DNA from: Anaerolineae bacterium | Lineage (GTDB): Bacteria > Chloroflexota > Anaerolineae > 4572-78 > NAK82 | Assembly (NCBI GenBank): GCA_049969215.1 | Contig: JBMFPH010000001.1 | Coordinates: forward strand, 1-54,991 | Direction: 5' to 3' | Length of the DNA stretch: 54,991 nucleotides | Shown: piece after piece, positions 1-54,991 of the stretch | Position numbering within the stretch: position 1 is the first letter of the stretch | Layout: each line of letters opens with the position of its first letter | Made by a program: the position numbers and the translations under genes | The notes under the pieces: generated by a model | The model's database searches: none | Told to the model about the DNA's origin: nothing | The model's input: the letters and a program-made list of their open reading frames with translations, nothing else

Positions 1-3000
1 GTTACACATTGGAGGCGATCTACCGCGACGAGCATCTCTCCGCTTCCTTCCAGGTGGCGGAATACCGACGGCCGGAGTTCCAGGTCAGCGTGGCGACCGA
101 CCGGCCCGAATATGCCCAAGGTGAGCGCATCAACGTGACGGCTCAGGCGAGCTACTACTTCGGTGGCGCGGTGTCGGACGCCCAAGTCCGCTGGAGCGTG
201 CTGTCCGCCGACCGCAGCTTCGCCTATCAGGGCAAGGGCTGGTGGGATTTCACCGATTACGACTGGAGCCGGCGCGGGGAATACTACGGTGGGTATGGCG
301 AGCTGATCGCCGAGGGCGAGGGCAAGACCGACAAAGAGGGTCGCTTCACCTTCAGCCTGGAGGCGGATATCGCCCAGTACACCATGAGCCAGCTGTTCAC
401 GCTGGAGGTCACCGTCACCGACATCAACGACCAGCAGGTCAGCAACCGCACCGAGGCGGTCGTGCACAAGGGCACTTTCTACATCGGCCTGCGCCCGGCG
501 GAATATGTCGGGCAGGTCAACAAAGAGAGCACTGTCAACATCATCACGGTGGACTGGGAGAGCAACCCTTCGCCCGAGCGCACGTTGACGGTCGTCGTCT
601 CCGAACACAAATGGTACAGCGTGCGCAAGCTGGGCGAGGACGGCCGCTACTATTGGGAGAGCACGGTGGAGGATGTGCCCGTCTACACCACCACGGTGAC
701 CACCGATGCCCAGGGCCAGGCGACCCTGCGCTTCACGCCGGAGAAGGGGGGCATCTACCGCATCTATGCCAGCGGCCCGGATGAAAAGGGCAACCTGGTC
801 AGCAGTGCCACCTATCTGTGGGTCAGCGGCGCCGAGTTCATCAACTGGCGTCAGGAAAACCACGACCGCATCGAACTCGTCGCCGACCAGAAGCAATATC
901 GTGTCGGCGACACGGCTACCATCCTGATCCCGCACCCTTACCAGGGCGAGGTACAGGCGCTGATCACGCTGGAACGGGGGCACATCTACCGCCATTGGGT
1001 GCAGACGCTGAAGACCAACTCCGAGCAGATTCAAATCCCCATCACCGAAGACCTGATCCCGAACGTCTTCGTCTCGGTGGTGATCGTCAAGGGTGAGGAC
1101 GCGACCAATCCGCTGCCCAGCTTCAAGATCGGCTATGCGCAGCTTTCCATCGACACGGCGGAGAAGGAACTCGTCATCACCATGAAGCCGGACAAGCCGG
1201 CCGATCAACCCTATCGGCCCGGCGAGACGGCGACGTATGCGATCACCGCCACCGACAGCCGCGGACAGCCGGTGGAAGCGGAGCTGGCGCTCAGCCTGGT
1301 GGATTTGTCGGTGCTGTCGTTGGCCGACCAGCCGCCGGACATCATCCGCACCTTCTGGCGCGAGCGCGGCCTGGGGGTGCACACCGCCAGCGGATTGACC
1401 CTCTCGGTGGATCGCATCAACCTGGCGGTCGCGCCAGAAGCGAAAGGCGGTGGCGGTGGAGAAGGCTTCGGGGTGGTGCGCCGCCGCTTCCCGGACACGG
1501 CGTACTGGAACCCAGTGGTGCGCACCGATGCCAACGGCCAGGCGACGGTGCAAGTGGTGCTGCCGGACAACCTGACCACCTGGCGGCTGAGCAGCTGGGG
1601 CGTCACCGCCGAGACGCTGGTCGGCCAGTCCACGGTGGATGTGGTCAGCAGCAAGGATTTGTTGGTGCGACCGGTGACGCCGCGTTTCCTGGTGGTCGAC
1701 GATCGCGTCGAGCTCGGAGCGGTGATCAACAACAACACCGACCAGCCGCTCGACGCCGAAGTGGTCATCCAGGCCAACGGTCTCCAGGTGAGCGGCGACA
1801 CCTTGCAAAAGGTCACCGTTCCGGCGCGCGACCGCGTGCGCGTCGCCTGGACGGCGGTGGCCGGTAACGTGCCCGCGGTGCGGCTGCTCTTCGGCGCCCG
1901 GGCAGCGGGGTTGACCGATGCGCTGGAGCTCTCGCTGCCGGTGTATCGCTACAGCACGCCGGAAGTGGTCGCCACCGCCGGCCAGCTGGAGCAGGATGGC
2001 AGCCGCCTGGAAGGCGTGGCGTTGCCCGCCCGGTATGATCCCACCCAGGGCGAACTGACGGTGCAGATCGACCCATCCCTGGCAGCCGGCATGGTCAAAG
2101 GGCTTAAGTTCCTCGAACACTTCCCGTATGAGTGCACCGAACAGACGGTGAGCCGTTTCCTGCCCAACGTGATGACCTACCGCGCCTATAAAGAGCTGGG
2201 CTTGGAACGGCCCGACCTGGAGACCGCCCTGCCCGGCCTGGTGGGCGTCGGATTGCAGCGCCTCTATAATCAGCAGCGTTACGACGGCGGTTGGGGCTGG
2301 TGGGTCGCCGACGAGTCCAATCCGTTCCTGACCGCCTATGTGCTCCTGGGCATGGTCGAGGCGGCGCGCGCCGGCTTTGTGGTGGACCAAGGGGTGATGG
2401 ACCGCGCAGTCGACTTCCTGGAAGGCGCGCTGCAGCCGGTCCGCGGCGACACCACCTTCTGGCAGGCGAACCGTCAGGCGTTCGTCCTGTATGTGCTGGC
2501 CGAGGCAGGGCGCGACCACCTGGCCCGGGCGGTGGTCCTGTTCGAGCACCGCGACACGCTCGATGCCTTTGGCAAAGCGTTCCTGGCGCTGGCGCTGGCG
2601 TTGTTGCAGCCGGACGACGACACGCGCGTCCGCACGCTGCTCTCCGAGATCACCAGCGCAGCCATCCTCAGCGCGACCGGCGCCCACTGGGAGGAGGCAG
2701 AGGTCGACTACTACGCGATGAACACAGACACGCGCTCGACCGCCATCATCCTGGCGGCGCTGGCACGGTTGGATAGCACCAATCCCCTGGCAGCCCAGGC
2801 GGTGCGCTGGCTGATGAGTGCCCGCAAGGAGGGCTTCTGGGAGACCACCCAGGAAAATGCCTGGGCGATCATCGCGCTGACCGATTGGATGAAGGTCACC
2901 GGTGAGCTGCAGGGACGCTACGACTGGCGCGTGTGGATCAACGACCAACTGTTGGGCCAGGGCAGTGTGACCCCCGAGAAGCTGACCGAGACCCAACAGC

Positions 3001-3635
3001 TGCAGATCGAGGTCGCCCGACTGCTCGCCGAGGCGATCAACCGGGTGGTGGTGGAACGGAGCGCGCCCCAAGGCCAGGCAACCGGCACAGGGCGGCTATA
3101 CTACAGCATGTACCTGCGCCTCTTCAAGCCGGTCGAGGATGTGAAAGCGCTCAACCGCGGCATCCTGGTCAGCCGGCAATACACGTTGGCCAGCTGCGAC
3201 ATCACCCAGGAGCGCTGCGCCACGATCGACCAGGCCAAGGTGGGGGATGTGATCCGTGTCCAGCTCACCCTCATCGCCCCCAACGACCTCCACTATGTGG
3301 TGGTGGAAGACCCCTTCCCCGCCGGCGCCGAGGGAGTGGATCAGAGCCTCAAGACCACCAGCGTGGTGGGCCAGGCGCCTGAGCTGCGGCGCACCGACCG
3401 TCGCAATCCGTGGGGCGGCGAATACGGCTGGTGGTGGTTCAGCCACAGCGAGATGCGCGATGAAAAAGCGGTGCTCTTCGCCACCTATCTGCCGCGCGGC
3501 AGCTACGAATACACCTATCTCATCCGCGCCAGCTTGCCGGGCGAGTTCCACGTCATCCCCACCCACGCCTATGAGATGTACTTCCCCGAGGTGTTCGGGC
3601 GCACAGATGGCATGATGTTCAGCATCATGCCATAG
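1..3635 (+). CDS. alpha-2-macroglobulin family protein with thioester, C-terminal ~1200 aa (5' end lies outside the window)
   Basis: The reading frame is open to the window edge (codons 3-5 and 6-8 are not stops). The thioester motif FPYECTEQTV has CTEQ encoded at 2133-2144. The protein is very large and beta-rich with a helical thioester-domain-like stretch after the motif. The many long shadow ORFs on both strands are typical of a GC3-rich real gene. Confidence 0.85.
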   Translation, partial: YTLEAIYRDEHLSASFQVAEYRRPEFQVSVATDRPEYAQGERINVTAQASYYFGGAVSDAQVRWSVLSADRSFAYQGKGWWDFTDYDWSRRGEYYGGYGELIAEGEGKTDKEGRFTFSLEADIAQYTMSQLFTLEVTVTDINDQQVSNRTEAVVHKGTFYIGLRPAEYVGQVNKESTVNIITVDWESNPSPERTLTVVVSEHKWYSVRKLGEDGRYYWESTVEDVPVYTTTVTTDAQGQATLRFTPEKGGIYRIYASGPDEKGNLVSSATYLWVSGAEFINWRQENHDRIELVADQKQYRVGDTATILIPHPYQGEVQALITLERGHIYRHWVQTLKTNSEQIQIPITEDLIPNVFVSVVIVKGEDATNPLPSFKIGYAQLSIDTAEKELVITMKPDKPADQPYRPGETATYAITATDSRGQPVEAELALSLVDLSVLSLADQPPDIIRTFWRERGLGVHTASGLTLSVDRINLAVAPEAKGGGGGEGFGVVRRRFPDTAYWNPVVRTDANGQATVQVVLPDNLTTWRLSSWGVTAETLVGQSTVDVVSSKDLLVRPVTPRFLVVDDRVELGAVINNNTDQPLDAEVVIQANGLQVSGDTLQKVTVPARDRVRVAWTAVAGNVPAVRLLFGARAAGLTDALELSLPVYRYSTPEVVATAGQLEQDGSRLEGVALPARYDPTQGELTVQIDPSLAAGMVKGLKFLEHFPYECTEQTVSRFLPNVMTYRAYKELGLERPDLETALPGLVGVGLQRLYNQQRYDGGWGWWVADESNPFLTAYVLLGMVEAARAGFVVDQGVMDRAVDFLEGALQPVRGDTTFWQANRQAFVLYVLAEAGRDHLARAVVLFEHRDTLDAFGKAFLALALALLQPDDDTRVRTLLSEITSAAILSATGAHWEEAEVDYYAMNTDTRSTAIILAALARLDSTNPLAAQAVRWLMSARKEGFWETTQENAWAIIALTDWMKVTGELQGRYDWRVWINDQLLGQGSVTPEKLTETQQLQIEVARLLAEAINRVVVERSAPQGQATGTGRLYYSMYLRLFKPVEDVKALNRGILVSRQYTLASCDITQERCATIDQAKVGDVIRVQLTLIAPNDLHYVVVEDPFPAGAEGVDQSLKTTSVVGQAPELRRTDRRNPWGGEYGWWWFSHSEMRDEKAVLFATYLPRGSYEYTYLIRASLPGEFHVIPTHAYEMYFPEVFGRTDGMMFSIMP

Positions 3636-3655
3636 TAGACCAGTTTAGGCTGTGA

Positions 3656-3703
3656 GAGACTCCTCCCCCCACCCCTCTATTTGGGTTGTGAGGGAGGAGT
3701 CTC
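3656..3703 (+). terminator. stem-loop after the A2M gene (12-bp perfect stem, long loop, no U-tract)
   Basis: GAGACTCCTCCC (3656-3667) pairs perfectly with GGGAGGAGTCTC (3692-3703). It starts 20 nt after the stop codon. No T-run follows, so terminator function is uncertain. Confidence 0.4.
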
Positions 3704-3730
3704 AGATGATCCAACATCTTTCCTGTTTCT

Positions 3731-3759
3731 TTGACTGAAGCTCATGATCTGGATATAAT
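3731..3759 (+). promoter_or_regulatory. sigma-70-type promoter for the yvcK-like/gap/pgk unit
   Basis: TTGACT (3731-3736), a 17-nt spacer, then TATAAT (3754-3759). Confidence 0.6.
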
Positions 3760-3805
3760 CTGCTTATAGTGATTGGAAGCTCACCAGCTTGGAAGGCGAA
3801 GAGCT

Positions 3806-6209
<2,404 letters not shown>

Positions 6210-6246
6210 TCACCAGCCACCCTTGGATGTCTTTTGTCTTTGTATT

Positions 6247-6281
6247 GTTCTCCCTCTCCAGTCATTTTGGAGAGGGAGAAC
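6247..6281 (+). other. intercistronic 13-bp perfect stem-loop between gap and pgk
   Basis: GTTCTCCCTCTCC (6247-6259), a 9-nt loop, then GGAGAGGGAGAAC (6269-6281). No U-tract follows. Confidence 0.6.
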
Positions 6282-6316
6282 TCCGAGTACATAAAGTTCC
6301 GACATAGGGGATGCCG

Positions 6317-7495
6317 ATGAACAAGAAAACCATTCGTGATATTGACGTGAAGGACAAACGTGTCCTGGTGCGTGTGGACTTCAACGTCCCACTGAAGAAC
6401 GGGGTCGTTGCCGACGATCGTCGCATTGTGGCTGCCTTGCCCACTATTCAGTATCTGCTCGATCACGGGGCAAAGGTGGTCATCCTGATGAGTCACCTAG
6501 GGCGGCCCAAAGGTGGTCCCTCGCCTGAATTTAGCATGAAGCCGGTGTCGGCAAGGTTAAGCGAGTTGCTCGGGCGTCCAGTGATCCAGCTGGATGACTG
6601 CGTAGGGCCGGCCGTGGAGAAAGCCGTAGCTTCCGCCACGCCGGGATCGGTGCTTATGCTAGAAAACACCCGTTTCCACGCTGGCGAGGAGAAAAATGAT
6701 TTGGATCTGGCGCAGGGCATGGCTCGGTTAGCGGATATTTACGTGAACGATGCCTTCGGATCTGCACACCGTGCGCACTCAAGCACTGAAGGTGTGGCGC
6801 GCTTTCTACCGGCAGTGGCTGGCTTCTTGATGGAAAAAGAGCTCAATTACCTGGGCAAGGCACTGGCCTCTCCGGAACGGCCCTTCGTGGCTATCATGGG
6901 AGGTGCCAAGATCTCCGATAAGATCGCCGTAATCCGTAACTTGCTGAGCAAGGTAGACACGCTGCTCATCGGTGGTGGTATGGCTAACACCTTTTTCAAA
7001 GCTCAGGGCTATGACGTGGGCGACTCATTGGTCGAGAATGAAGCGTTGGACATCGCCCGTGAGCTGCTCCGTGAGGGGGGTGACAAGCTCGTGCTGCCAG
7101 TGGATTGCGTCGTGGCAGATCGATTTGAAGCGGATGCCCAGTCCAAGGTGGTAGCGGTGAATGAGGTGCCGGCTGGTTGGCGCATCCTGGATATCGGACC
7201 GGCGACGGTAGCGCATTTCGGCAATCGCTTGCAAGGTGCCAAGACCGTCGTGTGGAACGGGCCCATGGGAGTGTTCGAATTTCCGCGGTTTGCTGAAGGT
7301 ACCTTCGCTATCGCCAAGGTGCTGGCTGGTCTGCAAGGCGCCACAACCATTGTGGGCGGCGGCGACTCCGCCGCGGCGGTTGAGAAGAGTGGACTTGCCG
7401 ATAAGTTCAGTCACATCTCCACTGGCGGTGGTGCCTCGTTGGAGTTTCTCGAAGGACGTGTGCTCCCTGGCGTAGCAGCGCTGCAGGACAAGTAG
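6317..7495 (+). CDS. pgk: phosphoglycerate kinase
   Basis: [26 protein letters not shown]-terminus and [14 protein letters not shown]-terminal motif. The second ATG (6317) matches the usual Pgk N-terminus and follows GGGGA. Confidence 0.96.
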
Positions 7496-7524
7496 CGAGC
7501 AAACATAGTCCCGCCTGAGCACGC

Positions 7525-7569
7525 GAAATCACACACCCCGCATTTGTGCGTAGCGGGGTGTGTGATTTC
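7525..7569 (+). terminator. 17-bp perfect hairpin after pgk
   Basis: GAAATCACACACCCCGC (7525-7541), an 11-nt loop, then GCGGGGTGTGTGATTTC (7553-7569). It starts 30 nt after the pgk stop. The stem ends in TTTC, not a long U-run. Confidence 0.6.
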
Positions 7570-7601
7570 CAGGTAGTGCGGACTAAAAAGAAACGATCAC
7601 C

Positions 7602-7630
7602 TTGTGCTCCATTACCGTTTGAGGTATATA
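7602..7630 (+). promoter_or_regulatory. possible promoter for nth
   Basis: TTGTGC (7602-7607), a 17-nt spacer, then TATATA (7625-7630). The -35 element is weak. Confidence 0.3.
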
Positions 7631-7657
7631 GAGGCTATCTCCATTAGGTACACTGCA

Positions 7658-8347
7658 ATGAAAGGAGAGAACAAGGGAACAGGTCACCTGCGCGCCAAGG
7701 CACATGCCATCCATGAAAAGTTGGTCCAAACATATGGCATCCCTGTTTGGCGTCCCCGTTTGGACGCCATCTCTGAGGTGGTGAGCACGATCCTGAGCCA
7801 GAACACCAACGATGGAAATCGCGATCTGGCGTTCAGCCGATTGCGCGCTGCCTTACCTACTTGGGAGATGGTGCGCGACGCCCCCGTTGAAGAGATCGCA
7901 AACGCTATACACCCGGCCGGTCTGGCGCCGCAGAAGGCACCGCGTATCAAGCAGGCACTGCAATTCATCACTGCTCAGCGCGGCACACTCGATCTAAACT
8001 TTCTCAAAGATATGCCGGTGCGACAAGCTAAAGAGTGGTTGATGCAGATCAAAGGCATTGGTCCCAAGACAGCGGCGATTGTGCTTCTGTTTGCACTCGG
8101 TCGGCCCGCCTTTCCAGTCGATACTCATATCTATCGTGTTACCCGCCGGTTGGGGCTGGTGGATGCTCGTGCCTCAGTGCAAAAGGCGCACGAGATGCTG
8201 GAAGAACTGCTTGACCCAGAAATGTACTATCCGTTCCACTTGAATGTCATCCGTCACGGTCGCGAGGTGTGCCAAGCGCGCAAGCCACACTGTGCAATAT
8301 GCGTGCTAAAGGATTTATGTGACTATTACCACAACCAAGAGCGATAG
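7658..8347 (+). CDS. nth: endonuclease III-like HhH-GPD DNA glycosylase with 4Fe-4S cluster
   Basis: HhH motif IKGIGPKTAAIVLLFA. C-terminal C-x6-C-x2-C-x5-C motif (CQARKPHCAICVLKDLC). The internal ATG 7658 is preferred over GTG 7604. Confidence 0.88.
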   Translation: MKGENKGTGHLRAKAHAIHEKLVQTYGIPVWRPRLDAISEVVSTILSQNTNDGNRDLAFSRLRAALPTWEMVRDAPVEEIANAIHPAGLAPQKAPRIKQALQFITAQRGTLDLNFLKDMPVRQAKEWLMQIKGIGPKTAAIVLLFALGRPAFPVDTHIYRVTRRLGLVDARASVQKAHEMLEELLDPEMYYPFHLNVIRHGREVCQARKPHCAICVLKDLCDYYHNQER

Positions 8348-8460
8348 CATTGCCCTTAAGGTTGAATGCCATCTCGCACAGCACGTAAGTTCCAGGTCTT
8401 CAAATGGCCAAAACCCATCACTCTCGCCCAAGTGGAATGCTCACAATTCATCCTCATCGA

Positions 8461-10263
8461 TTACTCAGGCAGATCAAGCAGCCATAAGTTATGGTCCAGC
8501 GCACTCACGAAGACGATGGAGCGTTCATCGGGTGCCACCACCCAGTCGTTGTTAGTGATCTTAAAAGGGGTTGTCTCCACGTTGGTCAATGCCCGTGCTG
8601 TCCCGTTTTGCGCGTCAAATTCCCACATCTCGTGGAAAGGAGCTGTAGGACGCAGAGGGATGACGAGCAACCGATGATCATCGCGCCAGCGGTATGAGCC
8701 GAACAGCGTGTTGGGCAGTTGTCGACGTTGAGCGCCGTCAGTGCGTACCAACCAGACGCCATTCTGGTCACGTTCCTGGCTGAGAAGGATCGAATACACT
8801 AACCAGGTACCCTTGGGCGAAATACTCCCTCCGCGCAGACGATCTGAGCGCGCTAGCTCAAGGCGATTGCCATCAGGTAGTGACAATGCCCATAACACCT
8901 GCTCACGTGCTGCCAAGTTTTCCCGTCCACTGACGATCAACACCTCATCACTCGCCCATCCCAATACGCTCCCGCGCGCCAACTTGGCGACTATATGAGC
9001 TTCACTGCCATCCAAATTGGCAACCCATATTTCCGCTGTGCGACGTTCAGCAGGGAGGTTCTCATTGCTGATCTGCCAAGCTATGCGTGCTCGACCAGGC
9101 GAAATGATCACCAGTTGTCCCCCAGCTGGCACTGACCAACGTTTGCGTGCCGGACCTGCTGGACATGCGAGTTCTTCTATAAAGGTTGTGTTCCCTTGGA
9201 GCACAATGCGGTAGGACAGGTCGGAAGTGTAGAAACCGATATACTCGCTGAACAGATACGGACCAGCTTCAGGTGAATCTACGCTTACAGCCCAGATCGC
9301 TGCCGGACGTGCTGGCGAGGGACGGTCAATGAACAATATATCACGCGCATCCGGTGACCAGAACGGTTGGGTACAGCATCCCCCTGTGGTAAGCATCCGC
9401 AGCGATGGAGGTGTAACGTTCTCTTGGCGCGATGGGTCCAAGGGGGGCGGTGTGCTCGCTATGGGACGGGATGGAAGGGCGCAGCTGGCGGTAGGATCGG
9501 ACTGCAGTGGTGTGATCTGGCGCATGTCTGTCGGATAATCGGGCGGCCAAGGATTGGCGAAATCGTTGAGTAAGGGGCCACCGGCGCTGGCTTCTGGTTG
9601 GCCATCCAGGTATTGCCATTTGCGTGGTTCACTTAGATCATATTGAAACGCCTGGGTAAATGCACCCGCCAGGGCCAAGTTATCCCAATCTGCCTGGACA
9701 AGTGTCACTGGGTTGTATTTACGTACGTGAGCAAGATCGCGAATCTCAAAATGAAGATGGGGCCGGCCAAAACACGTCTCAGCTGGATCACCGCTCAACG
9801 CGACCACATTGCCCGCTTTGACAAATTGCCCGGGCTTCATAGAGGGCTTTTCCAACAAGTGACCGTAGAAAGTGGCGTAGCCCAGATTGGGATGGTCAAT
9901 CATAAGATTATGGGGAGCTGAGCCAAAGCGCAACGCGTCCACGGCGAACACTACGCCATCCGCCATTGCTATCACCGGTGTGCCACAGGGTGCTGCTAAA
10001 TCAACCCCGAAGTGAATGCCGCCACTACCTGCATAAGTTGTGTGGCGTTGTCGAAATGCTCCAACAGTATTGCCATAAGGTTGCGCAAGTAGCCACGTAG
10101 AGGGCCCTGCTTCTCCCGCAAAGGGGAGAATGAACGGTCGTTCCGAGGAAGGCGACTGCGCTTTGAGTGCTACTGTCTCGATGAGAGATGGGAGAAACAG
10201 CGAGCTCCCGATAGCCAGTAAGCTCGGAATAAGGAAGAGTTTGAGAAAACGAGGCAATTGCAT
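8461..10263 (-). CDS. secreted M23 metallopeptidase fused to a TolB-like beta-propeller
   Basis: N-terminal signal-like hydrophobic segment. M23 motifs HFGVD (HxxxD) and HLHFE (HxH). The C-terminal ~330 aa has repeated W/D-rich beta-propeller-like blades. The RBS is GGAGGAAGG. Confidence 0.8.
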   Translation of the reverse strand: MQLPRFLKLFLIPSLLAIGSSLFLPSLIETVALKAQSPSSERPFILPFAGEAGPSTWLLAQPYGNTVGAFRQRHTTYAGSGGIHFGVDLAAPCGTPVIAMADGVVFAVDALRFGSAPHNLMIDHPNLGYATFYGHLLEKPSMKPGQFVKAGNVVALSGDPAETCFGRPHLHFEIRDLAHVRKYNPVTLVQADWDNLALAGAFTQAFQYDLSEPRKWQYLDGQPEASAGGPLLNDFANPWPPDYPTDMRQITPLQSDPTASCALPSRPIASTPPPLDPSRQENVTPPSLRMLTTGGCCTQPFWSPDARDILFIDRPSPARPAAIWAVSVDSPEAGPYLFSEYIGFYTSDLSYRIVLQGNTTFIEELACPAGPARKRWSVPAGGQLVIISPGRARIAWQISNENLPAERRTAEIWVANLDGSEAHIVAKLARGSVLGWASDEVLIVSGRENLAAREQVLWALSLPDGNRLELARSDRLRGGSISPKGTWLVYSILLSQERDQNGVWLVRTDGAQRRQLPNTLFGSYRWRDDHRLLVIPLRPTAPFHEMWEFDAQNGTARALTNVETTPFKITNNDWVVAPDERSIVFVSALDHNLWLLDLPE

Positions 10264-10452
10264 AATGAATACCTTCCTCCAAGCTATATTATATGTCGTC
10301 TTTATCGTAATATCTCCATGCAGAGTTTATCCTTTACCGGGAAGAAGATCAATTCTGGTGCCTGAGAAGATCGTGGGGAAAAGATTGGACAGCCACTCTT
10401 ATCAAGAAGATAAATCAATGAGCGGAGCAATTGGACGGTTTTTCAAGCCGTT

Positions 10453-10481
10453 TTGACATTTGCTGGCTTATGTGCTATATG
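10453..10481 (+). promoter_or_regulatory. promoter for the aro leader/aroH/DAHP synthase unit
   Basis: TTGACA (10453-10458), a 17-nt spacer, then an extended -10 TGcTATATG (10473-10481). Confidence 0.55.
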
Positions 10482-10559
10482 AAGAGTGGAAGAGCTGATA
10501 GAGTTCTTGCTGCTTTTGATGAGCTGCCGGGTGTGATCTTCTGAAGGGTGGTACGCGCG

Positions 10560-10661
10560 ATGCATGCTTGCGCGGTGTGGACACGTCTGATCGCACAAGA
10601 GCATAGCAGCACCTATTATTTCTATCAATTTCAAGTGTGGGTGCTGCTTCCACCCAAGTAG
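10560..10661 (+). CDS. candidate 33-aa leader peptide rich in aromatic codons (MHACAVWTRLIAQEHSSTYYFYQFQVWVLLPPK)
   Basis: Hand-translated ATG 10560 to TAG 10659-10661. The SD-like GAAGGGTGG lies at 10543-10551. Codons 19-27 read YYFYQFQVW. The ORF sits upstream of a terminator and of aromatic-pathway genes. It is below the ORF-track size cutoff. Confidence 0.55.
   Translation: MHACAVWTRLIAQEHSSTYYFYQFQVWVLLPPK
10605..10655 (+). promoter_or_regulatory. mutually exclusive helices overlapping the leader ORF (attenuator segments 1 and 2)
   Basis: AGCAGCACC (10605-10613) pairs with GGTGCTGCT (10640-10648) and encloses the aromatic codons. GGGTG (10639-10643) pairs with CACCC (10651-10655). TTCCACCC (10648-10655) is complementary, with one bulge, to the terminator 5' arm GGGCGTGGA (10697-10705). 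Confidence 0.45.
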
Positions 10662-10697
10662 TGCCGGTCTCACTTTCACCGGGCGGGAGAATTTGAG

Positions 10698-10734
10698 GGC
10701 GTGGAGCAGCCAGATCCACGCCTTTTGTGTTTTC
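10698..10734 (+). terminator. canonical intrinsic terminator upstream of aroH
   Basis: GGCGTGGA (10698-10705), a 9-nt loop, then TCCACGCC (10715-10722), followed by TTTTGTGTTTTC (10723-10734). It lies 60 nt before the aroH start codon. Confidence 0.75.
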
Positions 10735-10794
10735 ATTGAACGGTAGATGGATTTCATAGGTCAATAAGCCAAGCAGACAGAGGAAAGGATTGCA

Positions 10795-11223
10795 ATGCTA
10801 GCTTGTCGAGGCGTGCGAGGTGCCACCACGTGCGAAGCAAACACCCGCGAAGCCATCTTAGTGGCCACACGCGAATTGTTGATCCAAATGATCGAACGTA
10901 ATGGGATTGCTAAGACCGATATTGCCAGTGTCTTCTTTACCACCAGTCCCGACCTTACGGCCGAATTTCCGGCAGTGGCAGCGCGCGAGTTAGGATGGAA
11001 CCATGTGGCAATGCTATGTGCCCATGAGATTGCCGTGCCTCACGGATTACGTCGTTGTATACGGGTGATGATACATTGGAACACGGAAAAACTCCCTGAA
11101 GAGATCCAGCATGTCTACTTGCATGAAGCTGTTAGTTTGCGCCCTGACTGGTCGGAAGTAAGCAGTGGAGGACACCGGTCGCAGAATGCGAATGAAGCTA
11201 CGCCTGAATTGGTGAAAAAGTGA
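10795..11223 (+). CDS. aroH: AroH-class monofunctional chorismate mutase
   Basis: The N-terminal CRGVRGATT matches the RGIRGATT signature of B. subtilis AroH. ...[11 protein letters not shown]... and CIRVMIHW are collinear with AroH. The RBS is GAGGAAAGG. Confidence 0.88.
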
Positions 11224-11238
11224 CGAAGGGGTGAACCG

Positions 11239-12252
11239 ATGATCATTGTGATGCGCATGGGCGCTACCCAGCAGGAGATTGAGAGTGTAATTGCTCGTGT
11301 ACATGAGTTGGGCTTCCGCACCCATCTATCGCAAGGTGAGGAACGCACCATCATTGGAGTCATTGGCGATGAGCGTCCCGTCGACAAAGATAGTCTGGCG
11401 CGCATGCAAGGTGTGGAGCGGATCGTGCCTATCCTGCGTCCATTTAAGCTGGCCAGCCGCGATTTCCAGCCGCACGATTCCATCATTGAGATTGCTGGCC
11501 ATCCCGTAGGAGGAAAACGCCTTACAATTATGGCTGGCCCTTGTGCTGTTGAAAGCCGCGAGCAAATCTTGGAAACGGCGCAGCTGGTCAAAGAAGCTGG
11601 GGCTCATATGCTACGTGGCGGCGCCTTCAAGCCAAGGACTTCTCCTTACAGCTTTCAAGGACTAGGTGAGGAAGCGCTCGTTTATCTGGCCGAAGCACGC
11701 GAGCTCACCGGCCTGCCCGTTGTGACCGAGGTGATGTCGCCCGAGCAAGTGCCACTGGTAGCCAAGTATGCCGACATTTTACAGATTGGCACGCGTAACA
11801 TGCAGAATTATGCCTTATTGCATGCGGTTGGTGAAGCTGGTTTCCCCGTGCTACTCAAAAGGGGCATGATGTCCACCATTGAAGAGTTGTTGATGAGTGC
11901 TGAGTACATATTGTCGCACGGTAATCGCAAAGTGATCCTGTGTGAGCGGGGTATCCGCACATTCGAAACCTACACGCGCAACACACTGGACATCAATGCT
12001 GTGCCAGTGCTCAAAGAGCTAACTCATCTGCCTGTAGTCGTGGACCCCAGCCATGCCACGGGCAAGTGGAATTTGGTCAGCGCCGTCTCGCGAGCCTCGA
12101 TTGCAGCTGGTGCGGATGGATTGATCATCGAAGTGCACCCACATCCCGAAAAAGCTCTCTCCGATGGGGGGCAATCCTTGCGTGCTGCACGTTTCGCCGA
12201 GCTGATGAAACAGTTGGAGCGTGTCGCCGAGGCGGTTGGGCGTACAATGTGA
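11239..12252 (+). CDS. type I-beta 3-deoxy-7-phosphoheptulonate (DAHP) synthase with N-terminal ferredoxin-like/ACT-like regulatory domain
   Basis: The N-terminal ~75 aa ([26 protein letters not shown]...GVIGD) resembles the Thermotoga-type regulatory domain. The catalytic motifs are [13 protein letters not shown] and VVDPSHATG. Confidence 0.9.
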
Positions 12253-12355
12253 GAGTCGGTCGTGTCTTTCGACCCTGACACTATCCCACCTTGATTATGA
12301 GACGGCTATGGATAGCATGACAACATAGAACAATGTTTCTTATCAGGAGATTGCG

Positions 12356-14158
12356 ATGAATCGTGCTGAGTATGTGGAAAGCCGTTTATATCGCCTGCGC
12401 CATTCAGCTGCGCACGTTATGGCCCAAGCGGTGCTAGAGATGTTTCCGGAGGGCAAGCTGGCCATCGGTCCAGCCATTGAGGATGGCTTCTACTATGATT
12501 TCGATCTTCCTCGCTCACTGAATCCGGATGACTTGGTCGCTATCGAGAAGCGCATGCGCGAAATCATCGCGGCGGATTACAAGTTCGTGCGCCGCGAGAT
12601 CACGGCTGATGAGGCCCGCCAAGTTTTCGCCGATCAGCCCTACAAGCTAGAGCTGATAGAGGGTTTGGTGTCCGGTGATTTGGATGAGGACGGTGAAGCA
12701 TCCGGCTCTGGCGAATCCAGCGTGGTACTGACCACTTACCGCCACGATGGTTTTGAAGACCTCTGTCGTGGCCCACACCTGGAAAGCACAGGGCAGATCA
12801 ATCCGGACGGCATTAAACTGCTAAGGGTGGCCGGCGCCTACTGGCGTGGCGACGAGCGCAATCCCATGTTACAGCGTATCTATGGTACTGCCTGGGAGAC
12901 AGCTGAGGAGTTAGAATCGTATCTCAGGCGCCTGTCCGAGGCGGAAAAGCGAGATCATCGTCGCTTAGGCACTCAGCTCGATCTATTCAGCATTCATCCC
13001 GATCAGCTAGGAGGTGGCCTGATCCTGTGGCATCCCAGGGGAGCTTTGATCCGCCATTTGGTCGAGGACTTTTGCAAACGCGAACACCTTGCACACGGCT
13101 ACGATCTGGTCTATTCACCCCATATCGGTCGCAGCGCCCTTTGGGAGACGAGCGGACATCTGAGCTACTACCGCGAGAACATGTATGCACCTATGGAGAT
13201 TGAAGGGCAGCAATACTATTTGAAACCGATGAACTGCCCATTTCATATCTTGATTTATAAGAGCGCACTACGCAGCTATCGTGATTTGCCTTTGCGTTTC
13301 GCCGAGTGGGGCACCGTGTATCGCTATGAGCGCAGCGGCGTGTTACATGGCCTATTGCGGGTCCGTGGATTCACTCAGGATGACGCACACCACTTTTGCC
13401 GTCCCGATCAAATGCCCTCGGAGATCGACTTTGTACTCAACTTTTCACTCTATTTGCTTCGCTCTTTCGGCTTCAACGAATTCAGTGCCTATCTGAGCAC
13501 CCGCCCCAGTGAAAGCAAAGCTGTAGGTGATGTTGAACAGTGGCGCGCCGCTGAAAAAGCATTGGAAGACGCTCTCAAGCGCACCGGCATCCCTTACGAA
13601 ATAGACGAAGGAGGCGGCGCTTTCTACGGTCCTAAGATCGACCTTAAGGTGAGGGACGCAATCAATCGCGAGTGGCAGCTGACCACCATCCAGTTCGATT
13701 TTAACCTGCCGGAGCGTTTTGACCTAACTTATATGGGTGAGGATGGACAACCTCATCGTCCCTACATGGTGCACCGAGCACTGTTGGGCAGCATGGAGCG
13801 CTTCTTCGGTATTCTGATTGAACATTATGGAGGGGCATTCCCTGTCTGGCTTGCGCCCATCCAGGCAGTGCTCATCCCGATCGCCGACCGACATCTTGCA
13901 TATGCTCGCCAGGTAGCAGCTCAAATGAAAGCGGCTGGCCTGCGTGCCGAGGTCGATGAGGGTAGCGACCGCATGGCCAATAAAATTCGCAAAGCCCAAG
14001 AACAGAAGATCCCCTATATGTTGGTGGTGGGCGACCGCGAAGTGGAAGCCGGCACGGTCGCCGTGCGGTTGCGCAGCGGACAGGATCTGGGTCCTAAGCC
14101 AGTTGGCGAGCTGCTTGCGATGATCCAGGAAGCAGTTGCCGCCAAATCGAGCGTATAG
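12356..14158 (+). CDS. thrS: threonine--tRNA ligase lacking the N-terminal TGS domain
   Basis: It begins directly at the editing/SAD region (RLRHSAAHVMAQAV). The class II core motifs are FRYE..., GFTQDDAHHF and FYGPKIDL. A C-terminal anticodon-binding domain is present. Confidence 0.93.
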   Translation: MNRAEYVESRLYRLRHSAAHVMAQAVLEMFPEGKLAIGPAIEDGFYYDFDLPRSLNPDDLVAIEKRMREIIAADYKFVRREITADEARQVFADQPYKLELIEGLVSGDLDEDGEASGSGESSVVLTTYRHDGFEDLCRGPHLESTGQINPDGIKLLRVAGAYWRGDERNPMLQRIYGTAWETAEELESYLRRLSEAEKRDHRRLGTQLDLFSIHPDQLGGGLILWHPRGALIRHLVEDFCKREHLAHGYDLVYSPHIGRSALWETSGHLSYYRENMYAPMEIEGQQYYLKPMNCPFHILIYKSALRSYRDLPLRFAEWGTVYRYERSGVLHGLLRVRGFTQDDAHHFCRPDQMPSEIDFVLNFSLYLLRSFGFNEFSAYLSTRPSESKAVGDVEQWRAAEKALEDALKRTGIPYEIDEGGGAFYGPKIDLKVRDAINREWQLTTIQFDFNLPERFDLTYMGEDGQPHRPYMVHRALLGSMERFFGILIEHYGGAFPVWLAPIQAVLIPIADRHLAYARQVAAQMKAAGLRAEVDEGSDRMANKIRKAQEQKIPYMLVVGDREVEAGTVAVRLRSGQDLGPKPVGELLAMIQEAVAAKSSV

Positions 14159-14191
14159 CTGGGCTCCTGGCTCTATCGTCAGGTATCCGGT

Positions 14192-15340
14192 TCATAACAA
14201 AGGCAGCGGAATCCAACGCCTTTCGCGCGAAGAACGATAGGCAGCTTCCATAATTTCTTGCACGCGTACACCGTCTTCAAAATCGGGCGGACCTGGCTGG
14301 CCCTTCACCAAGCTGGTGATAAAGTCGAACTGACTGGCAATATGGTAGCGCAACCAGCCGATCGCAAACTTGGGGCCAGGCAATACAGCTGGTGCCGGAT
14401 AGCGTTGCACACTTTCGATCGCCTTGAATCCACGATTGCCTCCCAGGGGTGCTTCCGGATCACGTGCGTCGAATACATATAGCCAGTTGGGATCCATTAG
14501 GTTGAAACGCAACGCCCCCAGCTGGCCATAAATCTCAACCTGCATCTCATCATTCGTGCCTGTTGCCAGCCGGCTGGCTTCGACTGTACCAATGGCGCCG
14601 TTCGCGGCACGCAACGTCAATACAGCCAAATCGTCCACCGTCACAGGGACGCGTCGATCAGGCTGTCCAGGGAGCGGACGCTCTTTAATAAATGTTTCCA
14701 TGGCGGCAAAAACTTCTACGAAATCGCCTAACAGAAAGCATAGTAAGTCAAGCACATGGGAACCCAGATCGACCAGCGCACCGCCGCCTGCCGCAGCGTC
14801 CAGGCGCCAAGACATCGGACGGTTGGGATCGACATATCCTGAGTGGCGATAGCACGCACGGAAGCCAAAAACCTGCCCCAGGAATCCATCTTCGACCAGC
14901 TGCTTGGCGCGCATCAGGGCAGGCACAAATCGCAGGTGAAAGGTCATACGGTGCTGCTTGCCAGAGCGCTGCGCTTCGGCCAACATTTCGCGTGCCTGGA
15001 TCAGGTTCGCCGCGAGCGGTTTATCGCAGTACACGTGCTTGCCCGCCCGCAGTGCTGTCATCACCACTTCATAATGCAGGTGATTGGGTACACAACAATC
15101 GATGACGTCAATATCCTCACGCGTGATCACCTCACGCCAGTCGGTGCTGCCAAACGCATACCCGGCCTGATCGATGGCCTTCTGCACCGACTCACGGCTG
15201 GCTGCGCTCACACCCACCAACCTGACCCGCGCCGGCATCGGGTCGTATATTAGCGGCAACGACTGATAGGCCAGTGTATGCACTTTGCCGATGAAACCAT
15301 ATCCGATCAGCCCAATTCGGATCTCCGGAAGCGCACCCAT
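14192..15340 (-). CDS. Gfo/Idh/MocA family oxidoreductase
   Basis: N-terminal Rossmann motif IGLIGYGFIGKVH, the EKP-like motif (CDKPLA), and an alpha/beta C-terminal domain typical of the family. Confidence 0.85.
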   Translation of the reverse strand: MGALPEIRIGLIGYGFIGKVHTLAYQSLPLIYDPMPARVRLVGVSAASRESVQKAIDQAGYAFGSTDWREVITREDIDVIDCCVPNHLHYEVVMTALRAGKHVYCDKPLAANLIQAREMLAEAQRSGKQHRMTFHLRFVPALMRAKQLVEDGFLGQVFGFRACYRHSGYVDPNRPMSWRLDAAAGGGALVDLGSHVLDLLCFLLGDFVEVFAAMETFIKERPLPGQPDRRVPVTVDDLAVLTLRAANGAIGTVEASRLATGTNDEMQVEIYGQLGALRFNLMDPNWLYVFDARDPEAPLGGNRGFKAIESVQRYPAPAVLPGPKFAIGWLRYHIASQFDFITSLVKGQPGPPDFEDGVRVQEIMEAAYRSSRERRWIPLPLL

Positions 15341-15406
15341 TCGCCATCACCTCACCAACTGAAAGTTCTATCCGATCGTTTACCCTGGTTGCAACCCATT
15401 TTCGGC

Positions 15407-16876
15407 TTACAAAGTCTTCAAGAGACCCGTGCGTTCGTTGAACTGCTTGATCAGCTCGTCAATCTGTTCCACCTGATTTTGGATATCCGTCCAATAATTC
15501 GGGTCGTACCACTGCGCTTCGAGCTCCTCGGCGCTCTTGCCCTGCTGCTCCACCCATGTGTAATACTTCAGGTTGTGAATGCGTTTGCGGTCGTAGTAAC
15601 TCAATTCTTCCACATACTCGATCCCTTGACCCCGCAAATAGCGATGATACGCGATGATGGCACCCTCACGGGTGAATGCACCGCGCTCTGCAGTCAACTC
15701 GCGCAGCCGGCTGGCATACATCTCCATCGAGTCGGTCAACACCGTCAGCACGACATCGTGGTTGCCCAGCTCATAATAACGCGCAAACTTGATGGACGAC
15801 AACAGGTTGGCAACCCCAGAAATGCCCAGCAAGGGCAAGCTCGCGATCATCTGTTCCGGGACGCCCTGAGAAGCGAGATAAGCTTGCCCGGCCGGCTCGT
15901 TGAATAGGCGAATGAGTTGCATCGTGGCTTCGTCGTCGATTGCCATCACCATATCCGTATTCCTGATATTATGGATCCAAGGGACATGCTTATCACCGAT
16001 ACCCTCAATACGATGAGCGCCGAACCCGTTGTACATTAATGTGGGACACTGCAATGCCTCGCTGGCAGCGATTTTGCTGGTCGGGAAAACTTGCTTTAGG
16101 TAGTCGCCACACCCGATTGTGCCCGCTGAACCGGTGGTCAGAACCACGCCCCGGTAGGCGTCGCCGGGGCGCAGCGTTTGCTGCAACACTTCCTCCATTG
16201 CATGACCGGTGACGTAATAATGCCACAAGTAATTGCCCATTTCATCGAACTGGTTAAAGATCACAATATCCTCACCAGACCGGCGCAGCTCCCAACACTT
16301 GTCGAAAATCTCCTTGACGTTACTCTCTGTCCCTGGGGTCTTGATCACCTCTCCAGCTACAGAGGCGAGCCACGCGAAGCGCTCCTGACTCATCCCTTCC
16401 GGCAGGATGGCGATGGAATCGCAGCCCAGCAATGCGGAGTCGTATGCACCCCCTCGACAGTAATTCCCGGTTGATGGCCACGCAGCTTTTTGGGTGGTCG
16501 GATCAAATTGGCCGGTGACCAGACGCGGCACCAAACACCCAAAAGCTGCGCCTACCTTATGGGCACCCGTCGGGAACCATTTACCCACCAAGGCAATGAT
16601 GCGCGCCTCAACTCCGGTCAAAGAGGGGGGAAATTCGAGATAGTTTACACTACCAAATCCCCCTCCGCTGGCCACAGGTTCGTTCTTCCACGTAATACGG
16701 AATAGATTGAACGGGTTGATATCCCAGAGGCCGATGCTCGCGAGCCTGCGTTTGATCGCTTCAGGGACAGTTGTCGGATCGCGCTGTTGGGCAAACGTGG
16801 GAATAATAATGCCACGCTCCCGTGCGCGTTGCACCGCCCGAGCAAGGCGATCTTCGTGAATGCTCATATCAATCAT
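15407..16876 (-). CDS. fold-type II (Trp-synthase-beta superfamily) PLP-dependent enzyme with N- and C-terminal extensions, function unknown
   Basis: Candidate PLP-lysine context FPTGAHKVGAAFG and a glycine-rich phosphate loop TTGSAGTIG. At 489 aa it is longer than cysteine synthase-type enzymes. Confidence 0.65.
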   Translation of the reverse strand: MIDMSIHEDRLARAVQRARERGIIIPTFAQQRDPTTVPEAIKRRLASIGLWDINPFNLFRITWKNEPVASGGGFGSVNYLEFPPSLTGVEARIIALVGKWFPTGAHKVGAAFGCLVPRLVTGQFDPTTQKAAWPSTGNYCRGGAYDSALLGCDSIAILPEGMSQERFAWLASVAGEVIKTPGTESNVKEIFDKCWELRRSGEDIVIFNQFDEMGNYLWHYYVTGHAMEEVLQQTLRPGDAYRGVVLTTGSAGTIGCGDYLKQVFPTSKIAASEALQCPTLMYNGFGAHRIEGIGDKHVPWIHNIRNTDMVMAIDDEATMQLIRLFNEPAGQAYLASQGVPEQMIASLPLLGISGVANLLSSIKFARYYELGNHDVVLTVLTDSMEMYASRLRELTAERGAFTREGAIIAYHRYLRGQGIEYVEELSYYDRKRIHNLKYYTWVEQQGKSAEELEAQWYDPNYWTDIQNQVEQIDELIKQFNERTGLLKTL

Positions 16877-16907
16877 AAAAGGGTTCTCCGCGAAATGGAT
16901 CTAGGCG

Positions 16908-17891
16908 TTACTGAGATGTTTGTTTCGTTGATGATGTTAGTGTTCCATCAAAACCGATTGTCTCGCGCAATATATACAATGGGCGTCCTTTCACCTCGTC
17001 ATAGATGCGCCCCAAGTATTCTCCTATGATGCCCAATGTGATGAGCTGCACACCCCCGATAAATAACACGCACACAAGGGTGGTCGCTTGCCCATAGAAA
17101 GGGGCAGCTCCCATAAAGAGACGTGCGAAGATGACCAGCACGGCGGCGACCGCGCTCAGTCCCGCGATGATGAAGCCAAGATAAGTGGCCAGTTGCAGGG
17201 GGAGGTAACTGAATCCGGTAATAGCGTCCAAGGCGAACTTGAACATCTTGCGGAAAGGGTAATGTGTCTGTCCAGCGAAACGTTCCTCGCGCACGTAGTG
17301 GACACCAGTCTGGCGAAATCCCACCCAGCTGGTCATACCCCGGATGAAGCGATGGCGTTCGCGCATCTGCTTGAGAGCTTCCACCACTTTGCGATCCATC
17401 AGGCGGAAGTCACCCGTGTCCAGCGGGATCTTGACATCAGTGATGCGATAGATCAGGCGATAGAACAGAGACGCAGTGAACTTCTTGAACCAACTTTCTC
17501 CTTTGCGATGGATGCGCACGGCATAAACAACTTCGTAACCTTCTTTCCATTTCTGAACCATGTCCAGGATAACTTGTGGAGGATCTTGCAGGTCCGCATC
17601 GATGATCACCACAGCATCACCCCTGGCGAAGTCCAGGCCAGCCGTGACAGCGATTTGGTGGCCGAAGTTGCGTGCAAAGTCCACAATCTTGACCCGCGGA
17701 TCGCGTTGATGGAGCTCACGCATGATTTCAGGGGTACGGTCGTGGCTGCCGTCGTTTACCAGCACCAACTCCCAAGGTTCGCCAATACTGTCCATTACAG
17801 CGCTGATGCGCTTGTGCAGCTCATATAGTACCCCTTCCTCATTGTAGCACGGGGCGATAATCGAATAGCGCGGCCGTTCTGTCACAGGCAT
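16908..17891 (-). CDS. family 2 glycosyltransferase (polyprenyl-phosphate sugar transferase-like) with two C-terminal TM helices
   Basis: [11 protein letters not shown] start, DGSHDRT, and [10 protein letters not shown] (DxD region). Two hydrophobic helices lie near the C-terminus. The internal ATG 17891 follows GGAGAG and avoids overlap with the upstream gene. Confidence 0.85.
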
Positions 17892-17935
17892 CTCTCCTAA
17901 TAAAGCTTGCGATTTACGATTCGCACCCCATGGCC

Positions 17936-19243
17936 TCATCGCGCGAGGTAAGAAGATGCTCCCTCAAGGCTTTGTCGCACTGCCCTTCTAACGTCCTCGA
18001 ATGTCTTCTCGATTACGTGCGCATGTATGCCGACCTGTTCAACAGATTTCATGGCATTTTGCACATCCTTGAGCCCGTTTCCAGTAACCAACACAACAAT
18101 GCGTTCGTCAGCACGTACTTGTCCACTGTTCAACGCCTTCAGCAATCCGGCATAGGCAGCAGCACCCGCTGGCTCAGCAAAGACTCCGCTACCACGTGCC
18201 AAAGCCGGTATCGCTTCCAAGATTTCTTCGTCACTCACACGGATGAAAACGCCATTCGTGTCACACACCGCCGCCATAGCTTTCAGGCGGTCGCGTGGCA
18301 GACCGGCGCTGATACTATCGGCGACAGTATGCGCTTCAATGGGTGGTTTGGTCAGCACATTCTCACGGTTGACCCAGGCATCATAGAGGTAAGCAGAACC
18401 TGCAGCTTGCACGCCCATCAAGCGTGGTATATGCTCGATCCAACCCAAGGCGTACAAATCCCTCAAACCCTTGTGCAGCCCGCCAATGATACAGCCGTCA
18501 CCGACACTGACGAAGATAGCATCTGGCGGTTGCCACCCCATTTGCTCACATATTTCCAGGGCGACAGTTTTCTTGCCTTCGGTCATATGGGGATTATAGG
18601 CTGTATTGCGATTGTACCATCCGTACTCTTGTGCAGCAAGGAGACACAGCTCAAAAGCGTCGTCGTAATTGCCCCGCACTAACATAACCTGGGAGCCAAA
18701 TACAAGCAGCTGCGCGATTTTGGCTGGTGGAGCGCTCTGGGGTACGAAGATTACATTGCGCTGACGTACGCTGGCGCATAAGCCAGCAAGGGCAGCACCA
18801 GCATTACCCGTACTGGCCGTTGTTATCACCTCTGATCCTTTCTCTCGAGCTTTCACAATTGCGATAGCACTGGCACGATCCTTGAGCGAACCGGTAGGCT
18901 GTCGGCCATCATCCTTGATCCACAAATGTTTGAGCCCCAGCTCAGCCGCGAGACGATTGGCGCGCATCAATGGTGTCCACCCTACAATCAAAGGCGGTAC
19001 CAGCGCATCGGCGCGAACTGGCAGCAACGGCTTATAACGCCACATAGAATAATCCGTGTTATGAAGCAGATCTCCTTGGCTGAGTCGGCGGGCGATCAAC
19101 TCATAGTCGTATTGGATATCTAAAATGCCTTCATTCCCATGGTATGGACAGACATACTCCACTTCGCCGGGTTGGTACTCTTTTCCGCAAATGAGACATC
19201 TCAAATTCGTAATGTGCTCAATGCCCGAGTTTTGTGACGGCAT
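17936..19243 (-). CDS. thrC: threonine synthase-like PLP enzyme with N-terminal zinc ribbon
   Basis: CLICGKEY...CPYHG zinc ribbon, [13 protein letters not shown]-lysine motif, and [10 protein letters not shown]. The length and architecture resemble archaeal-type ThrC. Confidence 0.75.
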
Positions 19244-19320
19244 TATCTTTCCCCCTGAGTGTCTGGAACAAGCTACACCAACAATACCTGAAGAGTCTTA
19301 TGAGTTTGCCTTAAACAGGA

Positions 19321-20052
19321 TTAGGCAGAAGCGTCTGCTGTTGACTGACACTGCTTATGATACTCCTCAATCATAGCGCGCAACTGGGCGATGTGCTCAC
19401 GTTCATGTTCCAGCATACGCCGGATCACCTTGCGCATTGTCCACTCCTCGCCCTGATGATGAACGACTCTTCCCCGCTCCGTTTCCGGCACAGCGCGCAA
19501 TCGTTCTAACGCGATCCCGCGTGTCGCTGCCAAACGATGCAGTGGTGCCTCTGGCCACTGCTTCAGGCGATCGGTATACCATAAATCAGATTCGGCCAGG
19601 TGACAAACAATCTGAGCGACCGACCAGGCGTCCTCAGACGGTCGCCAATCCCACATTTCCTGAGGCATGCAACGCAACAGATCCATTAGCTCCTGACGTG
19701 AGATTGCCATCCAACGGAAAAGTGTCTCCAATTCATTGGGCTGCATTGGATCGTAGTCGGTCACGAAAGTAGTGTCTTCGGTTTCTTGGAAATCTAATAG
19801 GATCGGTTCATCGGCCTTAGGAACGGGCTCTCCGACATCGCGCAACAGAGAGAGGTACTGCTGAACTGCAACACGGATGTTCTCTTTGGCTTCCTCAACA
19901 GTCTTGCCACGCGCAGAGGCACCGGGCAGGGCCGGCACATGCGCCGCTGGACCTTTCACCGTGACCGGGTCGCCACGTGTTTCGATATACACCAGATACC
20001 TGGCCATGTGCTCCTCCAAATCATCGAAGAAGATTTCGTGGAGTGTGCCCAT
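19321..20052 (-). CDS. HicB-like (UPF0150) N-terminal domain fused to a DinB_2-type four-helix-bundle domain
   Basis: The N-terminal ...YLVYIE...VPALPGASARGKTVEEAKENIRVAVQQYL resembles the HicB antitoxin fold. The C-terminal WSVAQIVCHLAESDLWY ... EHEREHIAQL gives a DinB-type His triad context. The internal ATG 20052 avoids overlap with arcC. Confidence 0.65.
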   Translation of the reverse strand: MGTLHEIFFDDLEEHMARYLVYIETRGDPVTVKGPAAHVPALPGASARGKTVEEAKENIRVAVQQYLSLLRDVGEPVPKADEPILLDFQETEDTTFVTDYDPMQPNELETLFRWMAISRQELMDLLRCMPQEMWDWRPSEDAWSVAQIVCHLAESDLWYTDRLKQWPEAPLHRLAATRGIALERLRAVPETERGRVVHHQGEEWTMRKVIRRMLEHEREHIAQLRAMIEEYHKQCQSTADASA

Positions 20053-20089
20053 CGTTGTCTCGAGGCGGATCGATGTAGGGAAGACAAAG

Positions 20090-21049
20090 CTAATCTGGCG
20101 TGATATGCGTGCCGGTCTCACCATTCAGGGCACGTTCGATGTTCTCCGGGTTGGTGATGATGGCGTACCGGCCGCCTCGCTCCAGGTAGTCGATGATCGC
20201 CTCTATTTTGGGCGCCATGCTTCCCTTCTTGAAGTGAACACCCTCGGCGAGATATCGCTTTGCCTCGCTCAGGGTCATGTGATTCAGCCAGTGTTGTTGC
20301 GGTGTGCCAAAGTGGAGAGCCACTTTTTCAACCGCGGTGCTGATAAGCAACAAATCGGCATTGAGCGACGAGGCGAGCAATCCGGAGGCGTAATCTTTAT
20401 CGATGACGGCTGCCACTCCCTTGAGATGGCCATGTTCGTCTGCCACCACGGGAATGCCACCACCTCCCACGGTGATGACCACTGCCCCGGCGTCCAGTAA
20501 CAGCTTGACCGCGTCCAGCTCCACTACACGTTTGGGCAAGGGGGAAGCGACAACACGTCGCCAGCCACGGCCAGCGTCTTCAATCACATTCCAGCCATCC
20601 TTCTCTTGACGTTCTCTCGCCAGTTCTTCGCTCATAAATGAGCCGATGGGTTTAGAGGGATTCTGCCAAGCCGGATCGTCACGATCCACCTCTACCTGAG
20701 TCACCACCGTCACCACCGGCTTAGCGATGCGCATATCCAGGAGGTGATTGCGTAGAGTCTGCTGGAGTGCATATCCAATGGCACCTTGCGTGTCAGCGCC
20801 ACATACATCGAGGGGAACTTCGTGCAATTCGTGACGTGCCAGTTCGGAACGTCGTAGAATGAAGCCTACTTGGGGACCATTTCCGTGGGTAAGCGCAATA
20901 TCCCACCCCATTCTGATCATCTGTGCAATATGGTAGGTGGTTTCATTAGCGGCTGCATATTGGTCTTCCACCGTCTGATGTGCCGAATCCTTGATGAGCG
21001 AATTGCCGCCAATCGCTACAACCGCAACTCTGCGCCTTGCGCTGTTCAT
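20090..21049 (-). CDS. arcC: carbamate kinase
   Basis: RVAVVAIGGNSL N-terminus, THGNGPQVG, and VITVGGGGIPV motifs. ATG 21049 follows GGAGAG. Confidence 0.92.
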   Translation of the reverse strand: MNSARRRVAVVAIGGNSLIKDSAHQTVEDQYAAANETTYHIAQMIRMGWDIALTHGNGPQVGFILRRSELARHELHEVPLDVCGADTQGAIGYALQQTLRNHLLDMRIAKPVVTVVTQVEVDRDDPAWQNPSKPIGSFMSEELARERQEKDGWNVIEDAGRGWRRVVASPLPKRVVELDAVKLLLDAGAVVITVGGGGIPVVADEHGHLKGVAAVIDKDYASGLLASSLNADLLLISTAVEKVALHFGTPQQHWLNHMTLSEAKRYLAEGVHFKKGSMAPKIEAIIDYLERGGRYAIITNPENIERALNGETGTHITPD

Positions 21050-21139
21050 AGTTTTTCTCTCCTGCACGCTATGAGCGTGCGCCTGGCCGGCGTCTCACAT
21101 CGCCCAGGCACCTCTTTCCAGGAATATTCTCCGAACGGA

Positions 21140-22177
21140 TCACAGGTTGCCCATTGTCAAAGCCATCACCGCTTTTTGGACGTGCAGGCGATTCTCAGCC
21201 ACTATGTAAATCACAGAGTTGGGACCACTCGCTACCTCGTCGGTCACCTCGTTACCTCGGTCCACCGGCATAGGATGCGTGAAAATGGCATTGTCGGTAC
21301 GTGCCATCTTCGCGGCGTCTAAAGTCCATCCCTGGTGGGAGAGTGCCTTGGCAATCTCTTCTTGCTTTTTGAATTGGCCATCCTGGTACGCGTTGGGGCT
21401 CATCCAGTTGCGCGCGTAGACAATATGCGCGCCGTCCATGCAACGTACCGGGTCGTTTGTGATCTCAAGCGAGGTGCCCCATTCTTGGCAATTTTGTCTA
21501 GTCCAGCTGATCACTTCAGGGTCGAGGTCATAACCCTCCGGACGCGCGATGGTGACATGCATCCCAAAGCGGCTGGCAATCAGAATCGCTTCCTGGACGC
21601 TGCACCAGCTGCGCGCAAGAGCACCTTGTGCCCAAGTGAGCACAAATTTCTTGCCTTGCAGACGACCATAATCTGGTCGCCCCGGTCCTCCGCCGAACCA
21701 TTCTGCCCATCCCATGACATCCGCCAAGCCTTGGAAGGGATGAAAGCGGTCATCGGCCATATTGACGACAGGCACATCTGCCCAATGGGCATACTCCCGC
21801 AGCAGCGCGGTGCCGGCACCGTAATAGGGTACCTTGTCCTCCAGAATGCGAATGCCGATACCACAGGCATAGCGCGACATCACCTTGGCAGCGTCTTCAA
21901 CTGTCTCACCAGCCGTAGTGGCCGTCTTGAGCCGCATGCTCTCCGGCACCAAGAATTGGGCATGACCACCCAGCTCGGTAGCAGCACACTCGAACGATTG
22001 TCGTGTACGTACGGAAGGGTTGTAGAAAAACATGAAAAATGTCTTATGCGCCAGAACCTTTGTCCAGCGCTCAGAGAAACGATCCCGCTTCATACGAGCG
22101 GCCAGTTCGAGTACCTCGTCGAGTTCCTGCTTGCTCCACTCCTGGGTTGTGATGAGATCGCGTCCGTAGAGGTCCAT
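21140..22177 (-). CDS. OTCase-superfamily carbamoyltransferase, divergent paralog (AOTCase/YgeW-like branch)
   Basis: SVRTRQSFE (STRTR-type carbamoyl-phosphate motif), HPFQGLAD, and C-terminal AENRLHVQKAVMALTMG. The usual HCLP motif reads THPMPVDRG. Confidence 0.8.
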   Translation of the reverse strand: MDLYGRDLITTQEWSKQELDEVLELAARMKRDRFSERWTKVLAHKTFFMFFYNPSVRTRQSFECAATELGGHAQFLVPESMRLKTATTAGETVEDAAKVMSRYACGIGIRILEDKVPYYGAGTALLREYAHWADVPVVNMADDRFHPFQGLADVMGWAEWFGGGPGRPDYGRLQGKKFVLTWAQGALARSWCSVQEAILIASRFGMHVTIARPEGYDLDPEVISWTRQNCQEWGTSLEITNDPVRCMDGAHIVYARNWMSPNAYQDGQFKKQEEIAKALSHQGWTLDAAKMARTDNAIFTHPMPVDRGNEVTDEVASGPNSVIYIVAENRLHVQKAVMALTMGNL

Positions 22178-22180
22178 AGA

Positions 22181-23254
22181 TCAGAGTCGCCCTCCCATTG
22201 TCAAGGTCATCACCGCCTTTTGCACGTGTAGGCGATTTTCAGCCTCCTCATACACGGCGGAACGCCACCCCCGTTGTACATCGGTGTTGTCGATCACGTC
22301 ATTGTCGACTTCCCAACCGCGGTCGGCCGGCAGACAATGGAGATAAATCGCCTCATGATCGGCGGTTTCCATCAGACGGCGTGTCATCTTCCAGGTCTTA
22401 TAGCTTTCGTTGATCGCTTTAGCTTTCTGCTCGTCTCCCTCGCCCACTGGGGGTTTGAAGAAACACTTCGGTGCCCATGCCTTTGGATACACTACGTGGG
22501 CATCCTTGAAGGCGCTTTCAAAATCATGTGTGATTGTGAAGGAGGCATTGTTCATCTTAGCATTGGCCTGGCATGCCGCGATCACCTCAGGGTCGAGCTC
22601 GAACTCGGGCGGATGGCACAGCACCGTGTCACAACCCATCATCGAAGCGGCAATGATAGCGCTTTGTGGCACGGCGCGAGGCTTATGAATGCTGGGCGAG
22701 TAAGCCCAACTCATCACAAATTTGATACCCTTGAAGGTGCCAAAACGCTCCCAGGTGGTCAGAATATCGGCCAATGCTTGGAAGGGGTGATACTTATCAT
22801 CTTCCATGTTTAATACCGGGATATCGGCCCAGCGGGCGAACTCACGGATCAGCATATTTGCACCGCCATAAACCCAGTCCACGGGGTCCCCATAACAGCG
22901 AATGGCGATGCCATCGCCCATACGACTCAGCACACGCGCGACATCGGAGACACGTTCGGTAGAGTAAGCCACCTCCTTACCCTCCAACGCTGGTGTGTAA
23001 ATCTTCTCTGGGTCGAGATAGTGTGCGTGACCGCCCAGCTGGGTCATACCAGCCTCGAAGCTGTTGCGTGTCCGCAAGCTTTGGTTATAGAAAATCATGA
23101 ACAGGGTTTTGGCACGCAGCAGGTGATCATGCAGCTCCCCCATAGCATAGCGTCTCTTGAGATCGCGCGCGCAATCGAGAATTGTTTCGATTTCTTCCTT
23201 GCTCCATTCGAGCAGTGTGATGAAATCTTTGCCTTTGAAGCTATCAGTCCTCAT
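22181..23254 (-). CDS. OTCase-superfamily carbamoyltransferase, YgeW/AOTCase-like (knotted type)
   Basis: SLRTRNSFE, HPFQALAD, SWAYSPSIHKP..., HCLPADRG, and C-terminal AENRLHVQKAVMTLTMG. The RBS is AAAGGAGAA. Confidence 0.82.
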   Translation of the reverse strand: MRTDSFKGKDFITLLEWSKEEIETILDCARDLKRRYAMGELHDHLLRAKTLFMIFYNQSLRTRNSFEAGMTQLGGHAHYLDPEKIYTPALEGKEVAYSTERVSDVARVLSRMGDGIAIRCYGDPVDWVYGGANMLIREFARWADIPVLNMEDDKYHPFQALADILTTWERFGTFKGIKFVMSWAYSPSIHKPRAVPQSAIIAASMMGCDTVLCHPPEFELDPEVIAACQANAKMNNASFTITHDFESAFKDAHVVYPKAWAPKCFFKPPVGEGDEQKAKAINESYKTWKMTRRLMETADHEAIYLHCLPADRGWEVDNDVIDNTDVQRGWRSAVYEEAENRLHVQKAVMTLTMGGRL

Positions 23255-23280
23255 AGGTTAGTTCTCCTTTGTCCTATAGA

Positions 23281-23307
23281 GAAAAAGCTACGCTTCAGGC
23301 GTAGCTT
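23281..23307 (-). terminator. intrinsic terminator downstream of tRNA-Leu, immediately upstream of the carbamoyltransferase RBS
   Basis: On the minus strand: AAGCTACGC, loop CTGAA, GCGTAGCTT, then TTTCTCT (stem 23285-23307). Confidence 0.7.
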
Positions 23308-23327
23308 GGCGCTTTGAGGAAGGATTA

Positions 23328-23410
23328 TGCCCCGGAGTGGACTCGAACCACCACGCCCGTTCGGGCACAGGCCCTCAACCTGCCGCGTATGCCAATTCCG
23401 CCACCGGGGC
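23328..23410 (-). tRNA. tRNA-Leu, anticodon GAG, type II (long variable arm), CCA not encoded
   Basis: Hand-folded 83-nt cloverleaf. Acceptor stem GCCCCGG/CCGGGGC with discriminator A and a 3-bp D stem. Anticodon stem GCAGG/CCTGT with loop TTGAGGG. A 14-nt variable arm. T arm GGTGG-TTCGAGT-CCACT. Confidence 0.93.
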
Positions 23411-23425
23411 ATCCTCTCACTTTAA

Positions 23426-23455
23426 ATTATAGCGCCAAATGCTCCTGCTTGTCAA
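23426..23455 (-). promoter_or_regulatory. consensus promoter for tRNA-Leu
   Basis: On the minus strand: TTGACA (complement of 23450-23455), an 18-nt spacer, then TATAAT (complement of 23426-23431). The predicted start is ~9 nt before the mature tRNA 5' end. Confidence 0.65.
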
Positions 23456-23593
23456 AGTTGCGAAGTGCATTTCAATTTTGGGGCGAGTTGGAAATGGCGT
23501 GCCGGGCAGCATCGAAGCGATGCACTATAGCAGAGGACTGGCGACTAAGGCTGCGCCGGGCAAGCTTCCAGCCGGGCGTCCATGCAGATGGAC

Positions 23594-23623
23594 GCTGTCC
23601 GTCCGGTGACGCGGACGGACAGC
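23594..23623. other. 12-bp perfect GC-rich hairpin inside a ~300-nt GC-rich non-coding stretch
   Basis: GCTGTCCGTCCG (23594-23605), loop GTGACG, then CGGACGGACAGC (23612-23623). The adjacent 6-bp hairpin is GTCCAT-GCAG-ATGGAC. Confidence 0.5.
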
Positions 23624-23761
23624 CGCAGGCCTTGCAGGGGCGATTTCAATCGGTTTCCACTGTGCTATTGCCGGTGGCTAGCTTCCCCCTCGCATCCCCG
23701 CCTTCAGTCGCTCGCGCATCTTTCAGCCCTATTTCCTCTCTGGAAATGCCTTCATTTGCTA

Positions 23762-23789
23762 TTGACAGCGGCCCAATTAGTGGTATAAT
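23762..23789 (+). promoter_or_regulatory. near-consensus extended -10 promoter for the catabolic island
   Basis: TTGACA (23762-23767), a 16-nt spacer, then TGgTATAAT (23781-23789). Confidence 0.65.
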
Positions 23790-23810
23790 GTCATATGTAT
23801 GATGTATGAC
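23790..23810 (+). promoter_or_regulatory. operator-like inverted repeat/tandem heptamer abutting the -10
   Basis: GTCATA (23790-23795), a 9-nt spacer, then TATGAC (23805-23810). The same stretch contains ATGTATG twice in tandem (23795-23808). Confidence 0.4.
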
Positions 23811-23895
23811 CGGCAATCCGAGATGATTTGCACTTCCGCCTGATTTTGATGAGAACTGTTACCCCTTTGTTTGACTTGCCTGGAGCAACCCTTCT

Positions 23896-24909
23896 ATGAA
23901 GGCGTTAGTACTAAAGGCATACAACTGTCTGGAATATGGAGAAGTTCCAGATCCGCAAGTTGCGCCAGATGAAGTCCTATTGCGCGTCAAAGCATGCGGT
24001 ATCTGTGGGAGTGATGTACATGGAATCGACGGAAGCACAGGTCGCCGCGTCCCCCCAATTATTATGGGCCACGAGGCAGCCGGCATTATTGCTCAAGTCG
24101 GAGCCGCAGTACCCGAATGGAAGGTTGGTGACCGGGTCACCTTCGATATAACCCTCCACTGTGGGACATGCTACTTCTGTCGGCGCGGTATGTTCAATTT
24201 GTGTAAACAGAGGCGCATTGTAGGGGTGTCCACACCGGGGTTCCGTGTGCATGTTCCCCATCGTGTGTTGTATCGGTTGCCAGATAATCTTTCCTTTGAG
24301 CACGCTGCCATGATGGAGCCCCTCTCCGTGGCAGCGCACGCCATTCAGCTCACCTCGATTACGCTGTACGACACAGCTGTCGTTATCGGCACAGGTGTGA
24401 TTGGTTTGCTGCTTGTGCAGCTGCTGCGGCTGGCAGGATGTGGACAGATTGTCGCTGTGGATGTTGAGCGCGACCGATTGCAACGCGCTCTGGCATTAGG
24501 AGCGGACGTGGCCCTGTTGTCTGACCCGGACAATCTACCAGCTGAGGTGCGTCAGCGTACCGAGGGACGTGGTGCTGATGTTGTTTTTGAGGTGGTAGGT
24601 CTTACGCAAACCGTTCAGATGGCAGTCGAAAGCGTGCGTGAGGGGGGTACGGTAACGTTGATTGGCAACTTGTCACCGGCGGTAGAGCTGCCATTGCAGA
24701 AGGTGGTGACTCGTCAGCTGAAGCTGATTGGCAGCACTAATGCTGCCGGCGAGTCCGAAGCTTGCCTGAGAATGCTGGCCTCCAAAGCAGTGCAGGTAGA
24801 CCCGCTTATCAGCGCTATAGCTCCCCTCTCGGAAGGAGTAGCTTGGTTCCGGCGACTGTATGCACGTGAACTTGGCTTGATAAAGGTTATTCTGGTGCCG
24901 GAGGATTGA
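23896..24909 (+). CDS. zinc-dependent medium-chain alcohol/polyol dehydrogenase
   Basis: CGICGSDVH, GHEAAG, structural-zinc loop CGTCYFCRRGMFNLC, and GTGVIG Rossmann motif. Confidence 0.85.
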   Translation: MKALVLKAYNCLEYGEVPDPQVAPDEVLLRVKACGICGSDVHGIDGSTGRRVPPIIMGHEAAGIIAQVGAAVPEWKVGDRVTFDITLHCGTCYFCRRGMFNLCKQRRIVGVSTPGFRVHVPHRVLYRLPDNLSFEHAAMMEPLSVAAHAIQLTSITLYDTAVVIGTGVIGLLLVQLLRLAGCGQIVAVDVERDRLQRALALGADVALLSDPDNLPAEVRQRTEGRGADVVFEVVGLTQTVQMAVESVREGGTVTLIGNLSPAVELPLQKVVTRQLKLIGSTNAAGESEACLRMLASKAVQVDPLISAIAPLSEGVAWFRRLYARELGLIKVILVPED

Positions 24910-25012
24910 GACATTGGGATCAAGGTGCCTCACCCTTGTTTTCGAGGACACGACTCAAAGCCTGCCCTTCTTAAAGCGGGAAGAATAAACCTGGAGTGGG
25001 AGGAATGCACTG

Positions 25013-25972
25013 ATGGAGATAAGCAGGGAAACGATGTTGGAGATGTATCGCCGTATGGTGCGCATTCGGGAGTTCGAGCTCGCGGCGATTGACCTGTTTA
25101 AGCGCGGTATGGTGAAAGGTGCCATCCACGCCTATATAGGACAGGAGGCATCAGCAGTGGGTGTGTGCATGGCATTGCGCAAGGACGACCTGATTGCCGG
25201 TACACACCGTAGCCATGGTCATAACATTGCTAAGGGCGCTGACACCAAGAAAATGATGGCCGAAATCTTGGGCAAGGAGACCGGCTACTGCAAAGGGCGT
25301 GGTGGTTCGATGCATATTGCTGCTTTTGAGACAGGGAGCTTGGGAGCACTGGCAGTAGTGGGTGCCGGAATCCCCATTGCGGTAGGAGCTGCACTGGCAT
25401 TTAAGCTGCGTGGTGAGGATCGTGTTGCAGTGCCATTTACTGGCGATGCAGGATGCAACACAGGCAATTGGCATGAAGGGTTAAACATGGCCTCGATCTG
25501 GGATCTGCCGGTGGTCTTCGTTCTCGAAAACAATCAGTATGGCGTGTCCACCAGAATCTCCTACAGCTGCAAGATCTCAGATCTTTCCTTGCGTGCCCAG
25601 TCGTATGGCATACCCGGTGTGCGCGTTGACGGCTTCGACGTACTCGCCGTGTATCAAGCTGCTAAGGAGGCGGTGGAGCGCGCGCGCCGTGGTGAAGGGC
25701 CTACTTTGCTGGTGACCGAGTCATATCGCTTCGAGGGACACTACGCCGGCGAGCCAGAGGTCTATCGTGACCGGGCAGAGGTACAGGAGTGGCGCAAGAA
25801 AGATCCCATCCCGCGTTTCCGCAATTACCTGCTTGAGCAAGGAATGGCGAGTGACGGTGAGCTGGCCGCGATCGAGGCCGAGGTGAAACAAGAGATCGCT
25901 GATGCGGTGAGGTTCGCTCAAGAGAGCCCACAACCCGATCCGGCTACGGCGATGGACTATATTTACGCTTGA
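25013..25972 (+). CDS. TPP-dependent 2-oxoacid/acetoin dehydrogenase E1 alpha subunit (copy 1)
   Basis: ...HAYIGQEA..., GGSMH, and the TPP motif reading GDAGCNTG...ENNQY. It is collinear with AcoA/PdhA-type proteins. Confidence 0.88.
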   Translation: MEISRETMLEMYRRMVRIREFELAAIDLFKRGMVKGAIHAYIGQEASAVGVCMALRKDDLIAGTHRSHGHNIAKGADTKKMMAEILGKETGYCKGRGGSMHIAAFETGSLGALAVVGAGIPIAVGAALAFKLRGEDRVAVPFTGDAGCNTGNWHEGLNMASIWDLPVVFVLENNQYGVSTRISYSCKISDLSLRAQSYGIPGVRVDGFDVLAVYQAAKEAVERARRGEGPTLLVTESYRFEGHYAGEPEVYRDRAEVQEWRKKDPIPRFRNYLLEQGMASDGELAAIEAEVKQEIADAVRFAQESPQPDPATAMDYIYA

Positions 25973-25991
25973 TGGAGCAGGAGACGAACCA

Positions 25992-27068
25992 ATGGCCACA
26001 GTCGAAAAGGACGCTGTATCATTGGGTGTGACCAAGCCCACCATGTCCCCCGATCTCATTGTACAGGTTCCACCGGGTGTGCCTGCCAAGGAGATGTCCT
26101 ATCAGGAAGCAATCCGCGAGGCGTTGCGTGAGGAGATGATGCGCGATCCCAGCGTTTTCTTGCTGGGTGAGGATATAGGCAAGCATGGAGGCGCCTTTGG
26201 GGTGACGCGCACGTTGTATGACCAGTTCGGCCCAGAGCGCGTGCGCAACACCCCTATTTCGGAAAACACTATCGCTGGTGCCGCCATCGGTGCCGCATTG
26301 GTGGGCATGCGGCCTGTGGCGGAGATCATGTTCGTCGATTTCTCCGGACTGGCAATTGACCAAATCGCGAATCAAGCGGCCAAGCTACGTTTTATGACAG
26401 GTGGGCAGTGCAAGGTGCCTATGGTGGTGCGCATGCCCCAAGGCGGCGGCGCCGGCAAGAGCACAGCCGCACAACACTCTCAGAGCTTGGAGGTATGGTA
26501 TGCTCACATCCCTGGCTTAAAGGTGGTTTTTCCCTCCACACCCTATGACGCCAAGGGGCTGCTCAAAGCAGCGATTCGGGATGACAACCCTGTCGTTTTC
26601 TTGGAACAAAAGTTCCTCTACTCATTTCGCGGTCTGGTGCCCGAAGAGGACTATGTACTTCCTCTGGGTAAGTGCGATGTCAAACGCCAGGGTTCCGATG
26701 TCACCGTGGTTGCTTCCGGCTACATGGTGTGGCACGCCATGGCCGCTGCAAAGCAGCTGGAACAAGAAGGTATCAGCGTCGAGGTGGTGGATGTATGCAC
26801 CATCAGCCCGTTGGACGAAGAGACAATCGGGCGCTCTGCCCGGAAGACGGGGCGGGCAGTGGTGGTAGCGGAAGCGGTGCGTTCTTACGGGCCGGCCAGT
26901 GAATGGGCTATGGTGATCATCGAGCAAGCATTCGACTACCTCAAAGCTCCCATCGTGCGTCTGACAGGGCGTTTCTCCCCTGTGCCCTTTGCCGATAGCA
27001 TTGAAAAGGGCTTCTGGCCAGATACTGAAGACGTGATGCAGGCAATTCGTAAGGTGATGAGCTACTGA
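25992..27068 (+). CDS. E1 beta subunit (copy 1)
   Basis: GEDIGKHGGAFGVTRTLYDQFG, NTPISEN, and a C-terminal transketolase-C-like domain. It has a ~34-aa N-terminal extension relative to copy 2. ATG 25992 has a well-spaced GGAGCAGGAG. Confidence 0.88.
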   Translation: MATVEKDAVSLGVTKPTMSPDLIVQVPPGVPAKEMSYQEAIREALREEMMRDPSVFLLGEDIGKHGGAFGVTRTLYDQFGPERVRNTPISENTIAGAAIGAALVGMRPVAEIMFVDFSGLAIDQIANQAAKLRFMTGGQCKVPMVVRMPQGGGAGKSTAAQHSQSLEVWYAHIPGLKVVFPSTPYDAKGLLKAAIRDDNPVVFLEQKFLYSFRGLVPEEDYVLPLGKCDVKRQGSDVTVVASGYMVWHAMAAAKQLEQEGISVEVVDVCTISPLDEETIGRSARKTGRAVVVAEAVRSYGPASEWAMVIIEQAFDYLKAPIVRLTGRFSPVPFADSIEKGFWPDTEDVMQAIRKVMSY

Positions 27069-27076
27069 TCTCACTT

Positions 27077-27943
27077 TTGGGCAGGGTGAGGGAGCAATTG
27101 ATCAAGATCGCTGCCACGATCGGCACACCCGATTTGCGCATGGAAACCCTGGCACTCTACAGCGGAGATGTTGCCACAGCGCTGCGCAAGGTGGCCGCGC
27201 TTGGGTACGATGGTGTTGAGTTCATGATGCGCGATCCCACCCAGCTGGATGGCACTAAGCTACGCCATTGGCTGGATGAATACAACTTGGAGCTGGCAGC
27301 CATCTGTACCGGCCATGTGTATGGCGAAGACGGCCTGGGTCTGGTGAATCCTGATGTGCAGGCGTGTCGACAGGCGATGCAGCGCATGAAGTCCATTGTC
27401 GACTTCGCAGCAACCCACTTTGAAAGAGGGACGATTGTCACGATTGGCCGCTCGCGAGGCCCTGGGTATGCAGACGATCCAGAGAGATCGTTAGCAGAGA
27501 TGGAAGCTGCCTTTGGTGAGTTGGCTGATTACGCTGCACCACGGGGGGTTCGGTTGGTGCTCGAGCCGATCAATGTGCACCAAGCACGCTATATTCACAC
27601 CACTCAAGAAGGCATCGCGATGGTGAAACGGGTCAATCGCCCTAATTTTGGCCTGATGCTGGATGTTTATCATATGAACATCGAGGACGTGAACATCTAC
27701 GACAGCTTTCGTGAGGCAGACGGCCTGTGCTGGTTCGTGCACTTTGCCGATAACAATCGTCGTTGGCCGGGCAGTGCCCATCTCAACTTCGAGGAGATCG
27801 TGCGTGTTCTCAACGAAATAAGGTACTCAGGTTATGTATCGACGGAGATTCTGCCGTGGCCCGATCCCGATACAGCAGCACGTGCCACGATTGAGTCGCT
27901 ACGACGCTACATCCCCAGTAGAACCAGGCAAAATGGGCAATGA
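27077..27943 (+). CDS. xylose-isomerase-like TIM-barrel sugar (phosphate) isomerase/epimerase (paralog of 40567-41382)
   Basis: ...LMLDVYHMNIED... and HFADNNRRWPGSAHLNF motifs are shared with the paralog. The exact start is uncertain (TTG 27077, GTG 27086 or TTG 27098). Confidence 0.8.
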   Translation: MGRVREQLIKIAATIGTPDLRMETLALYSGDVATALRKVAALGYDGVEFMMRDPTQLDGTKLRHWLDEYNLELAAICTGHVYGEDGLGLVNPDVQACRQAMQRMKSIVDFAATHFERGTIVTIGRSRGPGYADDPERSLAEMEAAFGELADYAAPRGVRLVLEPINVHQARYIHTTQEGIAMVKRVNRPNFGLMLDVYHMNIEDVNIYDSFREADGLCWFVHFADNNRRWPGSAHLNFEEIVRVLNEIRYSGYVSTEILPWPDPDTAARATIESLRRYIPSRTRQNGQ

Positions 27944-27954
27944 GGTAAACGCCT

Positions 27955-29109
27955 ATGACTGAGATGAGATCGCGTGCACGTGTCTGGGCTGCTGTCAATC
28001 ATCAGGAGCCCGACCGTGTTCCACTGGATATCGGTGGCGGGAACAGCACCACGATAGTGGTGGAGGGCTACGAGCAGCTGAAACAACGCCTGGGCGTCAG
28101 AGCACCAACGAAGGAGATGAACAAAGCATTCCGCCTGGCCCGCCTGGACGAGCAGGTGATGCAACAGCTTGGGAGTGACTGTCGGCCATTGCTGATGAAA
28201 GGGCCGCTGTACTGGACACCCCCACCGTCGCCTCCGGACACTTTTGTGGACATCTGGGGGATCACCTGGAGAAAGGCAAAATACGGGGACGGTTGCTACT
28301 ACTGGGAGCTGGCAGGCCACCCGCTCGCAGAAGCTGACGTCGGCGATCTGGATCGTTATCCGTGGCCCGACACGGATGACCCGGGTTACACGCACGGGCT
28401 TGCCGATGAGGCGCGCGACCTGTACGAGAACACGAGCTATGCCATAATGGCCGATCCTGTCTTCAAGAGCTTCTGGGAGCTTGGGTATATGTTGCGTGGC
28501 CTGGAACAGTTTCTTGTGGATCTGGTCACAGCGCCTGAGTTTGTCACGGCACTCCTGGAAAGACTGCTCATCATCAACGCGAGGATGACCAGCCGTTTTC
28601 TAAATGCCGTGGGGCCTTACATCCAGGTATTTCGGATCGCCGACGATCTGGCAACCCAACGGGGGCCTCTCATGTCGCCTCACACATTTCGTCAGCTGCT
28701 CAAACCTTTCTACAAGCGCTACATAGACTTTGTGAAATCGAAGACACCGGCCAAGATTTTCTTCCATAGTTGTGGCAATGTAACCGAATTGCTTGACGAC
28801 CTGATCGACGTCGGGGTGGAAATCATCAATCCGGTGCAGGTATCCGCGATGGGTGATACCGCTGCTCTCAAAGCACGCTTTGGTGACCGCCTCACATTTT
28901 GGGGTGGCATTGATACCCAGCATGTATTGCCTCATGGCACTCCGGCCGATGTAGAGGCAGAAGTGCGCCGGCGCATCTATGATCTCGCACCGGGAGGAGG
29001 CTATGTTGCCGCCGCAGTGCACAATATCCAACCCGATGTTCCGCCCCAGAATGTCATTGCGATGGCGGAGGCAGTGCGCAAGTATGGCGTCTATCCACTT
29101 AAGACGTGA
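27955..29109 (+). CDS. uroporphyrinogen-decarboxylase (URO-D) family protein of unknown function
   Basis: IADDLATQRGPLMSP...FHSCGNV...INPVQ pattern typical of URO-D/MtaA-like TIM barrels. No other haem-pathway genes are present. Confidence 0.75.
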   Translation: MTEMRSRARVWAAVNHQEPDRVPLDIGGGNSTTIVVEGYEQLKQRLGVRAPTKEMNKAFRLARLDEQVMQQLGSDCRPLLMKGPLYWTPPPSPPDTFVDIWGITWRKAKYGDGCYYWELAGHPLAEADVGDLDRYPWPDTDDPGYTHGLADEARDLYENTSYAIMADPVFKSFWELGYMLRGLEQFLVDLVTAPEFVTALLERLLIINARMTSRFLNAVGPYIQVFRIADDLATQRGPLMSPHTFRQLLKPFYKRYIDFVKSKTPAKIFFHSCGNVTELLDDLIDVGVEIINPVQVSAMGDTAALKARFGDRLTFWGGIDTQHVLPHGTPADVEAEVRRRIYDLAPGGGYVAAAVHNIQPDVPPQNVIAMAEAVRKYGVYPLKT

Positions 29110-29205
29110 GCATGAGGGGTGCGTTCGCGTCAAAGAGTTATAGAACAAAGACTTGAGGTCGTCAGTGTGTTCTTCTATGATACTTCATCTTGAACGGAGG
29201 AGGGG

Positions 29206-30588
29206 ATGGCAACTGAGGTTTTTATGCCCAAAATGACCGATCACATGGAAGCTGGCGAAATCATCCGTTGGCTGGTAAAGGAAGGCGATAGAGTAGAACA
29301 GGGCCAGGTTATCATGGAGGTGATGACGGATAAAGTCGTGGCCGACCTTGAGGCGCCAGCTTCAGGTATTCTGAAGGGTATCCGCCCAGGTGCCGTGGAT
29401 GGTGCCATTATCCCAGTGGGCGAGACGTTTGCCTTCATTGCCGAACCGGATGAAGAAGTGCCAGCGTTGCCACCGTTGACAGGCCAGGCAGTTCCAGCTC
29501 CTGAAAATGTCTTAACGGCTGCAGAGGCAATGGAGTCCGCGTCTGCTCCCATAGAACCAGGGCAAGTGCTCGCCGCTCCGGCCGTCCGGAGACTGGCGAA
29601 AGAGTTGGGAGTTGATCTGACGTTCGTGCGAGGCAGTGGCCCCGGCGGACGTATCCGTGAGGAAGATGTGCACGCTTTTGTAGAGGCACGCAAGTCCCAA
29701 GAAACTGCAGAAGAGTCTGGTGCTGTGCGTGCCTCACCTCTTGCTCGTCGTCTTGCTCGCGAGCTGGGTGTGGATCTGACCCAAGTGCGAGGCAGTGGCC
29801 CCGGCGGACGTATCCGCGAGGAAGATGTGCGCGCGTTTGCCGAGGCACAAAAAGCTGCGAGGGTTGCTGTTACCGCAGCTCCGGTAACAACGGCTGTGCA
29901 GGTCGAGTGGGTTGATCTGACCCCTGTGCAGCGTCTTACGGGCCAACGCATGCTGGAAAGCGTGCATCATGCACCTCAATTTACCCTTTATGTCACCGCC
30001 GACACCACCAACCTGCTTTGGCTGCGTGAAGCGTTGATGGAGCGCATCCTGGCCGAGACGGGTGAACGCCCTTCAATTACTGCGCTGTTGGTCAGGATCG
30101 TTGCAGCAGCGCTGAAGGAACACCCGCGCGTGAACGCCTCATTTGAAGGCGGGCGCATCAGACTCTACCGCGAGATCAACATTGGTGTAGCGATTGGGAC
30201 GGATGACGGTTTGGTTGTGCCGGTCATCAAGGCAGCTGACCAGAAGAATCTTCTCCAGATCGTTCAAGAGCTCAAAACATTTCAGGAGAAAGCGCGCGTT
30301 ATGCGCTTCACTAGCGAGGATTTATCAGGAGGTACCTTTACCGTCTCCAACTTGGGCATGTACGGGATCGAGCGCTTCGATGCCATCATCAATCCTCCTC
30401 AGGCAGCTATCCTGGCAGTGGGGCGCATTATCAAGACGCCTGTGGGAATGCCGGATGACACGGTTGCCCTACGCCCTATGATGAGCCTCACGCTCACGAT
30501 AGATCATCGGGTGTTAGATGGCGTGCAGGGAGCCCGGTTTTTGTCTGCAATCAAAGAAAAAATTGAGAAGCCCTATTTCTTGATCTGA
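29206..30588 (+). CDS. dihydrolipoamide acyltransferase (E2) with one lipoyl domain, two peripheral-subunit-binding domains and a catalytic domain
   Basis: Lipoyl motif VMTDKVV, two PSBD copies (...RRLAKELGVDL...GSGPGGRIREEDV...), and catalytic motif DHRVLDG. Confidence 0.92.
   Translation: MATEVFMPKMTDHMEAGEIIRWLVKEGDRVEQGQVIMEVMTDKVVADLEAPASGILKGIRPGAVDGAIIPVGETFAFIAEPDEEVPALPPLTGQAVPAPENVLTAAEAMESASAPIEPGQVLAAPAVRRLAKELGVDLTFVRGSGPGGRIREEDVHAFVEARKSQETAEESGAVRASPLARRLARELGVDLTQVRGSGPGGRIREEDVRAFAEAQKAARVAVTAAPVTTAVQVEWVDLTPVQRLTGQRMLESVHHAPQFTLYVTADTTNLLWLREALMERILAETGERPSITALLVRIVAAALKEHPRVNASFEGGRIRLYREINIGVAIGTDDGLVVPVIKAADQKNLLQIVQELKTFQEKARVMRFTSEDLSGGTFTVSNLGMYGIERFDAIINPPQAAILAVGRIIKTPVGMPDDTVALRPMMSLTLTIDHRVLDGVQGARFLSAIKEKIEKPYFLI
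29572..29859 (+). repeat. in-frame tandem duplication (159-nt unit) encoding the E2 peripheral-subunit-binding domain
   Basis: Copy 1 starts at 29572 and copy 2 at 29731. Bases 29626-29671 and 29785-29830 are identical at 45 of 46 positions. Confidence 0.85.
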
Positions 30589-30604
30589 GATTGGGGGAGA
30601 TCCA

Positions 30605-31357
30605 ATGCGCCTCAAGGACAAAGTCGCGATTATCACTGGCGGTGGTTCGGGTATTGGACGCGCCAGCGCCGAGCTGTTCGCACTGGAGGGTGCCAAAGTC
30701 GTGGTGGCTGACTTCAATGAGAAAGCGGGTCAGGAAACGGCTGCAGCCATTCGGCAGTCAGGAGGTGAGGCCATCTTCGTGCAGGTGGACGTTTCGGACT
30801 CGGCGCAAGTGCAACGCCTGGTGGACATCACTCTCCAAACCTACAGCGGGGTTGACATTCTGGTCAACAACGCCGGTATTCTTCTCTTCGGGACAGCTCT
30901 CGACACCAGTGAGCAGGATTGGGAACGAGTGATTGCCATTAACCTGACAGGCACCTTCTTGGTCAGCAAAGCGGTGCTCCCCCATATGATCGCGCGCGGG
31001 GGCGGTTCCATCGTCAATTTGACCTCCTCCACCGGGGCACACGATGCAGCAGCTAACACGGTGGCCTATGTCGCTTCCAAGGGGGGAGTGGCACTGTTGA
31101 CCAGAGCCATGGCGATTGACCACGCAAAGCATAATGTGCGGGTCAATGCTGTCGCACCAGGCCCTACAGATACCCCAATGCTCCGAGATGCTATGTCGCC
31201 TGAACAACTGTCAGCCTTTGCCGCCACTTTCCCGATGGGACGTTTGGGTCGTCCGGAGGAGCTGGCACGTGCAATACTGTTTCTAGCATCGGACGAGGCT
31301 TCGTTCGTTACGGGAGCTATCCTAGCCGTGGATGGAGGGCAGACAGCTCAAGTGTAA
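30605..31357 (+). CDS. short-chain dehydrogenase/reductase (SDR)
   Basis: TGGGSGIG cofactor motif, NNAG, and the YVASKGG catalytic YxxxK. Confidence 0.9.
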   Translation: MRLKDKVAIITGGGSGIGRASAELFALEGAKVVVADFNEKAGQETAAAIRQSGGEAIFVQVDVSDSAQVQRLVDITLQTYSGVDILVNNAGILLFGTALDTSEQDWERVIAINLTGTFLVSKAVLPHMIARGGGSIVNLTSSTGAHDAAANTVAYVASKGGVALLTRAMAIDHAKHNVRVNAVAPGPTDTPMLRDAMSPEQLSAFAATFPMGRLGRPEELARAILFLASDEASFVTGAILAVDGGQTAQV

Positions 31358-31404
31358 GCACGGTCAGGGGCGAGTCAGGGGATTGAGAAGGCTATATCAG
31401 GGTT

Positions 31405-32157
31405 ATGGACGCAGCGAATCTGTTTCATTCGGTGGCACCAGAGGGACGTCTGGTTGACCGTGTCGTCGACCAAATCCAGCGTCTGATCTTGGATGGACAT
31501 CTGCGCGTTGGCACACGACTGCCCTCGGAGATGGAACTAGCGGCACAGTTGGGAGTGAGTCGCACGGTCATCCGCGAAGCGGTGCGTATCCTGACAGCCA
31601 AAGGACTGCTGGAGACACGCCCCGGCGTGGGTAGCATTGTGCGTCAGATGACCCGTGATCAGGTGGTTGAACCACTGGGTCATCTGCTGCGTGCCCATAA
31701 TGTCACTCTGGACGACTTACACGAAGTGCGCGGCATATTGGAGGTGGAGATCGCCGGATTGGCTGCTCGACAAGCTGATGCTGAGGACATTGCCAAACTC
31801 AGGCAAGCTATGGAGGCGATGACCAGAGCGACGAACGATGCCGAAGCATTGGCCGCTCATGATGCCGAGTTCCATCGCGCCTTAGCCCAGGCTACCCATA
31901 ACCCTTTGCTGGTTATCCTGCTGGACTCTATACGCGACCTTATGCAAGAGGTGCGCCTGCGTGTCAGCAGCTACCCAGACATTGTAGAGGTTATCATACC
32001 TGATCACTATCGCGTTCTGGACTGCGTTGTGGCGGGTGATGAGGAGGGCGCACGTCGCGCAATGCGTGAACATATAGACCATGCACGTGAATTTCAACGT
32101 GCCGTGTTTATGCGCGAGGCCGATGATCCCGAAATGAGTGGTGATCTGGAGAGCTAG
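31405..32157 (+). CDS. GntR-family transcriptional regulator, FadR subfamily (FCD domain), copy 1
   Basis: Winged HTH ...SEMELAAQLGVSRTVIREAVRILTAKGLL... followed by an all-helical FCD-like C-terminal domain. Confidence 0.88.
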   Translation: MDAANLFHSVAPEGRLVDRVVDQIQRLILDGHLRVGTRLPSEMELAAQLGVSRTVIREAVRILTAKGLLETRPGVGSIVRQMTRDQVVEPLGHLLRAHNVTLDDLHEVRGILEVEIAGLAARQADAEDIAKLRQAMEAMTRATNDAEALAAHDAEFHRALAQATHNPLLVILLDSIRDLMQEVRLRVSSYPDIVEVIIPDHYRVLDCVVAGDEEGARRAMREHIDHAREFQRAVFMREADDPEMSGDLES

Positions 32158-32164
32158 GAACAGA

Positions 32165-33157
32165 ATGAGGAACTTCCTGAACGGTCACATCTCGGTAGGT
32201 ATAGCCCTACAGCTGTATGAAACGATGCAGCGCATCAGGCAATTCGAGCTCACGGTAGTGGATCTTTTTGCGCGAGGAAAGATACCAGGGTTTCTGCACA
32301 CCTATGTGGGCGAAGAAGCGGTGGCTGCTGGTGTCTGTACCGCCCTGCGCCCGGACGACTATATCATCAGTACCCATCGCGGTCACGGCCACCTCATAGC
32401 GAAGGGGGGACGGTTCGATTTGATGATGGCGGAGCTGTTTGGCCGCCGCACTGGGTATTGTAAGGGGAAAGGGGGCTCGATGCACATTGCCGAGCCAGAG
32501 CTGGGCATGCTCGGCGCCAACGCCATTGTGGGTGCCGGCATTGCTATCATCAACGGCGCGGCGTTAACGGCGCAGTATCTGGGCCTTGACCGCGTTGCGG
32601 TGGCCTTTTTCGGCGATGGCGCTTCCAACACCGGGGCATTCCATGAAGCCCTCAATCTCGCCTCGGTATGGAATCTGCCCTCTATTTTCGTATGCGAGAA
32701 CAATGGCTATGCTGAGTCGACCCCGCAACGCCAGCACCAGAAAATCAAGGACATAGCAGTACGTGCTATAGCTTATGACATTCCCTCGGTGATTGTAGAT
32801 GGCAATGATGTAGGAGCAGTCTACCTGGCTACACAAGAGGCGGTGGCGCGAGCGCGCTCGGGTGGTGGTCCCACCCTGATTGAAGCCAAAACTTATCGCT
32901 GGCGCGGCCACTATGAGGGGGATCCACAAATGTATCGCGATAAAGCTGAGATCGAGGCGTGGGAACAAAAATGCCCCATTGCCCGTTGGCGCGATACGCT
33001 CATGTCCTCGGGCGTGCCAGCTGCGCAGCTGGATGCGATTGATTGGCGCATCCGTGAAGAGCTGGAACGTGCGGTTGCCTTTGCTGAGCAAAGTCCGTTC
33101 CCCGACCCTGCCGAAGCGCGCGCTGATATCTTCACCCCCGCTCCGGAGGTGGTATAA
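32165..33157 (+). CDS. E1 alpha subunit (copy 2)
   Basis: Canonical GDGASNTG...ENNGY TPP motif. By eye it is roughly half identical to copy 1. ATG 32165 avoids overlap with the regulator gene. Confidence 0.88.
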   Translation: MRNFLNGHISVGIALQLYETMQRIRQFELTVVDLFARGKIPGFLHTYVGEEAVAAGVCTALRPDDYIISTHRGHGHLIAKGGRFDLMMAELFGRRTGYCKGKGGSMHIAEPELGMLGANAIVGAGIAIINGAALTAQYLGLDRVAVAFFGDGASNTGAFHEALNLASVWNLPSIFVCENNGYAESTPQRQHQKIKDIAVRAIAYDIPSVIVDGNDVGAVYLATQEAVARARSGGGPTLIEAKTYRWRGHYEGDPQMYRDKAEIEAWEQKCPIARWRDTLMSSGVPAAQLDAIDWRIREELERAVAFAEQSPFPDPAEARADIFTPAPEVV

Positions 33158-33158
33158 G

Positions 33159-34142
33159 ATGGCATTGATGACCTACCGGGAAGCGGTACGCCAGGCATTG
33201 CGTGAGGAGTTGTTGAACGACGAGCGTGTCATTTTGCTAGGCGAGGACATTGCGGAGTTCGGGGGTACCTTCAAGGTAACCTTGGGTCTGCTGGAGGAGT
33301 TCGGTCCGCGACGTGTTCGCAATACTCCCATTTCCGAGACGGCCATCCTAGGAGCAGCGGTTGGCGCGGCTGCTACCGGCTTGCGCCCCATTGCGGAGAT
33401 CATGTACAGCGACTTCTTCGCCGTAGCGATGGATCAAGTGGTGAATCAGGCAGCCAAGATGCGTTATATGTTCGGCGGCAAAATATCGCTACCCCTGACT
33501 ATTCGCTCAACGATGGGGGGGCGTCGTTCGGCCGCTGCGCAGCACAGCCAGTGCCTTGAAGCTTGGTTTATGCACATCCCCGGTATCAAGATTGCTATGC
33601 CCTCGAATGCGTATGACGCTAAGGGATTGTTGAAAACCGCTGTGCGTGATCCCAACCTTACGGTCATTTTTGAAAACAAGATGCTGTACAACATGAAGGG
33701 CGAAGTACCCGACGAACCTTATTTCGTGCCGTGGGGGCAGGCAAAGGTGGTGCGCATGGGCAAGGATGTTACCATTGTGGCGCTGTCGGATATGGTGGAC
33801 TTTTCGCTGAAAGCTGCTGAGCAGCTGGCAGCAGAGGGCATTTCGGTCGAGGTGATTGACCCCCGTACGTTGGTACCATTAGATATTGAGACCATTGTCC
33901 GCTCGGTGCAGAAGACAGGACGACTGGTTATAGCCCACGAAGCTTGCATAACAGGGGGTGTGGGCGCAGAAATCGCAGCTCAGGTCACCTATCGCGCGTT
34001 TGATTACCTGGTAGCACCTGTTGAGCGCGTGGGTGCCAAAGATTCGCCCATTCCGTTCAGCCCTGTTCTTGAGCGTACAATCCTGCCGGATGACCAGGAT
34101 GTAATTGCGGCAGTGCACCGTACGTTGGACTACGCCGCGTAG
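33159..34142 (+). CDS. E1 beta subunit (copy 2)
   Basis: MALMTYREAVRQAL..., GEDIAEFGGTFKVT, and NTPISET. ATG 33159 lies 1 nt after the alpha stop and is preceded by GGAGGTGG. The longer track ORF (32880) is an out-of-frame read-through of the alpha gene. Confidence 0.9.
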   Translation: MALMTYREAVRQALREELLNDERVILLGEDIAEFGGTFKVTLGLLEEFGPRRVRNTPISETAILGAAVGAAATGLRPIAEIMYSDFFAVAMDQVVNQAAKMRYMFGGKISLPLTIRSTMGGRRSAAAQHSQCLEAWFMHIPGIKIAMPSNAYDAKGLLKTAVRDPNLTVIFENKMLYNMKGEVPDEPYFVPWGQAKVVRMGKDVTIVALSDMVDFSLKAAEQLAAEGISVEVIDPRTLVPLDIETIVRSVQKTGRLVIAHEACITGGVGAEIAAQVTYRAFDYLVAPVERVGAKDSPIPFSPVLERTILPDDQDVIAAVHRTLDYAA

Positions 34143-34169
34143 CTTGCACAGACTTTAGGAGAACAATCT

Positions 34170-35228
34170 ATGAGAGCAGCAGTGTGGCATGCACGAGGTG
34201 ACGTGCGGGTGGAGGAGATTCCGGAGCCGCCCCATCCTCCAGCCGGTCAGGTCAAGGTAAAGGTGGCCTGGTGTGGGTTATGCGGGACAGATTTGCATGA
34301 ATATTTGGGCGGTCCACTCTACATTCCAGCCGATGCACCCCATCCTCTGACCGGTGTCAAGGCGCCAGTTATTCTGGGCCATGAAATGTCGGGCGACGTA
34401 GTGGAGGTGGGCAACGGCGTAACCCGCATCAAAGTGGGCGACCGTGTGGCACTTTGTCCCATCATCGGTTGTCTGGAATGCACATGGTGTCGTTCTGGGC
34501 TGATGGGACTATGTCCGAACATCGCCTTCCTGGGCGTTTCGTGGACCGGTGGTGGCTTTGCTCAGTATGTCAACGTATATGAATACATGTGCTACATATT
34601 GCCACCGGAGGTCTCGTACGAAGTGGGCGCCTTGGTAGAGCCCTTTGCAGCTGTCTATCGTGCCTTGAAGCAGGCCAGCATACAGCCCGGGGAAACTGTG
34701 GCAGTTGTCGGTGCGGGACCCATTGGGCTGATGGGCATCCAGGTGGCACGAATCCAAGGCGCGGGGCAGGTCATTGCGGTTGAACCGGCGGCCAAGCGGC
34801 AAGAGTTGGCGCGTCGCTGTGGCGCTACAGCTGTCGTCGATCCTGTACGCCAGGATGCTCTGGCAGCTGTGCGCGATCTCACAGGTGGCGCTGGAGCTGA
34901 TACAGTTTTCGAAGCGGCCGGCGTCGAGGCAACCGGGATATTGGCTGGCCGCATCGCACGTCGCAAGGGTCGTGTGGTGGTGATGGGAGTCTTCGAGCGT
35001 CCCGCACCGCTTGATTATACAGACCTGGTCTATGGCGAAAAGGTTGTAATGGGCAGTATGGGGGGCTATGGCTTGTTCGACGAAGCCATCCGGGTCATGG
35101 CGAGTGGAGCATTTGACGGTGAGGTGCTTATCACTGGCAAGATCAAGCTGGACAACATTCTCGAAGGATTTGAGGCGCTGATCAAGCACAAAGAAGAACA
35201 TGTGAAGATCCTGGTGTCTCCGGCTTAG
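34170..35228 (+). CDS. zinc-dependent dehydrogenase resembling (R,R)-2,3-butanediol dehydrogenase
   Basis: WCGLCGTDLHEYLGGPLYIP...HPLTG...ILGHEMSG is collinear with B. subtilis BdhA as I recall it. Structural-zinc loop CLECTWCRSGLMGLC. Confidence 0.82.
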   Translation: MRAAVWHARGDVRVEEIPEPPHPPAGQVKVKVAWCGLCGTDLHEYLGGPLYIPADAPHPLTGVKAPVILGHEMSGDVVEVGNGVTRIKVGDRVALCPIIGCLECTWCRSGLMGLCPNIAFLGVSWTGGGFAQYVNVYEYMCYILPPEVSYEVGALVEPFAAVYRALKQASIQPGETVAVVGAGPIGLMGIQVARIQGAGQVIAVEPAAKRQELARRCGATAVVDPVRQDALAAVRDLTGGAGADTVFEAAGVEATGILAGRIARRKGRVVVMGVFERPAPLDYTDLVYGEKVVMGSMGGYGLFDEAIRVMASGAFDGEVLITGKIKLDNILEGFEALIKHKEEHVKILVSPA

Positions 35229-35298
35229 CAGATCTGATCATTCGGTGAAACCGTCGTAGCACCACTCTACACTTACACAACGCAGGGAGGACAATTTG

Positions 35299-36213
35299 AT
35301 GGACACACATTGGGACAATTATTGTACGATGAGCATTGTTCATTTCATGGCATTTCCTCAAACCATCGGCGGTGAGGGACCTATCGTGGAGACGGTCAGC
35401 AAGATCGCTGAAGATCCCTTTTTCGGTGCCATCGAGATCGGCTGGATCAAGGATGCGCAGGTGCGTCGGGCGACACGTGCAATCATTGAGGCTGCTCACA
35501 TGAAGGTTGGCTACGCAGCACAGTCAGCGATACTACTCCAGAAGCTCAATCTGAATAGCCTTGATGAAGCTGAACGTGAGCATGCTGTGAGTGAATTAAA
35601 GAAATGTATTGATGAGGCAGCCGAGCTAGGTGCCCAACGGGTTGCCTATCTATCCGGCAAGGACCCTGGTGATGCTGAGCGGCCAGCTGCCCTGGAAGCG
35701 TTGGTGAAGTCCACGCGGGAGCTGTGTGCCTATGGACGTGAAAAGGGAATCGCGTTAACTTGCGAGATTTTCGATCGTTCCATTGACAAGAAAGCTCTGA
35801 TCGGCCCAAGCAGCTACGCCGCTGAGTATGCACGCATTGTGCGCGAGGATTACCCAGATTTTGGTCTGATGTATGACTTAAGCCATCTGCCGCTTCTCTT
35901 TGAGAATGCAGAGACGGCTCTGTCAGTAATCAAAGATTTCCTGGTGCATATTCATATTGGCAATGCAGTGGTAGATGCTGGCACGCCTGGCTATGGCGAC
36001 CTGCATCCACGCTTTGGCTGGCCCGGTGGTGCCAACGATGTTTTCGAACTGGTAGATTTCCTGCGCGCTCTGTTTAAAGTTGGCTACCTGAAAGAAGGCA
36101 ACGGACGCCCATGGATCGGCTTCGAGGTAAAACCCCAGGCACCGGGAGAAACCCCTGAATTGATCATCGCTGGCACCAAGCGTGTCTGGAAGGAAGCGTG
36201 GTCACGCGTTTGA
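35299..36213 (+). CDS. xylose-isomerase-like TIM-barrel protein (distinct subfamily from 27077/40567)
   Basis: The length and motif spacing (...YDLSHLP..., HIHIGN...) are typical of the AP-endonuclease-2/sugar-phosphate-isomerase fold. AGGGAGG lies 8 nt upstream of ATG 35299. Confidence 0.7.
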   Translation: MDTHWDNYCTMSIVHFMAFPQTIGGEGPIVETVSKIAEDPFFGAIEIGWIKDAQVRRATRAIIEAAHMKVGYAAQSAILLQKLNLNSLDEAEREHAVSELKKCIDEAAELGAQRVAYLSGKDPGDAERPAALEALVKSTRELCAYGREKGIALTCEIFDRSIDKKALIGPSSYAAEYARIVREDYPDFGLMYDLSHLPLLFENAETALSVIKDFLVHIHIGNAVVDAGTPGYGDLHPRFGWPGGANDVFELVDFLRALFKVGYLKEGNGRPWIGFEVKPQAPGETPELIIAGTKRVWKEAWSRV

Positions 36214-36245
36214 TATCGCACATTCCAATCGGAGGAGTGGATCTC

Positions 36246-38606
36246 GTGTCACCAGCCACTGAAAAACACATAGTGCAGCACTATCAGGAGCTTTCGCAAC
36301 ATTTTCAGCATTGGGAAAAGGTCAAGGATCTGGTTGATAACCTGATTGACCTGATTCTCAATTATCGTCAAAGTGGCCATCCGGGTGGCTCGCGTTCCAA
36401 GGTGTACATGCTGATCAGTTTATTGCTCAGTGGGGCAATGAGATGGGACATTCGCCATCCGGAAAAGCGCTTCGGCGACCGATTCATCTTGGGTGCCGGA
36501 CACACGGTACCGCTGGTCTATTGTACGCTTGCGGTGCTGAACGAGGCGCTACGCGTGAAGTACAGACAGACCGGTGACACTCGTTACGACCTATCCCATT
36601 TGGGCGAGCATGTATTGTATTGGGAAGACCTGCTGAATTTCCGTCATCGCGGTGGGCTCTCTGGTCACGCTGAGATGGAAGGCAAGACTTTGTTCCTCAA
36701 ATTCAACACCGGTCCCTCAGGACATGGCAGCCCTGCTTCGGCGGGGGAGGCATTGGCACTCAAGCGTGCCGGTGCTGAAGGTGTAAAGGTGTTTGTCATC
36801 GAGGGAGAGGGGGGTCTGACACCCGGTGCCAATTACGAGACCATGAACTCGGCTTGGGGATTGGCATTGGACAACCTGTACCATCTGATCGACTGGAATG
36901 ACTTCGGCATTGATGACCATCCCATCAGTAGTGTCGTATATGGCAGACCGGGTGACTGGTACGCGGCGCATGGCTGGCGCGTGTTCGGTACCGAAAACGG
37001 CGAGGACTGGGATGCAGTGACACAGGCAATCCTCTCCATGGTGCTGACAGACAATCCGGAATGTAGACCCACAATGGCCTGGTTCAAGACACGCAAGGGA
37101 CGAGGCTATCTGAAATATGACAATGTGGTGCACGGCGTCCCACACAAGCTCAACTGTGAGCTGTTCTGGGAGACAAAGCGCCCATTTGCCGAAAAGTATG
37201 GGGCGAAGTTTGTCAATTTCGGCGGGTGTGCGCCTGATGATCCCATCGCCCTGCGTGCTGAGTTCGAGGCCAATCTCCGCGCTGTTATCGATGTGCTGCA
37301 CCGTGACCAGGCACTGATCGATTATCTGGCCGATCGTCTGGTAGAATTGGGCGATGCAGTACCTCGTGAGATACCTTCTTTCCGACTGGGGAGGAAGGGC
37401 AATCCTTATCAAGACGCACGACTGTATGATTACCGCAACTATCCGGCCGATTTGTACGTTAAGCCTGGTACCATAATCGCCAACCGAATGGCGCTAGCGA
37501 AGTGGGGAGCCTGGGCCAACGCATTCGGGGCCCGGGAATACGATCGGCCTCTATTTATTGCCTGTTCCGCTGATTTGGCCAGCTCGACCAACATTATCGG
37601 TTTTGCTCAGCCCTATGGCGACTTTCCAGGCTATGGGTGGTATGAGCGCTACGGGTCGTCCGAGGGGGTCTTGTTGCCTCAGGAGATCACCGAATTCGCC
37701 AACGCGGGTATTTTGGTTGGCATGGCAACGGTGAACTTCGCCCCCAATCCAGAGGAGGAATTCGATGGATTCTGGGGCGTCTGCTCCACATATGGGTCCT
37801 TCTCCTACCTCAAGTATGGCATGTTTCGCCTGTTCAGCCAGTTGGCACAGGATTGCCAATGGAAGGTGGGCAAGGTGCTATGGGTCGCCGGCCATTCCGG
37901 ACCTGAGACGGCAGAGGATAGCCGCACGCATTTTGGTATCTTCGCACCTGGGGTGACCCAGCTGTTTCCGGAGGGGTCTGTCATCAATCTCCATCCCTGG
38001 GAACACAACGAGGTACCGGTGTTGTTGGGTGCAGCGCTCAAACAACCGGTACCCATTGTAGCGCTCCACCTGACCCGTCCCCCGATTGAGGTGCCAGATC
38101 GTGAGAAGCTGGGTATTCCTTCACATTTCGAGGCAGCGCGCGGTGCCTATGTGATCCGCGATTATCGCACCGATCAGCCACACGGCGGCACGTTGATTGT
38201 GCAGGGCACCAGCGCAGTGGCCAACACGCTTCAGCTGTTGCCCGAGCTGGAACGGCGAAAACTGAACGTGAAAATCGTGTGTGCCACCAGTCCGGAGCTG
38301 TTTGCGCTTCAGCCGGAGGAGTATCGCCTGCGTGTGTTGTCCCCTGCGGACCGCCTTGATTCGACCGTTATCACAACACAAGCACGCCGCTTGATGAGCG
38401 ATTGGCTGTTCAATGAACTGGCTGAGGAATATGCTCTCTCCAGCGATTGGGACAATCGTTGGCGCACAGGCGGAAGTGTGTCGGAAGTTTTGGACGAGGC
38501 ACATTTGACACCTGAGTGGATTTTGAAAGGCATTGAGCGTTTCGTGGAGGAGCGTACGTCGCGTTTAACACGCTTACGTGCCTGGTTAGACGAGGTATCT
38601 CGCTAA
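36246..38606 (+). CDS. atypically long (~786 aa) fused transketolase-like TPP enzyme
   Basis: SGHPGGSRSK, GAGHTVPLVY, and a TPP-binding region reading GEGGLTPGANYE...NLYHLIDWNDFGID in place of GDG...N. The pyrimidine-binding and C-terminal domains follow. GTG 36246 follows GGAGGAG and avoids overlap with the previous gene. Confidence 0.75.
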   Translation: MSPATEKHIVQHYQELSQHFQHWEKVKDLVDNLIDLILNYRQSGHPGGSRSKVYMLISLLLSGAMRWDIRHPEKRFGDRFILGAGHTVPLVYCTLAVLNEALRVKYRQTGDTRYDLSHLGEHVLYWEDLLNFRHRGGLSGHAEMEGKTLFLKFNTGPSGHGSPASAGEALALKRAGAEGVKVFVIEGEGGLTPGANYETMNSAWGLALDNLYHLIDWNDFGIDDHPISSVVYGRPGDWYAAHGWRVFGTENGEDWDAVTQAILSMVLTDNPECRPTMAWFKTRKGRGYLKYDNVVHGVPHKLNCELFWETKRPFAEKYGAKFVNFGGCAPDDPIALRAEFEANLRAVIDVLHRDQALIDYLADRLVELGDAVPREIPSFRLGRKGNPYQDARLYDYRNYPADLYVKPGTIIANRMALAKWGAWANAFGAREYDRPLFIACSADLASSTNIIGFAQPYGDFPGYGWYERYGSSEGVLLPQEITEFANAGILVGMATVNFAPNPEEEFDGFWGVCSTYGSFSYLKYGMFRLFSQLAQDCQWKVGKVLWVAGHSGPETAEDSRTHFGIFAPGVTQLFPEGSVINLHPWEHNEVPVLLGAALKQPVPIVALHLTRPPIEVPDREKLGIPSHFEAARGAYVIRDYRTDQPHGGTLIVQGTSAVANTLQLLPELERRKLNVKIVCATSPELFALQPEEYRLRVLSPADRLDSTVITTQARRLMSDWLFNELAEEYALSSDWDNRWRTGGSVSEVLDEAHLTPEWILKGIERFVEERTSRLTRLRAWLDEVSR

Positions 38607-38627
38607 AGGGTAGGGGAGGCTGTGAGT

Positions 38628-39518
38628 ATGCACTATCATTCTGAATCGCTTATCCGTGACCTTTCTGCGAAAGCACAGTCTTTCCGCATCCAGGTGCTCA
38701 AAATGGTCTATAACGCTCAGTCGGGGCATCTGGGTGGCGCCTTTTCGGTCGCTGAGATTCTGACCGCGCTGTTTTTCCACCATCTGCGACTGGATCCTTT
38801 ACGCCCTGACTGGCCGGAGCGTGATCGTTTGCTCTTCTCCAAGGGCCATGCATGTGCCATGCTTTACACGGCAATGGCCTATCGTGGTTTCTTTCCGGTT
38901 GAAGAGCTGATGACCTTCCGTCAGCTGGATAGCCGGCTGCAAGGTCATCCTGATCGTGTCAAACTTCCCGGAGTGGAGATATGCGCCGGGCCGCTGGGCC
39001 AAGGTGTTGCCATTGGCGTTGGAATGGCGCTGGCACTGAGGATGGATCAACCTAAACCTTCTGCCATCACGGCGCCTTCAGCGCGCGCTTCACGTGCGCG
39101 CGTCTATGTGGTGCTAGGAGATGGTGAGATCAATGCCGGAGTGGTGTGGGAAGGCGCTATGGCAGCTGCCAAGTACCGCCTGGGTAATCTAACCGCTATT
39201 TTGGACTACAACGGTGTCCAACAAACAGGTGCTGTTGCGGATGTGATGCCTATGGAGCCAGTCGTCGCAAAGTGGGAAGCGTTCGGTTGGCACGTTCAGG
39301 AAATAGATGGACACAATATGGGTGAGATTCTCAGTGCACTCGATCGCGCCGACGAGGTGCATGCACGCCCCAGCATCATCATTGCCCGCACTACGAAGGG
39401 CAAGGGGGTCAGTTTTATGGAGTACGACAATCGCTGGCACGGCATGCCCCCCACCCAGGAGCAATATGAACGAGCACTGGCCGAGCTGGAGGAGGGATTG
39501 AGGGCATGGCAGAACTAG
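38628..39518 (+). CDS. split transketolase, N-terminal (TPP-binding) subunit
   Basis: SGHLGGAFS, SKGHA, and the GDGEINAGVVWE motif. About 297 aa. Confidence 0.9.
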   Translation: MHYHSESLIRDLSAKAQSFRIQVLKMVYNAQSGHLGGAFSVAEILTALFFHHLRLDPLRPDWPERDRLLFSKGHACAMLYTAMAYRGFFPVEELMTFRQLDSRLQGHPDRVKLPGVEICAGPLGQGVAIGVGMALALRMDQPKPSAITAPSARASRARVYVVLGDGEINAGVVWEGAMAAAKYRLGNLTAILDYNGVQQTGAVADVMPMEPVVAKWEAFGWHVQEIDGHNMGEILSALDRADEVHARPSIIIARTTKGKGVSFMEYDNRWHGMPPTQEQYERALAELEEGLRAWQN

Positions 39519-40444
39519 TTCTGATGCGCAAAGCATACGGCGAGGCATTGGTACAGCTGGGGCGCGACAACCCGAATGTGGTTGTGCTCAGCGCAGATGT
39601 CTCCAACTCAGATTTCAGCTATATGTTTCAGGAGGCCTTTCCAGATCGCTTCTTCAACGTGGGCATTGCCGAACAGTGCCTGGTGGATGTCGCCGTAGGC
39701 CTCGCGTACAGTGGCAAGATCCCGTTCGCAAATACTTTTGCCTTCTTGCTTGCTACGCGTGCGTTGGAGATGGTGCGCACGCACTGCTGTTACGGCGAAG
39801 CAAACGTCAAATTGATGGCAGCTTATGGGGGTGTCTCCGATTCGTTCGATGGACCCACCCATCATGCTATCACCGACATCGCTATCATGCGCAGCCTGCC
39901 CAACATGACCGTGGTGGTGCCGAGCGACACGGTGGCGGTTGCCAAGCTACTACCTCAGGTGGCCGACTGGCAGGGACCAGTGTACTTCCGGATGAATCGC
40001 AACGAGGTGCCAGTGCTGTTCGATCATACCTACGAGCCAAGAATCGGTAAAGCAGTGGACGTGCGCCGGGGAAAGGATGTGACCCTGATCGGTACAGGGT
40101 TGATGTTCAGTCGTTGTCTGGAAGCAGCTGAGATGTTGGCCAGCGAGGGGATTGATGCCTGGGTCATGGAAATACACACCATTAAGCCTCTGGACGCGGA
40201 CGCGGTGGTGCGAGCTGCGCGTGAGACGGGTGCTCTGGTTACCGCAGAAGAGCACAACATCATAGGCGGGCTAGGCGCTGCGGTAACCGAGGTTGTGAGC
40301 GATGCTTACCCGGTGCCGGTAAAGCGGGTGGGCATCCCAGACCGCTTCACAGAAACTGGCCCTTATGCTGCCTTGCTAGACCGATACGGCATGGCCGTGA
40401 TGGATGTGGTTAGGGCAGCTCGAGCTGCGGTTGCGGCGAAGTAG
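39506..40444 (+). CDS. split transketolase, C-terminal (pyrimidine-binding) subunit
   Basis: FNVGIAEQ and GPTHH motifs. It overlaps the N-subunit gene by 13 nt. Confidence 0.9.
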   Translation: MAELVLMRKAYGEALVQLGRDNPNVVVLSADVSNSDFSYMFQEAFPDRFFNVGIAEQCLVDVAVGLAYSGKIPFANTFAFLLATRALEMVRTHCCYGEANVKLMAAYGGVSDSFDGPTHHAITDIAIMRSLPNMTVVVPSDTVAVAKLLPQVADWQGPVYFRMNRNEVPVLFDHTYEPRIGKAVDVRRGKDVTLIGTGLMFSRCLEAAEMLASEGIDAWVMEIHTIKPLDADAVVRAARETGALVTAEEHNIIGGLGAAVTEVVSDAYPVPVKRVGIPDRFTETGPYAALLDRYGMAVMDVVRAARAAVAAK

Positions 40445-40477
40445 GACGAGAGTCTTTTGGGAATGGGCCATTTAGGG

Positions 40478-40506
40478 TTGACACAGACGAGAAGGTGATG
40501 TATAGT
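40478..40506 (+). promoter_or_regulatory. promoter upstream of the TIM-barrel/ABC-transporter operon
   Basis: TTGACA (40478-40483), a 17-nt spacer, then TATAGT (40501-40506). Confidence 0.6.
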
Positions 40507-40511
40507 GCGAC

Positions 40512-40537
40512 TGGTCATATGGTATGCCAGCATACCT
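40512..40537 (+). promoter_or_regulatory. operator: TGGTCA box plus palindrome GGTATGC-CA-GCATACC (site 1 of 2)
   Basis: TGGTCA lies at 40512-40517. TGGTATGCCAGCATACCT (40520-40537) is identical to 49434-49451. The palindrome starts 14 nt after the -10 in both sites. Confidence 0.6.
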
Positions 40538-40566
40538 CAATTTTCCACGCATAGGAGAAGCTCGCA

Positions 40567-41382
40567 ATGAAGCCGGGCGTGGTCGTGAACGGACCCGACG
40601 TTGTCTATGGACCGTTGGCCCTCCTCAGTGGCACGTTTGAGGAGAAGGTAGCTAAAGCAGCTCGAATGGGCTACCGTGGCATCGAATTCATGGTGCGTGA
40701 TCCCTCAGGGCTGGATTGGGCATGGATAAAGACCACCATCCAGAATGCCGGGTTGGAAGTTCCTCAGGTCGTCACTGGCGAGCTCTTCGGCGCAGATGGT
40801 CTGTGCTTGGTAACCGCGGACGACGAGCTATATCGTCGAGCGGAAGAACGCACGCGCTCGGTGATCGATCTGGCCGCCTATCTGGGCGCTATGGTTAACA
40901 TCGGACGACTGCGCGGCCAGCTCAATCTGCTGGGTGACGTAGCAGATCCCTACAGCATTGCAGTAGAACGCCTCCGTAAAGTGGCACTCTATGCCGCGGA
41001 ACGCGGCGTTAAGATCACTTTGGAGCCACTCAATCGTTACGAGAGTGACTTCATCCCCAATGCACTCGAAGGCCGTCGCTTTATTGAGGCAATAGGCTGT
41101 GACAATGTTGGCCTGATGCTTGATCTGTTTCATATGAACATCGAAGATGCCTCGATTGAGGAAGGGCTGCGCCAAGCGGGGGAATTGTTGTGGCATCTTC
41201 ACATTGCCGACACAAACCGACGCTATCCAGGCAGCGGACATATGAACTACGACAGCATCTTCGCTACCCTGCGAGAGATGGACTACCAAGGGTATGTCTC
41301 AGCTGAAATGCTACCGCTGCCAGATCCGGACACGGCTGCACAAAAGACGATAGAGTTTTTGCGCCGTTACATCTCGATGTGA
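40567..41382 (+). CDS. xylose-isomerase-like TIM-barrel sugar (phosphate) isomerase/epimerase (paralog of 27077-27943)
   Basis: ...LMLDLFHMNIED..., HIADTNRRYPGSGHMNY, and ...LPLPDPDTAAQKTIEFLRRYI are shared with the paralog. The RBS is AGGAG. Confidence 0.85.
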   Translation: MKPGVVVNGPDVVYGPLALLSGTFEEKVAKAARMGYRGIEFMVRDPSGLDWAWIKTTIQNAGLEVPQVVTGELFGADGLCLVTADDELYRRAEERTRSVIDLAAYLGAMVNIGRLRGQLNLLGDVADPYSIAVERLRKVALYAAERGVKITLEPLNRYESDFIPNALEGRRFIEAIGCDNVGLMLDLFHMNIEDASIEEGLRQAGELLWHLHIADTNRRYPGSGHMNYDSIFATLREMDYQGYVSAEMLPLPDPDTAAQKTIEFLRRYISM

Positions 41383-41639
41383 AAGGGGGTGAGGCGAGCG
41401 GCATCACGGTATACTTTTGAGCAGGCATGCGGAACAACGAAGACCCAGACCGGTGACGAAACGATTGGTAAGGTCTCTGAGTTTGGCCAACTCGGAGACG
41501 CGGATTGCTCAGAGGTTGGGTTGAAATCGCTCAAAGTGATCTTTCAGGAGGTAAGACTGGCCAGACTGAAAAGTCAAACAATTGGCAAACAGTGCAGTTG
41601 CTTAACCTTTAGATACTCAATGATAAGAGGAGGATCCCA

Positions 41640-43124
41640 ATGAGTACTAGGATGTTCAGGGTTTTCAGCGCCTTATTAGCAGTCGCCATGTTGCTTGGTC
41701 TGGTGGTTCCGGTTGCGCACGCGCAAGGGCCTTGCCAGGGGAGCTCGTCCCAATGTGCTGTGGAAGCGGCTAAGCAGTTTGCCGGAACCACCATTAATTA
41801 TGTGCGTGAGGCCGGCTTGCAGGCACAGGATCCACTGACAATGGCTCCGATTTGGGAAGAGCTGACCGGCATCAAGGTTAACGTGATCGAGCTCGCCTAC
41901 TTGGACATGTACACCAAGCCTTTGCAGGATCACCTGACCGGTGGTGGAGCTTATGACGCGATTGACCTGTCCCCAATGTGGATGCAAGATTACGTCAATG
42001 CGGGCGCCTTAGAGCCATTGGATCCCTACATCGAGAAATACATGAACCCAGCCGATATGGAGGACTTCCTGCCGGTCTACCGCTCCGAAGGGGTCATGAA
42101 GATCAACGGCGTCACCTATGGCCTGTTTGACGATGGCGATGTGTTCATCCTCTACTATCGCAAGGATTTGTTTGAGGATGAGACCAACAAGGCCGAGTTT
42201 AAAGCAAAGTATGGCTATGAGTTGACGCCGCCTGAGACGGAGCAGCAGATGTACGACGCCGCTGAGTTTTTCACCAACAAGTATGCCCCCGAGCTGTACG
42301 GGCTGGCAATGCAGCGGATAGAGGGCCAGGCCTATTCCTGGTTTGTCGGCCCCTTTAGCGGCCGTGGTGGCCAATTCTTCGATGAGAACATGAAGGCAAC
42401 CATCAACAGTGAGATCGGCATCCAGCTGCTCACGGATATGGTGAAGCAAAACAAGGTTATGCCGCCTGGCGTCGAGAAGTGGGGCTTTATGGAGGTTCTG
42501 AGCGCCTGGATGGATGGCAAAGTGGCCATGATCGTTACATGGCCGCCGATCGGTCGCTGGTCCGCCGGCTACGGTGACACGGCTAAGCAGCTGGCTTGGG
42601 TGCCGGCCAGTAAGGTGATCGGTAAGGTGGGCTATATGCCGCAGCCGGGTGGTCGTCCTACATTGGCCGGTGGTTTCAATATGTGCGTTTCCGCAAGCAG
42701 CAACAATAAGGAAGCTGCCTATCTATTCATCCAGTGGATGACCAGTCCAGATATCAGTCTGCAGCGCGTGATGTTGCCCTTCGCTTTACGCGACCCCTAT
42801 CGTATGTCTCACTTCAACTCGCCGTTGTATCGTTCCGCTTGGCCTGAGGCAGGCGAATATCTGGACACACTCAAGAAGGCTGCTATGGCCGGGCAATATG
42901 AGCTGGGTATTCCGGGTGCGCGCGAGTATATGGAGGCTATCGACAACGCGCTCACGGCTGCTTACGCGGGCAAGGATCCGAAAGAAGCTTTGGATGAGGC
43001 AGCTGCTAAGTGGGATGCCATCACCGAACGGCTCGGCGTTGAGAATCAGAAGAAAGCCTATGAGCAGTGGCTGAAGAATCCTTGGAACCGTCTCGGTCCC
43101 AAAGTGGAAGTTCCCGCTGAATAG
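41640..43124 (+). CDS. ABC transporter extracellular solute-binding protein (family 1, carbohydrate type)
   Basis: Signal peptide ending VAHA/Q. The length and W/Y-rich profile are typical of CUT1 sugar-binding proteins. The RBS is AGAGGAGG. Confidence 0.85.
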   Translation: MSTRMFRVFSALLAVAMLLGLVVPVAHAQGPCQGSSSQCAVEAAKQFAGTTINYVREAGLQAQDPLTMAPIWEELTGIKVNVIELAYLDMYTKPLQDHLTGGGAYDAIDLSPMWMQDYVNAGALEPLDPYIEKYMNPADMEDFLPVYRSEGVMKINGVTYGLFDDGDVFILYYRKDLFEDETNKAEFKAKYGYELTPPETEQQMYDAAEFFTNKYAPELYGLAMQRIEGQAYSWFVGPFSGRGGQFFDENMKATINSEIGIQLLTDMVKQNKVMPPGVEKWGFMEVLSAWMDGKVAMIVTWPPIGRWSAGYGDTAKQLAWVPASKVIGKVGYMPQPGGRPTLAGGFNMCVSASSNNKEAAYLFIQWMTSPDISLQRVMLPFALRDPYRMSHFNSPLYRSAWPEAGEYLDTLKKAAMAGQYELGIPGAREYMEAIDNALTAAYAGKDPKEALDEAAAKWDAITERLGVENQKKAYEQWLKNPWNRLGPKVEVPAE

Positions 43125-43136
43125 GGGTGATCGTAT

Positions 43137-43168
43137 TGGGGCGCCCCATGAACGGACTGGGGCGCCCC
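43137..43168. repeat. two copies of TGGGGCGCCCC (each containing the 10-nt palindrome GGGGCGCCCC) between the binding-protein and permease genes
   Basis: Copies lie at 43137-43147 and 43158-43168, separated by 10 nt. Confidence 0.7.
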
Positions 43169-43208
43169 CTCTCATAGGTCAGATTTACTCAAAGGAGATT
43201 GGAGCACG

Positions 43209-44129
43209 ATGGTGACCACGACAGAGGCTTTATCGCTGAAATCAGAAATGCCTCGTCGTAAACGACGTGATCTCATCCCATGGATGTTCGTAGCACCGTG
43301 CATAATGGTCATCCTGCTGGTGACAGTATTCCCTACCGTCTATTCCCTTGGTCTTAGCTTGACCAAGTGGGAAATTGGCTTGCAGGAGCGGCCTTTTATC
43401 GGGCTAGGCAATTACATTGAGCTGTTCAGCACGGCCCGATTCTGGCGTTCCTTGCTCACCACGTTGCTAGTCGTGGTCGTTGGGGTAAGCATCGAGTTTC
43501 TTTTGGGCTTCGGCTTGGCCCAAACGTTATCGGGCCAGATGAAAGGCAAACGAATCATTGTCGCAGCGCTGCTCCTGCCAGTAATGGTGATGCCGGTGGT
43601 GGTCGGCTACACGTGGCGTCTGTTGTGGGATGCCCAATATGGGCCGATCAATCAAATCATCGGTTGGATCATTGGGCAGCCATTTACTTATACTTGGCTG
43701 GCCAAGACTGAAACAGCACTGTTGGCCATCCTGGTGACAGAGATCTGGCAGTGGACGCCTTTTATGTTTCTGGTCTTTCTGTCTGGCTTGGCCGTGTTGG
43801 ATCCAGAGATATTCGAAGCAGCAGACATTGATGGTGCTTCCGGATGGGCCAAGCTATGGTATATGACACTGCCGTTGATGCGTCCCATTATTGTGGTGGC
43901 ATTGCTCATCCGTGGTCTGGATGCCCTGAAGTTCTTCGACATTATCTTCACCCTAACAGGGGGTGGGCCGGGCAATTCCACCGAAACCCTTTCATTTTAC
44001 ATCTATCAGATGGGCTACCAATTCTTCCGATTGGGCTATGGGGCAGCGGCTGCATTTGTACTGCTTGTATTCTTGGCGGTATTCCTGACTTATTTGCTTA
44101 AAGCTTTCAAATCCGCCGTGGGAAGTTGA
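43209..44129 (+). CDS. ABC transporter permease (MalF-like, CUT1)
   Basis: Six hydrophobic segments and an EAA-type loop EAADIDGASGWAKLWYMTLPLMRP. Confidence 0.9.
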   Translation: MVTTTEALSLKSEMPRRKRRDLIPWMFVAPCIMVILLVTVFPTVYSLGLSLTKWEIGLQERPFIGLGNYIELFSTARFWRSLLTTLLVVVVGVSIEFLLGFGLAQTLSGQMKGKRIIVAALLLPVMVMPVVVGYTWRLLWDAQYGPINQIIGWIIGQPFTYTWLAKTETALLAILVTEIWQWTPFMFLVFLSGLAVLDPEIFEAADIDGASGWAKLWYMTLPLMRPIIVVALLIRGLDALKFFDIIFTLTGGGPGNSTETLSFYIYQMGYQFFRLGYGAAAAFVLLVFLAVFLTYLLKAFKSAVGS

Positions 44130-44208
44130 TGCATTGTGCAGTCGCTCTTGATCGGTGTCCAAGGTTTGAGAAGATGAAACCCTTAGTGCCTGTTTTAAGA
44201 GGAGAGCT

Positions 44209-45036
44209 ATGAGCTTACGCACGCGTAAGTTGTTTGTCAGTTCCTCGCGATATTTGGTTGCGGCAGTCGCTTTGATATTCTTCCTGTTCCCGATCGTTTG
44301 GATCATATTAACCGCTTTTAAGACGCCAAATGAGTTCTTGAAGAGTCCACCGGTTTGGATCCCTCAAACACCCAGTCTGGTATATTTTGAGCATGTGATT
44401 GGAACTGGCGGGCTCAAGGCACTGATCAACACCCTGATCATCTCCACCGCGACCACACTTTTGGCGCTGCTGATAGGTTCGTTAGCAGCCTATGCCCTGG
44501 CACGTTATCGAGTCGGGGGAGACAACCTTCCATTTTTCATCCTCTCACAGCGCTTCATGCCTCCAGTGGCCGTAATCTTTCCGTTTCTGCTGTTCTTCAA
44601 AACGCTCAGGTGGATGGATACCCACCAGGCATTGATTCTCATCTATCTGACCTTTAATCTGCCTTATGCGGTGTGGATGATGCGCGGTTTCTTTTTGGAA
44701 ATACCGCGTGAAATTGAGGAGTCAGCCTTGGTGGATGGTTGTTCACCATTGGGCGCCTTCTGGCGCATCGCGTTGCCATTGGTCTCCCCAGGGTTGGTTG
44801 CCACGGGGGTCTTTTGCTTCATCTTTTCTTGGGCCGAGTTCTTCTTCGCGGTTGCCATTACCAAGTCTCAAGCGGTTACGTTGTCGGTTTACATTGTGAA
44901 TTTCTTTGGCAAGATGATGGTGCAATGGGGTGAAATTGGCGCCACCTCTATTGTGTCTATGGTGCCTCTGTTTATCCTGAGCTTCATGGTGCAGCGTTAT
45001 TTGGTGCGCGGCCTGACGCTAGGCGCGGTCAAGTAG
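44209..45036 (+). CDS. ABC transporter permease (MalG-like, CUT1)
   Basis: EAA-type loop ESALVDGCSPLGAFWRIALPLVSP and six hydrophobic segments. Confidence 0.9.
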   Translation: MSLRTRKLFVSSSRYLVAAVALIFFLFPIVWIILTAFKTPNEFLKSPPVWIPQTPSLVYFEHVIGTGGLKALINTLIISTATTLLALLIGSLAAYALARYRVGGDNLPFFILSQRFMPPVAVIFPFLLFFKTLRWMDTHQALILIYLTFNLPYAVWMMRGFFLEIPREIEESALVDGCSPLGAFWRIALPLVSPGLVATGVFCFIFSWAEFFFAVAITKSQAVTLSVYIVNFFGKMMVQWGEIGATSIVSMVPLFILSFMVQRYLVRGLTLGAVK

Positions 45037-45055
45037 AGAAGGAGATGTCTAAACC

Positions 45056-45694
45056 ATGCCTCGCATTGTTGACCTGAGTCTGACCTTGCGCCCTGGTATG
45101 CAAGGGGTGGAGTATGAAGACCAATCCACTTTTGCCTCCAAGGGATGGTATACACGGTTACTTCATCTCCACTCTCACGCTGGTACGCATCTGGACGCAC
45201 CAGGCCACTTTCTCGAAGACGGCTTGACCCTGGAAAAGATAGCTTTGGAGAAGTGCATTGGCCCAGCGTGGGTGATCGACCTGAGCTTCCTTCAACCGCG
45301 CGAGATCATCACTGTGGAACACCTTGCCCCGTATTCTGAACGGGTGACCTGTGGGGCGCGTTTGTTGTTGAAAACTGGTTGGAGTACCCACACTGATATG
45401 TCAGACTACCGCACACACTTCCCGCGCGTGAGCTTGTCCCTGGCACAGTGGTTTGCGCAGCGTGGCATCGCCTTACTGGGTGTTGAGACACCCGCTGTCG
45501 CTTCGATGGATGATCGAGAAGAGCTTATCTCCGTGCACCAAGCTCTGCTGCGTGCTGAGATCGTTATCGTAGAAGGGCTGGCCAATCTGGATGCCCTCTC
45601 AACAGACCAAGTGACATTTATCGCTCTGCCGCTTAAACTGAAGGACGGTGACGGCTCGCCAGTGCGTGCAGTGGCAATTGAAGGGAGCTTATGA
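45056..45694 (+). CDS. putative-cyclase family metal hydrolase (kynurenine formamidase/isatin hydrolase-like)
   Basis: HAGTHLDAPGHF signature (HxGTHxDxPxH). 212 aa. Confidence 0.8.
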   Translation: MPRIVDLSLTLRPGMQGVEYEDQSTFASKGWYTRLLHLHSHAGTHLDAPGHFLEDGLTLEKIALEKCIGPAWVIDLSFLQPREIITVEHLAPYSERVTCGARLLLKTGWSTHTDMSDYRTHFPRVSLSLAQWFAQRGIALLGVETPAVASMDDREELISVHQALLRAEIVIVEGLANLDALSTDQVTFIALPLKLKDGDGSPVRAVAIEGSL

Positions 45695-45806
45695 GGCAGC
45701 GAAGGGGTATCTACATCATCAGTTTGGGCTATCTTTTTAGTCAAGGTGCTGGATTGTTTATGATACTTCGAAGACAAAGAAAACTTTGCTGTGGAGGTCT
45801 TAAGCG

Positions 45807-46682
45807 ATGATCTTCTGCACAGGACTTAGTGTACCCGAAGGACCGGTGCTCTTGCCGGATGGCAGCTTCTTGGTGGTCGAGATGGGGGCAGACCGTGGAT
45901 GTGTGACCCACATCAGTCCCGACGGTAAAGAAAAACGGACCATTGCCAGGACCGGACGCCCTAACGGACTGGCCTTAGATCGGCACGGCAATATCTGGGT
46001 GGCTGAGTCGGGAGACCTGCCCGCGTTATTGCGTGTCACGATGGATGGCCAGGTTGAGATATTCGTGACCGAGTGCGATGGTGAACCGTTCCTCTTTCCC
46101 AACGATCTCGCCATTGGCCCAGACGGTGAGATTTACATGACCGATTCGGGCATCTTGGCCAAAGACTTTGCGCCAGGTGGAAAAGTACGACCTGACTGGG
46201 CCACTTGCCCGATGGATGGACGGGTCTATAGGATTAACCCTAAGACTCGCCAGGTGGTTAAGATTGACTCGGGGATGAAATTCCCCAATGGGATCGCCTT
46301 TGGGCCAGATGGGAATCTCTATGTCAATGAGATGATCCCAGCAATCGTATGGCGCTACGAGTGGAAAGATGGCCGCATTATCAGCGGACGCCAGTATTTT
46401 GGCAATGTGGCTGACCCCGATAGTCCAGCTCCAATGAAATTCCCGGATGGACAGAAATTCGGCGCGAATGGACACCTGTATGTGACTGTCTTCGGCCAGG
46501 GAGATGTCACGGTTCTTGGACCGGACGGTCAGGTCACGCAACGGATCAAGACGGAGGGCAAAATGCCCACCAACTGTGTGTTTGGGCCTCCAGGCAGCCA
46601 CAAGCTCTATGTAACCGAAGACGAATTCGGCACCATTGAGGTATTTGACGTCGGGACAGACGGTCTGCCGCTCTACACGTAG
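45807..46682 (+). CDS. SMP-30/gluconolactonase/LRE-family beta-propeller (probable lactonase)
   Basis: Repeated blades: PNGLALDRHGNIWVAE, PNDLAIGPDGEIYMTD, PNGIAFGPDGNLYVNE and PDGQKFGANGHLYV. Confidence 0.85.
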   Translation: MIFCTGLSVPEGPVLLPDGSFLVVEMGADRGCVTHISPDGKEKRTIARTGRPNGLALDRHGNIWVAESGDLPALLRVTMDGQVEIFVTECDGEPFLFPNDLAIGPDGEIYMTDSGILAKDFAPGGKVRPDWATCPMDGRVYRINPKTRQVVKIDSGMKFPNGIAFGPDGNLYVNEMIPAIVWRYEWKDGRIISGRQYFGNVADPDSPAPMKFPDGQKFGANGHLYVTVFGQGDVTVLGPDGQVTQRIKTEGKMPTNCVFGPPGSHKLYVTEDEFGTIEVFDVGTDGLPLYT

Positions 46683-46745
46683 GGTGCTCACATAGAGGTG
46701 GCTCAGGTATCAACCAAGCCCGAAGCTCCCTAGGTAGGTCGAATT

Positions 46746-48119
46746 TTGCTGAAGGAGATGATCACATTGCATTCCCACAGTCCTGTCTTTACTCGCCTGC
46801 TTGACCGCATTATGCGGATGCCGGTCGTTGATTGCCATGAGCACCTGCGAGGTCCGGAGCGCGATCTAAAGGATAGGCCGCGCGAACCGATCGCCGCTTT
46901 GACAACTATGTACTTGATCAGCGATCTGTGGTCGGCTGGAGCGACCGACCGTGAGATTGGAATCTTAGAGAACCCTGCTGTTAGCACAGACGAAAAATGG
47001 CCTTTGTTCGCGCGTCTCTGGGAGGCCTGTCGCCACACAGCTTACGCACGTGTAACGTGCCTGATGCTGAAACACTGCTATGGTGTCGAAGAGATAACGA
47101 GGGCTGCTTTGGAGCACGTGGCGGAGCGCCTGGCCGAGCAGGATGAGGCATATTATCTAAGGCTTTTTGAGGAAGCCGGCATCAAAGCGGTCGTCGCCGA
47201 TGCGCTCTTTCCACCTCCGTGGGAACGTCCAGTTCGTTACTTCGGCAGCCCAGTGCTGCAACAGTTTCTGCAAGATAAGTTCCAATTGCCCCGCAGCTGG
47301 CGCCCTGTATTCTCGTTACCCTACTATCATGAGATTCGCTTGCGCGAATTCGTCGACTTTGTTGGCTCGTTGGCAGAGCAGAACGTCACCTCACTAGAGG
47401 AATACGAAGAGGCCCTATACACGCTCATCAGACGCGCTGTCCAGAAGGGTGTCATTGCTTTCAAGGACCAATCCGCTTACCGGCGTATCATTTCCTATGA
47501 TCTACCAACCCGAGACGAGGCAGAGCGCTTGTTTAACCGCTTGCTGACAGATCCGCGCCAGCAGCTGGCTTGGCCGGAGGCAAAGCCACTGGATGACTAT
47601 CTGTTTCACCAAATGATGCGCTGGGCGCGCGAATTGCACTTGCCGGTCCAGATTCATACTGGCCATCTGGCAAACTCGCGCAATCGGGTGGACAAGGCAA
47701 ACGCAAAGCACTTTACTTCGGTGTTGGAGCTCCACAGGGAAGTGCGCTTTGACCTCTTCCATGGTAACTGGCCTTATATGGCGGATGTGTTGTTTCTGGC
47801 CAAGAACTATCCCAATGCGCATTTGGACATGTGTTGGGTGCATATGGTAGACCCTCTATACAGTCGAGAGTTGCTTAAACGGGCCGTCATGACTGTGCCA
47901 CACACGAAGATTTTCGGTTTCGGTGGCGATTATTTTTTGTCGCCCGAGCATTCCATTGCGCATCTGATGCTCGCGCGGGAAGTCATAGCAGCCGCGCTGG
48001 CGGACTTGATAGAGATCGGATGGCTGGAGGAAGAGAAGGCAATCCAGATCGCAGCGGGATGGCTCTACAACAACCCCAATCGCTTCTATCAGTTGGGACT
48101 GCCCGACTTTGTGCCATGA
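46746..48119 (+). CDS. amidohydrolase-fold protein (amidohydrolase_2/uronate-isomerase-like), substrate unknown
   Basis: N-terminal metal motif VVDCHEHL, later IHTGH and a conserved Asp region. The start codon is uncertain (46746, 46758 or later). Confidence 0.65.
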   Translation: MLKEMITLHSHSPVFTRLLDRIMRMPVVDCHEHLRGPERDLKDRPREPIAALTTMYLISDLWSAGATDREIGILENPAVSTDEKWPLFARLWEACRHTAYARVTCLMLKHCYGVEEITRAALEHVAERLAEQDEAYYLRLFEEAGIKAVVADALFPPPWERPVRYFGSPVLQQFLQDKFQLPRSWRPVFSLPYYHEIRLREFVDFVGSLAEQNVTSLEEYEEALYTLIRRAVQKGVIAFKDQSAYRRIISYDLPTRDEAERLFNRLLTDPRQQLAWPEAKPLDDYLFHQMMRWARELHLPVQIHTGHLANSRNRVDKANAKHFTSVLELHREVRFDLFHGNWPYMADVLFLAKNYPNAHLDMCWVHMVDPLYSRELLKRAVMTVPHTKIFGFGGDYFLSPEHSIAHLMLAREVIAAALADLIEIGWLEEEKAIQIAAGWLYNNPNRFYQLGLPDFVP

Positions 48120-48143
48120 GTTGGGAGATGCACTGAAACCTTG

Positions 48144-49298
48144 ATGAATACACCCCACCACGCGGAGAACGTGATCAGCGTTCAGGAGTATCAAGCTCGC
48201 CTTGAGATGATACGTCAGGCAATGGCGCATAGGGGCCTGGACGCCCTCCTGGTATACTCTTGGAAGCGCGGCCAGGTACGTTACCTCTCGGGTTACAAAC
48301 CCAACTATGTGGCCAATGTCGCAATGGTTGTGGTCCTCCCCGACCGTGATCCCACCTTGCTCATACGTTTTCCCTTTGATCTAGGGCGGGCGCGCAAAGT
48401 GTCCTGGCTGCAGGATGTCCGTGCCAGTGGCGATCTGGAAGGTCTGGTGAGCGACTGCCAAGCCATCCTTGACAGCGCAATTGTACGTGGCAGCTTCATC
48501 GGGTTGGTGGGTGGCGATTCGGTGGTGGATGAGCTGCCGCACAGTATGTATGAAATGCTGAGTCGGGCACTGCCTGACTATAGATTGGTGCCTGCATCCT
48601 ACATCCTCGAGAAAGCCCGCATGTGCAAAAGCGTCGCCGAAGCTGAATTAGTGCGTGAATCGGCGCGCGTAGCTGATGCCACACTAGCGACTGCCCGCAG
48701 TGTAGCACAGGCAGGCCGTTCGGAGTATGAGCTTATTGCGGCAGCGGAGGCAACTGCGCGTGCCCTGGGCGCGGAGGAAATCCTCTCTGTTATCGCTTCA
48801 GCGGCGTGGGAACTGATCAGACCACCCGAAGGACGCCTGCTGGGAGAGAATGAAATGCTCGTGGCAGAATTCGCTGTCCAGGTGGGAGGATACTTTACTC
48901 AGGTGCCGGGTGTTTTTCACACTGGTACGCCGAGCGCGGAACAGCGAGAGATGTATTCGGTAGCCTATGCTGGTTATCTGGCCGGCGTGCAGGCCGCTTG
49001 CCCAGGTCATACTGTCGGCGATGTTGCCAGAGCGGAGCTGGCCATTCTTGAGGACAGTGGCTGGCTCGAATGGCATGCCTATGACCTGGGGCACGGCGAC
49101 GGATTAGATCACCCTGAGATCCCTGCCATTACACCCGAATCGAATGTGCCGATTGAGCCTGGAATGGTGCTTTGCATTCATCCTGGGCTGCGTAAACCGG
49201 GTGTCGGAGGTGTCTTTGTGGGTGGTACAGTTCTGATCGGAGAAGACGGGGCCATCCCGTTGCATCAGGTTGCTCCTGAGATGTGGGACTGGAAGTAA
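48144..49298 (+). CDS. M24-family pita-bread-fold protein with creatinase/prolidase-type N-terminal domain
   Basis: GHGDGLDHPE, IEPGM and IGEDG motifs in M24 order. The usual D...D metal pair appears by eye to read E...Q (AEFAVQVGGYFTQV). Confidence 0.75.
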   Translation: MNTPHHAENVISVQEYQARLEMIRQAMAHRGLDALLVYSWKRGQVRYLSGYKPNYVANVAMVVVLPDRDPTLLIRFPFDLGRARKVSWLQDVRASGDLEGLVSDCQAILDSAIVRGSFIGLVGGDSVVDELPHSMYEMLSRALPDYRLVPASYILEKARMCKSVAEAELVRESARVADATLATARSVAQAGRSEYELIAAAEATARALGAEEILSVIASAAWELIRPPEGRLLGENEMLVAEFAVQVGGYFTQVPGVFHTGTPSAEQREMYSVAYAGYLAGVQAACPGHTVGDVARAELAILEDSGWLEWHAYDLGHGDGLDHPEIPAITPESNVPIEPGMVLCIHPGLRKPGVGGVFVGGTVLIGEDGAIPLHQVAPEMWDWK

Positions 49299-49390
49299 CA
49301 AGAGTCAAGGCGGAGCATAGAAGAGCGCGCCTGTCCATCGTGTTAGTGCGCTTTGAGATTGCGCCTTGAGTCTTAGCTTGTACCTACGGG

Positions 49391-49420
49391 TTGACCCAGC
49401 TCCGGACAAAGCGTTAGAGT
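49391..49420 (+). promoter_or_regulatory. promoter upstream of the 2-hydroxyacid dehydrogenase/DUF1537 operon
   Basis: TTGACC (49391-49396), an 18-nt spacer, then TAGAGT (49415-49420). Confidence 0.5.
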
Positions 49421-49425
49421 TTGCA

Positions 49426-49451
49426 TGGTCAGGTGGTATGCCAGCATACCT
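49426..49451 (+). promoter_or_regulatory. operator: TGGTCA box plus palindrome GGTATGC-CA-GCATACC (site 2 of 2)
   Basis: TGGTCA lies at 49426-49431. TGGTATGCCAGCATACCT (49434-49451) is identical to 40520-40537, with the same spacing from the -10. Confidence 0.6.
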
Positions 49452-49493
49452 ATTCGTCGGGCAACAAGGCCAGATTGCAGTTGGCAGGCGCCT

Positions 49494-50570
49494 ATGAAAG
49501 ACATTCTATTTCGTATTGGGGTTTCCGCTGATTTCAACAACGAAGCTCCTGGTCTGCTTGAACCTTTCCTGGAGCAAGTATTCGGGCCGTTTCCCTTTGT
49601 GGAACGTTGTTTCTTCCCGGTCAAGAGCAAAGTGGTAGCAGCAGCTGACATCATGGATTTCGATGCGGTGATAACATTGAAAGCACGATACACCGCTGCA
49701 TCGCTGAGCGGGAATAACCGCCTTGCGATCATCGCGCGTTGGGGGGCCGGTTATGACGTGGTCGATGTGCCAGCGTGCACTGCGGCTGATGTCTTGCTTG
49801 CCATCACACCTGAGGCGGTGCGCCAGCCAGTCGCCGAGGGCATCTTGGCTTTCTTCCTGGCACTCGCCAAGAATCTGTCGGCCAGAGATCGGATCACGCG
49901 CAGTGGGCTGCGCGACCTGACAATAGAAAACACTGGTGTCTGTTTGTCGGAAAAAGTTTTCGGCTCGGTAGGGTTGGGCAACATCGCGTCTCGGATGTTC
50001 CGCCTGATCCAGGCGTTTGGCCCGGCGCGCATGCTTGCCTGCGATCCCTACGTAAAACCTGCGCACGCGGAGCAGCTGGGCGTGGAGCTGGTCGATCTGC
50101 GTACCCTGTTCCGCGAGTCTGATTTCCTGGCTGTCACCTGTCCCCTCAATGATGAAACAAGAGGTATGATCGATCGCAAATTGCTGTCCTTGATGAAGCC
50201 GACCGCCTTCTTTGTGAATGTAGCGCGTGGTGGCATTGTCAAAGAAGAGGATCTGGTGGCCGTCCTGCGAGAGGGGCGCATTGCTGGTGCCGGGTTGGAC
50301 GTCTTTGAGCAAGAACCTTTGCCCCCTAATCACCCTCTTGCCTCTTTGCAAAACGTCATGCTGACCCCACATCGTATCGCATGGTCGGATGCACTCTATC
50401 GCGGAAACGGCCTGGGGGCCTGTCATAATGTCCTGACGGTGTTGCAGGGCAGAGTGCCCGAGCACACGGTCAATCGTGAGGTTATCCATCAACCTGGCTT
50501 TCAGGCTAAACTACAGTTGCTTGGCCAGCGTTGGGCATCTGCCGTGGAAAGAACGGTTAACATGCGGTAA
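49494..50570 (+). CDS. D-isomer-specific 2-hydroxyacid dehydrogenase family protein
   Basis: VGLGNIASRM Rossmann motif, NVARGGIV, GAGLDVFEQEP, and TPHRIAWSD (catalytic His). ATG 49494 is preferred because the longer ORF (49425) would run through the operator. Confidence 0.82.
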   Translation: MKDILFRIGVSADFNNEAPGLLEPFLEQVFGPFPFVERCFFPVKSKVVAAADIMDFDAVITLKARYTAASLSGNNRLAIIARWGAGYDVVDVPACTAADVLLAITPEAVRQPVAEGILAFFLALAKNLSARDRITRSGLRDLTIENTGVCLSEKVFGSVGLGNIASRMFRLIQAFGPARMLACDPYVKPAHAEQLGVELVDLRTLFRESDFLAVTCPLNDETRGMIDRKLLSLMKPTAFFVNVARGGIVKEEDLVAVLREGRIAGAGLDVFEQEPLPPNHPLASLQNVMLTPHRIAWSDALYRGNGLGACHNVLTVLQGRVPEHTVNREVIHQPGFQAKLQLLGQRWASAVERTVNMR

Positions 50571-50579
50571 GGAGGGATT

Positions 50580-51419
50580 ATGGGTGAGGTGGTGGCTCTG
50601 CTGGGTGCTGCCGGCAAAATGGGCACCCGCATCAGCAGCAATCTTGCAAAGACGACAGCGTATGAAGTGCTATGTGTCGAGGCGACCGGAGCAGGTGAAG
50701 AGCGCTTGCGCGCGCGTGGTTTTGCTCCAATCCCACTCTGGGATGCCGTGCCACACGCTGACATTGTGGTGATGGCGATACCAGATGTTCTGATAAGCAG
50801 CATGACCCGCACGATTGTCCCTCAGATGAGAAGTGGAGCCATGCTCCTATGCCTTGACCCTGCTGCACCTTACAGCGGCGAGATCCTTTTGCGCGACGAT
50901 ATTGCATATTTCGTCACCCATCCTTGTCATCCTTCTATCATTAAAGAAGAGACCGATCCAGTGGCACGCCAGGACTTTTTTGGCGGTGTCGCGGCCCAAC
51001 AGGCAATTGTCTGCGCATTGATGCAGGGATCAGAAGCTGACTATGTGCGCGGGGAGAAGCTGGCGCGTGCCATGTTTGCGCCGGTGCGACGGGCTCATCG
51101 TGTCACTGTGGAACAGATGGCACTGCTCGAACCCGCGATGGCCGAGACAATGGCTCTCACCCTGATGATGGCGTTGCGAGAAGGTCTTGACGAAGTGGTC
51201 AAACGTGGTGTACCGGAAGATGCCGCGCGAGACTTTTTGCTTGGCCATTTGGGTATCTTCGCCGGCATCCTGTTCGGTTTCTACGACGCACAGGTGTCCG
51301 ACGGCGCCAAAAGAGCTGCTGCGCGTGCCAGACAGGTTATCTTGCAGCCCGACTGGAAAAAGATTTTTGACCCAGACAATGTGATGCGTGAGGTCAAAGC
51401 AATCACACAAGGTCAGTGA
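50580..51419 (+). CDS. NAD(P)-binding Rossmann protein with helical C-terminal domain (ProC/6-phosphogluconate-dehydrogenase-C-like), function unknown
   Basis: N-terminal LLGAAGKMG dinucleotide motif and MAIPDV. It has a paralog at 54741. The RBS is AAGGAGG. Confidence 0.6.
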   Translation: MGEVVALLGAAGKMGTRISSNLAKTTAYEVLCVEATGAGEERLRARGFAPIPLWDAVPHADIVVMAIPDVLISSMTRTIVPQMRSGAMLLCLDPAAPYSGEILLRDDIAYFVTHPCHPSIIKEETDPVARQDFFGGVAAQQAIVCALMQGSEADYVRGEKLARAMFAPVRRAHRVTVEQMALLEPAMAETMALTLMMALREGLDEVVKRGVPEDAARDFLLGHLGIFAGILFGFYDAQVSDGAKRAAARARQVILQPDWKKIFDPDNVMREVKAITQGQ

Positions 51420-51435
51420 GGGGGTGCGTTCATTC

Positions 51436-52221
51436 GTGAAACCTAATCGCTTTAGGCAAATCATAGCTCAGGGCAAGGTTCCAGTAGGACATATGTTGAT
51501 CGAGTTTGCATCCCCTGGGATGGCTCGAATCCTTGATTGTGTCGGTGTCGACTTTGTGGTCGTGGATATGGAACATTCAGGTTTCGGTTTCCGAGAGGTG
51601 GCTACCCTGCTGGCGTTGTTCAAGGGCACTTCTATTACCACCTTTGTGCGCGCGCCTCAGATCGAGTATCACTTCATCGCGCGTTGCCTGGATGCTGGAG
51701 CCCAAGGCATCATGGCGCCCAATGTCAGAAATGGTGTCGAGGCACGGGCTATCATCAACGCGGCCAAGTATGCCCCCTTGGGTGAGCGCGGTGTGGCACT
51801 TGGCACGGCTAACACGGACTACCGGTCTGTCAACGCCGTTGAGTTCCTCACGGAAGCCAACCAAGAGACGGTTGTCATATGCCAAATCGAGAGCCAGGAA
51901 GGCCTTGACCATCTCGAAGAGATTGCCGCCACCCCTGGAGTGGACATTCTTTGGGTAGGGCACTTTGATCTGAGTCACTCCTTGGGAATTGCTGGGCAGC
52001 TGGATCATCCAAGATTGCTCGAGGCACTACGGCAGGTAGTGGCCGTGGCTAGGCGCCATAAACTGGCTGCCGCTATTCAGCCACGTACATTAGTACAGGC
52101 ACGAAGGTGGTTGGAACTGGGTTTCAATGTGATTTCATTCGGTGCCGATGTGGCCATTTACACCGACGCTTTGGCCGATGGGGTCGCCCGGGTGCGTGAG
52201 CTGGTGGAGCAGAGAGATTAA
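51436..52221 (+). CDS. HpcH/HpaI-family class II (metal-dependent) 2-keto-3-deoxy-acid aldolase
   Basis: N-terminal ...NRFRQIIAQGKVPVGHM..., VVVDMEHSGFG, and the QIES...GV motif. GTG 51436 is chosen to match the family N-terminus, but the start is uncertain. Confidence 0.8.
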   Translation: MKPNRFRQIIAQGKVPVGHMLIEFASPGMARILDCVGVDFVVVDMEHSGFGFREVATLLALFKGTSITTFVRAPQIEYHFIARCLDAGAQGIMAPNVRNGVEARAIINAAKYAPLGERGVALGTANTDYRSVNAVEFLTEANQETVVICQIESQEGLDHLEEIAATPGVDILWVGHFDLSHSLGIAGQLDHPRLLEALRQVVAVARRHKLAAAIQPRTLVQARRWLELGFNVISFGADVAIYTDALADGVARVRELVEQRD

Positions 52222-52245
52222 GAGGCAGCTGCGAGTGGAGCATCT

Positions 52246-53652
52246 ATGAACCTAAAGGAGATGTTTGAAAGCTTGCCTCCAGAGTGGCCAGCCGACCTGT
52301 TGGCTGACATTCGCGAATTAGTCCACGAGAGTCGGCGCAAGATAGTGGTGCTGGATGACGATCCCACTGGCACCCAGACAGTGCATGATGTCCCGGTGCT
52401 CACAGGGTGGTCAGTAGAGGCACTATGTGCTGAGCTCGAGAGTGATTTGCCGGCTTTCTATATTCTTACCAACTCACGCAGTCTGTCCCTCGCGGAGGCG
52501 GTGGCTTTGAATACCACAGTCGGACGTAACTTATTGGAAGCAAGGTATCGCTCAGGACGTGAGTTCGTGGTGGTAAGTCGGAGCGACTCTACTTTGCGCG
52601 GACATTTTCCGGGAGAGGTCAAGGCATTGGCGCAAGCGTTGCAGCAGCAATTCGACGCTTGGTTGATCATCCCCTTCTTTCTGGAGGGAGGGCGTTATAC
52701 CGTTCACGATGTCCATTACGTTGCCGAGGGGGAGCAACTCGTGCCAGCAGGTGAAACCGAGTTTGCCCGTGACGTGGTTTTTGGGTACCACGCCTCCAAC
52801 CTGCGCGAATGGGTAGAGGAAAAGACGAGAGGTGACGTCCGCGCGAGCGATGTAGCTTCTATCAGTATAGATGATTTGCGCCTCGGGGGGCCTGATAGGG
52901 TCACTGAGCAGCTGACAGCCCTCCGGAATGGCAACATCTGCATTGTGAACGCTGCCAGTATGCGCGACTTGCAAGTGTTCGTCCTCGGTCTGTTGCGCGC
53001 TGAAGCTCTGGGAAAGCGATTTTTGTATCGCACAGCAGCTTCTTTTGTTCAAGTGCGCGCCGGATTGGCACCGCATCCCCTGCTTCAACGTTCAGATTTC
53101 GATCTGTCCTTTGGAAGTGGCGGGTTGATCGTGGTCGGTTCCTATGTACCACGCACCACCGCTCAGATTCGAACCCTTATTAGCAGGTCTGATATCTGCA
53201 GCCTGGAGGTTGCGGTTGAGGCGTTGCTCGATGATGAGCATTGGCAGCAAGAGACAAAGCGTCTGGCACGACAGGCAGATCAGCTGTTGCGTTCCGGCTG
53301 CAATGTCATGTTGTACACCAGCCGCCAGCTGGTCACCGGTGCGAACGCTGAACACAGCCTGAACATCGGAAGGCGAGTGTCAGAGGGATTGGTATCCATT
53401 GTACGTGCCATTTCCGCGCGACCGCGCTACCTAGTGGCGAAAGGCGGTATAACTTCAAGTGATGTGGCCACATACGGTCTAGATGTTAAGCGTGCAATGG
53501 TGATGGGCCAGATTTTGCCGGGCGTACCGGTGTGGCGGCTTGGCCCAGAAAGTCGTTTCCCTGGCTTGGCGTACGTCGTCTTTCCGGGCAACGTGGGTGA
53601 CGCTCAATCTCTGCTCCGGGTAGTTCAAATGCTTAGCTATGACGAAGAGTAA
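52246..53652 (+). CDS. DUF1537 four-carbon (acid-sugar) kinase family protein
   Basis: Hallmark N-terminal IVVLDDDPTGTQTVHDVPVLT. Two-domain length (468 aa). C-terminal ...KGGITSSD... nucleotide-binding region. Confidence 0.85.
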   Translation: MNLKEMFESLPPEWPADLLADIRELVHESRRKIVVLDDDPTGTQTVHDVPVLTGWSVEALCAELESDLPAFYILTNSRSLSLAEAVALNTTVGRNLLEARYRSGREFVVVSRSDSTLRGHFPGEVKALAQALQQQFDAWLIIPFFLEGGRYTVHDVHYVAEGEQLVPAGETEFARDVVFGYHASNLREWVEEKTRGDVRASDVASISIDDLRLGGPDRVTEQLTALRNGNICIVNAASMRDLQVFVLGLLRAEALGKRFLYRTAASFVQVRAGLAPHPLLQRSDFDLSFGSGGLIVVGSYVPRTTAQIRTLISRSDICSLEVAVEALLDDEHWQQETKRLARQADQLLRSGCNVMLYTSRQLVTGANAEHSLNIGRRVSEGLVSIVRAISARPRYLVAKGGITSSDVATYGLDVKRAMVMGQILPGVPVWRLGPESRFPGLAYVVFPGNVGDAQSLLRVVQMLSYDEE

Positions 53653-53660
53653 AGGGTCGG

Positions 53661-53695
53661 AAGTGAAGCTCATCACCATCTATGAGATTTCACTT
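53661..53695 (+). terminator. imperfect hairpin after the DUF1537 gene
   Basis: AAGTGAA (53661-53667) pairs with TTCACTT (53689-53695). The inner stem is CTCAT (53669-53673) with ATGAG (53682-53686). The T-rich context is weak. Confidence 0.35.
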
Positions 53696-53774
53696 TCAGG
53701 CTGTTGAGTGCGGACAATGGCAAAACCCAGAACCTATCCCCAAACTGAAATGCACACGGCTCATAAGCGCCATT

Positions 53775-53803
53775 TGACATTGTTGCTCAGAAAGTCTAAG
53801 ATT
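53775..53803 (+). promoter_or_regulatory. promoter for the second GntR regulator
   Basis: TTGACA (53775-53780), a 17-nt spacer, then TAAGAT (53798-53803). A TGGTCG box (53808-53813) follows at nearly the same offset as the TGGTCA boxes of the two operator sites. Confidence 0.5.
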
Positions 53804-53857
53804 TTGTGGTCGCATCATCATACCACGTACCAAGGTCATGCTAAGGGAGATTGACTA

Positions 53858-54697
53858 ATGATAGAGCGGGAAGTATCGAACCCGATCCAATTATTCAAGG
53901 CGATTCAACGCTCAGCCACTCTGGTTCACCGCGTCACCGGGCAGATCGAGCAACTGATCATCAAAGGGGAGCTGCACCCCGGTGACCGCTTGCCCCCGGA
54001 GCGCGAGTTGGCACGCCAGTTCGGCGTAAGTCGGACTGTGGTGCGCGAAGCAGTGCGTTCTCTGGTTGCCAAGGGGCTGCTGGAAGTACGACCTGGCAGT
54101 GGCACTTTGGTGCGCAGCCCCAGTGCAGATGCGGTCGCACAGTCACTGATAATGTTCTTGCGAGCTGGACGTCCCGAATTCGACTGTGAGAAAGTGATGG
54201 AGATTCGCCGTGTCCTCGAGGTAGCGAACGCCGGCTTTGCAGCACAGCGTCGCACCTCTGAAGATTTGGCAGAGATGGCACATATTCTACGCGATGCAAG
54301 CACGCTCTCCTATGATCGCTATCGTTTTGCCGAGCTGGATGTCGCTTTCCATGCTGCTGTAGCACGCGCCACCCACAACGAGCTTTTGTCTTTGTTGTTG
54401 GACTCTGTGGCGGACATCCTTCTGACCTGGCGCCAGTTTAGTTTTGACGTGCCAGGTACACCCGAACGTGCCGTTATGTACCATCGTGCTATTTATGAGC
54501 AGATCAGACGCGGGGATATTGAGAGCGCTCGCCATGCAATGGGGGAACATCTAATTGAAGCCGAGGACACAATGCGCAAGGCGATTGCATTGCATACAGC
54601 CCATGCTAGGCAGCAAAGTGGTTATGAATCGTTGTGCAATGAGAGTGCAATAGGGGACAACGGGGGGACAGTCGCCGACGAGGCGACAATCTCTTAG
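53858..54697 (+). CDS. GntR-family transcriptional regulator, FadR subfamily (FCD domain), copy 2
   Basis: ...PERELARQFGVSRTVVREAVRSLVAKGLL... HTH and an FCD-like helical domain. It is a paralog of 31405-32157. Confidence 0.88.
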   Translation: MIEREVSNPIQLFKAIQRSATLVHRVTGQIEQLIIKGELHPGDRLPPERELARQFGVSRTVVREAVRSLVAKGLLEVRPGSGTLVRSPSADAVAQSLIMFLRAGRPEFDCEKVMEIRRVLEVANAGFAAQRRTSEDLAEMAHILRDASTLSYDRYRFAELDVAFHAAVARATHNELLSLLLDSVADILLTWRQFSFDVPGTPERAVMYHRAIYEQIRRGDIESARHAMGEHLIEAEDTMRKAIALHTAHARQQSGYESLCNESAIGDNGGTVADEATIS

Positions 54698-54740
54698 AGA
54701 ACATAGCTGATACAGAAAGGGGTAATTCAGAGCATTTCCC

Positions 54741-54991
54741 ATGGAAACAATCGCACTTTTTGGAGCGGCAGGAAAGATCGGCACACGCATTGCAAGTGCA
54801 CTGAGGGATGTGCCAGAGTATCGCATGTTGTACGTCGAAGCGGGAGAGGCAGGTTTGGCCCGATTGCGTGAGCGTGGCTTGACACCTTCCACAGCAGAAG
54901 AGGCTATGCGTGAAGCGGGGGTGGTCATCTTGGCAATCCCTGATGTTCTGATCGGCAAGGTGGCTTCCGAGTTGGTGCCGATGCTGCAGAG
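54741..54991 (+). CDS. NAD(P)-binding Rossmann protein, paralog of 50580-51419 (3' end outside the window)
   Basis: Hand translation gives METIALFGAAGKIGTRIASALRDVPEYRMLYVEAGEAGLARLRERGL...LAIPDVLIG..., collinear with the 50580 product. It is missing from the ORF track because it has no stop within the window. Confidence 0.75.
   Translation, partial: METIALFGAAGKIGTRIASALRDVPEYRMLYVEAGEAGLARLRERGLTPSTAEEAMREAGVVILAIPDVLIGKVASELVPMLQ

Follow-up and report, generated by a model that had tools for sequence, protein, structure and literature searches.

The window, the whole stretch of 54,991 nt of Anaerolineae DNA analysed here, carries aroH, which encodes a chorismate mutase of the AroH type (CM_1), and behind it the gene for a type I DAHP synthase whose N-terminus bears a ferredoxin-like regulatory domain (Table 1). 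Because the DAHP synthase gene begins only 15 nt after aroH, the two presumably form one operon, and in 81 of the related loci (151 upstream regions surveyed) aroH is likewise followed directly by a DAHP synthase gene. The chorismate mutase step commits chorismate to the Phe/Tyr branch, and a DAHP synthase bearing a ferredoxin-like domain is feedback-inhibited by Tyr/Phe, as is the Thermotoga maritima enzyme. Upstream of aroH lie a promoter, a short ORF with a run of aromatic codons and an intrinsic terminator, which an earlier note on this DNA had taken together for a candidate leader-peptide attenuator. When the sequence was read again, its coordinates for the promoter, the Shine-Dalgarno (SD)-like site, the ORF, the 9-bp helix, the terminator and the U-tract all proved correct.

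Table 1. Features of the aroH upstream region and the genes downstream of it (window coordinates)
Feature	Positions	Strand	Details
Promoter	10453..10481	+	-35 TTGACA 10453-58; 17-nt spacer; TG 10473-74; -10 TATATG 10476-81
SD-like site	10543..10551	+	GAAGGGTGG; 8 nt 5′ of the leader ATG
Leader ORF	10560..10661	+	33 codons + TAG; peptide MHACAVWTRLIAQEHSSTYYFYQFQVWVLLPPK; ATG 10560, TAG 10659-61
Segment 1 (putative anti-antiterminator 5′ strand)	10605..10613	+	AGCAGCACC; pairs with GGTGCTGCT 10640-48
Putative regulatory codons Tyr19-Tyr20-Phe21-Tyr22	10614..10625	+	TAT TAT TTC TAT; conserved core
Segment 2	10640..10655	+	GGUGCUGCUUCCACCC; 5′ part pairs with segment 1; 10643-55 pairs with segment 3 as antiterminator
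Spacer hairpin CCGGU/ACCGG	10664..10682	+	10664-68 with 10678-82; inside the antiterminator loop
Segment 3	10697..10710	+	GGGCGUGGAGCAGC; terminator 5′ arm + half of the loop; antiterminator 3′ strand
Intrinsic terminator	10695..10734	+	stem 10695-10705 with 10715-10725; core GGCGUGGA / UCCACGCC; 9-nt loop; U-tract UUUUGUGUUUUC 10723-34
aroH, AroH-type (CM_1) chorismate mutase	10795..11223	+	Pfam PF07736, E = 6e-47; first gene under the putative control
Type I DAHP synthase, N-terminal ferredoxin-like regulatory domain	11239..12252	+	Pfam PF00793, PF18152

Promoter and Terminator Delimit the Leader Region

The -10 hexamer TATATG matches TATAAT at 4/6 positions and ends in G in place of the final T, which is why a consensus promoter scan returned no entry for 10453..10481. 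The pattern TTGAC(A/G)-17 nt-(TGC)TATA(T/G)N is also found ahead of the leader in the related loci L001, L003, L004 and L081 and in loci of the Chloroflexaceae type. Transcription would start about 7 nt past the -10 box, near 10488, and the leader ATG lies about 72 nt downstream of the promoter.

The terminator is built of the core GGCGTGGA (10698-705), a 9-nt loop and TCCACGCC (10715-22), followed by TTTTGTGTTTTC (10723-34); extended to 10695-10725, the hairpin has a folding energy of -17.4 kcal/mol. A terminator scan with a loop limit of 8 nt gave no entry for it, since the 9-nt loop exceeds that limit. The silence of the consensus scans on the promoter and the terminator is neither support for these elements nor a refutation of them. 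This GC-rich hairpin with its U-tract is situated between the leader ORF and aroH, downstream of the promoter and in a divergent intergenic region, so that it does not terminate a convergent gene.

The Leader ORF Is Conserved with a Tyr/Phe Codon Run

Judged by its sequence, the leader ORF is translatable, having both a start codon and a ribosome-binding site between the promoter and aroH. The GAAGG of the SD-like site is retained in L081 and L001, and L002-L004 have instead the purine-rich motifs GGAG and GGGG before the ATG. The program-made list of ORFs gives the leader frame from a GTG at 10548. Within the 55-kb window, this is the sole aromatic-rich short ORF. The peptide matched no Pfam or NCBIfam family and has never been annotated as a gene: six leader peptides run through hmmscan against NCBIfam (E up to 10) gave no match, and none of eight leader peptides was present as a called gene by exact look-up in a collection of 15 billion proteins. 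The frame and the start are retained in L081 and L001-L004 despite many substitutions, the L003 leader has a 3-nt (one-codon) insertion that leaves the frame intact, and leaders of the window type vary at the N-terminus and keep the Y-Y-F/Y core. The comparison thus indicates that the closest relatives preserve the leader ahead of aroH as a reading frame.

The aromatic stretch Y-Y-F-Y-Q-F occupies 10614-31 and has the conserved core Y-Y-[F/Y/H]-[Y/F]; it forms a cluster of codons for products of the pathway. Both Phe24 (10629-31) and Trp27 (10638-40) are outside the conserved core. Phe24 is changed to Leu in L081, and Trp27 is changed to Arg in L081, whose AroH is 96% identical, and in L001, and is missing in L002-L004. 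Of the initial proposal that the leader senses the Tyr, Phe and Trp tRNAs, the Tyr/Phe part agrees with the conserved core, and the Trp part does not stand, Trp27 being lost in relatives. Trp sensing is further in doubt because a ribosome at codon 27 would itself cover segment 2, and because the downstream chorismate mutase supplies only Phe and Tyr. The conserved element of the putative sensor is Tyr/Phe, with the core Y-Y-F-Y.

The same data bear on the possibility that the ORF is incidental and that the leader is an RNA switch controlled by a protein or a ligand, such as a T-box, another riboswitch or a TRAP/PyrR-like protein on a U/A-rich repeat. Terminator/antiterminator pairs are common to all these mechanisms, the UAU/UUU repeats could in principle form a protein-binding array, and GGGUGGUAC (10546-54) bears a superficial resemblance to the T-box motif. 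Against this stand the conserved start codon, frame and stop, the whole-codon indels, the Phe-Tyr swaps and the frequent synonymous Tyr/Phe codons (TTT 68, TTC 27, TAT 64 and TAC 43 over 34 distinct leaders), so that codon identity rather than a nucleotide word appears to be selected. Moreover, Rfam cmscan gave no match on the whole window at the gathering score, none on 10300-10850 (551 nt) at E up to 10 and none in ten related loci. A T-box (RF00230) or riboswitch identity was rejected on these grounds, the T-box-like word not being conserved either (GAAGGATGATACC in L001). We therefore regard an RNA switch with an incidental ORF as highly improbable.

Mutually Exclusive Helices Connect the Leader ORF to the Terminator

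To count covariation, sequences were aligned by type, the Chloroflexaceae type in alignment A2 and the window type (six sequences) in alignment A3. A MAFFT alignment of both types (A1) was out of structural register between types at segment 2; for this reason, counts per type were used together with a cross-type antiterminator test, in which a matrix of duplexes was permuted over lineages.

The isolated hairpin of segments 1 and 2 (helix 1:2) has a folding energy of -18.9 kcal/mol and is contained in the unconstrained MFE structure; in A3, it is paired in 90% of alignment cells. In L002 and L003, GGUGCUG is retained and pairs instead with another 5′ partner (CAGCACC or CAGCAC) located right after the Tyr/Phe codons. 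The antiterminator (helix 2:3) predicted earlier does exist, and its extent has to be revised: the pairing of 10643-55 with 10698-10710 is longer than first drawn, with GCUGCU (10643-48) also pairing with AGCAGC of the terminator loop (10705-10), and RNAduplex gives it -22.3 kcal/mol. Helices 1:2 and 2:3 have 10643-48 in common and helices 2:3 and 3:4 (the terminator) have 10698-10705 in common, so that antiterminator and terminator are mutually exclusive.

The comparison within types supports these pairings. The antiterminator is paired in 97.2% of cells in the window-type alignment vs. 30-51% when the strands were slid, and in 92.7% of cells in A2 vs. 37-50% when slid. The earlier note had suggested looking for covariation, and compensatory pairs were indeed found in A2, two in the antiterminator and three in the terminator hairpin, which is homologous there and paired in 99.2% of cells (98.5% for the terminator in A3). 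Segment 3, homologous to GGGCGUGARGCA of the Chloroflexaceae type, is invariant across the six window-type sequences, in which helix 2:3 is conserved without compensatory change. In A3, the spacer hairpin shows one compensatory change, the U68-A78 pair being replaced by C-G in L081. Other types carry analogous small hairpins. U-tracts are poor in L002, L003 and the Chloroflexaceae type.

The placement of the elements would allow masking by the ribosome. Segment 1 lies at most 15 nt 5′ of Tyr19-Tyr22, and the stop codon lies 3 nt past segment 2; segment 1 of L002, L003 and the Chloroflexaceae type follows closely 3′ of the codon run and is still inside the ribosome footprint. The geometry of helix 1:2 and of the stop codon thus fits ribosome masking, and the equilibrium simulations described below were mixed.

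An alternative is a TnaC-like arrest leader, in which a free amino acid or the status of EF-P would cause the ribosome to stall at …VLLPPK-stop; the choice between terminator and antiterminator would then be set by this arrested ribosome and not by hungry Tyr/Phe codons. Pro-Pro motifs are known stalling sequences, and here Pro-Pro precedes the stop; within any one lineage, moreover, no stretch of the peptide is better conserved than the C-terminus (window type QVL[LP][PS]P[KER], Chloroflexaceae type AWSLRTV). However, these conserved codons coincide exactly with antiterminator segment 2, and the peptide varies while the pairing is kept: L30F in L081 preserves it via G-U, LLPPK alternates with LPSPE and LPPPE, and the W to R change in L018 comes with a compensating change in the loop. 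This tolerance of codon changes in segment 2 points to a constraint on the RNA and not on the peptide. The C-termini are unrelated across lineages, with the Phe/Tyr run as the only common peptide feature, and a ribosome halted at the stop would mask segment 2, favouring termination, with no obvious sensing logic. An arrest leader is in our view very unlikely.

The Leader Design Recurs in Related aroH Loci

The search of related aroH upstream regions for an aromatic ORF followed by a terminator, as the earlier note had proposed, showed that the design recurs. ORFs with at least five aromatics in six residues were present in 36/151 of these regions vs. 0/151 reverse-complement and 0/151 shuffled controls. 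In other Chloroflexota, at least six unrelated-looking Phe/Tyr-rich leader ORFs occupy the same position; among the recurrent versions of unrelated sequence are MAQRVHSFYRYFYYFTGPHMAWSLRTV (Chloroflexaceae) and MQSNLGFFFYAYFYGAPKAAVASR (Anaerolineales), and single versions occur in L012, L024, L045 and L110. The hairpin starts 12-48 nt past the leader stop in all 34 leaders, and 19-36 nt past it in all but four. Some versions appear almost leaderless; in others, an additional helix may sequester the SD site.

In the cross-type test, the 3′ end of each leader paired best with the arm and loop of its own terminator. The diagonal sum of the duplex energies was -338 kcal/mol vs. -238 ± 12 kcal/mol for derangements in which leaders were matched with foreign terminators, and none of the 7284 derangements was as low (0/7284). 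The comparative evidence indicates that the feature is real and beyond chance, and it strongly supports the core of the initial reading, namely a leader ORF, exclusive helices and a terminator that would control aroH and the DAHP synthase gene.

A chance ORF beside an ordinary hairpin, or a minus-strand gene (ORFs 10443-10757 and 10468-10764), with no regulatory role is extremely unlikely: short ORFs and GC-rich hairpins are common, the 2:3 duplex of the window taken singly is not significant (z = -1.5 vs. mononucleotide shuffles, 21/300 of which were as good) and the overall fold z-score is only -2.3, but the enrichment of aromatic ORFs, the in-frame conservation, the lineage-specific complementarity and the compensatory changes stand against chance, and the minus-strand ORFs of 98-104 aa were rejected as not conserved, since they fragment to stretches of at most 75 aa in L002-L004.

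Equilibrium Folding with a Ribosome on the Leader

Folding under constraints that mimic the ribosome, also proposed in the earlier note, found the antiterminator to be competitive, with an outcome that depends on the 5′ boundary of the RNA. For the RNA starting from 10555, masking by a ribosome at Tyr19-Phe21 cuts the equilibrium probability of the terminator from 0.87 to 0.10-0.29. For the RNA from the putative start at 10487, a stall at Phe21 alone lowers it (to 0.27), with values of at least 0.77 at the other codons. In most relatives, the terminator is dominant at equilibrium at any ribosome position. The states were not discriminated by the probability of a paired 5′ arm before segment 4 exists; at this stage, the antiterminator (about -27.7 kcal/mol) is roughly equalled in stability by a local hairpin of 10640-49 with 10656-65 (-26.8 kcal/mol). 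As modelled at equilibrium, the folding is competitive, not decisive.

Discussion

In this work, we describe the upstream region of aroH in an Anaerolineae genome, in which a leader ORF with a conserved Tyr/Phe codon core, mutually exclusive helices with covariation within types, and the placement of the codon run and the stop were observed. Very probably, judging by these features and by the comparison of relatives, the region is a ribosome-mediated (leader-peptide) transcription attenuator of the aroH-DAHP synthase operon, reading the charging of tRNA-Tyr and tRNA-Phe.

We infer that transcription and translation are coupled here, that the ribosome stalls when a charged tRNA is scarce and that read-through responds to the supply of amino acids. 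According to this model, a ribosome would translate the 33-codon leader, and with Tyr and Phe plentiful it would reach the TAG at 10659-61 and cover segment 2 (10640-55). Segment 3 would then pair with segment 4 to form the terminator (10695-10725 + U-tract), and the polymerase would stop before aroH. With the leader untranslated, helix 1:2 (10605-13 with 10640-48) would tie up segment 2, so that the terminator would form too. If either Tyr-tRNA or Phe-tRNA runs short, the ribosome would stall at Tyr19-Tyr22 (10614-25), covering segment 1; the freed segment 2 (10643-55) could then pair with 10698-10710, no terminator would form, and aroH and the DAHP synthase gene would be transcribed.

This logic of helices 1:2, 2:3 and 3:4 is that of the enterobacterial attenuators pheL-pheA, pheM-pheST and trpL-trpEDCBA, with which the locus shares the cognate codons, a 5′ leader that contains an intrinsic terminator and, as predicted, superattenuation when the leader is untranslated. 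There are several differences from them. The regulatory codons of the window are placed in the loop that separates segments 1 and 2, and those of L002, L003 and the Chloroflexaceae type immediately 5′ of segment 1; the stop follows segment 2, which a ribosome terminating there would mask directly; the antiterminator engages the terminator loop; and one leader would serve two amino acids. Rfam includes Trp, Phe and His leaders, and NCBIfam includes leader-peptide models. Unlike the enterobacterial leaders, the window matched no Rfam family, leader families included, and neither the ten related loci in Rfam nor the six leader peptides in NCBIfam gave a match to a curated leader family. T-boxes serve aromatic amino-acid genes in Bacillota and are reported in Chloroflexota. 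Like them, the leader would read tRNA charging through a terminator/antiterminator switch in the 5′ leader; unlike them, it has no Stem I, specifier or conserved T-box sequence, and sensing would proceed via translation of the ORF.

The initial claim that no such attenuator had been described for these genes was overstated, since leader attenuators of DAHP synthase genes are known in Corynebacterium glutamicum and proposed in Acholeplasma. In C. glutamicum, the aroR leader peptide (Phe-Tyr-Phe) is an attenuator before the aroF DAHP synthase gene (PMC11802643; predicted in PMC4046766), induced by Phe limitation (Neshat et al. 2014, as cited in PMC11802643). That system and ours have in common a short ORF, mixed Phe and Tyr codons, a DAHP synthase operon and ribosome-mediated attenuation, which for our locus is the probable mechanism. 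In contrast, our locus belongs to Chloroflexota and not to Actinomycetota, its first gene is for an AroH-type chorismate mutase, followed by that for the type I DAHP synthase with the ferredoxin-like domain, and its codon run is longer and Tyr-dominated (Y-Y-F-Y); compared by description, the two leaders show no evident homology. In Acholeplasma, the uORFC-13-1 motif is a predicted Phe-codon uORF with an intrinsic terminator before aroF (PMC8632094). Both this motif and our element consist of a uORF by a terminator ahead of a DAHP synthase gene and both come from comparative analysis only, but they differ in phylum and in sequence, the former being Phe-based and ours Tyr/Phe-based; neither the window nor the ten related loci gave a match to any Rfam model.

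In the open-access literature, we found no description of an aromatic leader attenuator in Chloroflexota or with aroH as the first gene, which is weak evidence of absence. On balance, we lean slightly toward the view that this is the first described family of Tyr/Phe leader attenuators for aroH-DAHP synthase across Chloroflexota, apparently reaching other phyla, in which the sequences were reinvented or diverged while the architecture was kept. The range of the family would take in Ardenticatenia/Anaerolineae, Chloroflexaceae and Anaerolineales, and apparently Atribacterota-like loci with an FNFYYYYY leader. The switch itself is of a known kind and brings no new regulatory principle.

Chloroflexota are a large, mostly uncultured phylum with few characterised regulators. 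For aromatic amino-acid synthesis in Chloroflexota, the attenuator would supply the missing transcriptional control both where the pathway is entered (DAHP synthase) and where it branches toward Phe/Tyr (chorismate mutase), and its reading of two amino acids by one leader would match the Tyr/Phe allosteric domain of the DAHP synthase. The many sequence-unrelated versions are a natural data set on the evolution of attenuators and could support a covariance or uORF model, letting annotation catch such elements. To our knowledge, transcription-translation coupling has not been studied in these deep-branching bacteria. If the family works as proposed, translation must influence the folding of nascent RNA in them, and a working attenuator would be indirect evidence of transcription-translation coupling in Chloroflexota.

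Organization of the aroH leader region

An earlier note had proposed a Tyr/Phe/Trp attenuator ahead of aroH (10795-11223) and the DAHP synthase gene (11239-12252), and re-reading of the sequence confirmed all its coordinates for the promoter, SD-like site, leader ORF, helix and terminator. The promoter and the terminator are both absent from the consensus-scan listing of the window, the former because its −10 box ends in G and the latter because its loop is longer than the 8 nt allowed by the scan. Domain matches bore out the flanking genes: the aroH product is a CM_1 chorismate mutase, and 15 nt downstream of aroH begins the gene for a type I DAHP synthase, whose N-terminus carries a ferredoxin-like domain. 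On the opposite strand, an M23 peptidase gene diverges from the aroH side, and therefore the hairpin stands between the promoter and its own gene. Throughout the 55-kb window, the leader ORF is the sole aromatic-rich short ORF (at least 5 aromatic residues in 6). Rfam and consensus scans showed no clear terminator or T-box in the 103-nt gap between the DAHP synthase gene and thrS (12253-12355). Transcription of thrS may continue from the aro genes, or it may start at a separate, unrecognised promoter.

Table. Elements of the leader region in the window and leader peptides at related loci
Feature	Position	Strand	Sequence	Basis
Promoter	−35 10453-58; 17-nt spacer; TG 10473-74; −10 10476-81	+	TTGACA; TATATG	sequence
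SD-like site	10543-51	+	GAAGGGTGG	sequence
Leader ORF, 33 codons	10560-10661	+	MHACAVWTRLIAQEHSSTYYFYQFQVWVLLPPK	ORF reading
Helix 1:2	10605-13 with 10640-48	+	AGCAGCACC, complementary to GGTGCTGCT	sequence
Antiterminator (2:3)	10643-48 with 10705-10 (terminator loop); bulged U; 10650-53 with 10701-04; bulged C; 10654-55 with 10698-99	+	GCUGCU/AGCAGC; CCAC/GUGG; CC/GG	
Spacer hairpin	10664-68 with 10678-82	+		sequence
Terminator (3:4)	10698-705; 9-nt loop; 10715-22; then tail	+	GGCGTGGA; TCCACGCC; TTTTGTGTTTTC	sequence
Leader, L081	upstream of aroH		MHACTVWTRLIAQEYSSTYYFYQLQVRVLFPPK	
Leader, L001	upstream of aroH		…YSSTYYFYQFQVRVLLPPR	
Leader, L002	upstream of aroH		MRISAVGVQQGMPTYSGDYYFQHQAQVLPSPE	
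Leader, L003	upstream of aroH		MSIPAVWVKPGMSTYNGHYYYFQHKAQVLPPPE	
Leader, L004	upstream of aroH		MRVLTIWTLRITEGYSSTYYHFCRVSAQVLLPPK	
Leader, Chloroflexaceae	same place upstream of aroH		MAQRVHSFYRYFYYFTGPHMAWSLRTV and variants, e.g., …FYFYFYF…	
Leader, Anaerolineales	same place upstream of aroH		MQSNLGFFFYAYFYGAPKAAVASR	
Leader, L012 (single version)	upstream of aroH		AYYYYFGF	
Leader, L024 (single version)	upstream of aroH		FRFYYTFYF	
Leader, L045 (single version)	upstream of aroH		FSFYFAAYYYGF	
Leader, L110 (single version)	upstream of aroH		FAFYFYGYFY	
Leader, AT-rich group	upstream of aroH		FNFYYYYY	

Conservation and recurrence of the leader peptide

The window derives from a Chloroflexota bacterium. 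The aroH loci nearest to its own belong to Anaerolineae/Ardenticatenia MAGs (L001-L004, 79-86% identity) and to L081, a metagenome contig (96%). All retain the start, frame and stop of the leader ORF, the insertion in L003 being exactly one codon. The N-terminus is variable, and the constant part comprises Y-S-x-x-Y-Y-[F/Y/H]-[Y/F] and the last six or seven codons. Of the three amino acids that the earlier note proposed to be sensed, Tyr and Phe are upheld by the conserved codons. Phe24 is Leu in L081, and Trp27 is replaced by Arg in L081 and L001 and absent in L002-L004. The sensor would therefore be for Tyr and Phe, not Trp.

At other Chloroflexota aroH loci, leaders of unrelated sequence but like design occupy the corresponding position (Table). 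Among the aroH upstream regions of related genomes, 36 of 151 bear an ORF in which at least five of six residues are aromatic, vs. 0/151 reverse complements and 0/151 shuffles. Synonymous codons are mixed in 34 leaders (TTT 68, TTC 27, TAT 64, TAC 43), and the identical FYFYFYF core run in loci L009 and L011 is written in differing codons, thus indicating that what is selected is the identity of the codons and not a particular nucleotide word.

Mutually exclusive RNA helices

A hairpin starts 12-48 nt past the leader stop in 34/34 distinct leaders (19-36 nt in all but four). In the window, the pairing of segment 2 (10640-55) with the terminator 5′ arm, suggested in the earlier note, proved longer than described, as 10643-48 also pairs with the loop; segment 3 spans 10697-10710. 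This antiterminator duplex (−22.3 kcal/mol, RNAduplex) overlaps helix 1:2 (−18.9 kcal/mol) at 10643-48 and the terminator (−17.4 kcal/mol) at 10698-705, and therefore the helices are pairwise exclusive in the classical 1:2/2:3/3:4 manner.

In every lineage, the leader ORF ends in 15-25 nt that can pair with the terminator of that same lineage, over its 5′ arm and loop. When 14 leader ends were matched against 14 terminators, the diagonal sum was −338 kcal/mol vs. −238 ± 12 for derangements, none of 7284 being as low. In the Chloroflexaceae type (n = 17), the antiterminator is 92.7% paired vs. 37-50% in slid controls, with two pairs changed on both sides, and the terminator 99.2%, with three such pairs; either base at the A/G position of GUGARGC can pair with U in the antiterminator, and U to C compensates in the terminator. 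The window type (n = 6; antiterminator 97.2% and terminator 98.5% paired) gives conservation only, since its segment 3 is invariant. The spacer hairpin shows a compensatory U-A to C-G change in L081, and L002 and L003 retain helix 1:2 via another 5′ partner directly past the Tyr/Phe codons.

The conserved C-terminus might also be read as that of a TnaC-like arrest peptide. This is unlikely, as the conservation follows the RNA pairing and not the peptide: substitutions within segment 2 occur where pairing survives (L30F via a G-U pair; LLPPK vs. LPSPE vs. LPPPE), and W to R in the L018 leader is accompanied by a compensating loop change. A T-box or other riboswitch was rejected, there being no cmscan match in the window or ten relatives and no conservation of the T-box-like word. 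A chance ORF is excluded by the aromatic-ORF and pairing statistics, and a minus-strand gene by the loss of minus-strand ORFs in relatives.

The 11-nt terminator 5′-arm word GGGCGTGGAGC recurs within the coding sequence for the DAHP synthase ferredoxin-like domain (…QGVER…) at loci L025, L028, L033, L084 and L054-L056, at the codons that align to MQGVER in the DAHP synthase of the window (about 11390-11410, placed by protein position, not by word match). This is probably chance.

Simulation of the proposed switch

The element geometry fits the classical attenuator model. A ribosome with Tyr19-Tyr22 in the A site would cover segment 1 (10605-13), and one at the stop codon (10659-61) would cover segment 2; without a ribosome, the MFE structure combines 1:2 and 3:4. 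Equilibrium simulations gave a mixed picture. For RNA from 10555, the terminator formed with a probability of 0.87, which fell to 0.10-0.29 with stalls at Tyr19-Phe21 and was 0.94 with a ribosome at the stop. When the RNA began at 10487, the putative start site, the probability fell for the Phe21 stall alone (0.27); this shift on including the 5′UTR arises from long-range pairing of the SD-like GGGUGG (10546-10551) with CCACCC (10650-10655) of segment 2, seen in the unconstrained MFE structure of 10485-10740. Such pairing may be fortuitous, or it could link initiation on the leader to the proposed switch; GGUGG of the SD-like site is not conserved in L001. Before segment 4, the terminator 3′ arm, is made, a local hairpin (10640-49/10656-65) has roughly the stability of the antiterminator, and in most relatives the terminator dominates at equilibrium. 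The E. coli trp leader resembles this: its terminator, too, is the helix of greater stability, and the outcome is decided kinetically. The antiterminator is therefore competitive with the terminator, a point on which the earlier note had made its proposal depend, but thermodynamics by itself is not proof of a switch.

Variant leaders in other lineages

In the stretch from hairpin to aroH start of the Chloroflexaceae-type loci L005 (2159-2243), L010 (2425-2509), L011, L016 and L020, the hairpin tail is poor in U (CUCUGYUUGU). The 3′ arm end and tail (CCCUCUCUGCUUG) are complementary to the aroH SD region (CAGCAGGGAGG). Folding without the 5′ arm, which mimics the antiterminated state, leaves the SD entirely sequestered (−19 to −25 kcal/mol). 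This suggests that the lineage may have an additional translational layer or work by a different mechanism. L007 (about 2400-2470) lacks the hairpin 5′ arm and loop (…ATAGAC|GCCCTCTCTG…), and the L015 leader (2319-2384) has a premature TAG (from TCG) six codons ahead of the usual stop; these look like natural “mutants” and could reflect assembly error or real loss or alteration of attenuation. In the Anaerolineales-type loci L025 (about 2200-2240), L028 (about 2265-2300) and L030, the leader ATG lies ~10 nt past a TAACAT −10 box, without an SD, so that the peptide may be translated from leaderless or nearly leaderless mRNA.

An AT-rich group (L141, L145, L149, L153-L157, L160) bears …FNFYYYYY..DV[YC]ALTS ~290 nt upstream of aroH, with a long hairpin 12 nt past the stop, followed by a second terminator-like hairpin, which carries a T-run. 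A similar C-terminus (…FYFSYLYFYFIGDVCALVS) occurs in an Atribacterota MAG (L067), which suggests the same strategy outside Chloroflexota. Very short Phe/Trp-containing ORFs (MAKKFVVFWWKK, MMCCLMEKRFAVFWLKG, VVSWWSGWLRGI, VAKRFAASCWKEWFPGI) about 160-200 nt upstream of aroH in Margulisiibacteriota/Saganbacteria/WOR-1 (L037, L040, L041, L066, L119) may represent a Trp/Phe leader in another phylum. Short ORFs sharing DSYYR-x-PSG, with two Tyr codons only, about 125-160 nt upstream of aroH in Ktedonobacterales/Chloroflexia MAGs (L029, L032, L039) may constitute another leader type, a weaker one.

Discussion

Taken together, the comparative data allow us to conclude that the regulatory element is real and well supported, and that it is very probably a ribosome-mediated attenuator that senses Tyr and Phe and controls transcription of aroH-DAHP synthase. 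Its predicted mechanism is of the classical leader-peptide type, and the element is widely distributed in Chloroflexota. No Rfam model matches the leader region of the window or of ten relatives, no NCBIfam model matches the six leader peptides scanned, and none of eight leader peptides looked up was ever called as a gene.

The novelty claimed earlier for attenuators of DAHP synthase does not hold. Like the element proposed for the window, C. glutamicum aroR (Phe-Tyr-Phe) is a leader-peptide attenuator ahead of DAHP synthase; it was predicted in PMC4046766, and PMC11802643, citing Neshat 2014, places it upstream of the aroF operon and reports induction by Phe limitation. In Acholeplasma, the predicted uORFC-13-1 motif likewise lies upstream of aroF (PMC8632094). 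The open-access literature yielded no description of such a leader in Chloroflexi/Chloroflexus or before an AroH-type chorismate mutase. The finding offers no new principle but a clean, phylogenetically broad and apparently undescribed family, which bears on transcription-translation coupling in the understudied phylum Chloroflexota.

What the first reader, a model, noticed from the sequence alone, without database searches (positions are those of the whole stretch)
20090..23254. Two tandem knotted-type carbamoyltransferase paralogs translationally coupled and followed by carbamate kinase
Seen: two OTCase-superfamily genes (22181-23254 and 21140-22177) are separated by only 3 nt and are followed 90 nt later by carbamate kinase. 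Both end in AENRLHVQKAVM.LTMG and carry the SxRTR and HPFQ motifs. The upstream one has HCLPADRG and a SWAYSPS..KP stretch that I recall from E. coli YgeW. The downstream one reads THPMPVDRG at that position. No arginine deiminase, agmatine deiminase, ornithine/putrescine antiporter or arg biosynthesis genes are nearby.

Established: a catabolic transcarbamylase plus carbamate kinase yields ATP from carbamoyl compounds in the arginine, agmatine and oxalurate routes. E. coli YgeW is a transcarbamylase-like protein whose substrate had not been established to my knowledge, and it is encoded near a carbamate-kinase-like gene.

Inference: this may be a hetero-oligomeric or two-substrate carbamoyl-transfer module for an unidentified ureido compound. 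Alternatively it could be an anabolic carbamate-kinase-driven carbamoyl-phosphate supply.
Basis: partly seen in the sequence, partly recalled or inferred. Interest (0 to 1): 0.65.

Follow-up and report, generated by a model that had tools for sequence, protein, structure and literature searches.

The report
Two carbamoyltransferases for purine breakdown ATP
Two old, distinct carbamoyltransferase genes sit next to a carbamate kinase gene, and in related bacteria the same trio lies inside gene clusters for anaerobic uric-acid breakdown, so it most likely makes ATP from the ureido groups left over from purines rather than making arginine as databases say.

Summary
Two intact OTCase-superfamily genes (TC-A 22181-23254, TC-B 21140-22177, minus strand) are 3 nt apart. 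A bona fide carbamate kinase follows 72-90 nt later. All quoted motifs are present.

They are not OTCase, AOTCase, SOTCase, PTCase or YgeW. Every curated model scores below its cutoff, and the residues that define each family's specificity are missing. TC-A and TC-B are old paralogs (41% identical) and form two separate, uncharacterised clades among the knotted transcarbamylases.

The TC-A/TC-B/CK trio recurs in about 110 loci of Chloroflexota and Acidobacteriota. It usually comes with a GntR/UTRA regulator and two PLP enzymes. In roughly a quarter of the genome-survey loci it lies beside genes of the recently solved 2,8-dioxopurine (reductive uric-acid) pathway: YgfK, XdhD-like dehydrogenase, SsnA, HyuA-like hydantoinase, adenine deaminase and PnrA-type transporters. 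There it occupies the place that YgeW-YqeA holds in E. coli.

Best reading: a catabolic module that phosphorolyses the ureido groups of 2,3-diureidopropanoate and turns the carbamoyl phosphate into ATP. One enzyme may serve each ureido group. The window itself holds no upstream purine genes, and substrates are inferred, not shown. I rate it a new variant of a known kind.

The parts
22181..23254 (-). TC-A: carbamoyltransferase, 357 aa, with YgeW-like loops (MSWAYSPSIHKPRAVPQ, VYPKAW, HCLPADRG). It belongs to a monophyletic, uncharacterised clade.
21140..22177 (-). TC-B: carbamoyltransferase, 345 aa, with its own signature (GALARSWCSVQ, YARNW, THPMPVDRG). It belongs to a second monophyletic, uncharacterised clade. 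Its start lies 3 nt after the TC-A stop.
20090..21067 (-). Carbamate kinase. The likely start is the ATG at 21049, giving 319 aa. It is 51% identical to E. coli YqeA.
19321..20124 (-). DinB_2/HicB-like protein of unknown role. It follows CK in the window's lineage. Relatives are about 225 aa, so the true start is probably downstream of the first ATG.
17936..19243 (-). Threonine-synthase-like PLP enzyme with an N-terminal zinc ribbon. It is co-conserved with the trio and is a candidate replacement for YgeX (26% identical).
16908..17939 (-). Family-2 glycosyltransferase. It is conserved in this position only in the window's near relatives and is probably not part of the module.
15407..16876 (-). 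PALP489: an unnamed fold-type II PLP enzyme of 489 aa with a PTGAHK lysine motif. It is co-conserved with the trio and directly precedes TC-A in the purine-cluster loci.
14192..15340 (-). Gfo/Idh/MocA oxidoreductase, the last gene of the same-strand run. Its link to the module is uncertain.
23327..23411 (-). tRNA-Leu(GAG) immediately upstream of TC-A. Its own consensus promoter is at 23455-23426 and a terminator-like hairpin at 23307-23285.

Best explanation
The three genes form the ATP-yielding end of a purine-degradation route.

TC-A and TC-B are two separate carbamoyltransferases that run in the catabolic direction. Each uses phosphate to remove a carbamoyl group from a ureido compound, giving carbamoyl phosphate. 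The carbamate kinase then converts that to ATP, ammonia and CO2.

The most likely substrates are the two ureido groups of 2,3-diureidopropanoate (DUPA), the ring-opened product of the 2,8-dioxopurine (reductive uric-acid) pathway. On this reading:
- TC-A, which shares YgeW's substrate-loop motifs, takes the step that YgeW performs in E. coli.
- TC-B takes the remaining mono-ureido intermediate, the step that the hydrolase YgeY performs in E. coli. Both carbamoyl groups are then conserved, giving up to 2 ATP per purine instead of 1.
- The resulting 2,3-diaminopropanoate would be deaminated to pyruvate by one of the two co-conserved PLP enzymes.

Shown: gene identities, the conserved trio, and its position inside purine clusters in relatives.

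Inferred: the direction of catalysis, the substrates, and the division of labour between TC-A and TC-B.

My probabilities: catabolic ureido phosphorolysis coupled to CK about 0.8; link to purine/DUPA catabolism about 0.6; one enzyme per ureido group about 0.35.
For: 1. Both proteins keep every carbamoyl-phosphate-binding motif (SxRTR, the R of the 100s, HPxQ, HxxP, ENRxH). These positions are invariant across 121 aligned family members. Neither is a pseudo-enzyme.

2. CK passes the arcC equivalog cutoff. It is 51% identical to YqeA. YqeA makes ATP together with YgeW (bioRxiv 10.1101/2025.04.24.650524, read).

3. Context in relatives:
- L001-L004/L065: xanthine permease, XDH subunits, GntR, PALP, TC-A, TC-B, CK, YgfK. 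That YgfK scores 991 against the 835 equivalog cutoff.
- L034, L104 and L131 show the same layout, with XDH and YgfK directly after CK.
- L028 has YgfK, a fused XdhD-like gene and an SsnA-like gene (37% identical to E. coli SsnA) after CK.
- Acidobacterial L052/L055/L056 read HyuA-like, SsnA-like, fused GltD/PreA-like reductase, PALP489, YgeY, TC-A, TC-B, CK, ThrC-like. L027's SsnA (499 vs 444) and L055's YgeY (439 vs 321) pass their equivalog cutoffs.
- L048/L101 carry adenine deaminase and a hydantoinase beside the trio.
- PnrA-like nucleoside ABC transporters recur.

4. Counts: 19 of 78 genome loci hold a purine-catabolic gene within 10 kb, and 13 of the 36 loci of at least 15 kb do.

5. 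No YgeY-type hydrolase lies within 10 kb in any Chloroflexota locus with purine genes, so the second ureido group has no other obvious enzyme there.

6. TC-A shares YgeW's proline-rich loop, 240s-loop start and HCLPAD. TC-B differs at all three.

7. A HutC/PhnF-type GntR regulator precedes the trio in about 67 loci, which is typical of catabolic operons.
Against: - The 55-kb window itself has no XDH, YgfK, SsnA or HyuA gene, so the link is by orthology at about 75% identity only.
- Most surveyed loci show no purine gene within 10 kb, although many contigs are short.
- Acidobacterial loci carry YgeY as well as both TCs, so TC-B is not a simple substitute for YgeY.
- Two PLP enzymes are co-conserved where the known pathway needs one. 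The chemistry may therefore differ from E. coli's.
- TC-B plus CK occurs alone among housekeeping genes (L081/L084/L086). That hints at a more general substrate for TC-B.
- No substrate-bound model or assay supports the assignment of either enzyme.
- The two published studies disagree on which ureido group YgeW cleaves.
Confidence: 0.55

Rival explanations
1. The two proteins assemble into one hetero-trimeric carbamoyltransferase. This single enzyme is the equivalent of YgeW, with active sites shared between unlike subunits.
For: - The gap is 3 nt, with a ribosome-binding run inside the 3' end of TC-A.
- The pair co-occurs in 80-89% of determinable loci.
- Transcarbamylase active sites lie at subunit interfaces (PMC4581275).
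- Acidobacterial clusters keep YgeY as well as the pair, which fits one TC activity plus one hydrolase.
Against: - Each paralog occurs without the other in 8 of 71 and 12 of 60 determinable loci. Some of these lie in purine clusters, such as L154, L159, L102 and L107.
- IVP or NYN genes are inserted between the two in more than 20 loci, and intergenic distances range up to several kb. Only 15 of 103 gaps are 0-10 nt.
- The two clades are old and independently monophyletic, each with 100% bootstrap support.
Confidence: 0.15
2. They are arginine-biosynthetic ornithine or N-acetylornithine carbamoyltransferases, as public annotation says. The kinase supplies carbamoyl phosphate.
For: - Source annotations call both 'ornithine' or 'N-acetylornithine carbamoyltransferase'.
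- The best NCBIfam model for both is AOTCase.
- The best fold match for both is Xanthomonas AOTCase.
- TC-B is highly conserved (70-96%) and sometimes sits among housekeeping genes.
Against: - Scores fall below the AOTCase cutoff (266 and 243 against 288) and below all OTCase cutoffs.
- There is no DxxxSMG motif.
- The AOTCase specificity residues E92/N185/K302 are V/K/E in TC-A and A/R/E in TC-B, and the SOTCase-defining proline is absent (criteria from PMC4581275).
- No arg genes appear among recurrent neighbours in about 158 loci.
- The recurrent neighbours are catabolic.
Confidence: 0.07
3. The module serves a different ureido substrate. One candidate is the N-carbamoyl-beta-amino acids of reductive pyrimidine breakdown, with one enzyme for the uracil-derived product and one for the thymine-derived product. 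Another is imported ureido amino acids. The purine genes would then be neighbours only because nucleobase genes cluster together.
For: - Some loci pair TC-A with a DHO_dh/PreA-like reductase and a dihydropyrimidinase-type amidohydrolase (L102, L107, L048).
- PnrA-type transporters import nucleosides in general.
- A catabolic beta-alanine transcarbamylase has been proposed but never found (PMC4581275).
- The window has no upstream purine genes.
Against: - YgfK, SsnA and YgeY score as equivalogs and are specific to the urate route.
- XDH, adenine deaminase and xanthine permease are purine genes.
- DHO_dh-type reductases and hydantoinases also serve the urate route (UacX, HyuA; PMC12507026).
- The PLP enzymes have no role in beta-alanine formation.
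Confidence: 0.18

Closest known systems
E. coli YgeW-YqeA (carbamoyltransferase plus carbamate kinase of the 2,8-dioxopurine / reductive uric-acid pathway)
   Same: - A carbamoyltransferase is directly followed by a carbamate kinase (51% identical to YqeA).
- In relatives it is embedded with YgfK, XdhD-like, SsnA and HyuA-like genes.
- TC-A shares YgeW's WAYSPSxxKPxxVPQ loop, VYPKxWAP and HCLPAD.
- In a rough NJ tree both paralogs group loosely with YgeW (72% bootstrap).
   Different: - Neither protein is a YgeW family member: NCBIfam scores are 161 and 116 against a cutoff of 453.
- They are 32% and 31% identical to YgeW.
- Both lack YgeW's N- and C-terminal helices and its 120s and 240s insertions.
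- Two enzymes stand where E. coli has one.
- YgeY and YgeX orthologs are mostly absent, and two other PLP enzymes are present instead.
Xanthomonas campestris N-acetylornithine transcarbamylase (AOTCase, PDB 3KZC/3KZK)
   Same: - It is the best sequence-model hit and the best fold match for both (TM 0.85-0.86, rmsd 2.0-2.9 A).
- Both share its extended 120s loop.
- Lengths are similar, and the loop equivalent to the proline-rich loop has the same length.
   Different: - Both score below the equivalog cutoff.
- The specificity residues E92, N185 and K302 are all replaced.
- The 80s loop is shorter and lacks the substrate-binding Trp.
- The context is catabolic, with CK, rather than an arg cluster.
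Arginine deiminase and agmatine deiminase pathways (catabolic OTCase or PTCase plus carbamate kinase)
   Same: The logic is the same: phosphorolysis of a ureido compound, followed by substrate-level ATP synthesis by carbamate kinase.
   Different: - There is no deiminase and no antiporter.
- The proteins lack the DxxxSMG motif of OTCase and the loop motif and C-terminal helix of PTCase.
- Scores are far below cutoffs.
Rubrobacter xylanophilus ureidoglycine carbamoyltransferase (UGTCase) with carbamate kinase
   Same: It is a transcarbamylase next to a carbamate kinase inside a purine-degradation cluster, and it harvests a ureido group as carbamoyl phosphate (PMC4016543).
   Different: - UGTCase belongs to the unknotted ATCase branch.
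- It acts on allantoate of the oxidative pathway.
- It is a single enzyme.
2,3-diaminopropionate transcarbamylase of viomycin/capreomycin biosynthesis (DPTCase)
   Same: It interconverts 2,3-diaminopropionate and beta-ureidoalanine (albizziin). That is the reverse of one reaction proposed here.
   Different: - It lies on the unknotted OTCase branch, with a (T/S)RWQTTG loop and HDLP (PMC4581275).
- It is anabolic and sits in an antibiotic cluster.

Membership tests
Transcarbamylase superfamily (OTCace_N + OTCace) | Both Pfam domains above the gathering score, plus the carbamoyl-phosphate motifs SxRT, HPxQ and HxLP | tested here: met
   132/114 bits for TC-A and 126/114 bits for TC-B, against cutoffs of about 30. 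Motifs are SLRTR/HPFQ/HCLP in TC-A and SVRTR/HPFQ/HPMP in TC-B. The key positions are invariant in 121 sequences.
Knotted transcarbamylases (AOTCase/SOTCase/YgeW group) | Extended 120s loop | tested here: met
   both carry the roughly 10-residue insertion relative to Pyrococcus and E. coli OTCase (GDPVDWVYGGANML in TC-A, EDKVPYYGAGTALL in TC-B).
Knotted transcarbamylases (AOTCase/SOTCase/YgeW group) | Proline-rich loop through which the C-terminal part threads | tested here: inconclusive
   TC-A has SPSIHKPRAVP, with 4 prolines. TC-B has a loop of the same length but no proline (QGALARSWCSV). For both, the best fold match is knotted AOTCase.
N-acetylornithine carbamoyltransferase (NF003384) | Score at or above the curated equivalog cutoff of 288 bits | tested here: not met
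   TC-A scores 266.4 and TC-B 243.3.
N-acetylornithine / N-succinylornithine carbamoyltransferase | Specificity residues. AOTCase has E92, N185 and K302. SOTCase has A/S/P/V/Q, P and V/I/E at the same positions (PMC4581275). | tested here: not met
   alignment: TC-A has V, K, E and TC-B has A, R, E. The middle position fits neither family.
Ornithine carbamoyltransferase | DxxxSMG loop, and a score above the TIGR00658 or NF001986 cutoff | tested here: not met
   The equivalent stretches read YPKAWAP in TC-A and YARNWMS in TC-B. Scores are 237 and 199 against the TIGR00658 cutoff of 281, and 237.5 and 219.3 against the NF001986 cutoff of 306.
YgeW family (NF005538 / TIGR03316) | [quoted passage not shown] | tested here: not met
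   NF005538 scores are 160.7 and 115.8; the YgeW insertions are absent, and lengths are 357 and 345 aa against 396 aa.
YgeW family | Substrate-loop motifs WAYSPSxxKPxSVPQ, VYPKSWAP and HCLPAD | tested here: inconclusive
   TC-A matches all three. TC-B matches none.
Carbamate kinase (TIGR00746 arcC) | Score above the equivalog cutoff of 358.25 | tested here: met
   366.2 on TIGR00746, and 403.5 on subfamily model NF009007 (cutoff 266).
2,8-dioxopurine (reductive uric-acid) pathway gene cluster | Co-location with XdhD/XdhAC, YgfK or UacX, SsnA and HyuA | tested here: inconclusive
   Not met in the window itself. Met in orthologous loci: L001, L028, L034, L104, L131, L027/29/52/55/56, L048/L101, L154 and L159.
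2,8-dioxopurine pathway | Phosphorolysis of 2,3-diureidopropanoate coupled to ATP formation | not testable with these tools
   This needs enzyme assays.

The most novel reading that the evidence does not exclude
Chloroflexota and Acidobacteriota run a fully phosphorolytic lower branch of the reductive uric-acid pathway. Two regiospecific knotted carbamoyltransferases of previously unrecognised subfamilies remove the 2-ureido and the 3-ureido group of 2,3-diureidopropanoate in turn. Carbamate kinase then recovers two ATP per purine ring instead of one. New PLP enzymes replace YgeX. TC-B would be the first transcarbamylase shown to act catabolically on a mono-ureido diaminopropanoate.
Probability: 0.33. 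Interest if true: 0.72.

Novelty: new variant of a known kind. Interest (0 to 1): 0.6.

Why it matters
The anaerobic uric-acid pathway was solved only in 2025. Its commentary names the order and regiochemistry of ureido cleavage as an open question (PMC12990295).

A natural system with two dedicated carbamoyltransferases could settle which ureido group each enzyme type attacks. It would also show that both carbamoyl groups can be conserved as ATP, which matters for energy-limited anaerobes.

The result adds two substrate classes to a family in which the 2015 family review (PMC4581275) lists about nine activities. It also corrects the annotations met here: where a source names these clusters at all, it calls them ornithine or N-acetylornithine carbamoyltransferase.

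Finally, it extends the pathway from gut bacteria to widespread environmental phyla.

Tried and rejected
- Looked in the whole 55-kb window for purine, arginine, agmatine or allantoin genes. None were found.
- An exact-sequence look-up of the window's TC-B found nothing on record.
- Tested for a riboswitch or leader upstream of TC-A. Rfam found only a tRNA, and ARAGORN calls it tRNA-Leu.
- Tried to resolve whether YgeW is sister to TC-A or to TC-B. NJ bootstraps are indecisive: 25% against 55%. Deep nodes in the 54-taxon tree are weak. These are distance trees on identity, not likelihood trees.
- Tried to find complementarity between YgeY and the second TC. It holds in Chloroflexota loci but fails in three acidobacterial loci.
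- Compared the PLP enzymes with YgeX. ThrC-like is only 26% identical over about 200 residues, and PALP489 is barely detectable, so neither can be called the lyase.
- The knot could not be verified, because predicted coordinates are not exposed.
- A literature search found no description of the tandem pair.
- Rejected the pseudo-enzyme idea, because all catalytic motifs are invariant.


Full report
**1. What is in the sequence**

On the minus strand lie three genes in a row:
- TC-A, 22181-23254, 357 aa.
- TC-B, 21140-22177, 345 aa.
- A carbamate kinase, 20090-21067.

The TC-A stop codon (TGA) is followed by TCT and then the ATG of TC-B. A GGGAGGG run sits inside the last codons of TC-A. The kinase starts 72 nt downstream at a GTG or 90 nt downstream at an ATG. 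The ATG gives the 319-aa length seen in relatives.

Both transcarbamylases carry both Pfam domains. The kinase passes the arcC equivalog cutoff.

Downstream on the same strand, with gaps of 30-80 nt and no convincing terminator, follow:
- a DinB-like gene;
- a threonine-synthase-like PLP enzyme;
- a family-2 glycosyltransferase;
- a 489-aa PLP enzyme (PALP489);
- a Gfo/Idh/MocA oxidoreductase.

Upstream there is no regulator. Instead there is a tRNA-Leu(GAG) gene with a perfect sigma-70 promoter and a terminator-like hairpin that ends about 30 nt before the TC-A ribosome-binding site.

The rest of the 55-kb window encodes glycolytic, 2-oxoacid dehydrogenase, transketolase-like and sugar-transport genes. 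It holds nothing for arginine, agmatine, allantoin or purine metabolism.

**2. What the two proteins are not**

The best NCBIfam model for both is N-acetylornithine carbamoyltransferase, but both score below its cutoff (266 and 243 against 288). OTCase, PTCase, YgeW and ATCase models fall further below theirs.

In the alignment with solved or well-known members:
- Both lack the DxxxSMG loop of OTCase.
- The three residues that define AOTCase (E92, N185, K302) are V/K/E in TC-A and A/R/E in TC-B. The proline that defines SOTCase is missing. These criteria come from PMC4581275.
- Both lack the N- and C-terminal helices and the insertions of YgeW.

Public records nevertheless name them ornithine or N-acetylornithine carbamoyltransferase.

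**3. What they are**

TC-A and TC-B are 41% identical to each other. Over gap-trimmed alignment columns they are about 39% identical to Xanthomonas AOTCase, 37-42% to Pyrococcus OTCase and 33% to YgeW.

Across about 250 orthologs from fetched loci, each forms its own clade with 100% bootstrap support. The two are almost never sisters (4%). Together with YgeW they form a weakly supported group (72%), which joins AOTCase.

A search of 1.8 billion cluster representatives shows a broad radiation of unnamed relatives. In a 54-taxon tree, TC-B groups with a few HPMP or HCMP proteins (91%). TC-A stands alone. AOTCase-type HCLPxRR proteins form another group. Deep nodes are weak.

All carbamoyl-phosphate-binding residues are invariant in both clades, so neither is a dead enzyme.

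The two differ in the loops that bind the second substrate:
- TC-A reads MSWAYSPSxxKPxAVPQ, VYPKxW and HCLPxDR, close to YgeW's TWAYSPSYGKPLSVPQ, VYPKSW and HCLPAD.
- TC-B has an invariant GALARSWCSVQ, YxRNW and THPMPxDR.

AlphaFold models are confident (pLDDT 94.4 and 93.6). Both superpose best on knotted AOTCase (TM 0.85-0.86), ahead of Pyrococcus OTCase.

By the published sequence signatures:
- Both have the extended 120s loop.
- Only TC-A has a proline-rich loop.

The knot itself could not be computed.

**4. Comparative context**

A scan of one genome per species with TC-B returned 80 loci. They come from Chloroflexota (Anaerolineae, Ardenticatenia, Thermoflexia, Caldilineae, Chloroflexia) and from Acidobacteriota. 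A metagenome scan with TC-A returned 80 more.

I mapped a panel of reference proteins onto them, with these results:

| Anchor | Partner | Present | Other |
|---|---|---|---|
| TC-B | TC-A upstream | 63 of 71 determinable loci (50 directly adjacent) | absent in 8 |
| TC-B | CK downstream | 68 of 75 | |
| TC-A | TC-B downstream | 48 of 60 | absent in 12 |

Recurrent partners are a HutC/PhnF-type GntR regulator, the ThrC-like enzyme and PALP489.

The decisive neighbours are purine genes:
- **L001-L004/L065:** xanthine permease, three XDH subunits, GntR, PALP489, TC-A, TC-B, CK, and then a protein that passes the YgfK equivalog cutoff (991 against 835).
- **L034, L104, L131:** the same layout, with XDH and YgfK after CK.
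- **L028:** YgfK, a fused XdhD-like gene and an SsnA-like gene, 37% identical to E. coli SsnA.
- **Acidobacterial loci:** a HyuA-like hydantoinase, SsnA, a fused GltD/PreA-like reductase, PALP489, YgeY, TC-A, TC-B, CK and ThrC-like. The SsnA equivalog score (499 against 444) was measured on L027, and the YgeY score (439 against 321) on L055.
- **L048/L101:** adenine deaminase and a D-hydantoinase.
- **PnrA-type nucleoside ABC transporters** occur in 19 of 78 genome loci.

A purine-catabolic gene lies within 10 kb in 19 of 78 genome loci, and in 13 of the 36 loci that are at least 15 kb long.

**5. Link to known biochemistry**

Two 2025 studies showed the following route.
- Uric acid is reduced to 2,8-dioxopurine (XdhD/XdhAC).
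- The ring is dearomatised (YgfK or UacX).
- It is opened by SsnA and HyuA to give 2,3-diureidopropanoate.
- YgeW removes one ureido group by phosphorolysis.
- YqeA makes ATP from the carbamoyl phosphate.
- YgeY hydrolyses the other ureido group.
- YgeX deaminates diaminopropanoate to pyruvate.

The two studies disagree on which ureido group YgeW attacks, and a commentary lists this as open. One of the studies noted SsnA clusters in Chloroflexota and counted any PF00185 protein as YgeW. Neither describes a pair of non-YgeW transcarbamylases.

In the loci described above, TC-A/TC-B/CK occupy the position of YgeW/YqeA. The kinase is 51% identical to YqeA.

**6. Most likely mechanism**

The module is catabolic. 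Each transcarbamylase phosphorolyses a ureido group, and the kinase converts the carbamoyl phosphate to ATP.

The substrate has two ureido groups. No YgeY-type hydrolase is seen near the Chloroflexota clusters. The two enzymes have different substrate loops. The simplest model is therefore one enzyme per ureido group. TC-A would be the YgeW-like first step, and TC-B would act on the mono-ureido product. One of the PLP enzymes would be the lyase. That doubles the ATP yield.

I hold these points with decreasing confidence:
- Catabolic coupling to CK: about 0.8.
- Purine/DUPA link: about 0.6.
- One enzyme per ureido group: about 0.35.

**7. What does not fit**

- The window has none of the upstream pathway genes. 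The module may be fed from elsewhere in the genome or from imported intermediates.
- Acidobacterial clusters keep YgeY alongside both enzymes.
- Two PLP enzymes are conserved where one would do.
- TC-B with CK alone occurs next to thrS among housekeeping genes. The window's cluster also lies next to thrS.

**8. Rivals**

- **An obligate hetero-trimer** is weakened by three observations. Each paralog occurs independently. Genes are inserted between them (23S-rRNA-IVP and NYN proteins). Tight spacing is rare, with only 15 of 103 gaps at 0-10 nt.
- **Arginine biosynthesis** is contradicted by scores, specificity residues and context.
- **A pyrimidine-derived or other ureido substrate** remains possible, especially for loci with PreA-like reductase and dihydropyrimidinase genes. 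However, YgfK, SsnA and YgeY equivalogs, XDH and adenine deaminase point to purines.

**9. Verdict**

The interpretation as a catabolic ureido module is right in outline, and it can now be tied to the reductive uric-acid pathway. The hetero-oligomer and anabolic readings are unlikely.

I rate it a new variant of a known kind. Two unrecognised transcarbamylase subfamilies replace YgeW, and there is a testable prediction of full phosphorolytic harvesting of both carbamoyl groups.

Noticed in passing
window 23285-23455 (-): A tRNA-Leu(GAG) gene (23327-23411) has a 12/12 consensus promoter (23455-23426). A hairpin plus T-run (23307-23285) ends about 30 nt before the TC-A ribosome-binding site. The same tRNA lies about 80 nt upstream of TC-A in L005, L009, L011, L091 and L097. 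The operon may be transcribed by read-through of the tRNA terminator, whereas other lineages have a GntR regulator at that spot.
   Followed up: partly
L018, L041, L046, L069, L074, L076, L111, L132, L142, L149, L150 (about 0.6-kb gaps); L038, L045, L062, L063, L066, L128, L134-L136, L141 (about 1.2-kb gaps): Small genes are inserted between TC-A and TC-B. Representative inserts are a 23S-rRNA-intervening-sequence-type four-helix protein (PF05635; about 0.6-kb gaps) and a NYN-domain protein (PF01936; about 1.2-kb gaps). I annotated only some of the listed loci individually. The recurrence at the same junction looks like repeated insertion of small selfish or accessory genes.
   Followed up: partly
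window 15407-16876 (-): PALP489 is a 489-aa fold-type II PLP enzyme with a tryptophan-synthase-beta-like PTGAHK lysine motif and long N- and C-terminal extensions. It matches no curated family above cutoff and is only distantly like cysteine synthases. It is co-conserved with the transcarbamylase pair in 47 of 158 loci. It appears to be an unnamed enzyme family.
   Followed up: partly
window 17936-19243 (-): The ThrC-like protein scores exactly at the NCBIfam threonine synthase PRK08197 cutoff (303.2 against 303), so pipelines will name it threonine synthase. Yet it travels with the catabolic cluster in 51 of 158 loci. This is a probable misannotation.
   Followed up: partly
L008 6614-6709: A tRNA-Sec gene lies about 1.2 kb upstream of the GntR/TC-A/TC-B/CK cluster. 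The E. coli counterpart cluster is known as selenium-linked. This may be coincidence.
   Followed up: no
L028 11078-17806: In this long-read MAG, the carbamate kinase, YgfK and the fused XdhD-like gene are each split into two or three ORFs. This is either sequencing frameshifts or a decaying pathway.
   Followed up: no
window 23896-40444 (+): There is a large divergent catabolic island. It holds two sets of 2-oxoacid dehydrogenase E1 alpha/beta genes plus an E2, split transketolase genes, an 802-aa transketolase-like protein, xylose-isomerase-like TIM barrels, a URO-D-like protein, zinc alcohol dehydrogenases and a FadR-type GntR regulator. The substrate is unknown, and the island appears unrelated to the finding.
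   Followed up: no
L081, L084, L086 and window 12356-14158: The minimal TC-B plus CK pairs in L081, L084 and L086 share a conserved, unnamed membrane-protein gene upstream. In L086, the one locus I annotated, the pair lies next to thrS, as the window's larger cluster does. This suggests a conserved chromosomal site where TC-A and the PLP genes were gained or lost.
   Followed up: partly

Follow-up and report, generated by a model that had tools for sequence, protein, structure and literature searches.

Does the dense run of thiamine-diphosphate (TPP) enzymes in the MAG of an uncultured Anaerolineae bacterium belong to an ordinary acetoin operon, to a mosaic of unrelated genes, or to a pathway of its own? 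The window analysed here, 54,991 nucleotides long, is one entire contig of this MAG, and the original prediction read its positions 23896-40444 as a route, not a plain aco operon, that oxidises and epimerises a polyol or ketose and removes C2 units. We confirmed that the island is real, is conserved across phyla, and carries two acetoin-dehydrogenase-like E1 pairs (E1-1 and E1-2), one E2 and two transketolase-type enzymes, with the following features in this part.

23762-23789, plus strand: promoter P1, TTGACA, 16-nt spacer, TG-extended TATAAT
23790-23810, no strand: candidate operator, inverted repeat GTCATA-N9-TATGAC
23896-24909, plus strand: ADH1, Zn-dependent polyol dehydrogenase, sorbitol-dehydrogenase-like (Pfam ADH_N/ADH_zinc_N)
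25013-25972, plus strand: E1 alpha copy 1, TPP motif GDAG (PF00676, 292 bits)
25992-27068, plus strand: E1 beta copy 1 (Transket_pyr and Transketolase_C)
27077-27943, plus strand: TIM1, xylose-isomerase-like TIM barrel of ketose-3-epimerase/IolO type (PF01261)
27955-29109, plus strand: URO-D/MtaA-like protein (PF01208, C-terminal half only)
29206-30588, plus strand: E2 acyltransferase with a lipoyl domain, two E3_binding domains and a catalytic domain with DHRxxDG
30605-31357, plus strand: SDR oxidoreductase
31405-32157, plus strand: GntR1, FadR-subfamily (FCD) regulator, LldR/GlcC/PdhR-like
32165-33157, plus strand: E1 alpha copy 2, TPP motif GDGA
33159-34142, plus strand: E1 beta copy 2, 327 aa
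34170-35228, plus strand: ADH2, (R,R)-butanediol-dehydrogenase-like Zn-ADH
35296-36213, plus strand: TIM2, divergent xylose-isomerase-like TIM barrel (PF01261, 74 bits)
36246-38606, plus strand: TKL, transketolase-like TPP enzyme of about 800 aa (786 aa), weak Transketolase_N match
38622-39518, plus strand: TKN, N-terminal (PP-domain) subunit of a split transketolase (Transketolase_N, 202 bits)
39506-40444, plus strand: TKC, C-terminal (Pyr and C domain) subunit, overlapping TKN by 13 nt

All 15 genes in 23896-40444 lie on the plus strand, and Pfam and NCBIfam placed them in the families first listed, so the earlier gene list was right in order, strand and family. The strong promoter was borne out as well: P1, read directly from the sequence, matches the sigma-70 consensus at 12/12 positions with an extended -10. 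The claim of a single run behind one promoter held for the shared strand, but the same-strand island covers about 31 kb (23.8-54.7 kb), of which 23896-40444 is the promoter-proximal half, and a second strong promoter-like site occurs at 40478. Across the island intergenic gaps are short or genes overlap, and no convincing plus-strand terminator was found in it. Beyond 40.4 kb it adds one more epimerase, making three, besides an ABC importer, lactonases, a kinase and another GntR regulator.

40478-40536, plus strand: promoter P2, TTGACA-17-TATAGT, then operator-like GTCATATGGTATGCCAGCATACC
40567-41382, plus strand: TIM3, IolO/ketose-3-epimerase-like TIM barrel, beyond the originally described span
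41640-45036, plus strand: CUT1-type ABC importer, solute-binding protein and two permeases
45056-54697, plus strand, in order: cyclase-family hydrolase; SMP30/gluconolactonase (45807-46682); amidohydrolase_2/UxaC-like protein; M24/creatinase-like protein; 2-hydroxyacid dehydrogenase; PGDH_C protein; HpcH aldolase; DUF1537 acid-sugar kinase (52246-53652); GntR2

The stated lack of a sugar kinase is thus correct for 23896-40444, where no kinase was found, but not for the whole island. The -35/-10 elements of P2 (40478-40506, 11/12 match) lie upstream of TIM3 and the ABC transporter. The inverted repeat immediately 3' of the P1 -10 box has a single match in the window against 0.01 expected by chance, has GTCATATG(G)TATG in common with the site after P2, and is conserved in relatives L001 and L087; P2 with its operator-like site is kept in L001. 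The curated models place the island's GntR regulators close to LldR, GlcC, PdhR and UxuR, which sense hydroxy acids, and we infer that GntR binding takes place at the candidate operator.

When characterizing the two E1 pairs, we found that the copies share 54% (alpha) and 52% (beta) identity. E1 beta copy 1 has a conserved 33-aa N-terminal extension, its length being 358 aa in all orthologues. Both copy 2 genes start later than the raw ORFs, E1 alpha at 32165 (called 330 aa in L169) and E1 beta at 33159 rather than 32880, its ATG 1 nt past the E1 alpha stop and preceded by the ribosome-binding site GGAGGTGG. The reported difference between GDAG in copy 1 and GDGA in copy 2 is present in the sequence. 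Among E1-1 orthologues (n = 65; motif G[DE][AG]G) we counted GDAG 37, GEAG 10, GEGG 10, GDGG 7 and GDGA 1, while GDGA is the motif of the E1-2 clade; judged from these sequences, the difference is characteristic of the clade and no peculiarity of this island. The peripheral-subunit-binding domains of E2 stand in tandem (residues 123-161 and 175-214). No E3 was detected in the 55-kb window (tblastn, E. coli Lpd query), nor in any E1-1-orthologue locus examined, and E3 does occur beside distant (48%) E1 genes. The noted absence of E3 is therefore real and extends to the clade's loci, but it is less distinctive than was implied, since E3 often serves complexes from a gene elsewhere in the genome.

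None of the island's proteins reached an equivalog cut-off for a specific function in the curated models. The closest solved relative of ADH1 is sorbitol dehydrogenase (169 bits), whereas ADH2 is clearly (R,R)-butanediol-dehydrogenase-like (6IE0, 296 bits, versus 179 for the runner-up; named 2,3-butanediol dehydrogenase by PGAP), a type of enzyme that converts a vicinal diol to an acyloin. The SDR exceeded the glucose-1-dehydrogenase subfamily cut-off (NF005559, 267 > 215) and fell just below that of BudC meso-butanediol dehydrogenase (257 < 270). Both TIM1 (228) and TIM3 (255) scored under the IolO cut-off of 300; the closest structure to TIM1 is TM0416, followed by ketose 3-epimerases, and its real start is probably 27098, relatives' products being called as 277 aa. 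TIM2 always neighbours the long transketolase-like gene, and the TKC-TIM3 adjacency is kept in L171 and L173. The URO-D-like protein retains an H-x-C...H metal site, in which H271 and C273 align with the MtaA Zn ligands and His356 takes the third position; Foldseek returned MtaA/UROD and nothing more specific. The route proposed below gives this protein no step, which counts against that reading.

TKL belongs to a compact, strongly conserved family; its start at 36246, later than the raw ORF, gives the 786 aa typical of its homologues. At the positions checked against E. coli TktA the catalytic residues are kept, save D155E; the metal motif reads GEG in place of GDG. Of four phosphate-binding residues compared, TKL keeps three (Ser385, His461, Arg520), position 358 being Trp with uncertain alignment; the split transketolase keeps Ser385 and Arg520, with Tyr at His461 and an ambiguous Arg358 position. 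These residues hint at phosphorylated substrates for both enzymes.

The gene set recurs, as the original prediction had proposed to check, in Chloroflexota, Spirochaetota and Acidobacteriota with shuffled order, and no orthologous cluster already tied to a characterised pathway was found. E1-1 orthologues show 73-88% identity overall and 82-84% between these phyla. Their recurrent partners are E2, the SDR, a lactonase (SGL), a ketose-3-epimerase-like TIM barrel, the URO-D-like Zn protein, the butanediol-dehydrogenase-like ADH and a CUT1 importer. In 24 distant E1-1 loci of at least 7 kb we counted E2 in 16, SGL in 8, TIM1 in 7, SDR in 6, UROD in 5, the ABC importer in 5 and ADH2 in 3. E1-2 occurs in three of the 24 (L100, L118, L122), TIM2 with TKL in two (L096, L100), with a third case in the shorter locus L101 (68-72% identity at all three), and split-transketolase orthologues only in L097; L015 has a distant split transketolase (36-38% identity) and L171, outside this set, has two. 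Because E1-1 recurs with E1-2, TKL or split transketolases in independent, shuffled loci, the clustering of TPP enzymes is no chance event. A tight Spirochaetota operon reads SBP-perm-perm-E1a-E1b-E2-SDR-SGL-ADH2-UROD-AKR-PfkB-SIS, and in Spirochaetota loci importer orthologues (66-76%) lie immediately 5' of E1-1. SGL and PGDH_C are found repeatedly next to E1-1 orthologues; further neighbours are AKR, Fe-ADH, aldehyde:ferredoxin oxidoreductase and LarA-like epimerases, which fit cleavage of an acid-sugar-like substrate to acyl-CoA and aldehyde. Such re-joining of partners in new orders and orientations is a signature of functional coupling. In the close relatives L001 and L006, however, ADH1 (internal), E1-2 and five distal genes are cleanly deleted with the rest intact, so the stretch comprises at least two separable functional sets and no indivisible pathway.

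On balance we lean towards a pathway-specific Aco-type acyloin-cleaving complex that acts together with transketolases to break down a sugar, polyol or sugar acid, given the polyol-dehydrogenase and epimerase families of ADH1, ADH2, TIM1 and TIM3 and the recurrence of E1/E2 with transketolases, lactonase, sugar-type importer and URO-D-like protein. Every reaction and substrate in what follows is drawn from gene context. The CUT1 transporter would bring in an unphosphorylated sugar, polyol or sugar acid, and NAD(P)-dependent ADH1, ADH2 and SDR would oxidise a vicinal diol to an alpha-hydroxyketone (acyloin), with the lactonase joining in if the route goes via an aldonate. The ketose-3-epimerase-like TIM barrels may adjust the carbinol adjoining the keto group, and TPP enzymes would break the C-C bond adjacent to the carbonyl. 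The two acetoin-dehydrogenase-type E1 pairs, differing in specificity, would load a C2 acyl group onto the lipoyl arm of the common E2, giving acyl-CoA and leaving the remainder of the molecule as an aldehyde; in the simplest case a methyl-ketone, for example a 5-keto-6-deoxy-aldonate or a 1-deoxy-ketose, would yield acetyl-CoA as this acyl-CoA. From hydroxymethyl-ketone intermediates, the split transketolase and TKL may transfer or take off ketol units, E3 would be provided in trans, and carboxylate-sensing GntR-type repressors would govern P1 and P2 via the common operator. More tentatively, a hexose or 6-deoxyhexose might pass through lactone, aldonate and (omega-1)-keto-aldonate to C2 and a C4 acid-aldehyde entering the DUF1537 kinase branch. 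In keeping with the route as a whole, cleavage of a 5-keto-aldonate between C4 and C5 by a transketolase has precedent (PMC12016104).

Against this preferred reading count the hint of phosphorylated transketolase substrates, the modular gene content, the lack of any aldehyde dehydrogenase or CoA-handling enzyme in the 55-kb window, and the fact that ADH2, SDR and E1/E2 are the exact set for plain acetoin/2,3-butanediol use. We consider it unlikely that E1-1, E1-2 and E2 are simply an ordinary acetoin dehydrogenase with ADH2 (R,R) and SDR (meso) as butanediol dehydrogenases, TIM1 being at most an acetoin racemase and the transporter, lactonase, transketolases and URO-D-like gene unrelated neighbours. 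The ADH2 match, the near-threshold BudC score and the Fe-ADH and aldehyde oxidoreductase neighbours, which would suit acetaldehyde, agree with it, as does the score of E1 alpha copy 1 slightly below the PDH equivalog cut-off (TIGR03182, 371 < 393.85), where acetoin-type proteins would presumably fall. Unlike acetoin operons, however, the island lacks acoL/E3 and an AcoR-type sigma-54 activator and has GntR/FCD regulators instead; in several phyla E1/E2 sit in tight operons amid importer, lactonase, epimerase and URO-D-like gene, none needed for acetoin; and two divergent E1 pairs are co-maintained, and transketolases repeatedly found beside E1 pairs, in distant loci.

Rather less probable is a mosaic of accreted Aco-like, pentose-phosphate-type split-transketolase, TKL and acid-sugar units with only the strand in common, in which TPP-enzyme density would carry no single-pathway meaning. 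The reported density stands (two E1 pairs, one E2, TKL, split transketolase), but TKL also occurs alone or beside unrelated genes (L002-L005) and the split transketolase without E1, in one setting next to RpiB and FucI-like genes and in another with LarA as its sole partner, which counts against the preferred reading too; the L001/L006 deletions, P2 and partner genes that differ between loci suit a mosaic likewise. Yet the same partners rejoin E1-1 across phyla, P1 and P2 have the same operator-like motif, and L171 carries homologues of GntR1 and GntR2 side by side. We give little credence to a pyruvate or other 2-oxoacid dehydrogenase that oxidises aldolase-released pyruvate beside sugar-acid genes under a PdhR-like GntR repressor, the arrangement of the E. 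coli pdhR-aceEF-lpd operon. In its favour, GntR1 matches PdhR/LldR models and an HpcH aldolase lies downstream. Among curated models the two E1 alpha copies come closest to PDH E1 alpha (371 and 351 bits), the E1 beta copies to the PDH E1 beta subfamily (384 and 390 > 321) and E2 to PDH E2, and human PDH E1 provides the nearest structures. E1 alpha and E2 nevertheless stay under the equivalog cut-offs, no locus of the clade has E3, there is one E2 for two different E1 pairs, L001/L006 lose the aldolase while keeping E1-1/E2, and the genes travel between phyla with sugar genes at 82-84% identity, an unusual pattern for a housekeeping PDH.

The oxidation, epimerisation and C2 removal first proposed are thus backed by the ADH, TIM-barrel and recurrence evidence, in a unit that is larger and more modular than described and whose function is read from context. 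The island is a good lead rather than a proven pathway, and its most likely role is a hitherto undescribed removal of C2 units from some sugar-derived hydroxyketone.

The original prediction placed a single-strand catabolic run dense in TPP enzymes at 23896-40444, and its gene list, order and strand were borne out by the ORF listing and the Pfam/NCBIfam scans, which gave 15 + strand genes within this span in the order first read. The island runs on unbroken past this span, still on the + strand, to 54.7 kb of the window. The window itself spans a whole contig (54,991 bp) from a metagenome-assembled genome that NCBI lists as Anaerolineae bacterium.

Features of the island (in order; genes 1 to 15 lie within 23896-40444)
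23762-23789, +, promoter P1
gene 1, +, Zn-dependent alcohol dehydrogenase (ADH1)
gene 2, +, E1 alpha, first pair (E1a1)
gene 3, +, E1 beta, first pair (E1b1)
gene 4, +, xylose-isomerase-like TIM barrel (TIM1)
gene 5, +, URO-D-like protein
gene 6, 29206-30588, +, E2
gene 7, +, SDR
gene 8, +, GntR/FCD regulator (GntR1)
gene 9, from 32165, +, E1 alpha, second pair (E1a2)
gene 10, from 33159, +, E1 beta, second pair (E1b2)
gene 11, +, Zn-dependent alcohol dehydrogenase (ADH2)
gene 12, +, divergent TIM barrel (TIM2)
gene 13, 36246-38606, +, long transketolase-like protein (TKL)
gene 14, +, split transketolase, N half (TKN)
gene 15, +, split transketolase, C half (TKC)
40478-40506, +, promoter-like site P2
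downstream, +, third, IolO-like TIM barrel (TIM3)
downstream, +, CUT1 ABC importer (494-aa solute-binding protein at 41640-43124)
downstream, +, cyclase-family hydrolase
downstream, +, SMP30/gluconolactonase
downstream, +, amidohydrolase_2/UxaC-like protein
downstream, +, M24 protein
downstream, +, 2-hydroxyacid dehydrogenase
50580-51419, +, PGDH_C protein
downstream, +, HpcH aldolase
downstream, +, DUF1537 acid-sugar kinase
downstream, +, second GntR regulator (GntR2)

The start of E1a2 was corrected to 32165, that of E1b2 to 33159, where the ATG lies 1 base past the E1a2 stop with GGAGGTGG ahead of it, and that of TKL to 36246, which gives 786 aa, the same length as every homologue and the form on record (an 802-aa ORF without an exact database match was rejected). 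The promoter P1, already read as strong, is a perfect TTGACA-16-TG-TATAAT, and P2 is a second strong promoter-like site (11/12). Both have a common GTCATATG(G)TATG element immediately downstream (sites 23790-23810 and 40514-40536), which at P1 forms an inverted repeat, GTCATA-N9-TATGAC, with 1 match in the window vs 0.01 expected. The operator-like element is kept in L001 and L087 (L numbers denote loci from other genomes that were compared with the window), where the flanking spacer has diverged, and a search for the motif in distant loci drew support only from these close or moderately close relatives. The regulators of the island are of the GntR/FCD type, not of the acetoin-responsive AcoR/sigma-54 type, and the shared element is a candidate GntR operator that may unite both transcription units in one regulon. 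An 84-aa ORF at 41389-41643, between TIM3 and the binding-protein gene, has no family match, is not called in L001 and may not be a real gene. The PGDH_C/KARI_N-domain protein at 50580-51419 has no NCBIfam match, and its relatives recur (41-45% identity; L089, L090, L102) beside E1-1 clusters (E1-1, the first E1 pair) of other phyla.

The genes upstream of tRNA-Leu (23327-23411) are housekeeping and unrelated. The tRNA-Leu(GAG) gene itself (window 23327-23455, - strand, with its own perfect 12/12 promoter at 23455-23426) coincides with the upstream border of the island, and this position and the 82-84% identity of E1-1 between phyla jointly suggest horizontal acquisition; the boundary has no mark in GC content or in skew. 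Directly upstream (20090-23254, - strand) there is a tandem pair of paralogues resembling ornithine/aspartate carbamoyltransferases, with a gene similar to amino-acid (carbamate) kinases; two PLP enzymes and a GT2 glycosyltransferase come next. Such paired transcarbamoylases are unusual. The block is syntenic in L169 and L170 through a GFO/IDH/MocA oxidoreductase gene (14192-15340, - strand; best match levoglucosan dehydrogenase, 293 bits vs a cut-off of 650), and in L084 the comparison was limited to the carbamoyltransferase-like pair and the kinase-like gene. Window 1-3635 carries a bacterial alpha-2-macroglobulin gene truncated by the contig end, with the C-terminal 1208 aa left, and the first 3 kb have a G+C of 0.65 vs about 0.55.

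Both E1 pairs consist of separate alpha (PF00676) and beta (PF02779 and PF02780) subunits, and the copies are 54% (alpha) and 52% (beta) identical to each other. The noted difference in the TPP motif of the two E1 alpha copies, GDAG vs GDGA, was confirmed. G[DE][AG]G is the TPP motif proper to the E1-1 clade, and one third of the clade members have Glu instead of the metal-binding Asp. The E1 alpha proteins scored 371 and 351, below the TIGR03182 equivalog cut-off of 393.85, E2 scored 345, below the TIGR01349 equivalog cut-off of 445, and E1 beta was over the cut-off only for the subfamily model NF006667. The E1 alpha scores would fit an Aco-type E1 but do not show one. E2 has a lipoyl Lys in MTDKV, the catalytic DHRVLDG (DHRxxDG motif) and, unusually, a tandem pair of peripheral-subunit-binding domains (PSBDs) at residues 123-161 and 175-214. 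With PSBD copies located by BLAST of the domain, the double-PSBD architecture was found to be common to most E2s of the clade, also where there is no second E1 pair (E1-2), so that two PSBDs matching two E1 pairs was rejected as a rule. In distant E2s one copy differs clearly in sequence from the other; therefore, the double PSBD is of old origin rather than the result of a recent duplication. As predicted, no E3 was found: tblastn with E. coli Lpd gave no homologue in the whole 55-kb window, and none was present in any locus with an E1-1 orthologue. E3 was found only beside distant (48%) E1 genes in the classical E1-E2-E3 order.

The density of TPP enzymes that had drawn attention to the island is not due to chance, since it recurs in other arrangements across loci. 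The full gene set is kept in the close relatives L011, L017, L084 and L169. L001 and L006, two independent assemblies of a close relative, shared clean internal deletions of ADH1 (24164-24993), of E1a2 and E1b2 (32301-34039, with stubs of both remaining) and, as a series at 46685-52090, of the amidohydrolase, M24, 2-hydroxyacid dehydrogenase, PGDH_C and HpcH genes, and the rest of their island is intact at ~85% nucleotide identity. Compared with the full-set relatives, these deletions mean that E1-2 is ancestral and dispensable and was lost together with ADH1, and the joint loss argues for at least two separable branches in the island. L001 and L006 form a natural knockout series that tells the core genes from the accessory ones.

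A gene neighbourhood that several phyla have in common is centred on E1-1. E1 alpha proteins at least 73% identical to copy 1 occur in 65 loci, with 82-84% identity among Chloroflexota, Spirochaetota and Acidobacteriota, and among the distant loci, 24 are 7 kb or longer and contain E2 (16), lactonase (8), TIM1 (7), SDR (6), the URO-D-like protein (5), the ABC importer (5) and ADH2 (3). A Spirochaetota operon with short gaps reads SBP-perm-perm-E1a-E1b-E2-SDR-lactonase-ADH2-UROD-AKR-PfkB kinase-SIS protein. L100, L118 and L122 have GntR-E1a1-E1b1-TIM1-E2-E1a2(70%)-E1b2(80%), L096, L100 and L101 have TKL-TIM2 divergently placed upstream of E1-1, and L097 has E1-1/E2-SDR-lactonase-FeADH-LarA-TKN-TKC. 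L171 (ENA ERZ25039602 contig_26138, 75-11940) combines E1-1/E2 with a Zn-ADH, two different split transketolases, a short URO-D-like protein and a TIM3 orthologue, and homologues of both window GntR genes adjoin each other there; in L102 an acetolactate-synthase-type TPP enzyme adjoins the locus. E3 was absent from the arrangements of L096, L097, L100, L101, L102, L118, L122 and L171. Moreover, E1 pairs ~50% identical were found in polyol/sugar clusters on plasmids of cultured bacteria, with lpdA and lipA in L166 (Sinorhizobium meliloti Rm41 pRM41A) and with a stand-alone 80-aa lipoyl protein instead of E2 in L167 (Rubrobacter indicoceani plasmid) and L168 (Sphingobium). Therefore, Aco-like E1 systems linked to sugar/polyol genes are widespread and, within the scope of the literature searches, uncharacterised.

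The residues of the transketolase-type enzymes were checked against E. coli TktA positions. The split transketolase, whose halves are too short to reach full-length model cut-offs, has every catalytic residue checked, and of its phosphate-binding positions Ser385 and Arg520 are kept, His461 is replaced by Tyr, and the position of Arg358 lies where the two subunits meet. In TKL the catalytic residues checked are kept except for Asp155, which is Glu (GDG to GEG), and Ser385, His461 and Arg520 are kept, with Trp at position 358 in an uncertain alignment. These phosphate-binding residues do not settle between phosphorylated and free substrates. TKL scored 102 bits, below the 682-bit transketolase cut-off, and its AlphaFold model has a pLDDT of 54. 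Its family is compact (~75% identity between Chloroflexota and NC10, next full-length relatives at 61%, then 29-37%), and in other lineages (L002-L005) it stands alone or beside unrelated genes, its neighbours including 2-hydroxyacid and beta-hydroxyacid dehydrogenases. The clade of the split transketolase is 75-80% conserved, and its members are also found where LarA is the only partner or where the partners are FucI-like and RpiB genes. The enzyme may be a general sugar-phosphate transketolase, one that sugar clusters have often taken up.

Among the oxidoreductases, ADH1 has sorbitol dehydrogenases as nearest relatives, and ADH2 (296 bits to 6IE0 vs 179 for the next structure) is, judged by sequence, clearly assignable to the (R,R)-butanediol dehydrogenase subfamily. 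The SDR is above the glucose-1-dehydrogenase subfamily cut-off and slightly under the BudC model. IolO and the ketose 3-epimerases invert a carbinol adjacent to a keto group, and for TIM1 and TIM3 the nearest relatives are Thermotoga IolO (TM0416) and then ketose 3-epimerases. The Pfam match of the URO-D-like protein is confined to its C-terminal half. The protein keeps the H-x-C zinc ligands of MtaA and has His at the third ligand position; its scores for the hemE equivalog (20 bits, cut-off 303) and the MtaA/CmuA family model (65, cut-off 235) fall short, and no corrinoid (B12-binding) protein was found in the window. Foldseek with its model (pLDDT 74) returned only MtaA, UROD and MetE and, beyond the metal site, gave no functional clue. 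A kinase had been reported as missing, which is correct within 23896-40444 but not for the downstream island with its DUF1537 acid-sugar kinase. This kinase has the SBD_N and NBD_C architecture and a best equivalog score of 68 vs 450, and OtnI/OtnC/PdxA2-type partner genes were not identified.

The island was compared with known systems, among them the acetoin dehydrogenase enzyme system AcoA/AcoB/AcoC/AcoL with a butanediol dehydrogenase, as in Bacillus subtilis, Pelobacter carbinolicus and Cupriavidus necator. Like it, the island has a heterotetramer-type E1 alpha/beta, an E2 with lipoyl domain and DHRxxDG, and a butanediol-dehydrogenase-like Zn-ADH and a BudC-like SDR alongside, and the expected reaction is TPP cleavage of an alpha-hydroxyketone to acyl-CoA and aldehyde. 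Unlike it, the island lacks acoL/E3 and AcoR, has two E1 pairs per one double-PSBD E2 and the G[DE][AG]G motif in E1-1, and surrounds its E1, across phyla, with importer, lactonase, epimerase, URO-D and transketolase genes. Plain acetoin/butanediol catabolism would account for ADH2, the SDR and E1/E2, but it offers no reason for the second E1 pair, for the conservation of the operon partners or for the missing E3 and AcoR, and we consider it unlikely. The pdhR-aceEF-lpd system supplies the closest curated models and solved structures and has an adjoining FadR-type GntR regulator, so that a pyruvate dehydrogenase with a PdhR-like repressor would agree with the nearest models. However, neither E1 alpha nor E2 scores high enough for its equivalog, there is no E3, the two E1 copies differ from each other, and the genes move together with sugar genes in a pathway-specific, horizontally mobile context, which makes this explanation very improbable. 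That the island is a mosaic of unrelated modules is quite unlikely in our judgement: the deletion variant of L001/L006 and the independent occurrence of TKL and split transketolase are in its favour, but the genes have repeatedly re-associated in shuffled order and the operator-like element is common to P1 and P2.

Other routes share single elements with the island. A split transketolase beside sugar isomerase/epimerase TIM barrels in a dedicated catabolic cluster is also seen in D-apiose catabolism, with its apulose-4-phosphate transketolase, and in the sulfo-TK pathway, with SqwGH. The former route uses an apulose kinase and an apiose isomerase and the latter a sulfoquinovosidase, an SQ isomerase and a sulfoacetaldehyde reductase, but these partner genes are not evident in the island, and the OiaK model, the sole one scored, gave 29 bits. 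Thermotoga maritima IolM (scyllo-inosose 3-dehydrogenase) is the best NCBIfam match for ADH1 and ADH2 (190 and 251 vs the NF041097 cut-off of 450), and T. maritima IolO (5-keto-L-gluconate epimerase; TM0416 being the nearest structure) for TIM1 and TIM3 (228 and 255 vs 300 for NF041099), all below cut-off. These matches point to keto-aldonates or ketoses as possible substrates, but IolG and IolN were not identified in the island and the Thermotoga route has no TPP enzymes. Membership in the Thermotoga inositol, D-apiose, sulfo-TK or DUF1537 tetronate routes was rejected, every curated model being below cut-off. Full-text literature searches found no known pathway already assigned to an orthologous cluster, and only the 5-ketogluconate/transketolase precedent was useful: a transketolase cuts C4-C5 of 5-keto-D-gluconate to give tartaric semialdehyde (PMC12016104). 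This is the chemistry proposed here, by analogy only, for hydroxymethyl-ketone intermediates, and the case concerns a canonical transketolase with an engineered or side activity in a biosynthetic setting without E1/E2.

A polyol or ketose C2-removal route, as originally predicted, is still the best available reading and is partly supported; the island proved to extend further, and to be more modular, than was described, and we infer its function and each of its reaction steps. ADH1, ADH2 and the SDR would oxidise a vicinal diol to an alpha-hydroxyketone, the ketose-3-epimerase-like TIM barrels would set the configuration of the adjacent carbinol, and the TPP enzymes would break the bond beside the carbonyl, with Aco-type E1/E2 yielding acyl-CoA and an aldehyde and the transketolases transferring a ketol unit. 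Since the window has no CoA-ester-handling enzyme, acetyl-CoA would be the simplest acyl product, and since ADH2 is butanediol-dehydrogenase-like, the preferred substrates would end in CH3-CHOH-CHOH-, like 6-deoxy-aldonates or 1-deoxy-polyols, with hydroxymethyl analogues (5-keto-aldonates, keto-uronates) as possible transketolase substrates. Several features point to a sugar or a sugar acid as the substrate in preference to free acetoin: the sugar-type importer, the lactonase between SDR and ADH2, the hydroxy-acid-type GntR regulators, the LarA-like 2-hydroxyacid epimerases, the downstream acid-sugar kinase and the aldehyde-processing neighbours (AKR, Fe-ADH, aldehyde:ferredoxin oxidoreductase). 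Further, we tentatively propose, as a set of statements that is possible yet doubtful when taken jointly, an undescribed non-phosphorylative sugar route in which an Aco-type lipoamide complex, whose single double-PSBD E2 would serve two E1 pairs of different substrate specificity, would cleave sugar-derived acyloins such as 5-keto-6-deoxy-aldonates, made by the butanediol-dehydrogenase-like enzyme, to acetyl-CoA and a C4 acid-aldehyde, in which the split transketolase and the new 786-aa transketolase-like family would handle the hydroxymethyl-ketone analogues, and in which the URO-D/MtaA-like zinc enzyme would catalyse a step without a known counterpart.

The island combines known kinds, an Aco-type lipoamide complex and catabolic transketolases, and is not categorically new. 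That transketolases take part in dedicated catabolic routes was discovered only recently, and to our knowledge acetoin and methylacetoin are the only substrates for which Aco-type E1/E2 complexes have been described. If true, the proposed route would be a new direct conversion of sugars or deoxy-sugars to acyl-CoA without prior phosphorylation in abundant uncultured anaerobes (Anaerolineae, Spirochaetota and Acidobacteriota), through a gene set, conserved across phyla, that joins Aco-type E1/E2 and transketolases to sugar oxidoreductases, epimerases and a sugar importer. Three large families that so far lack annotation would also gain their first function, namely the E1-1 clade with G[DE][AG]G, the 786-aa transketolase-like proteins and the URO-D-like Zn proteins, the last of which are very common in these phyla. 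Sinorhizobium and Rubrobacter, cultured bacteria with homologous E1 clusters on their plasmids, are laboratory-tractable and may serve as models.

Follow-up and report, generated by a model that had tools for sequence, protein, structure and literature searches.

A predicted composite operator linking two catabolic operons to an FCD/GntR regulator in an uncultured Chloroflexota

An 18-nt palindrome present at two promoters of the window (the whole stretch of 54,991 nucleotides of DNA analysed here) is likely to be the core of an operator of ca. 24 bp, at which the FCD/GntR regulator encoded at 53858-54697 (GntR2) would repress the two operons that follow these promoters and, weakly, its own promoter. 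The original prediction of a FadR/GntR-type operator that joins both operons in one regulon was in agreement with all comparative evidence presented below.

Results

Genes and operons in the window

The source organism was taken to be an uncultured hot-spring Chloroflexota. Its whole assembly comprised 3.4 Mb in 368 contigs with a G+C content of 57.8%, and all genomes used for comparison were metagenome-assembled and fragmented. From 23.9 kb through the end of the window, every gene was located on the + strand. Pfam and NCBIfam searches identified the products of two predicted operons and two FCD/GntR regulators (Table 1). A gap of 205 nt separated operon 2 from the GntR2 gene. The start codon of the D-2-hydroxyacid dehydrogenase gene was placed at ATG 49494 rather than at 49425, with conservation among orthologs beginning at ATGAAAGA.

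Table 1. Features of the window and their coordinates. Promoters, operators and functional names are predictions.
Feature	Position	Strand	Remarks
GntR1, second FCD/GntR regulator	31405-32157	+	inside upstream island rich in thiamine-enzyme genes
Promoter of operon 1	40478..40506	+	-35 TTGACA 40478-83, 17-nt spacer, -10 TATAGT 40501-06
Operator 1, extended	40513..40537	+	left GGTCA 40513-17, core TGGTATGCCA 40520-29, right CATACC 40531-36
Operon 1	40567..49298	+	Pfam and NCBIfam; synteny kept in genus
IolO-like TIM-barrel epimerase or isomerase	40567	+	operon 1, first gene
ABC solute-binding protein	41640	+	operon 1
Two permeases	43209, 44209	+	operon 1
Cyclase-family hydrolase	45056	+	operon 1
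SMP-30 lactonase-like protein	45807	+	operon 1
Amidohydrolase/UxaC-like protein	46746	+	operon 1
M24 creatinase-like protein	48141	+	operon 1
Promoter of operon 2	49391..49420	+	-35 TTGACC 49391-96, 18-nt spacer, -10 TAGAGT 49415-20
Operator 2, extended	49427..49451	+	left GGTCA 49427-31, core TGGTATGCCA 49434-43, right CATACC 49445-50
Operon 2	49494..53652	+	Pfam and NCBIfam
D-2-hydroxyacid dehydrogenase	49494	+	operon 2, first gene
PGDH_C-type NAD-binding protein	50580	+	operon 2
HpcH/HpaI aldolase	51388	+	operon 2
DUF1537 acid-sugar kinase	52246	+	operon 2
Promoter of regulator gene	53774..53802	+	TTGACA 53774-79, 17 nt, TAAGAT 53797-802; conserved in genus
Candidate degenerate operator 3	53808..53831	+	GGTCGCATCATCATACCACGTACC; 5 nt past -10 of gntR2 promoter
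GntR2, FadR-subfamily regulator, predicted cognate repressor	53858..54697	+	GntR wHTH plus FCD

A palindromic 18-mer at two promoters

The sequence TGGTATGCCAGCATACCT was found at 40520-40537 (site 1) and 49434-49451 (site 2), with no other copy in the window. Its exact recurrence had been part of the original prediction, together with an inverted repeat GGTATGC-CA-GCATACC, a start position 14 nt past the -10 hexamer in both operons, a TGGTCA box 2 nt upstream and a TTGAC(A/C) -35 element 17-18 nt before the -10. Inspection of the coordinates confirmed all of these elements: the inverted repeat has perfect 7-bp arms, the TGGTCA boxes are located at 40512-40517 and 49426-49431, and the -35/-10 spacers measure 17 nt at site 1 and 18 nt at site 2. 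In a consensus scan of positions 39000-54991, the three best promoter-like sites on the + strand started at 40478, 53774 and 49391. The promoter of operon 1, with a score of 11/12, was the best of the region, and that of the regulator gene scored 10/12. At both operon promoters the extended operator started 6 nt past the -10 hexamer; with transcription taken to start ca. 7 nt past the -10, it spans approximately +1 to +24 of the predicted transcript, as does the candidate operator at the promoter of the regulator gene.

When up to three mismatches were allowed, the window still contained only these two matches to the 18-mer, and none of 100 dinucleotide shuffles yielded two or more. A scan of the whole genome (3.4 Mb), proposed earlier as a check, found two copies at zero to two mismatches and a single unrelated match at three. 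A dispersed repeat (REP or MITE-like) was rejected on the basis of these two copies per 3.4 Mb, with relaxed matches at chance level and inside ORFs. The window contained one other exact repeat of at least 18 nt, an in-frame domain duplication at 29626/29785. Of 30 order-2 Markov simulations of the window, 4 also produced some 18-mer repeat, so that repetition alone is only mildly unusual. The earlier judgement that chance was very unlikely thus held for palindrome, promoter position and conservation together, which in combination lift the 18-mer above chance, but not for repetition by itself.

The same simulations, in which about one in eight windows showed an exact 18-mer repeat, are also a point in favour of plain chance or a relic of promoter-cassette duplication, either without regulatory role, to which a GGTTGAC-CAG sequence common to both sites around the -35 can be added. 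Such an origin is nevertheless extremely unlikely. The -35/-10 spacers and the sequence downstream are unrelated between the copies, so that similarity is confined to functional elements; moreover, both sites are conserved in sister genomes and the motif recurs in distant lineages.

Conservation of the sites within the genus

Five sister genomes carried the locus, with proteins that were about 80-98% identical, giving six genomes including the one studied here (G000). The intergenic region of site 1 has transketolase genes upstream and the TIM-barrel gene downstream. In the alignment of this TKC-to-TIM region from the six genomes, the only conserved blocks were TTGAC, TATAGTG and the 26-nt yGGTCATAyGGTATrCCArCATACCT, while the -35/-10 spacer and the leader varied freely. 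Site 1 is, as judged from this alignment, a clear phylogenetic footprint. Its TGGTCA box was conserved in all six genomes. The sequences of the relatives were TGGTATACCAGCATACC for site 1 and TGGTATGCCAGCATACC for site 2, and the core of site 1 was TGGTATACCA in four of the five relatives and CGGTATACCA in the remaining one (G001). Since site 1 of the relatives differs, the exact identity of sites 1 and 2 is a local accident of one A-to-G change in this genome only.

At site 2, TGGTATGCCAGCATAC was kept in G000, G001 and G002, and TTGAC and the -10 of the operon 2 promoter aligned across the same three genomes. The left TGGTCA box at this site occurred in G000 only and was absent in G001 and G002. 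In the two sister genomes G003 and G004, part of the gene set and the second promoter had been lost, and remnants of operon 2 were located directly behind operon 1 under the single site-1 promoter. This fusion provides indirect support for a reading of operons 1 and 2 as one functional unit and for the earlier suggestion that they serve one pathway.

When a 17-mer was searched in 40 relatives at up to two mismatches, all matches outside the genus, with the exception of G006, were inside long ORFs with no related gene nearby and were discarded as chance or coding matches. The same applied to GATATGCCAGCATATC, which was recurrent in another family and was located inside a 971-codon ORF.

Conservation of the inverted repeat could also reflect a role in RNA, either as a 5'-UTR stem-loop GGUAUG-CCAG-CAUACC at +9 to +24 that affects stability, attenuation or translation or, at site 1, as a terminator of the transketolase genes. 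The consensus scan indeed listed site 1 as terminator-like, and most orthologous sites retain the inverted repeat, some of them via G-U-compatible changes. However, the predicted hairpin is weak (-5.5 kcal/mol, and -2.8 kcal/mol for the site-1 variant of the relatives), an A at arm position 6 of site 1 in five relatives has no compensating change, and none of three leaders folded better than shuffled sequences (leader z-scores of -0.7 and -0.35). In addition, the minimum-energy fold at site 2 lacked the hairpin, no T-run was present at site 2 or in the relatives, and an Rfam search of 40300-54991 gave no match at E<=1. A role in RNA, which would not account for conservation of the left box, for a constant distance to the -10 or for the strict tie to one DNA-binding protein, was therefore considered very improbable.

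Co-occurrence of the motif with GntR2 orthologs

The original prediction had left the choice of regulator between the proteins encoded at 31405 (GntR1) and 53858 (GntR2). Comparative data supported the second part of this statement and not the first: outside the genus, the motif adjoined the GntR2 ortholog in 12 of 15 loci, at a chance expectation of ca. 0.04 matches per 10 kb, whereas it was detected at only 1 of 20 paralog loci. These orthologs, from other Chloroflexota and from Armatimonadota, were 48-65% identical to GntR2. In most of the loci with the motif, the site came directly past the -10 of the regulator's own promoter, as in G006 (59% identical; TATTAT-7-GGTCATATGGTATGCCACATACC), G010 (65%; TATAGT-7-GGTCATATGGTATGCCACATACC), G023 of another family (58%; TATACT-6-GGTCTTTGTGGTATACCGTATACC), a Caldilineaceae MAG (locus L080; TACGCT-6-GGTCAGGTGGTATGCCACATGCC) and G334 (TATAAT-7-GGTATGTGGTATGCCACATGCC). 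The motif was also found beside orthologs of Litorilinea, other Anaerolineae, Aggregatilineales and, in the Armatimonadota, Chthonomonadaceae and Abditibacteriaceae. In at least nine promoters from seven lineages, the site started 5-7 nt past the -10. The same promoter-operator module, TATATT-6-GGTCCTATGGTATGCCACCATACC, is located in front of the ABC transporter orthologs of G006, which belongs to another genus. Co-occurrence of site and regulator gene was thus observed directly, as were sequence, position and conservation of the site.

No motif was detected within ca. 250 nt upstream of the orthologs L151 and L152 (48-49% identity) and G012. As controls, 20 loci with regulators of the 31405 type and other paralogs yielded one match, 1.2 kb from the gene, and 64 Mesorhizobium loci used as outgroup (38% identity, 778 kb) yielded none. 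The search pattern used for co-occurrence and for relaxed scans had been derived from the sites themselves, a circularity that was partly offset by an unbiased k-mer test. In this pattern-free count over 15 upstream regions, TGGTATGC/GGTATGCC (7 of 15) and TGGTATG (9 of 15) were the most shared words, and none of 200 shuffles equalled this result. The orthologous group was rare, with representatives in 10 of 56 genomes of the order and in 3 of 400 sampled genomes of the phylum; the latter number makes the sample of sites hard to enlarge.

Gene neighbourhoods separated the two regulators in the same way. In every genome of the genus that had both, GntR2 adjoined the DUF1537 gene, as it did in G006 and G012, which represent two other genera. 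GntR1 remained with E2 and SDR genes; in G005 it accompanied these and not the DUF1537 cluster. Because orthologs of the 53858 protein across genera, families and another phylum have the motif in the promoters of their own genes, this protein is singled out as, very probably, the cognate regulator in preference to its paralog at 31405.

Binding of the site by GntR1, alone or in addition to GntR2, was judged improbable. GntR1 belongs to the same FadR subfamily, its recognition helix is nearly identical (VSRTVIREA versus VSRTVVREA), its gene is located 9 kb upstream in the same co-directional array, and 13 nearby intergenic regions contained no separate palindromic candidate site for it. Against these similarities stand the single distant match at its orthologs and other paralogs, the genes with which it travels in G005, and a Met at HTH position 28, at which the GntR2 group has an invariant Arg to read the G of the TKGT box.

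Domain structure and DNA-contacting residues of GntR2

In GntR2, the N-terminal GntR winged helix-turn-helix (HTH) domain (PF00392; residues 24-85) was detected with 83.5 bits (cut-off 27) and the C-terminal FCD domain, an all-helical domain for effector binding and dimerisation (PF07729; residues 113-232), with 88.3 bits (cut-off 24.3). The nearest NCBIfam models were those of LldR, NanR and PdhR, and the nearest solved structures those of PdhR and NanR. The segment ERELARQFGVSRTVVRE of GntR2 aligned without gaps to E34-E50 of FadR, and GntR2 contained the base-contacting residues of the FadR-DNA complex (Arg 28, Arg 38 and Gly 59 in HTH numbering). GntR2 and all its orthologs shared ERELARQFGVSRTV[VI]RE, with Arg at HTH positions 28 and 38. 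The Asp/His3 set of the FCD domain, consisting of D-x3-H (DVAFH), the His of YH(R/G)A and the His of EHL, was invariant in 20 aligned sequences. We take this Asp and the three His, by analogy with FCD structures, to be a metal/effector site. Approximately 23 residues precede the Pfam HTH domain of GntR2; they include a conserved LF..h.R stretch, and residue 22 aligned to residue 32 of NanR.

Both of these HTH positions, 28 and 38, are sites of Arg-G contacts in the complex of FadR with DNA, and Arg at position 28 correlates with the G in the TKGT box (PMC4494728).

Architecture of the predicted operator

The 18-mer is probably the core of a predicted operator of approximately 24 bp, GGTCAnnTGGTATRCCAGCATACC. 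Across lineages GGTATRCC was nearly invariant, while the right arm varied (ATACC, ATGCC, ATTCC, GTACC) and its distance to the core shifted by 1 nt among orthologous sites (GGTATG-CCA-CATACC versus GGTATG-CCAG-CATACC). This pattern of conservation suggests that TGGTATRCCA, a FadR-type palindrome, is probably the primary dimer site. GGTCA on the left and CATACC on the right, each ca. 10 nt from the centre, would then probably be weaker additional half-site boxes, and the 7-2-7 palindrome would result from the overlap of the TGGTATRCCA core with the additional CATACC box. Alternatively, a dimer could conceivably occupy GGTATG/CATACC with a flexible spacer of 3-4 nt.

The core matched the consensus NyGTM-N0-1-KACNy with TKGT/ACMA boxes: TGGTATACCA, found at site 1 of sister genomes, was a perfect match, and TGGTATGCCA of the present genome was one arm base off. 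The bottom strand of site 1 at 40514-40528 (GGCATACCATATGAC) was a copy, with two mismatches, of the 15-nt motif class.

A third candidate site and the extent of the regulon

The candidate operator upstream of gntR2 kept the far-left GGTC and, on the right, ATACCAC-GTACC, and had lost the inner TGGT. It is the weakest of the three sites. The block was conserved in five of the six genomes of the genus and absent in G001, and its position corresponded to that of the canonical site of the orthologs in G006, G010 and G023. On balance, it appears to be a weak autoregulatory site.

Exact, mismatch and relaxed-pattern scans of the genome for further regulon members gave no convincing non-coding site, and relaxed matches were at chance level and all located in ORFs longer than 300 codons. 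The regulon therefore appears local, comprising the two operons and the regulator gene.

Discussion

Proposed mechanism of regulation

In the mechanism outlined here, binding, sign of regulation, stoichiometry and effector are predicted from sequence comparison. GntR2 would bind the operator over the transcription start and the first ca. 24 nt, and bound protein would block either open-complex formation or promoter escape. Repression is expected because the operator covers +1 to +24, directly past a near-consensus promoter. Its targets would be the transporter/hydrolase operon (40567-49298) and the dehydrogenase/aldolase/DUF1537-kinase operon (49494-53652), with the promoter of GntR2 itself as a weaker target through the degenerate site at 53808-53831. 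The core TGGTATRCCA would accommodate one dimer in the usual mode of the FadR subfamily, and additional subunits or another dimer would probably be recruited by the GGTCA and CATACC boxes. GntR2 would be expected to leave the DNA once a carboxylate, most likely an intermediate of the pathway, occupies the metal site of its FCD domain.

Some FadR-family proteins activate certain promoters, for example E. coli FadR at fabA. This precedent would allow the 53858 protein to be an activator or, more generally, the site to belong to a different, unlinked transcription factor. Little probability was assigned to either option: the motif tracks the orthologous group of the 53858 protein across phyla, and a position from +1 to +24 past near-consensus -35/-10 elements is the classic one for a repressor, whereas activator sites are usually located upstream of the -35.

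Comparison with known FadR-subfamily systems

By kind, GntR2 and its predicted site correspond to a standard local repressor of the FadR subfamily with a composite operator. A comparative study of this subfamily (Suvorova, Korostelev and Gelfand 2015, PMC4494728) described additional half-site boxes for 13 groups; such boxes are weaker than the core and located 7-12 nt from its centre, on either one or both sides. The TGGT-AT-RCCA core fits the consensus described there, and the extra boxes GGTCA and CATACC are located ca. 10 nt away. Further likenesses to the same set of regulators (PMC4494728) are the two Arg residues at HTH positions 28 and 38 and the local control of operons for sugar-acid catabolism. 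A third is a site within the promoter of the regulator gene itself, seen here in the orthologs. The sites differ from typical FadR-subfamily operators in their unusually strong right box, which in the present genome gives rise to a perfect 7-2-7 palindrome that is offset by 4 bp from the core.

The E. coli UxuR site AAATTGGTATACCAATTT (PMC8092373) contains exactly TGGTATACCA, the site-1 core of the sister genomes. UxuR/ExuR, the FCD regulators of the hexuronate regulon, have a zinc-mediated effector site; they also control a sugar-acid regulon and have an FCD domain with Asp/His3, as does GntR2. However, GntR2 scored 87 bits against the Uxu model (cut-off 442), which indicates a relationship at family level only, and the regulated genes differ. 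Moreover, the flanks of the UxuR site are symmetric and rich in A+T, without GGTCA or CATACC boxes.

NanR, an FCD regulator with known structures (PDB 6on4/6wfq), was among the best family matches of GntR2 (129 bits), although this score is far below the subfamily cut-off of 260. The E. coli NanR operator consists of (GGTATA)3, in which each repeat binds one dimer, cooperatively (PMC8012715). Similar hexamers, GGTCAT, GGTATG/GGTATA and, on the opposite strand, GGTATG, occur here 7-8 bp apart. The NanR repeats are all direct, whereas the present arrangement is symmetric, with two direct and two inverted. For cooperative binding of multiple dimers NanR has a 32-residue N-terminal extension, as compared to the ca. 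23 residues that precede the HTH domain of GntR2.

LldR and PdhR of E. coli and Corynebacterium were the best sequence matches along with NanR, with 131 bits for LldR and 117 bits for PdhR, and the PdhR structure 9jpj matched GntR2 at E = 2e-24. Both FCD proteins repress genes of 2-oxo/2-hydroxy acid metabolism and bind TGGT...ACCA palindromes that overlap with promoters (PMC4494728). GntR2 did not come near the equivalog cut-offs of the models (311 and 330), the target genes differ, and GT-AC spacing is typically 3 nt in LldR/PdhR sites as compared to 2 nt here. Literature searches on motif plus GntR, on DUF1537 plus GntR and on Chloroflexi regulons found no description of the GntR2 group, which comprises thermophilic Anaerolineae and Caldilineales-type Chloroflexota together with Armatimonadota, or of its site.

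Implications for an uncharacterized gene cluster

The predicted site provides a ground, at sequence level, for regarding 13 genes with poor annotation as a single co-controlled unit with one sensor protein. These genes encode an ABC importer, four hydrolase-fold enzymes, a TIM-barrel epimerase, two dehydrogenases, an aldolase and a DUF1537 kinase. This narrows down the possible substrates of a non-canonical DUF1537 pathway, one of whose intermediates should be the effector of GntR2; purified FCD protein could serve as a ligand probe. From the viewpoint of regulation biology as a whole, the case is an expected and ordinary one of local gene control; for thermophilic uncultured Chloroflexota, a group with hardly any described transcription control, it adds a clean predicted promoter-operator-repressor module.

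A more far-reaching interpretation, which we regard as tentative and rather doubtful, is that the site is a symmetric four-hexamer array (GGTCAT - GGTATR / YATACC - CATACC) on which two or more regulator dimers would assemble cooperatively, as in NanR but mirror-symmetric, and that a regulator-operator cassette has moved horizontally between Chloroflexota and Armatimonadota, switching on an undescribed sugar-acid route in each host. The cyclase-family hydrolase and the D-2-hydroxyacid dehydrogenase would be common to these routes, with either DUF1537 or GHMP as the kinase. With respect to the array, direct pairs of hexamers were GGTCAT-N2-GGTATG at site 1 and GGTATG-N1-GGTATG in G334; the remaining hexamers were inverted and the site was symmetric overall. 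With respect to the genes, the distant GntR2-linked operons varied in content relative to the window. Those at L081 and L079 encoded a Zn-ADH, a GHMP kinase, a cyclase-family protein, a ribulose-phosphate 3-epimerase, a SIS isomerase, a 2-hydroxyacid dehydrogenase and an SDR, and shared with the window the cyclase-family hydrolase and the D-2-hydroxyacid dehydrogenase.

Arrangement of operon 2 in this and sister genomes

A mechanical ORF call for the D-2-hydroxyacid dehydrogenase gene, the first gene of operon 2, would place the operator copy of this operon (site 2) inside coding sequence. Because conservation among orthologs starts at ATG 49494, sequence comparison indicates that this codon, rather than 49425, is the true gene start.

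The second promoter-operator was absent from two sister genomes of the genus, in which the gene order was M24, PGDH_C and DUF1537 (G003) or SGL and DUF1537 (G004). In these genomes, the remainder of operon 2 therefore lies behind operon 1, under the operator of that operon (site 1) alone. In a third sister genome (G002; locus L032, also L021), five genes, encoding amidohydrolase, M24, 2-hydroxyacid dehydrogenase, PGDH_C and HpcH, were reduced to short fragments of 33-142 aa each, all within 1.8 kb. Site 2 was retained exactly in this genome, with its -10 element degraded to TGGAGT. Either successive deletions have eroded these genes, or the MAG assembly is collapsed here.

Coordinates of features in the window and in compared loci
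Feature	Sequence	Positions
Inverted repeat	window	7525-7570
SDR homolog, upstream island	window	30605
GntR1 gene	window	31405-32157
Zn-ADH homolog, upstream island	window	34170
ORF-free gap	window	41383-41639
G+C-rich palindromes	window	43137-43172
Segment added by mechanical ORF start	window	49425-49493
PGDH_C-type gene, operon 2	window	50580
Second PGDH_C-type gene	window	54751-54991
Gene fragments	G002:C113 (L032)	about 11150-12950
Region lacking second promoter-operator	G003 (L033)	1850-2870
Region lacking second promoter-operator	G004 (L034)	6370-6510
Gap with promoter-operator module	G006:C295 (L069)	9640-10340
Operon beside GntR2 ortholog	L081	6866-12651
Operon beside GntR2 ortholog	L079	1312-5728

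Regulators and their neighborhoods

Operons adjoining two distant orthologs of GntR2, the proposed repressor, encoded a GHMP kinase, a ribulose-phosphate 3-epimerase and an SIS isomerase in place of DUF1537 and HpcH (L081, L079). They also retained a cyclase-family hydrolase, a D-2-hydroxyacid dehydrogenase, and a Zn-ADH and an SDR with homologs in the upstream island of the window. The pairing of a GntR2 ortholog with the motif also occurred, at 48-58% identity, in Armatimonadota MAGs (Chthonomonadaceae, Abditibacteriaceae; L078, L084, L085), which suggests that this cassette spread horizontally between phyla.

The GntR2 gene is followed, about 50 nt further on, by the start of another gene of the PGDH_C type, which shares about 58% identity with that of operon 2. 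This second PGDH_C-type gene occupied the same position in G001, G002, G004 and G012, the last from another genus, and probably shares a transcript with the regulator gene. The paralogous FCD regulator GntR1 carries Met at HTH position 28, where Arg is usual (EMELA vs ERELA), and a search of the 13 nearby intergenic regions turned up no palindrome that could serve as its binding site.

Leaders and possible stem-loops

Between the TIM-barrel and binding-protein genes lies an ORF-free gap of 257 nt. The corresponding gap in G006, from another genus, spans about 700 nt and contains the promoter-operator module, leaving a leader of about 550 nt ahead of the binding-protein gene. Directly 3' of the solute-binding-protein gene, the G+C-rich palindrome TGGGGCGCCCC(A/C) occurs twice, at a distance of about 23 nt; it may form a stem-loop within the operon that favors binding-protein mRNA over that of the permeases. 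Elsewhere, a 16-nt perfect inverted repeat directly 3' of the gene ending at 7495 looks like a terminator stem.
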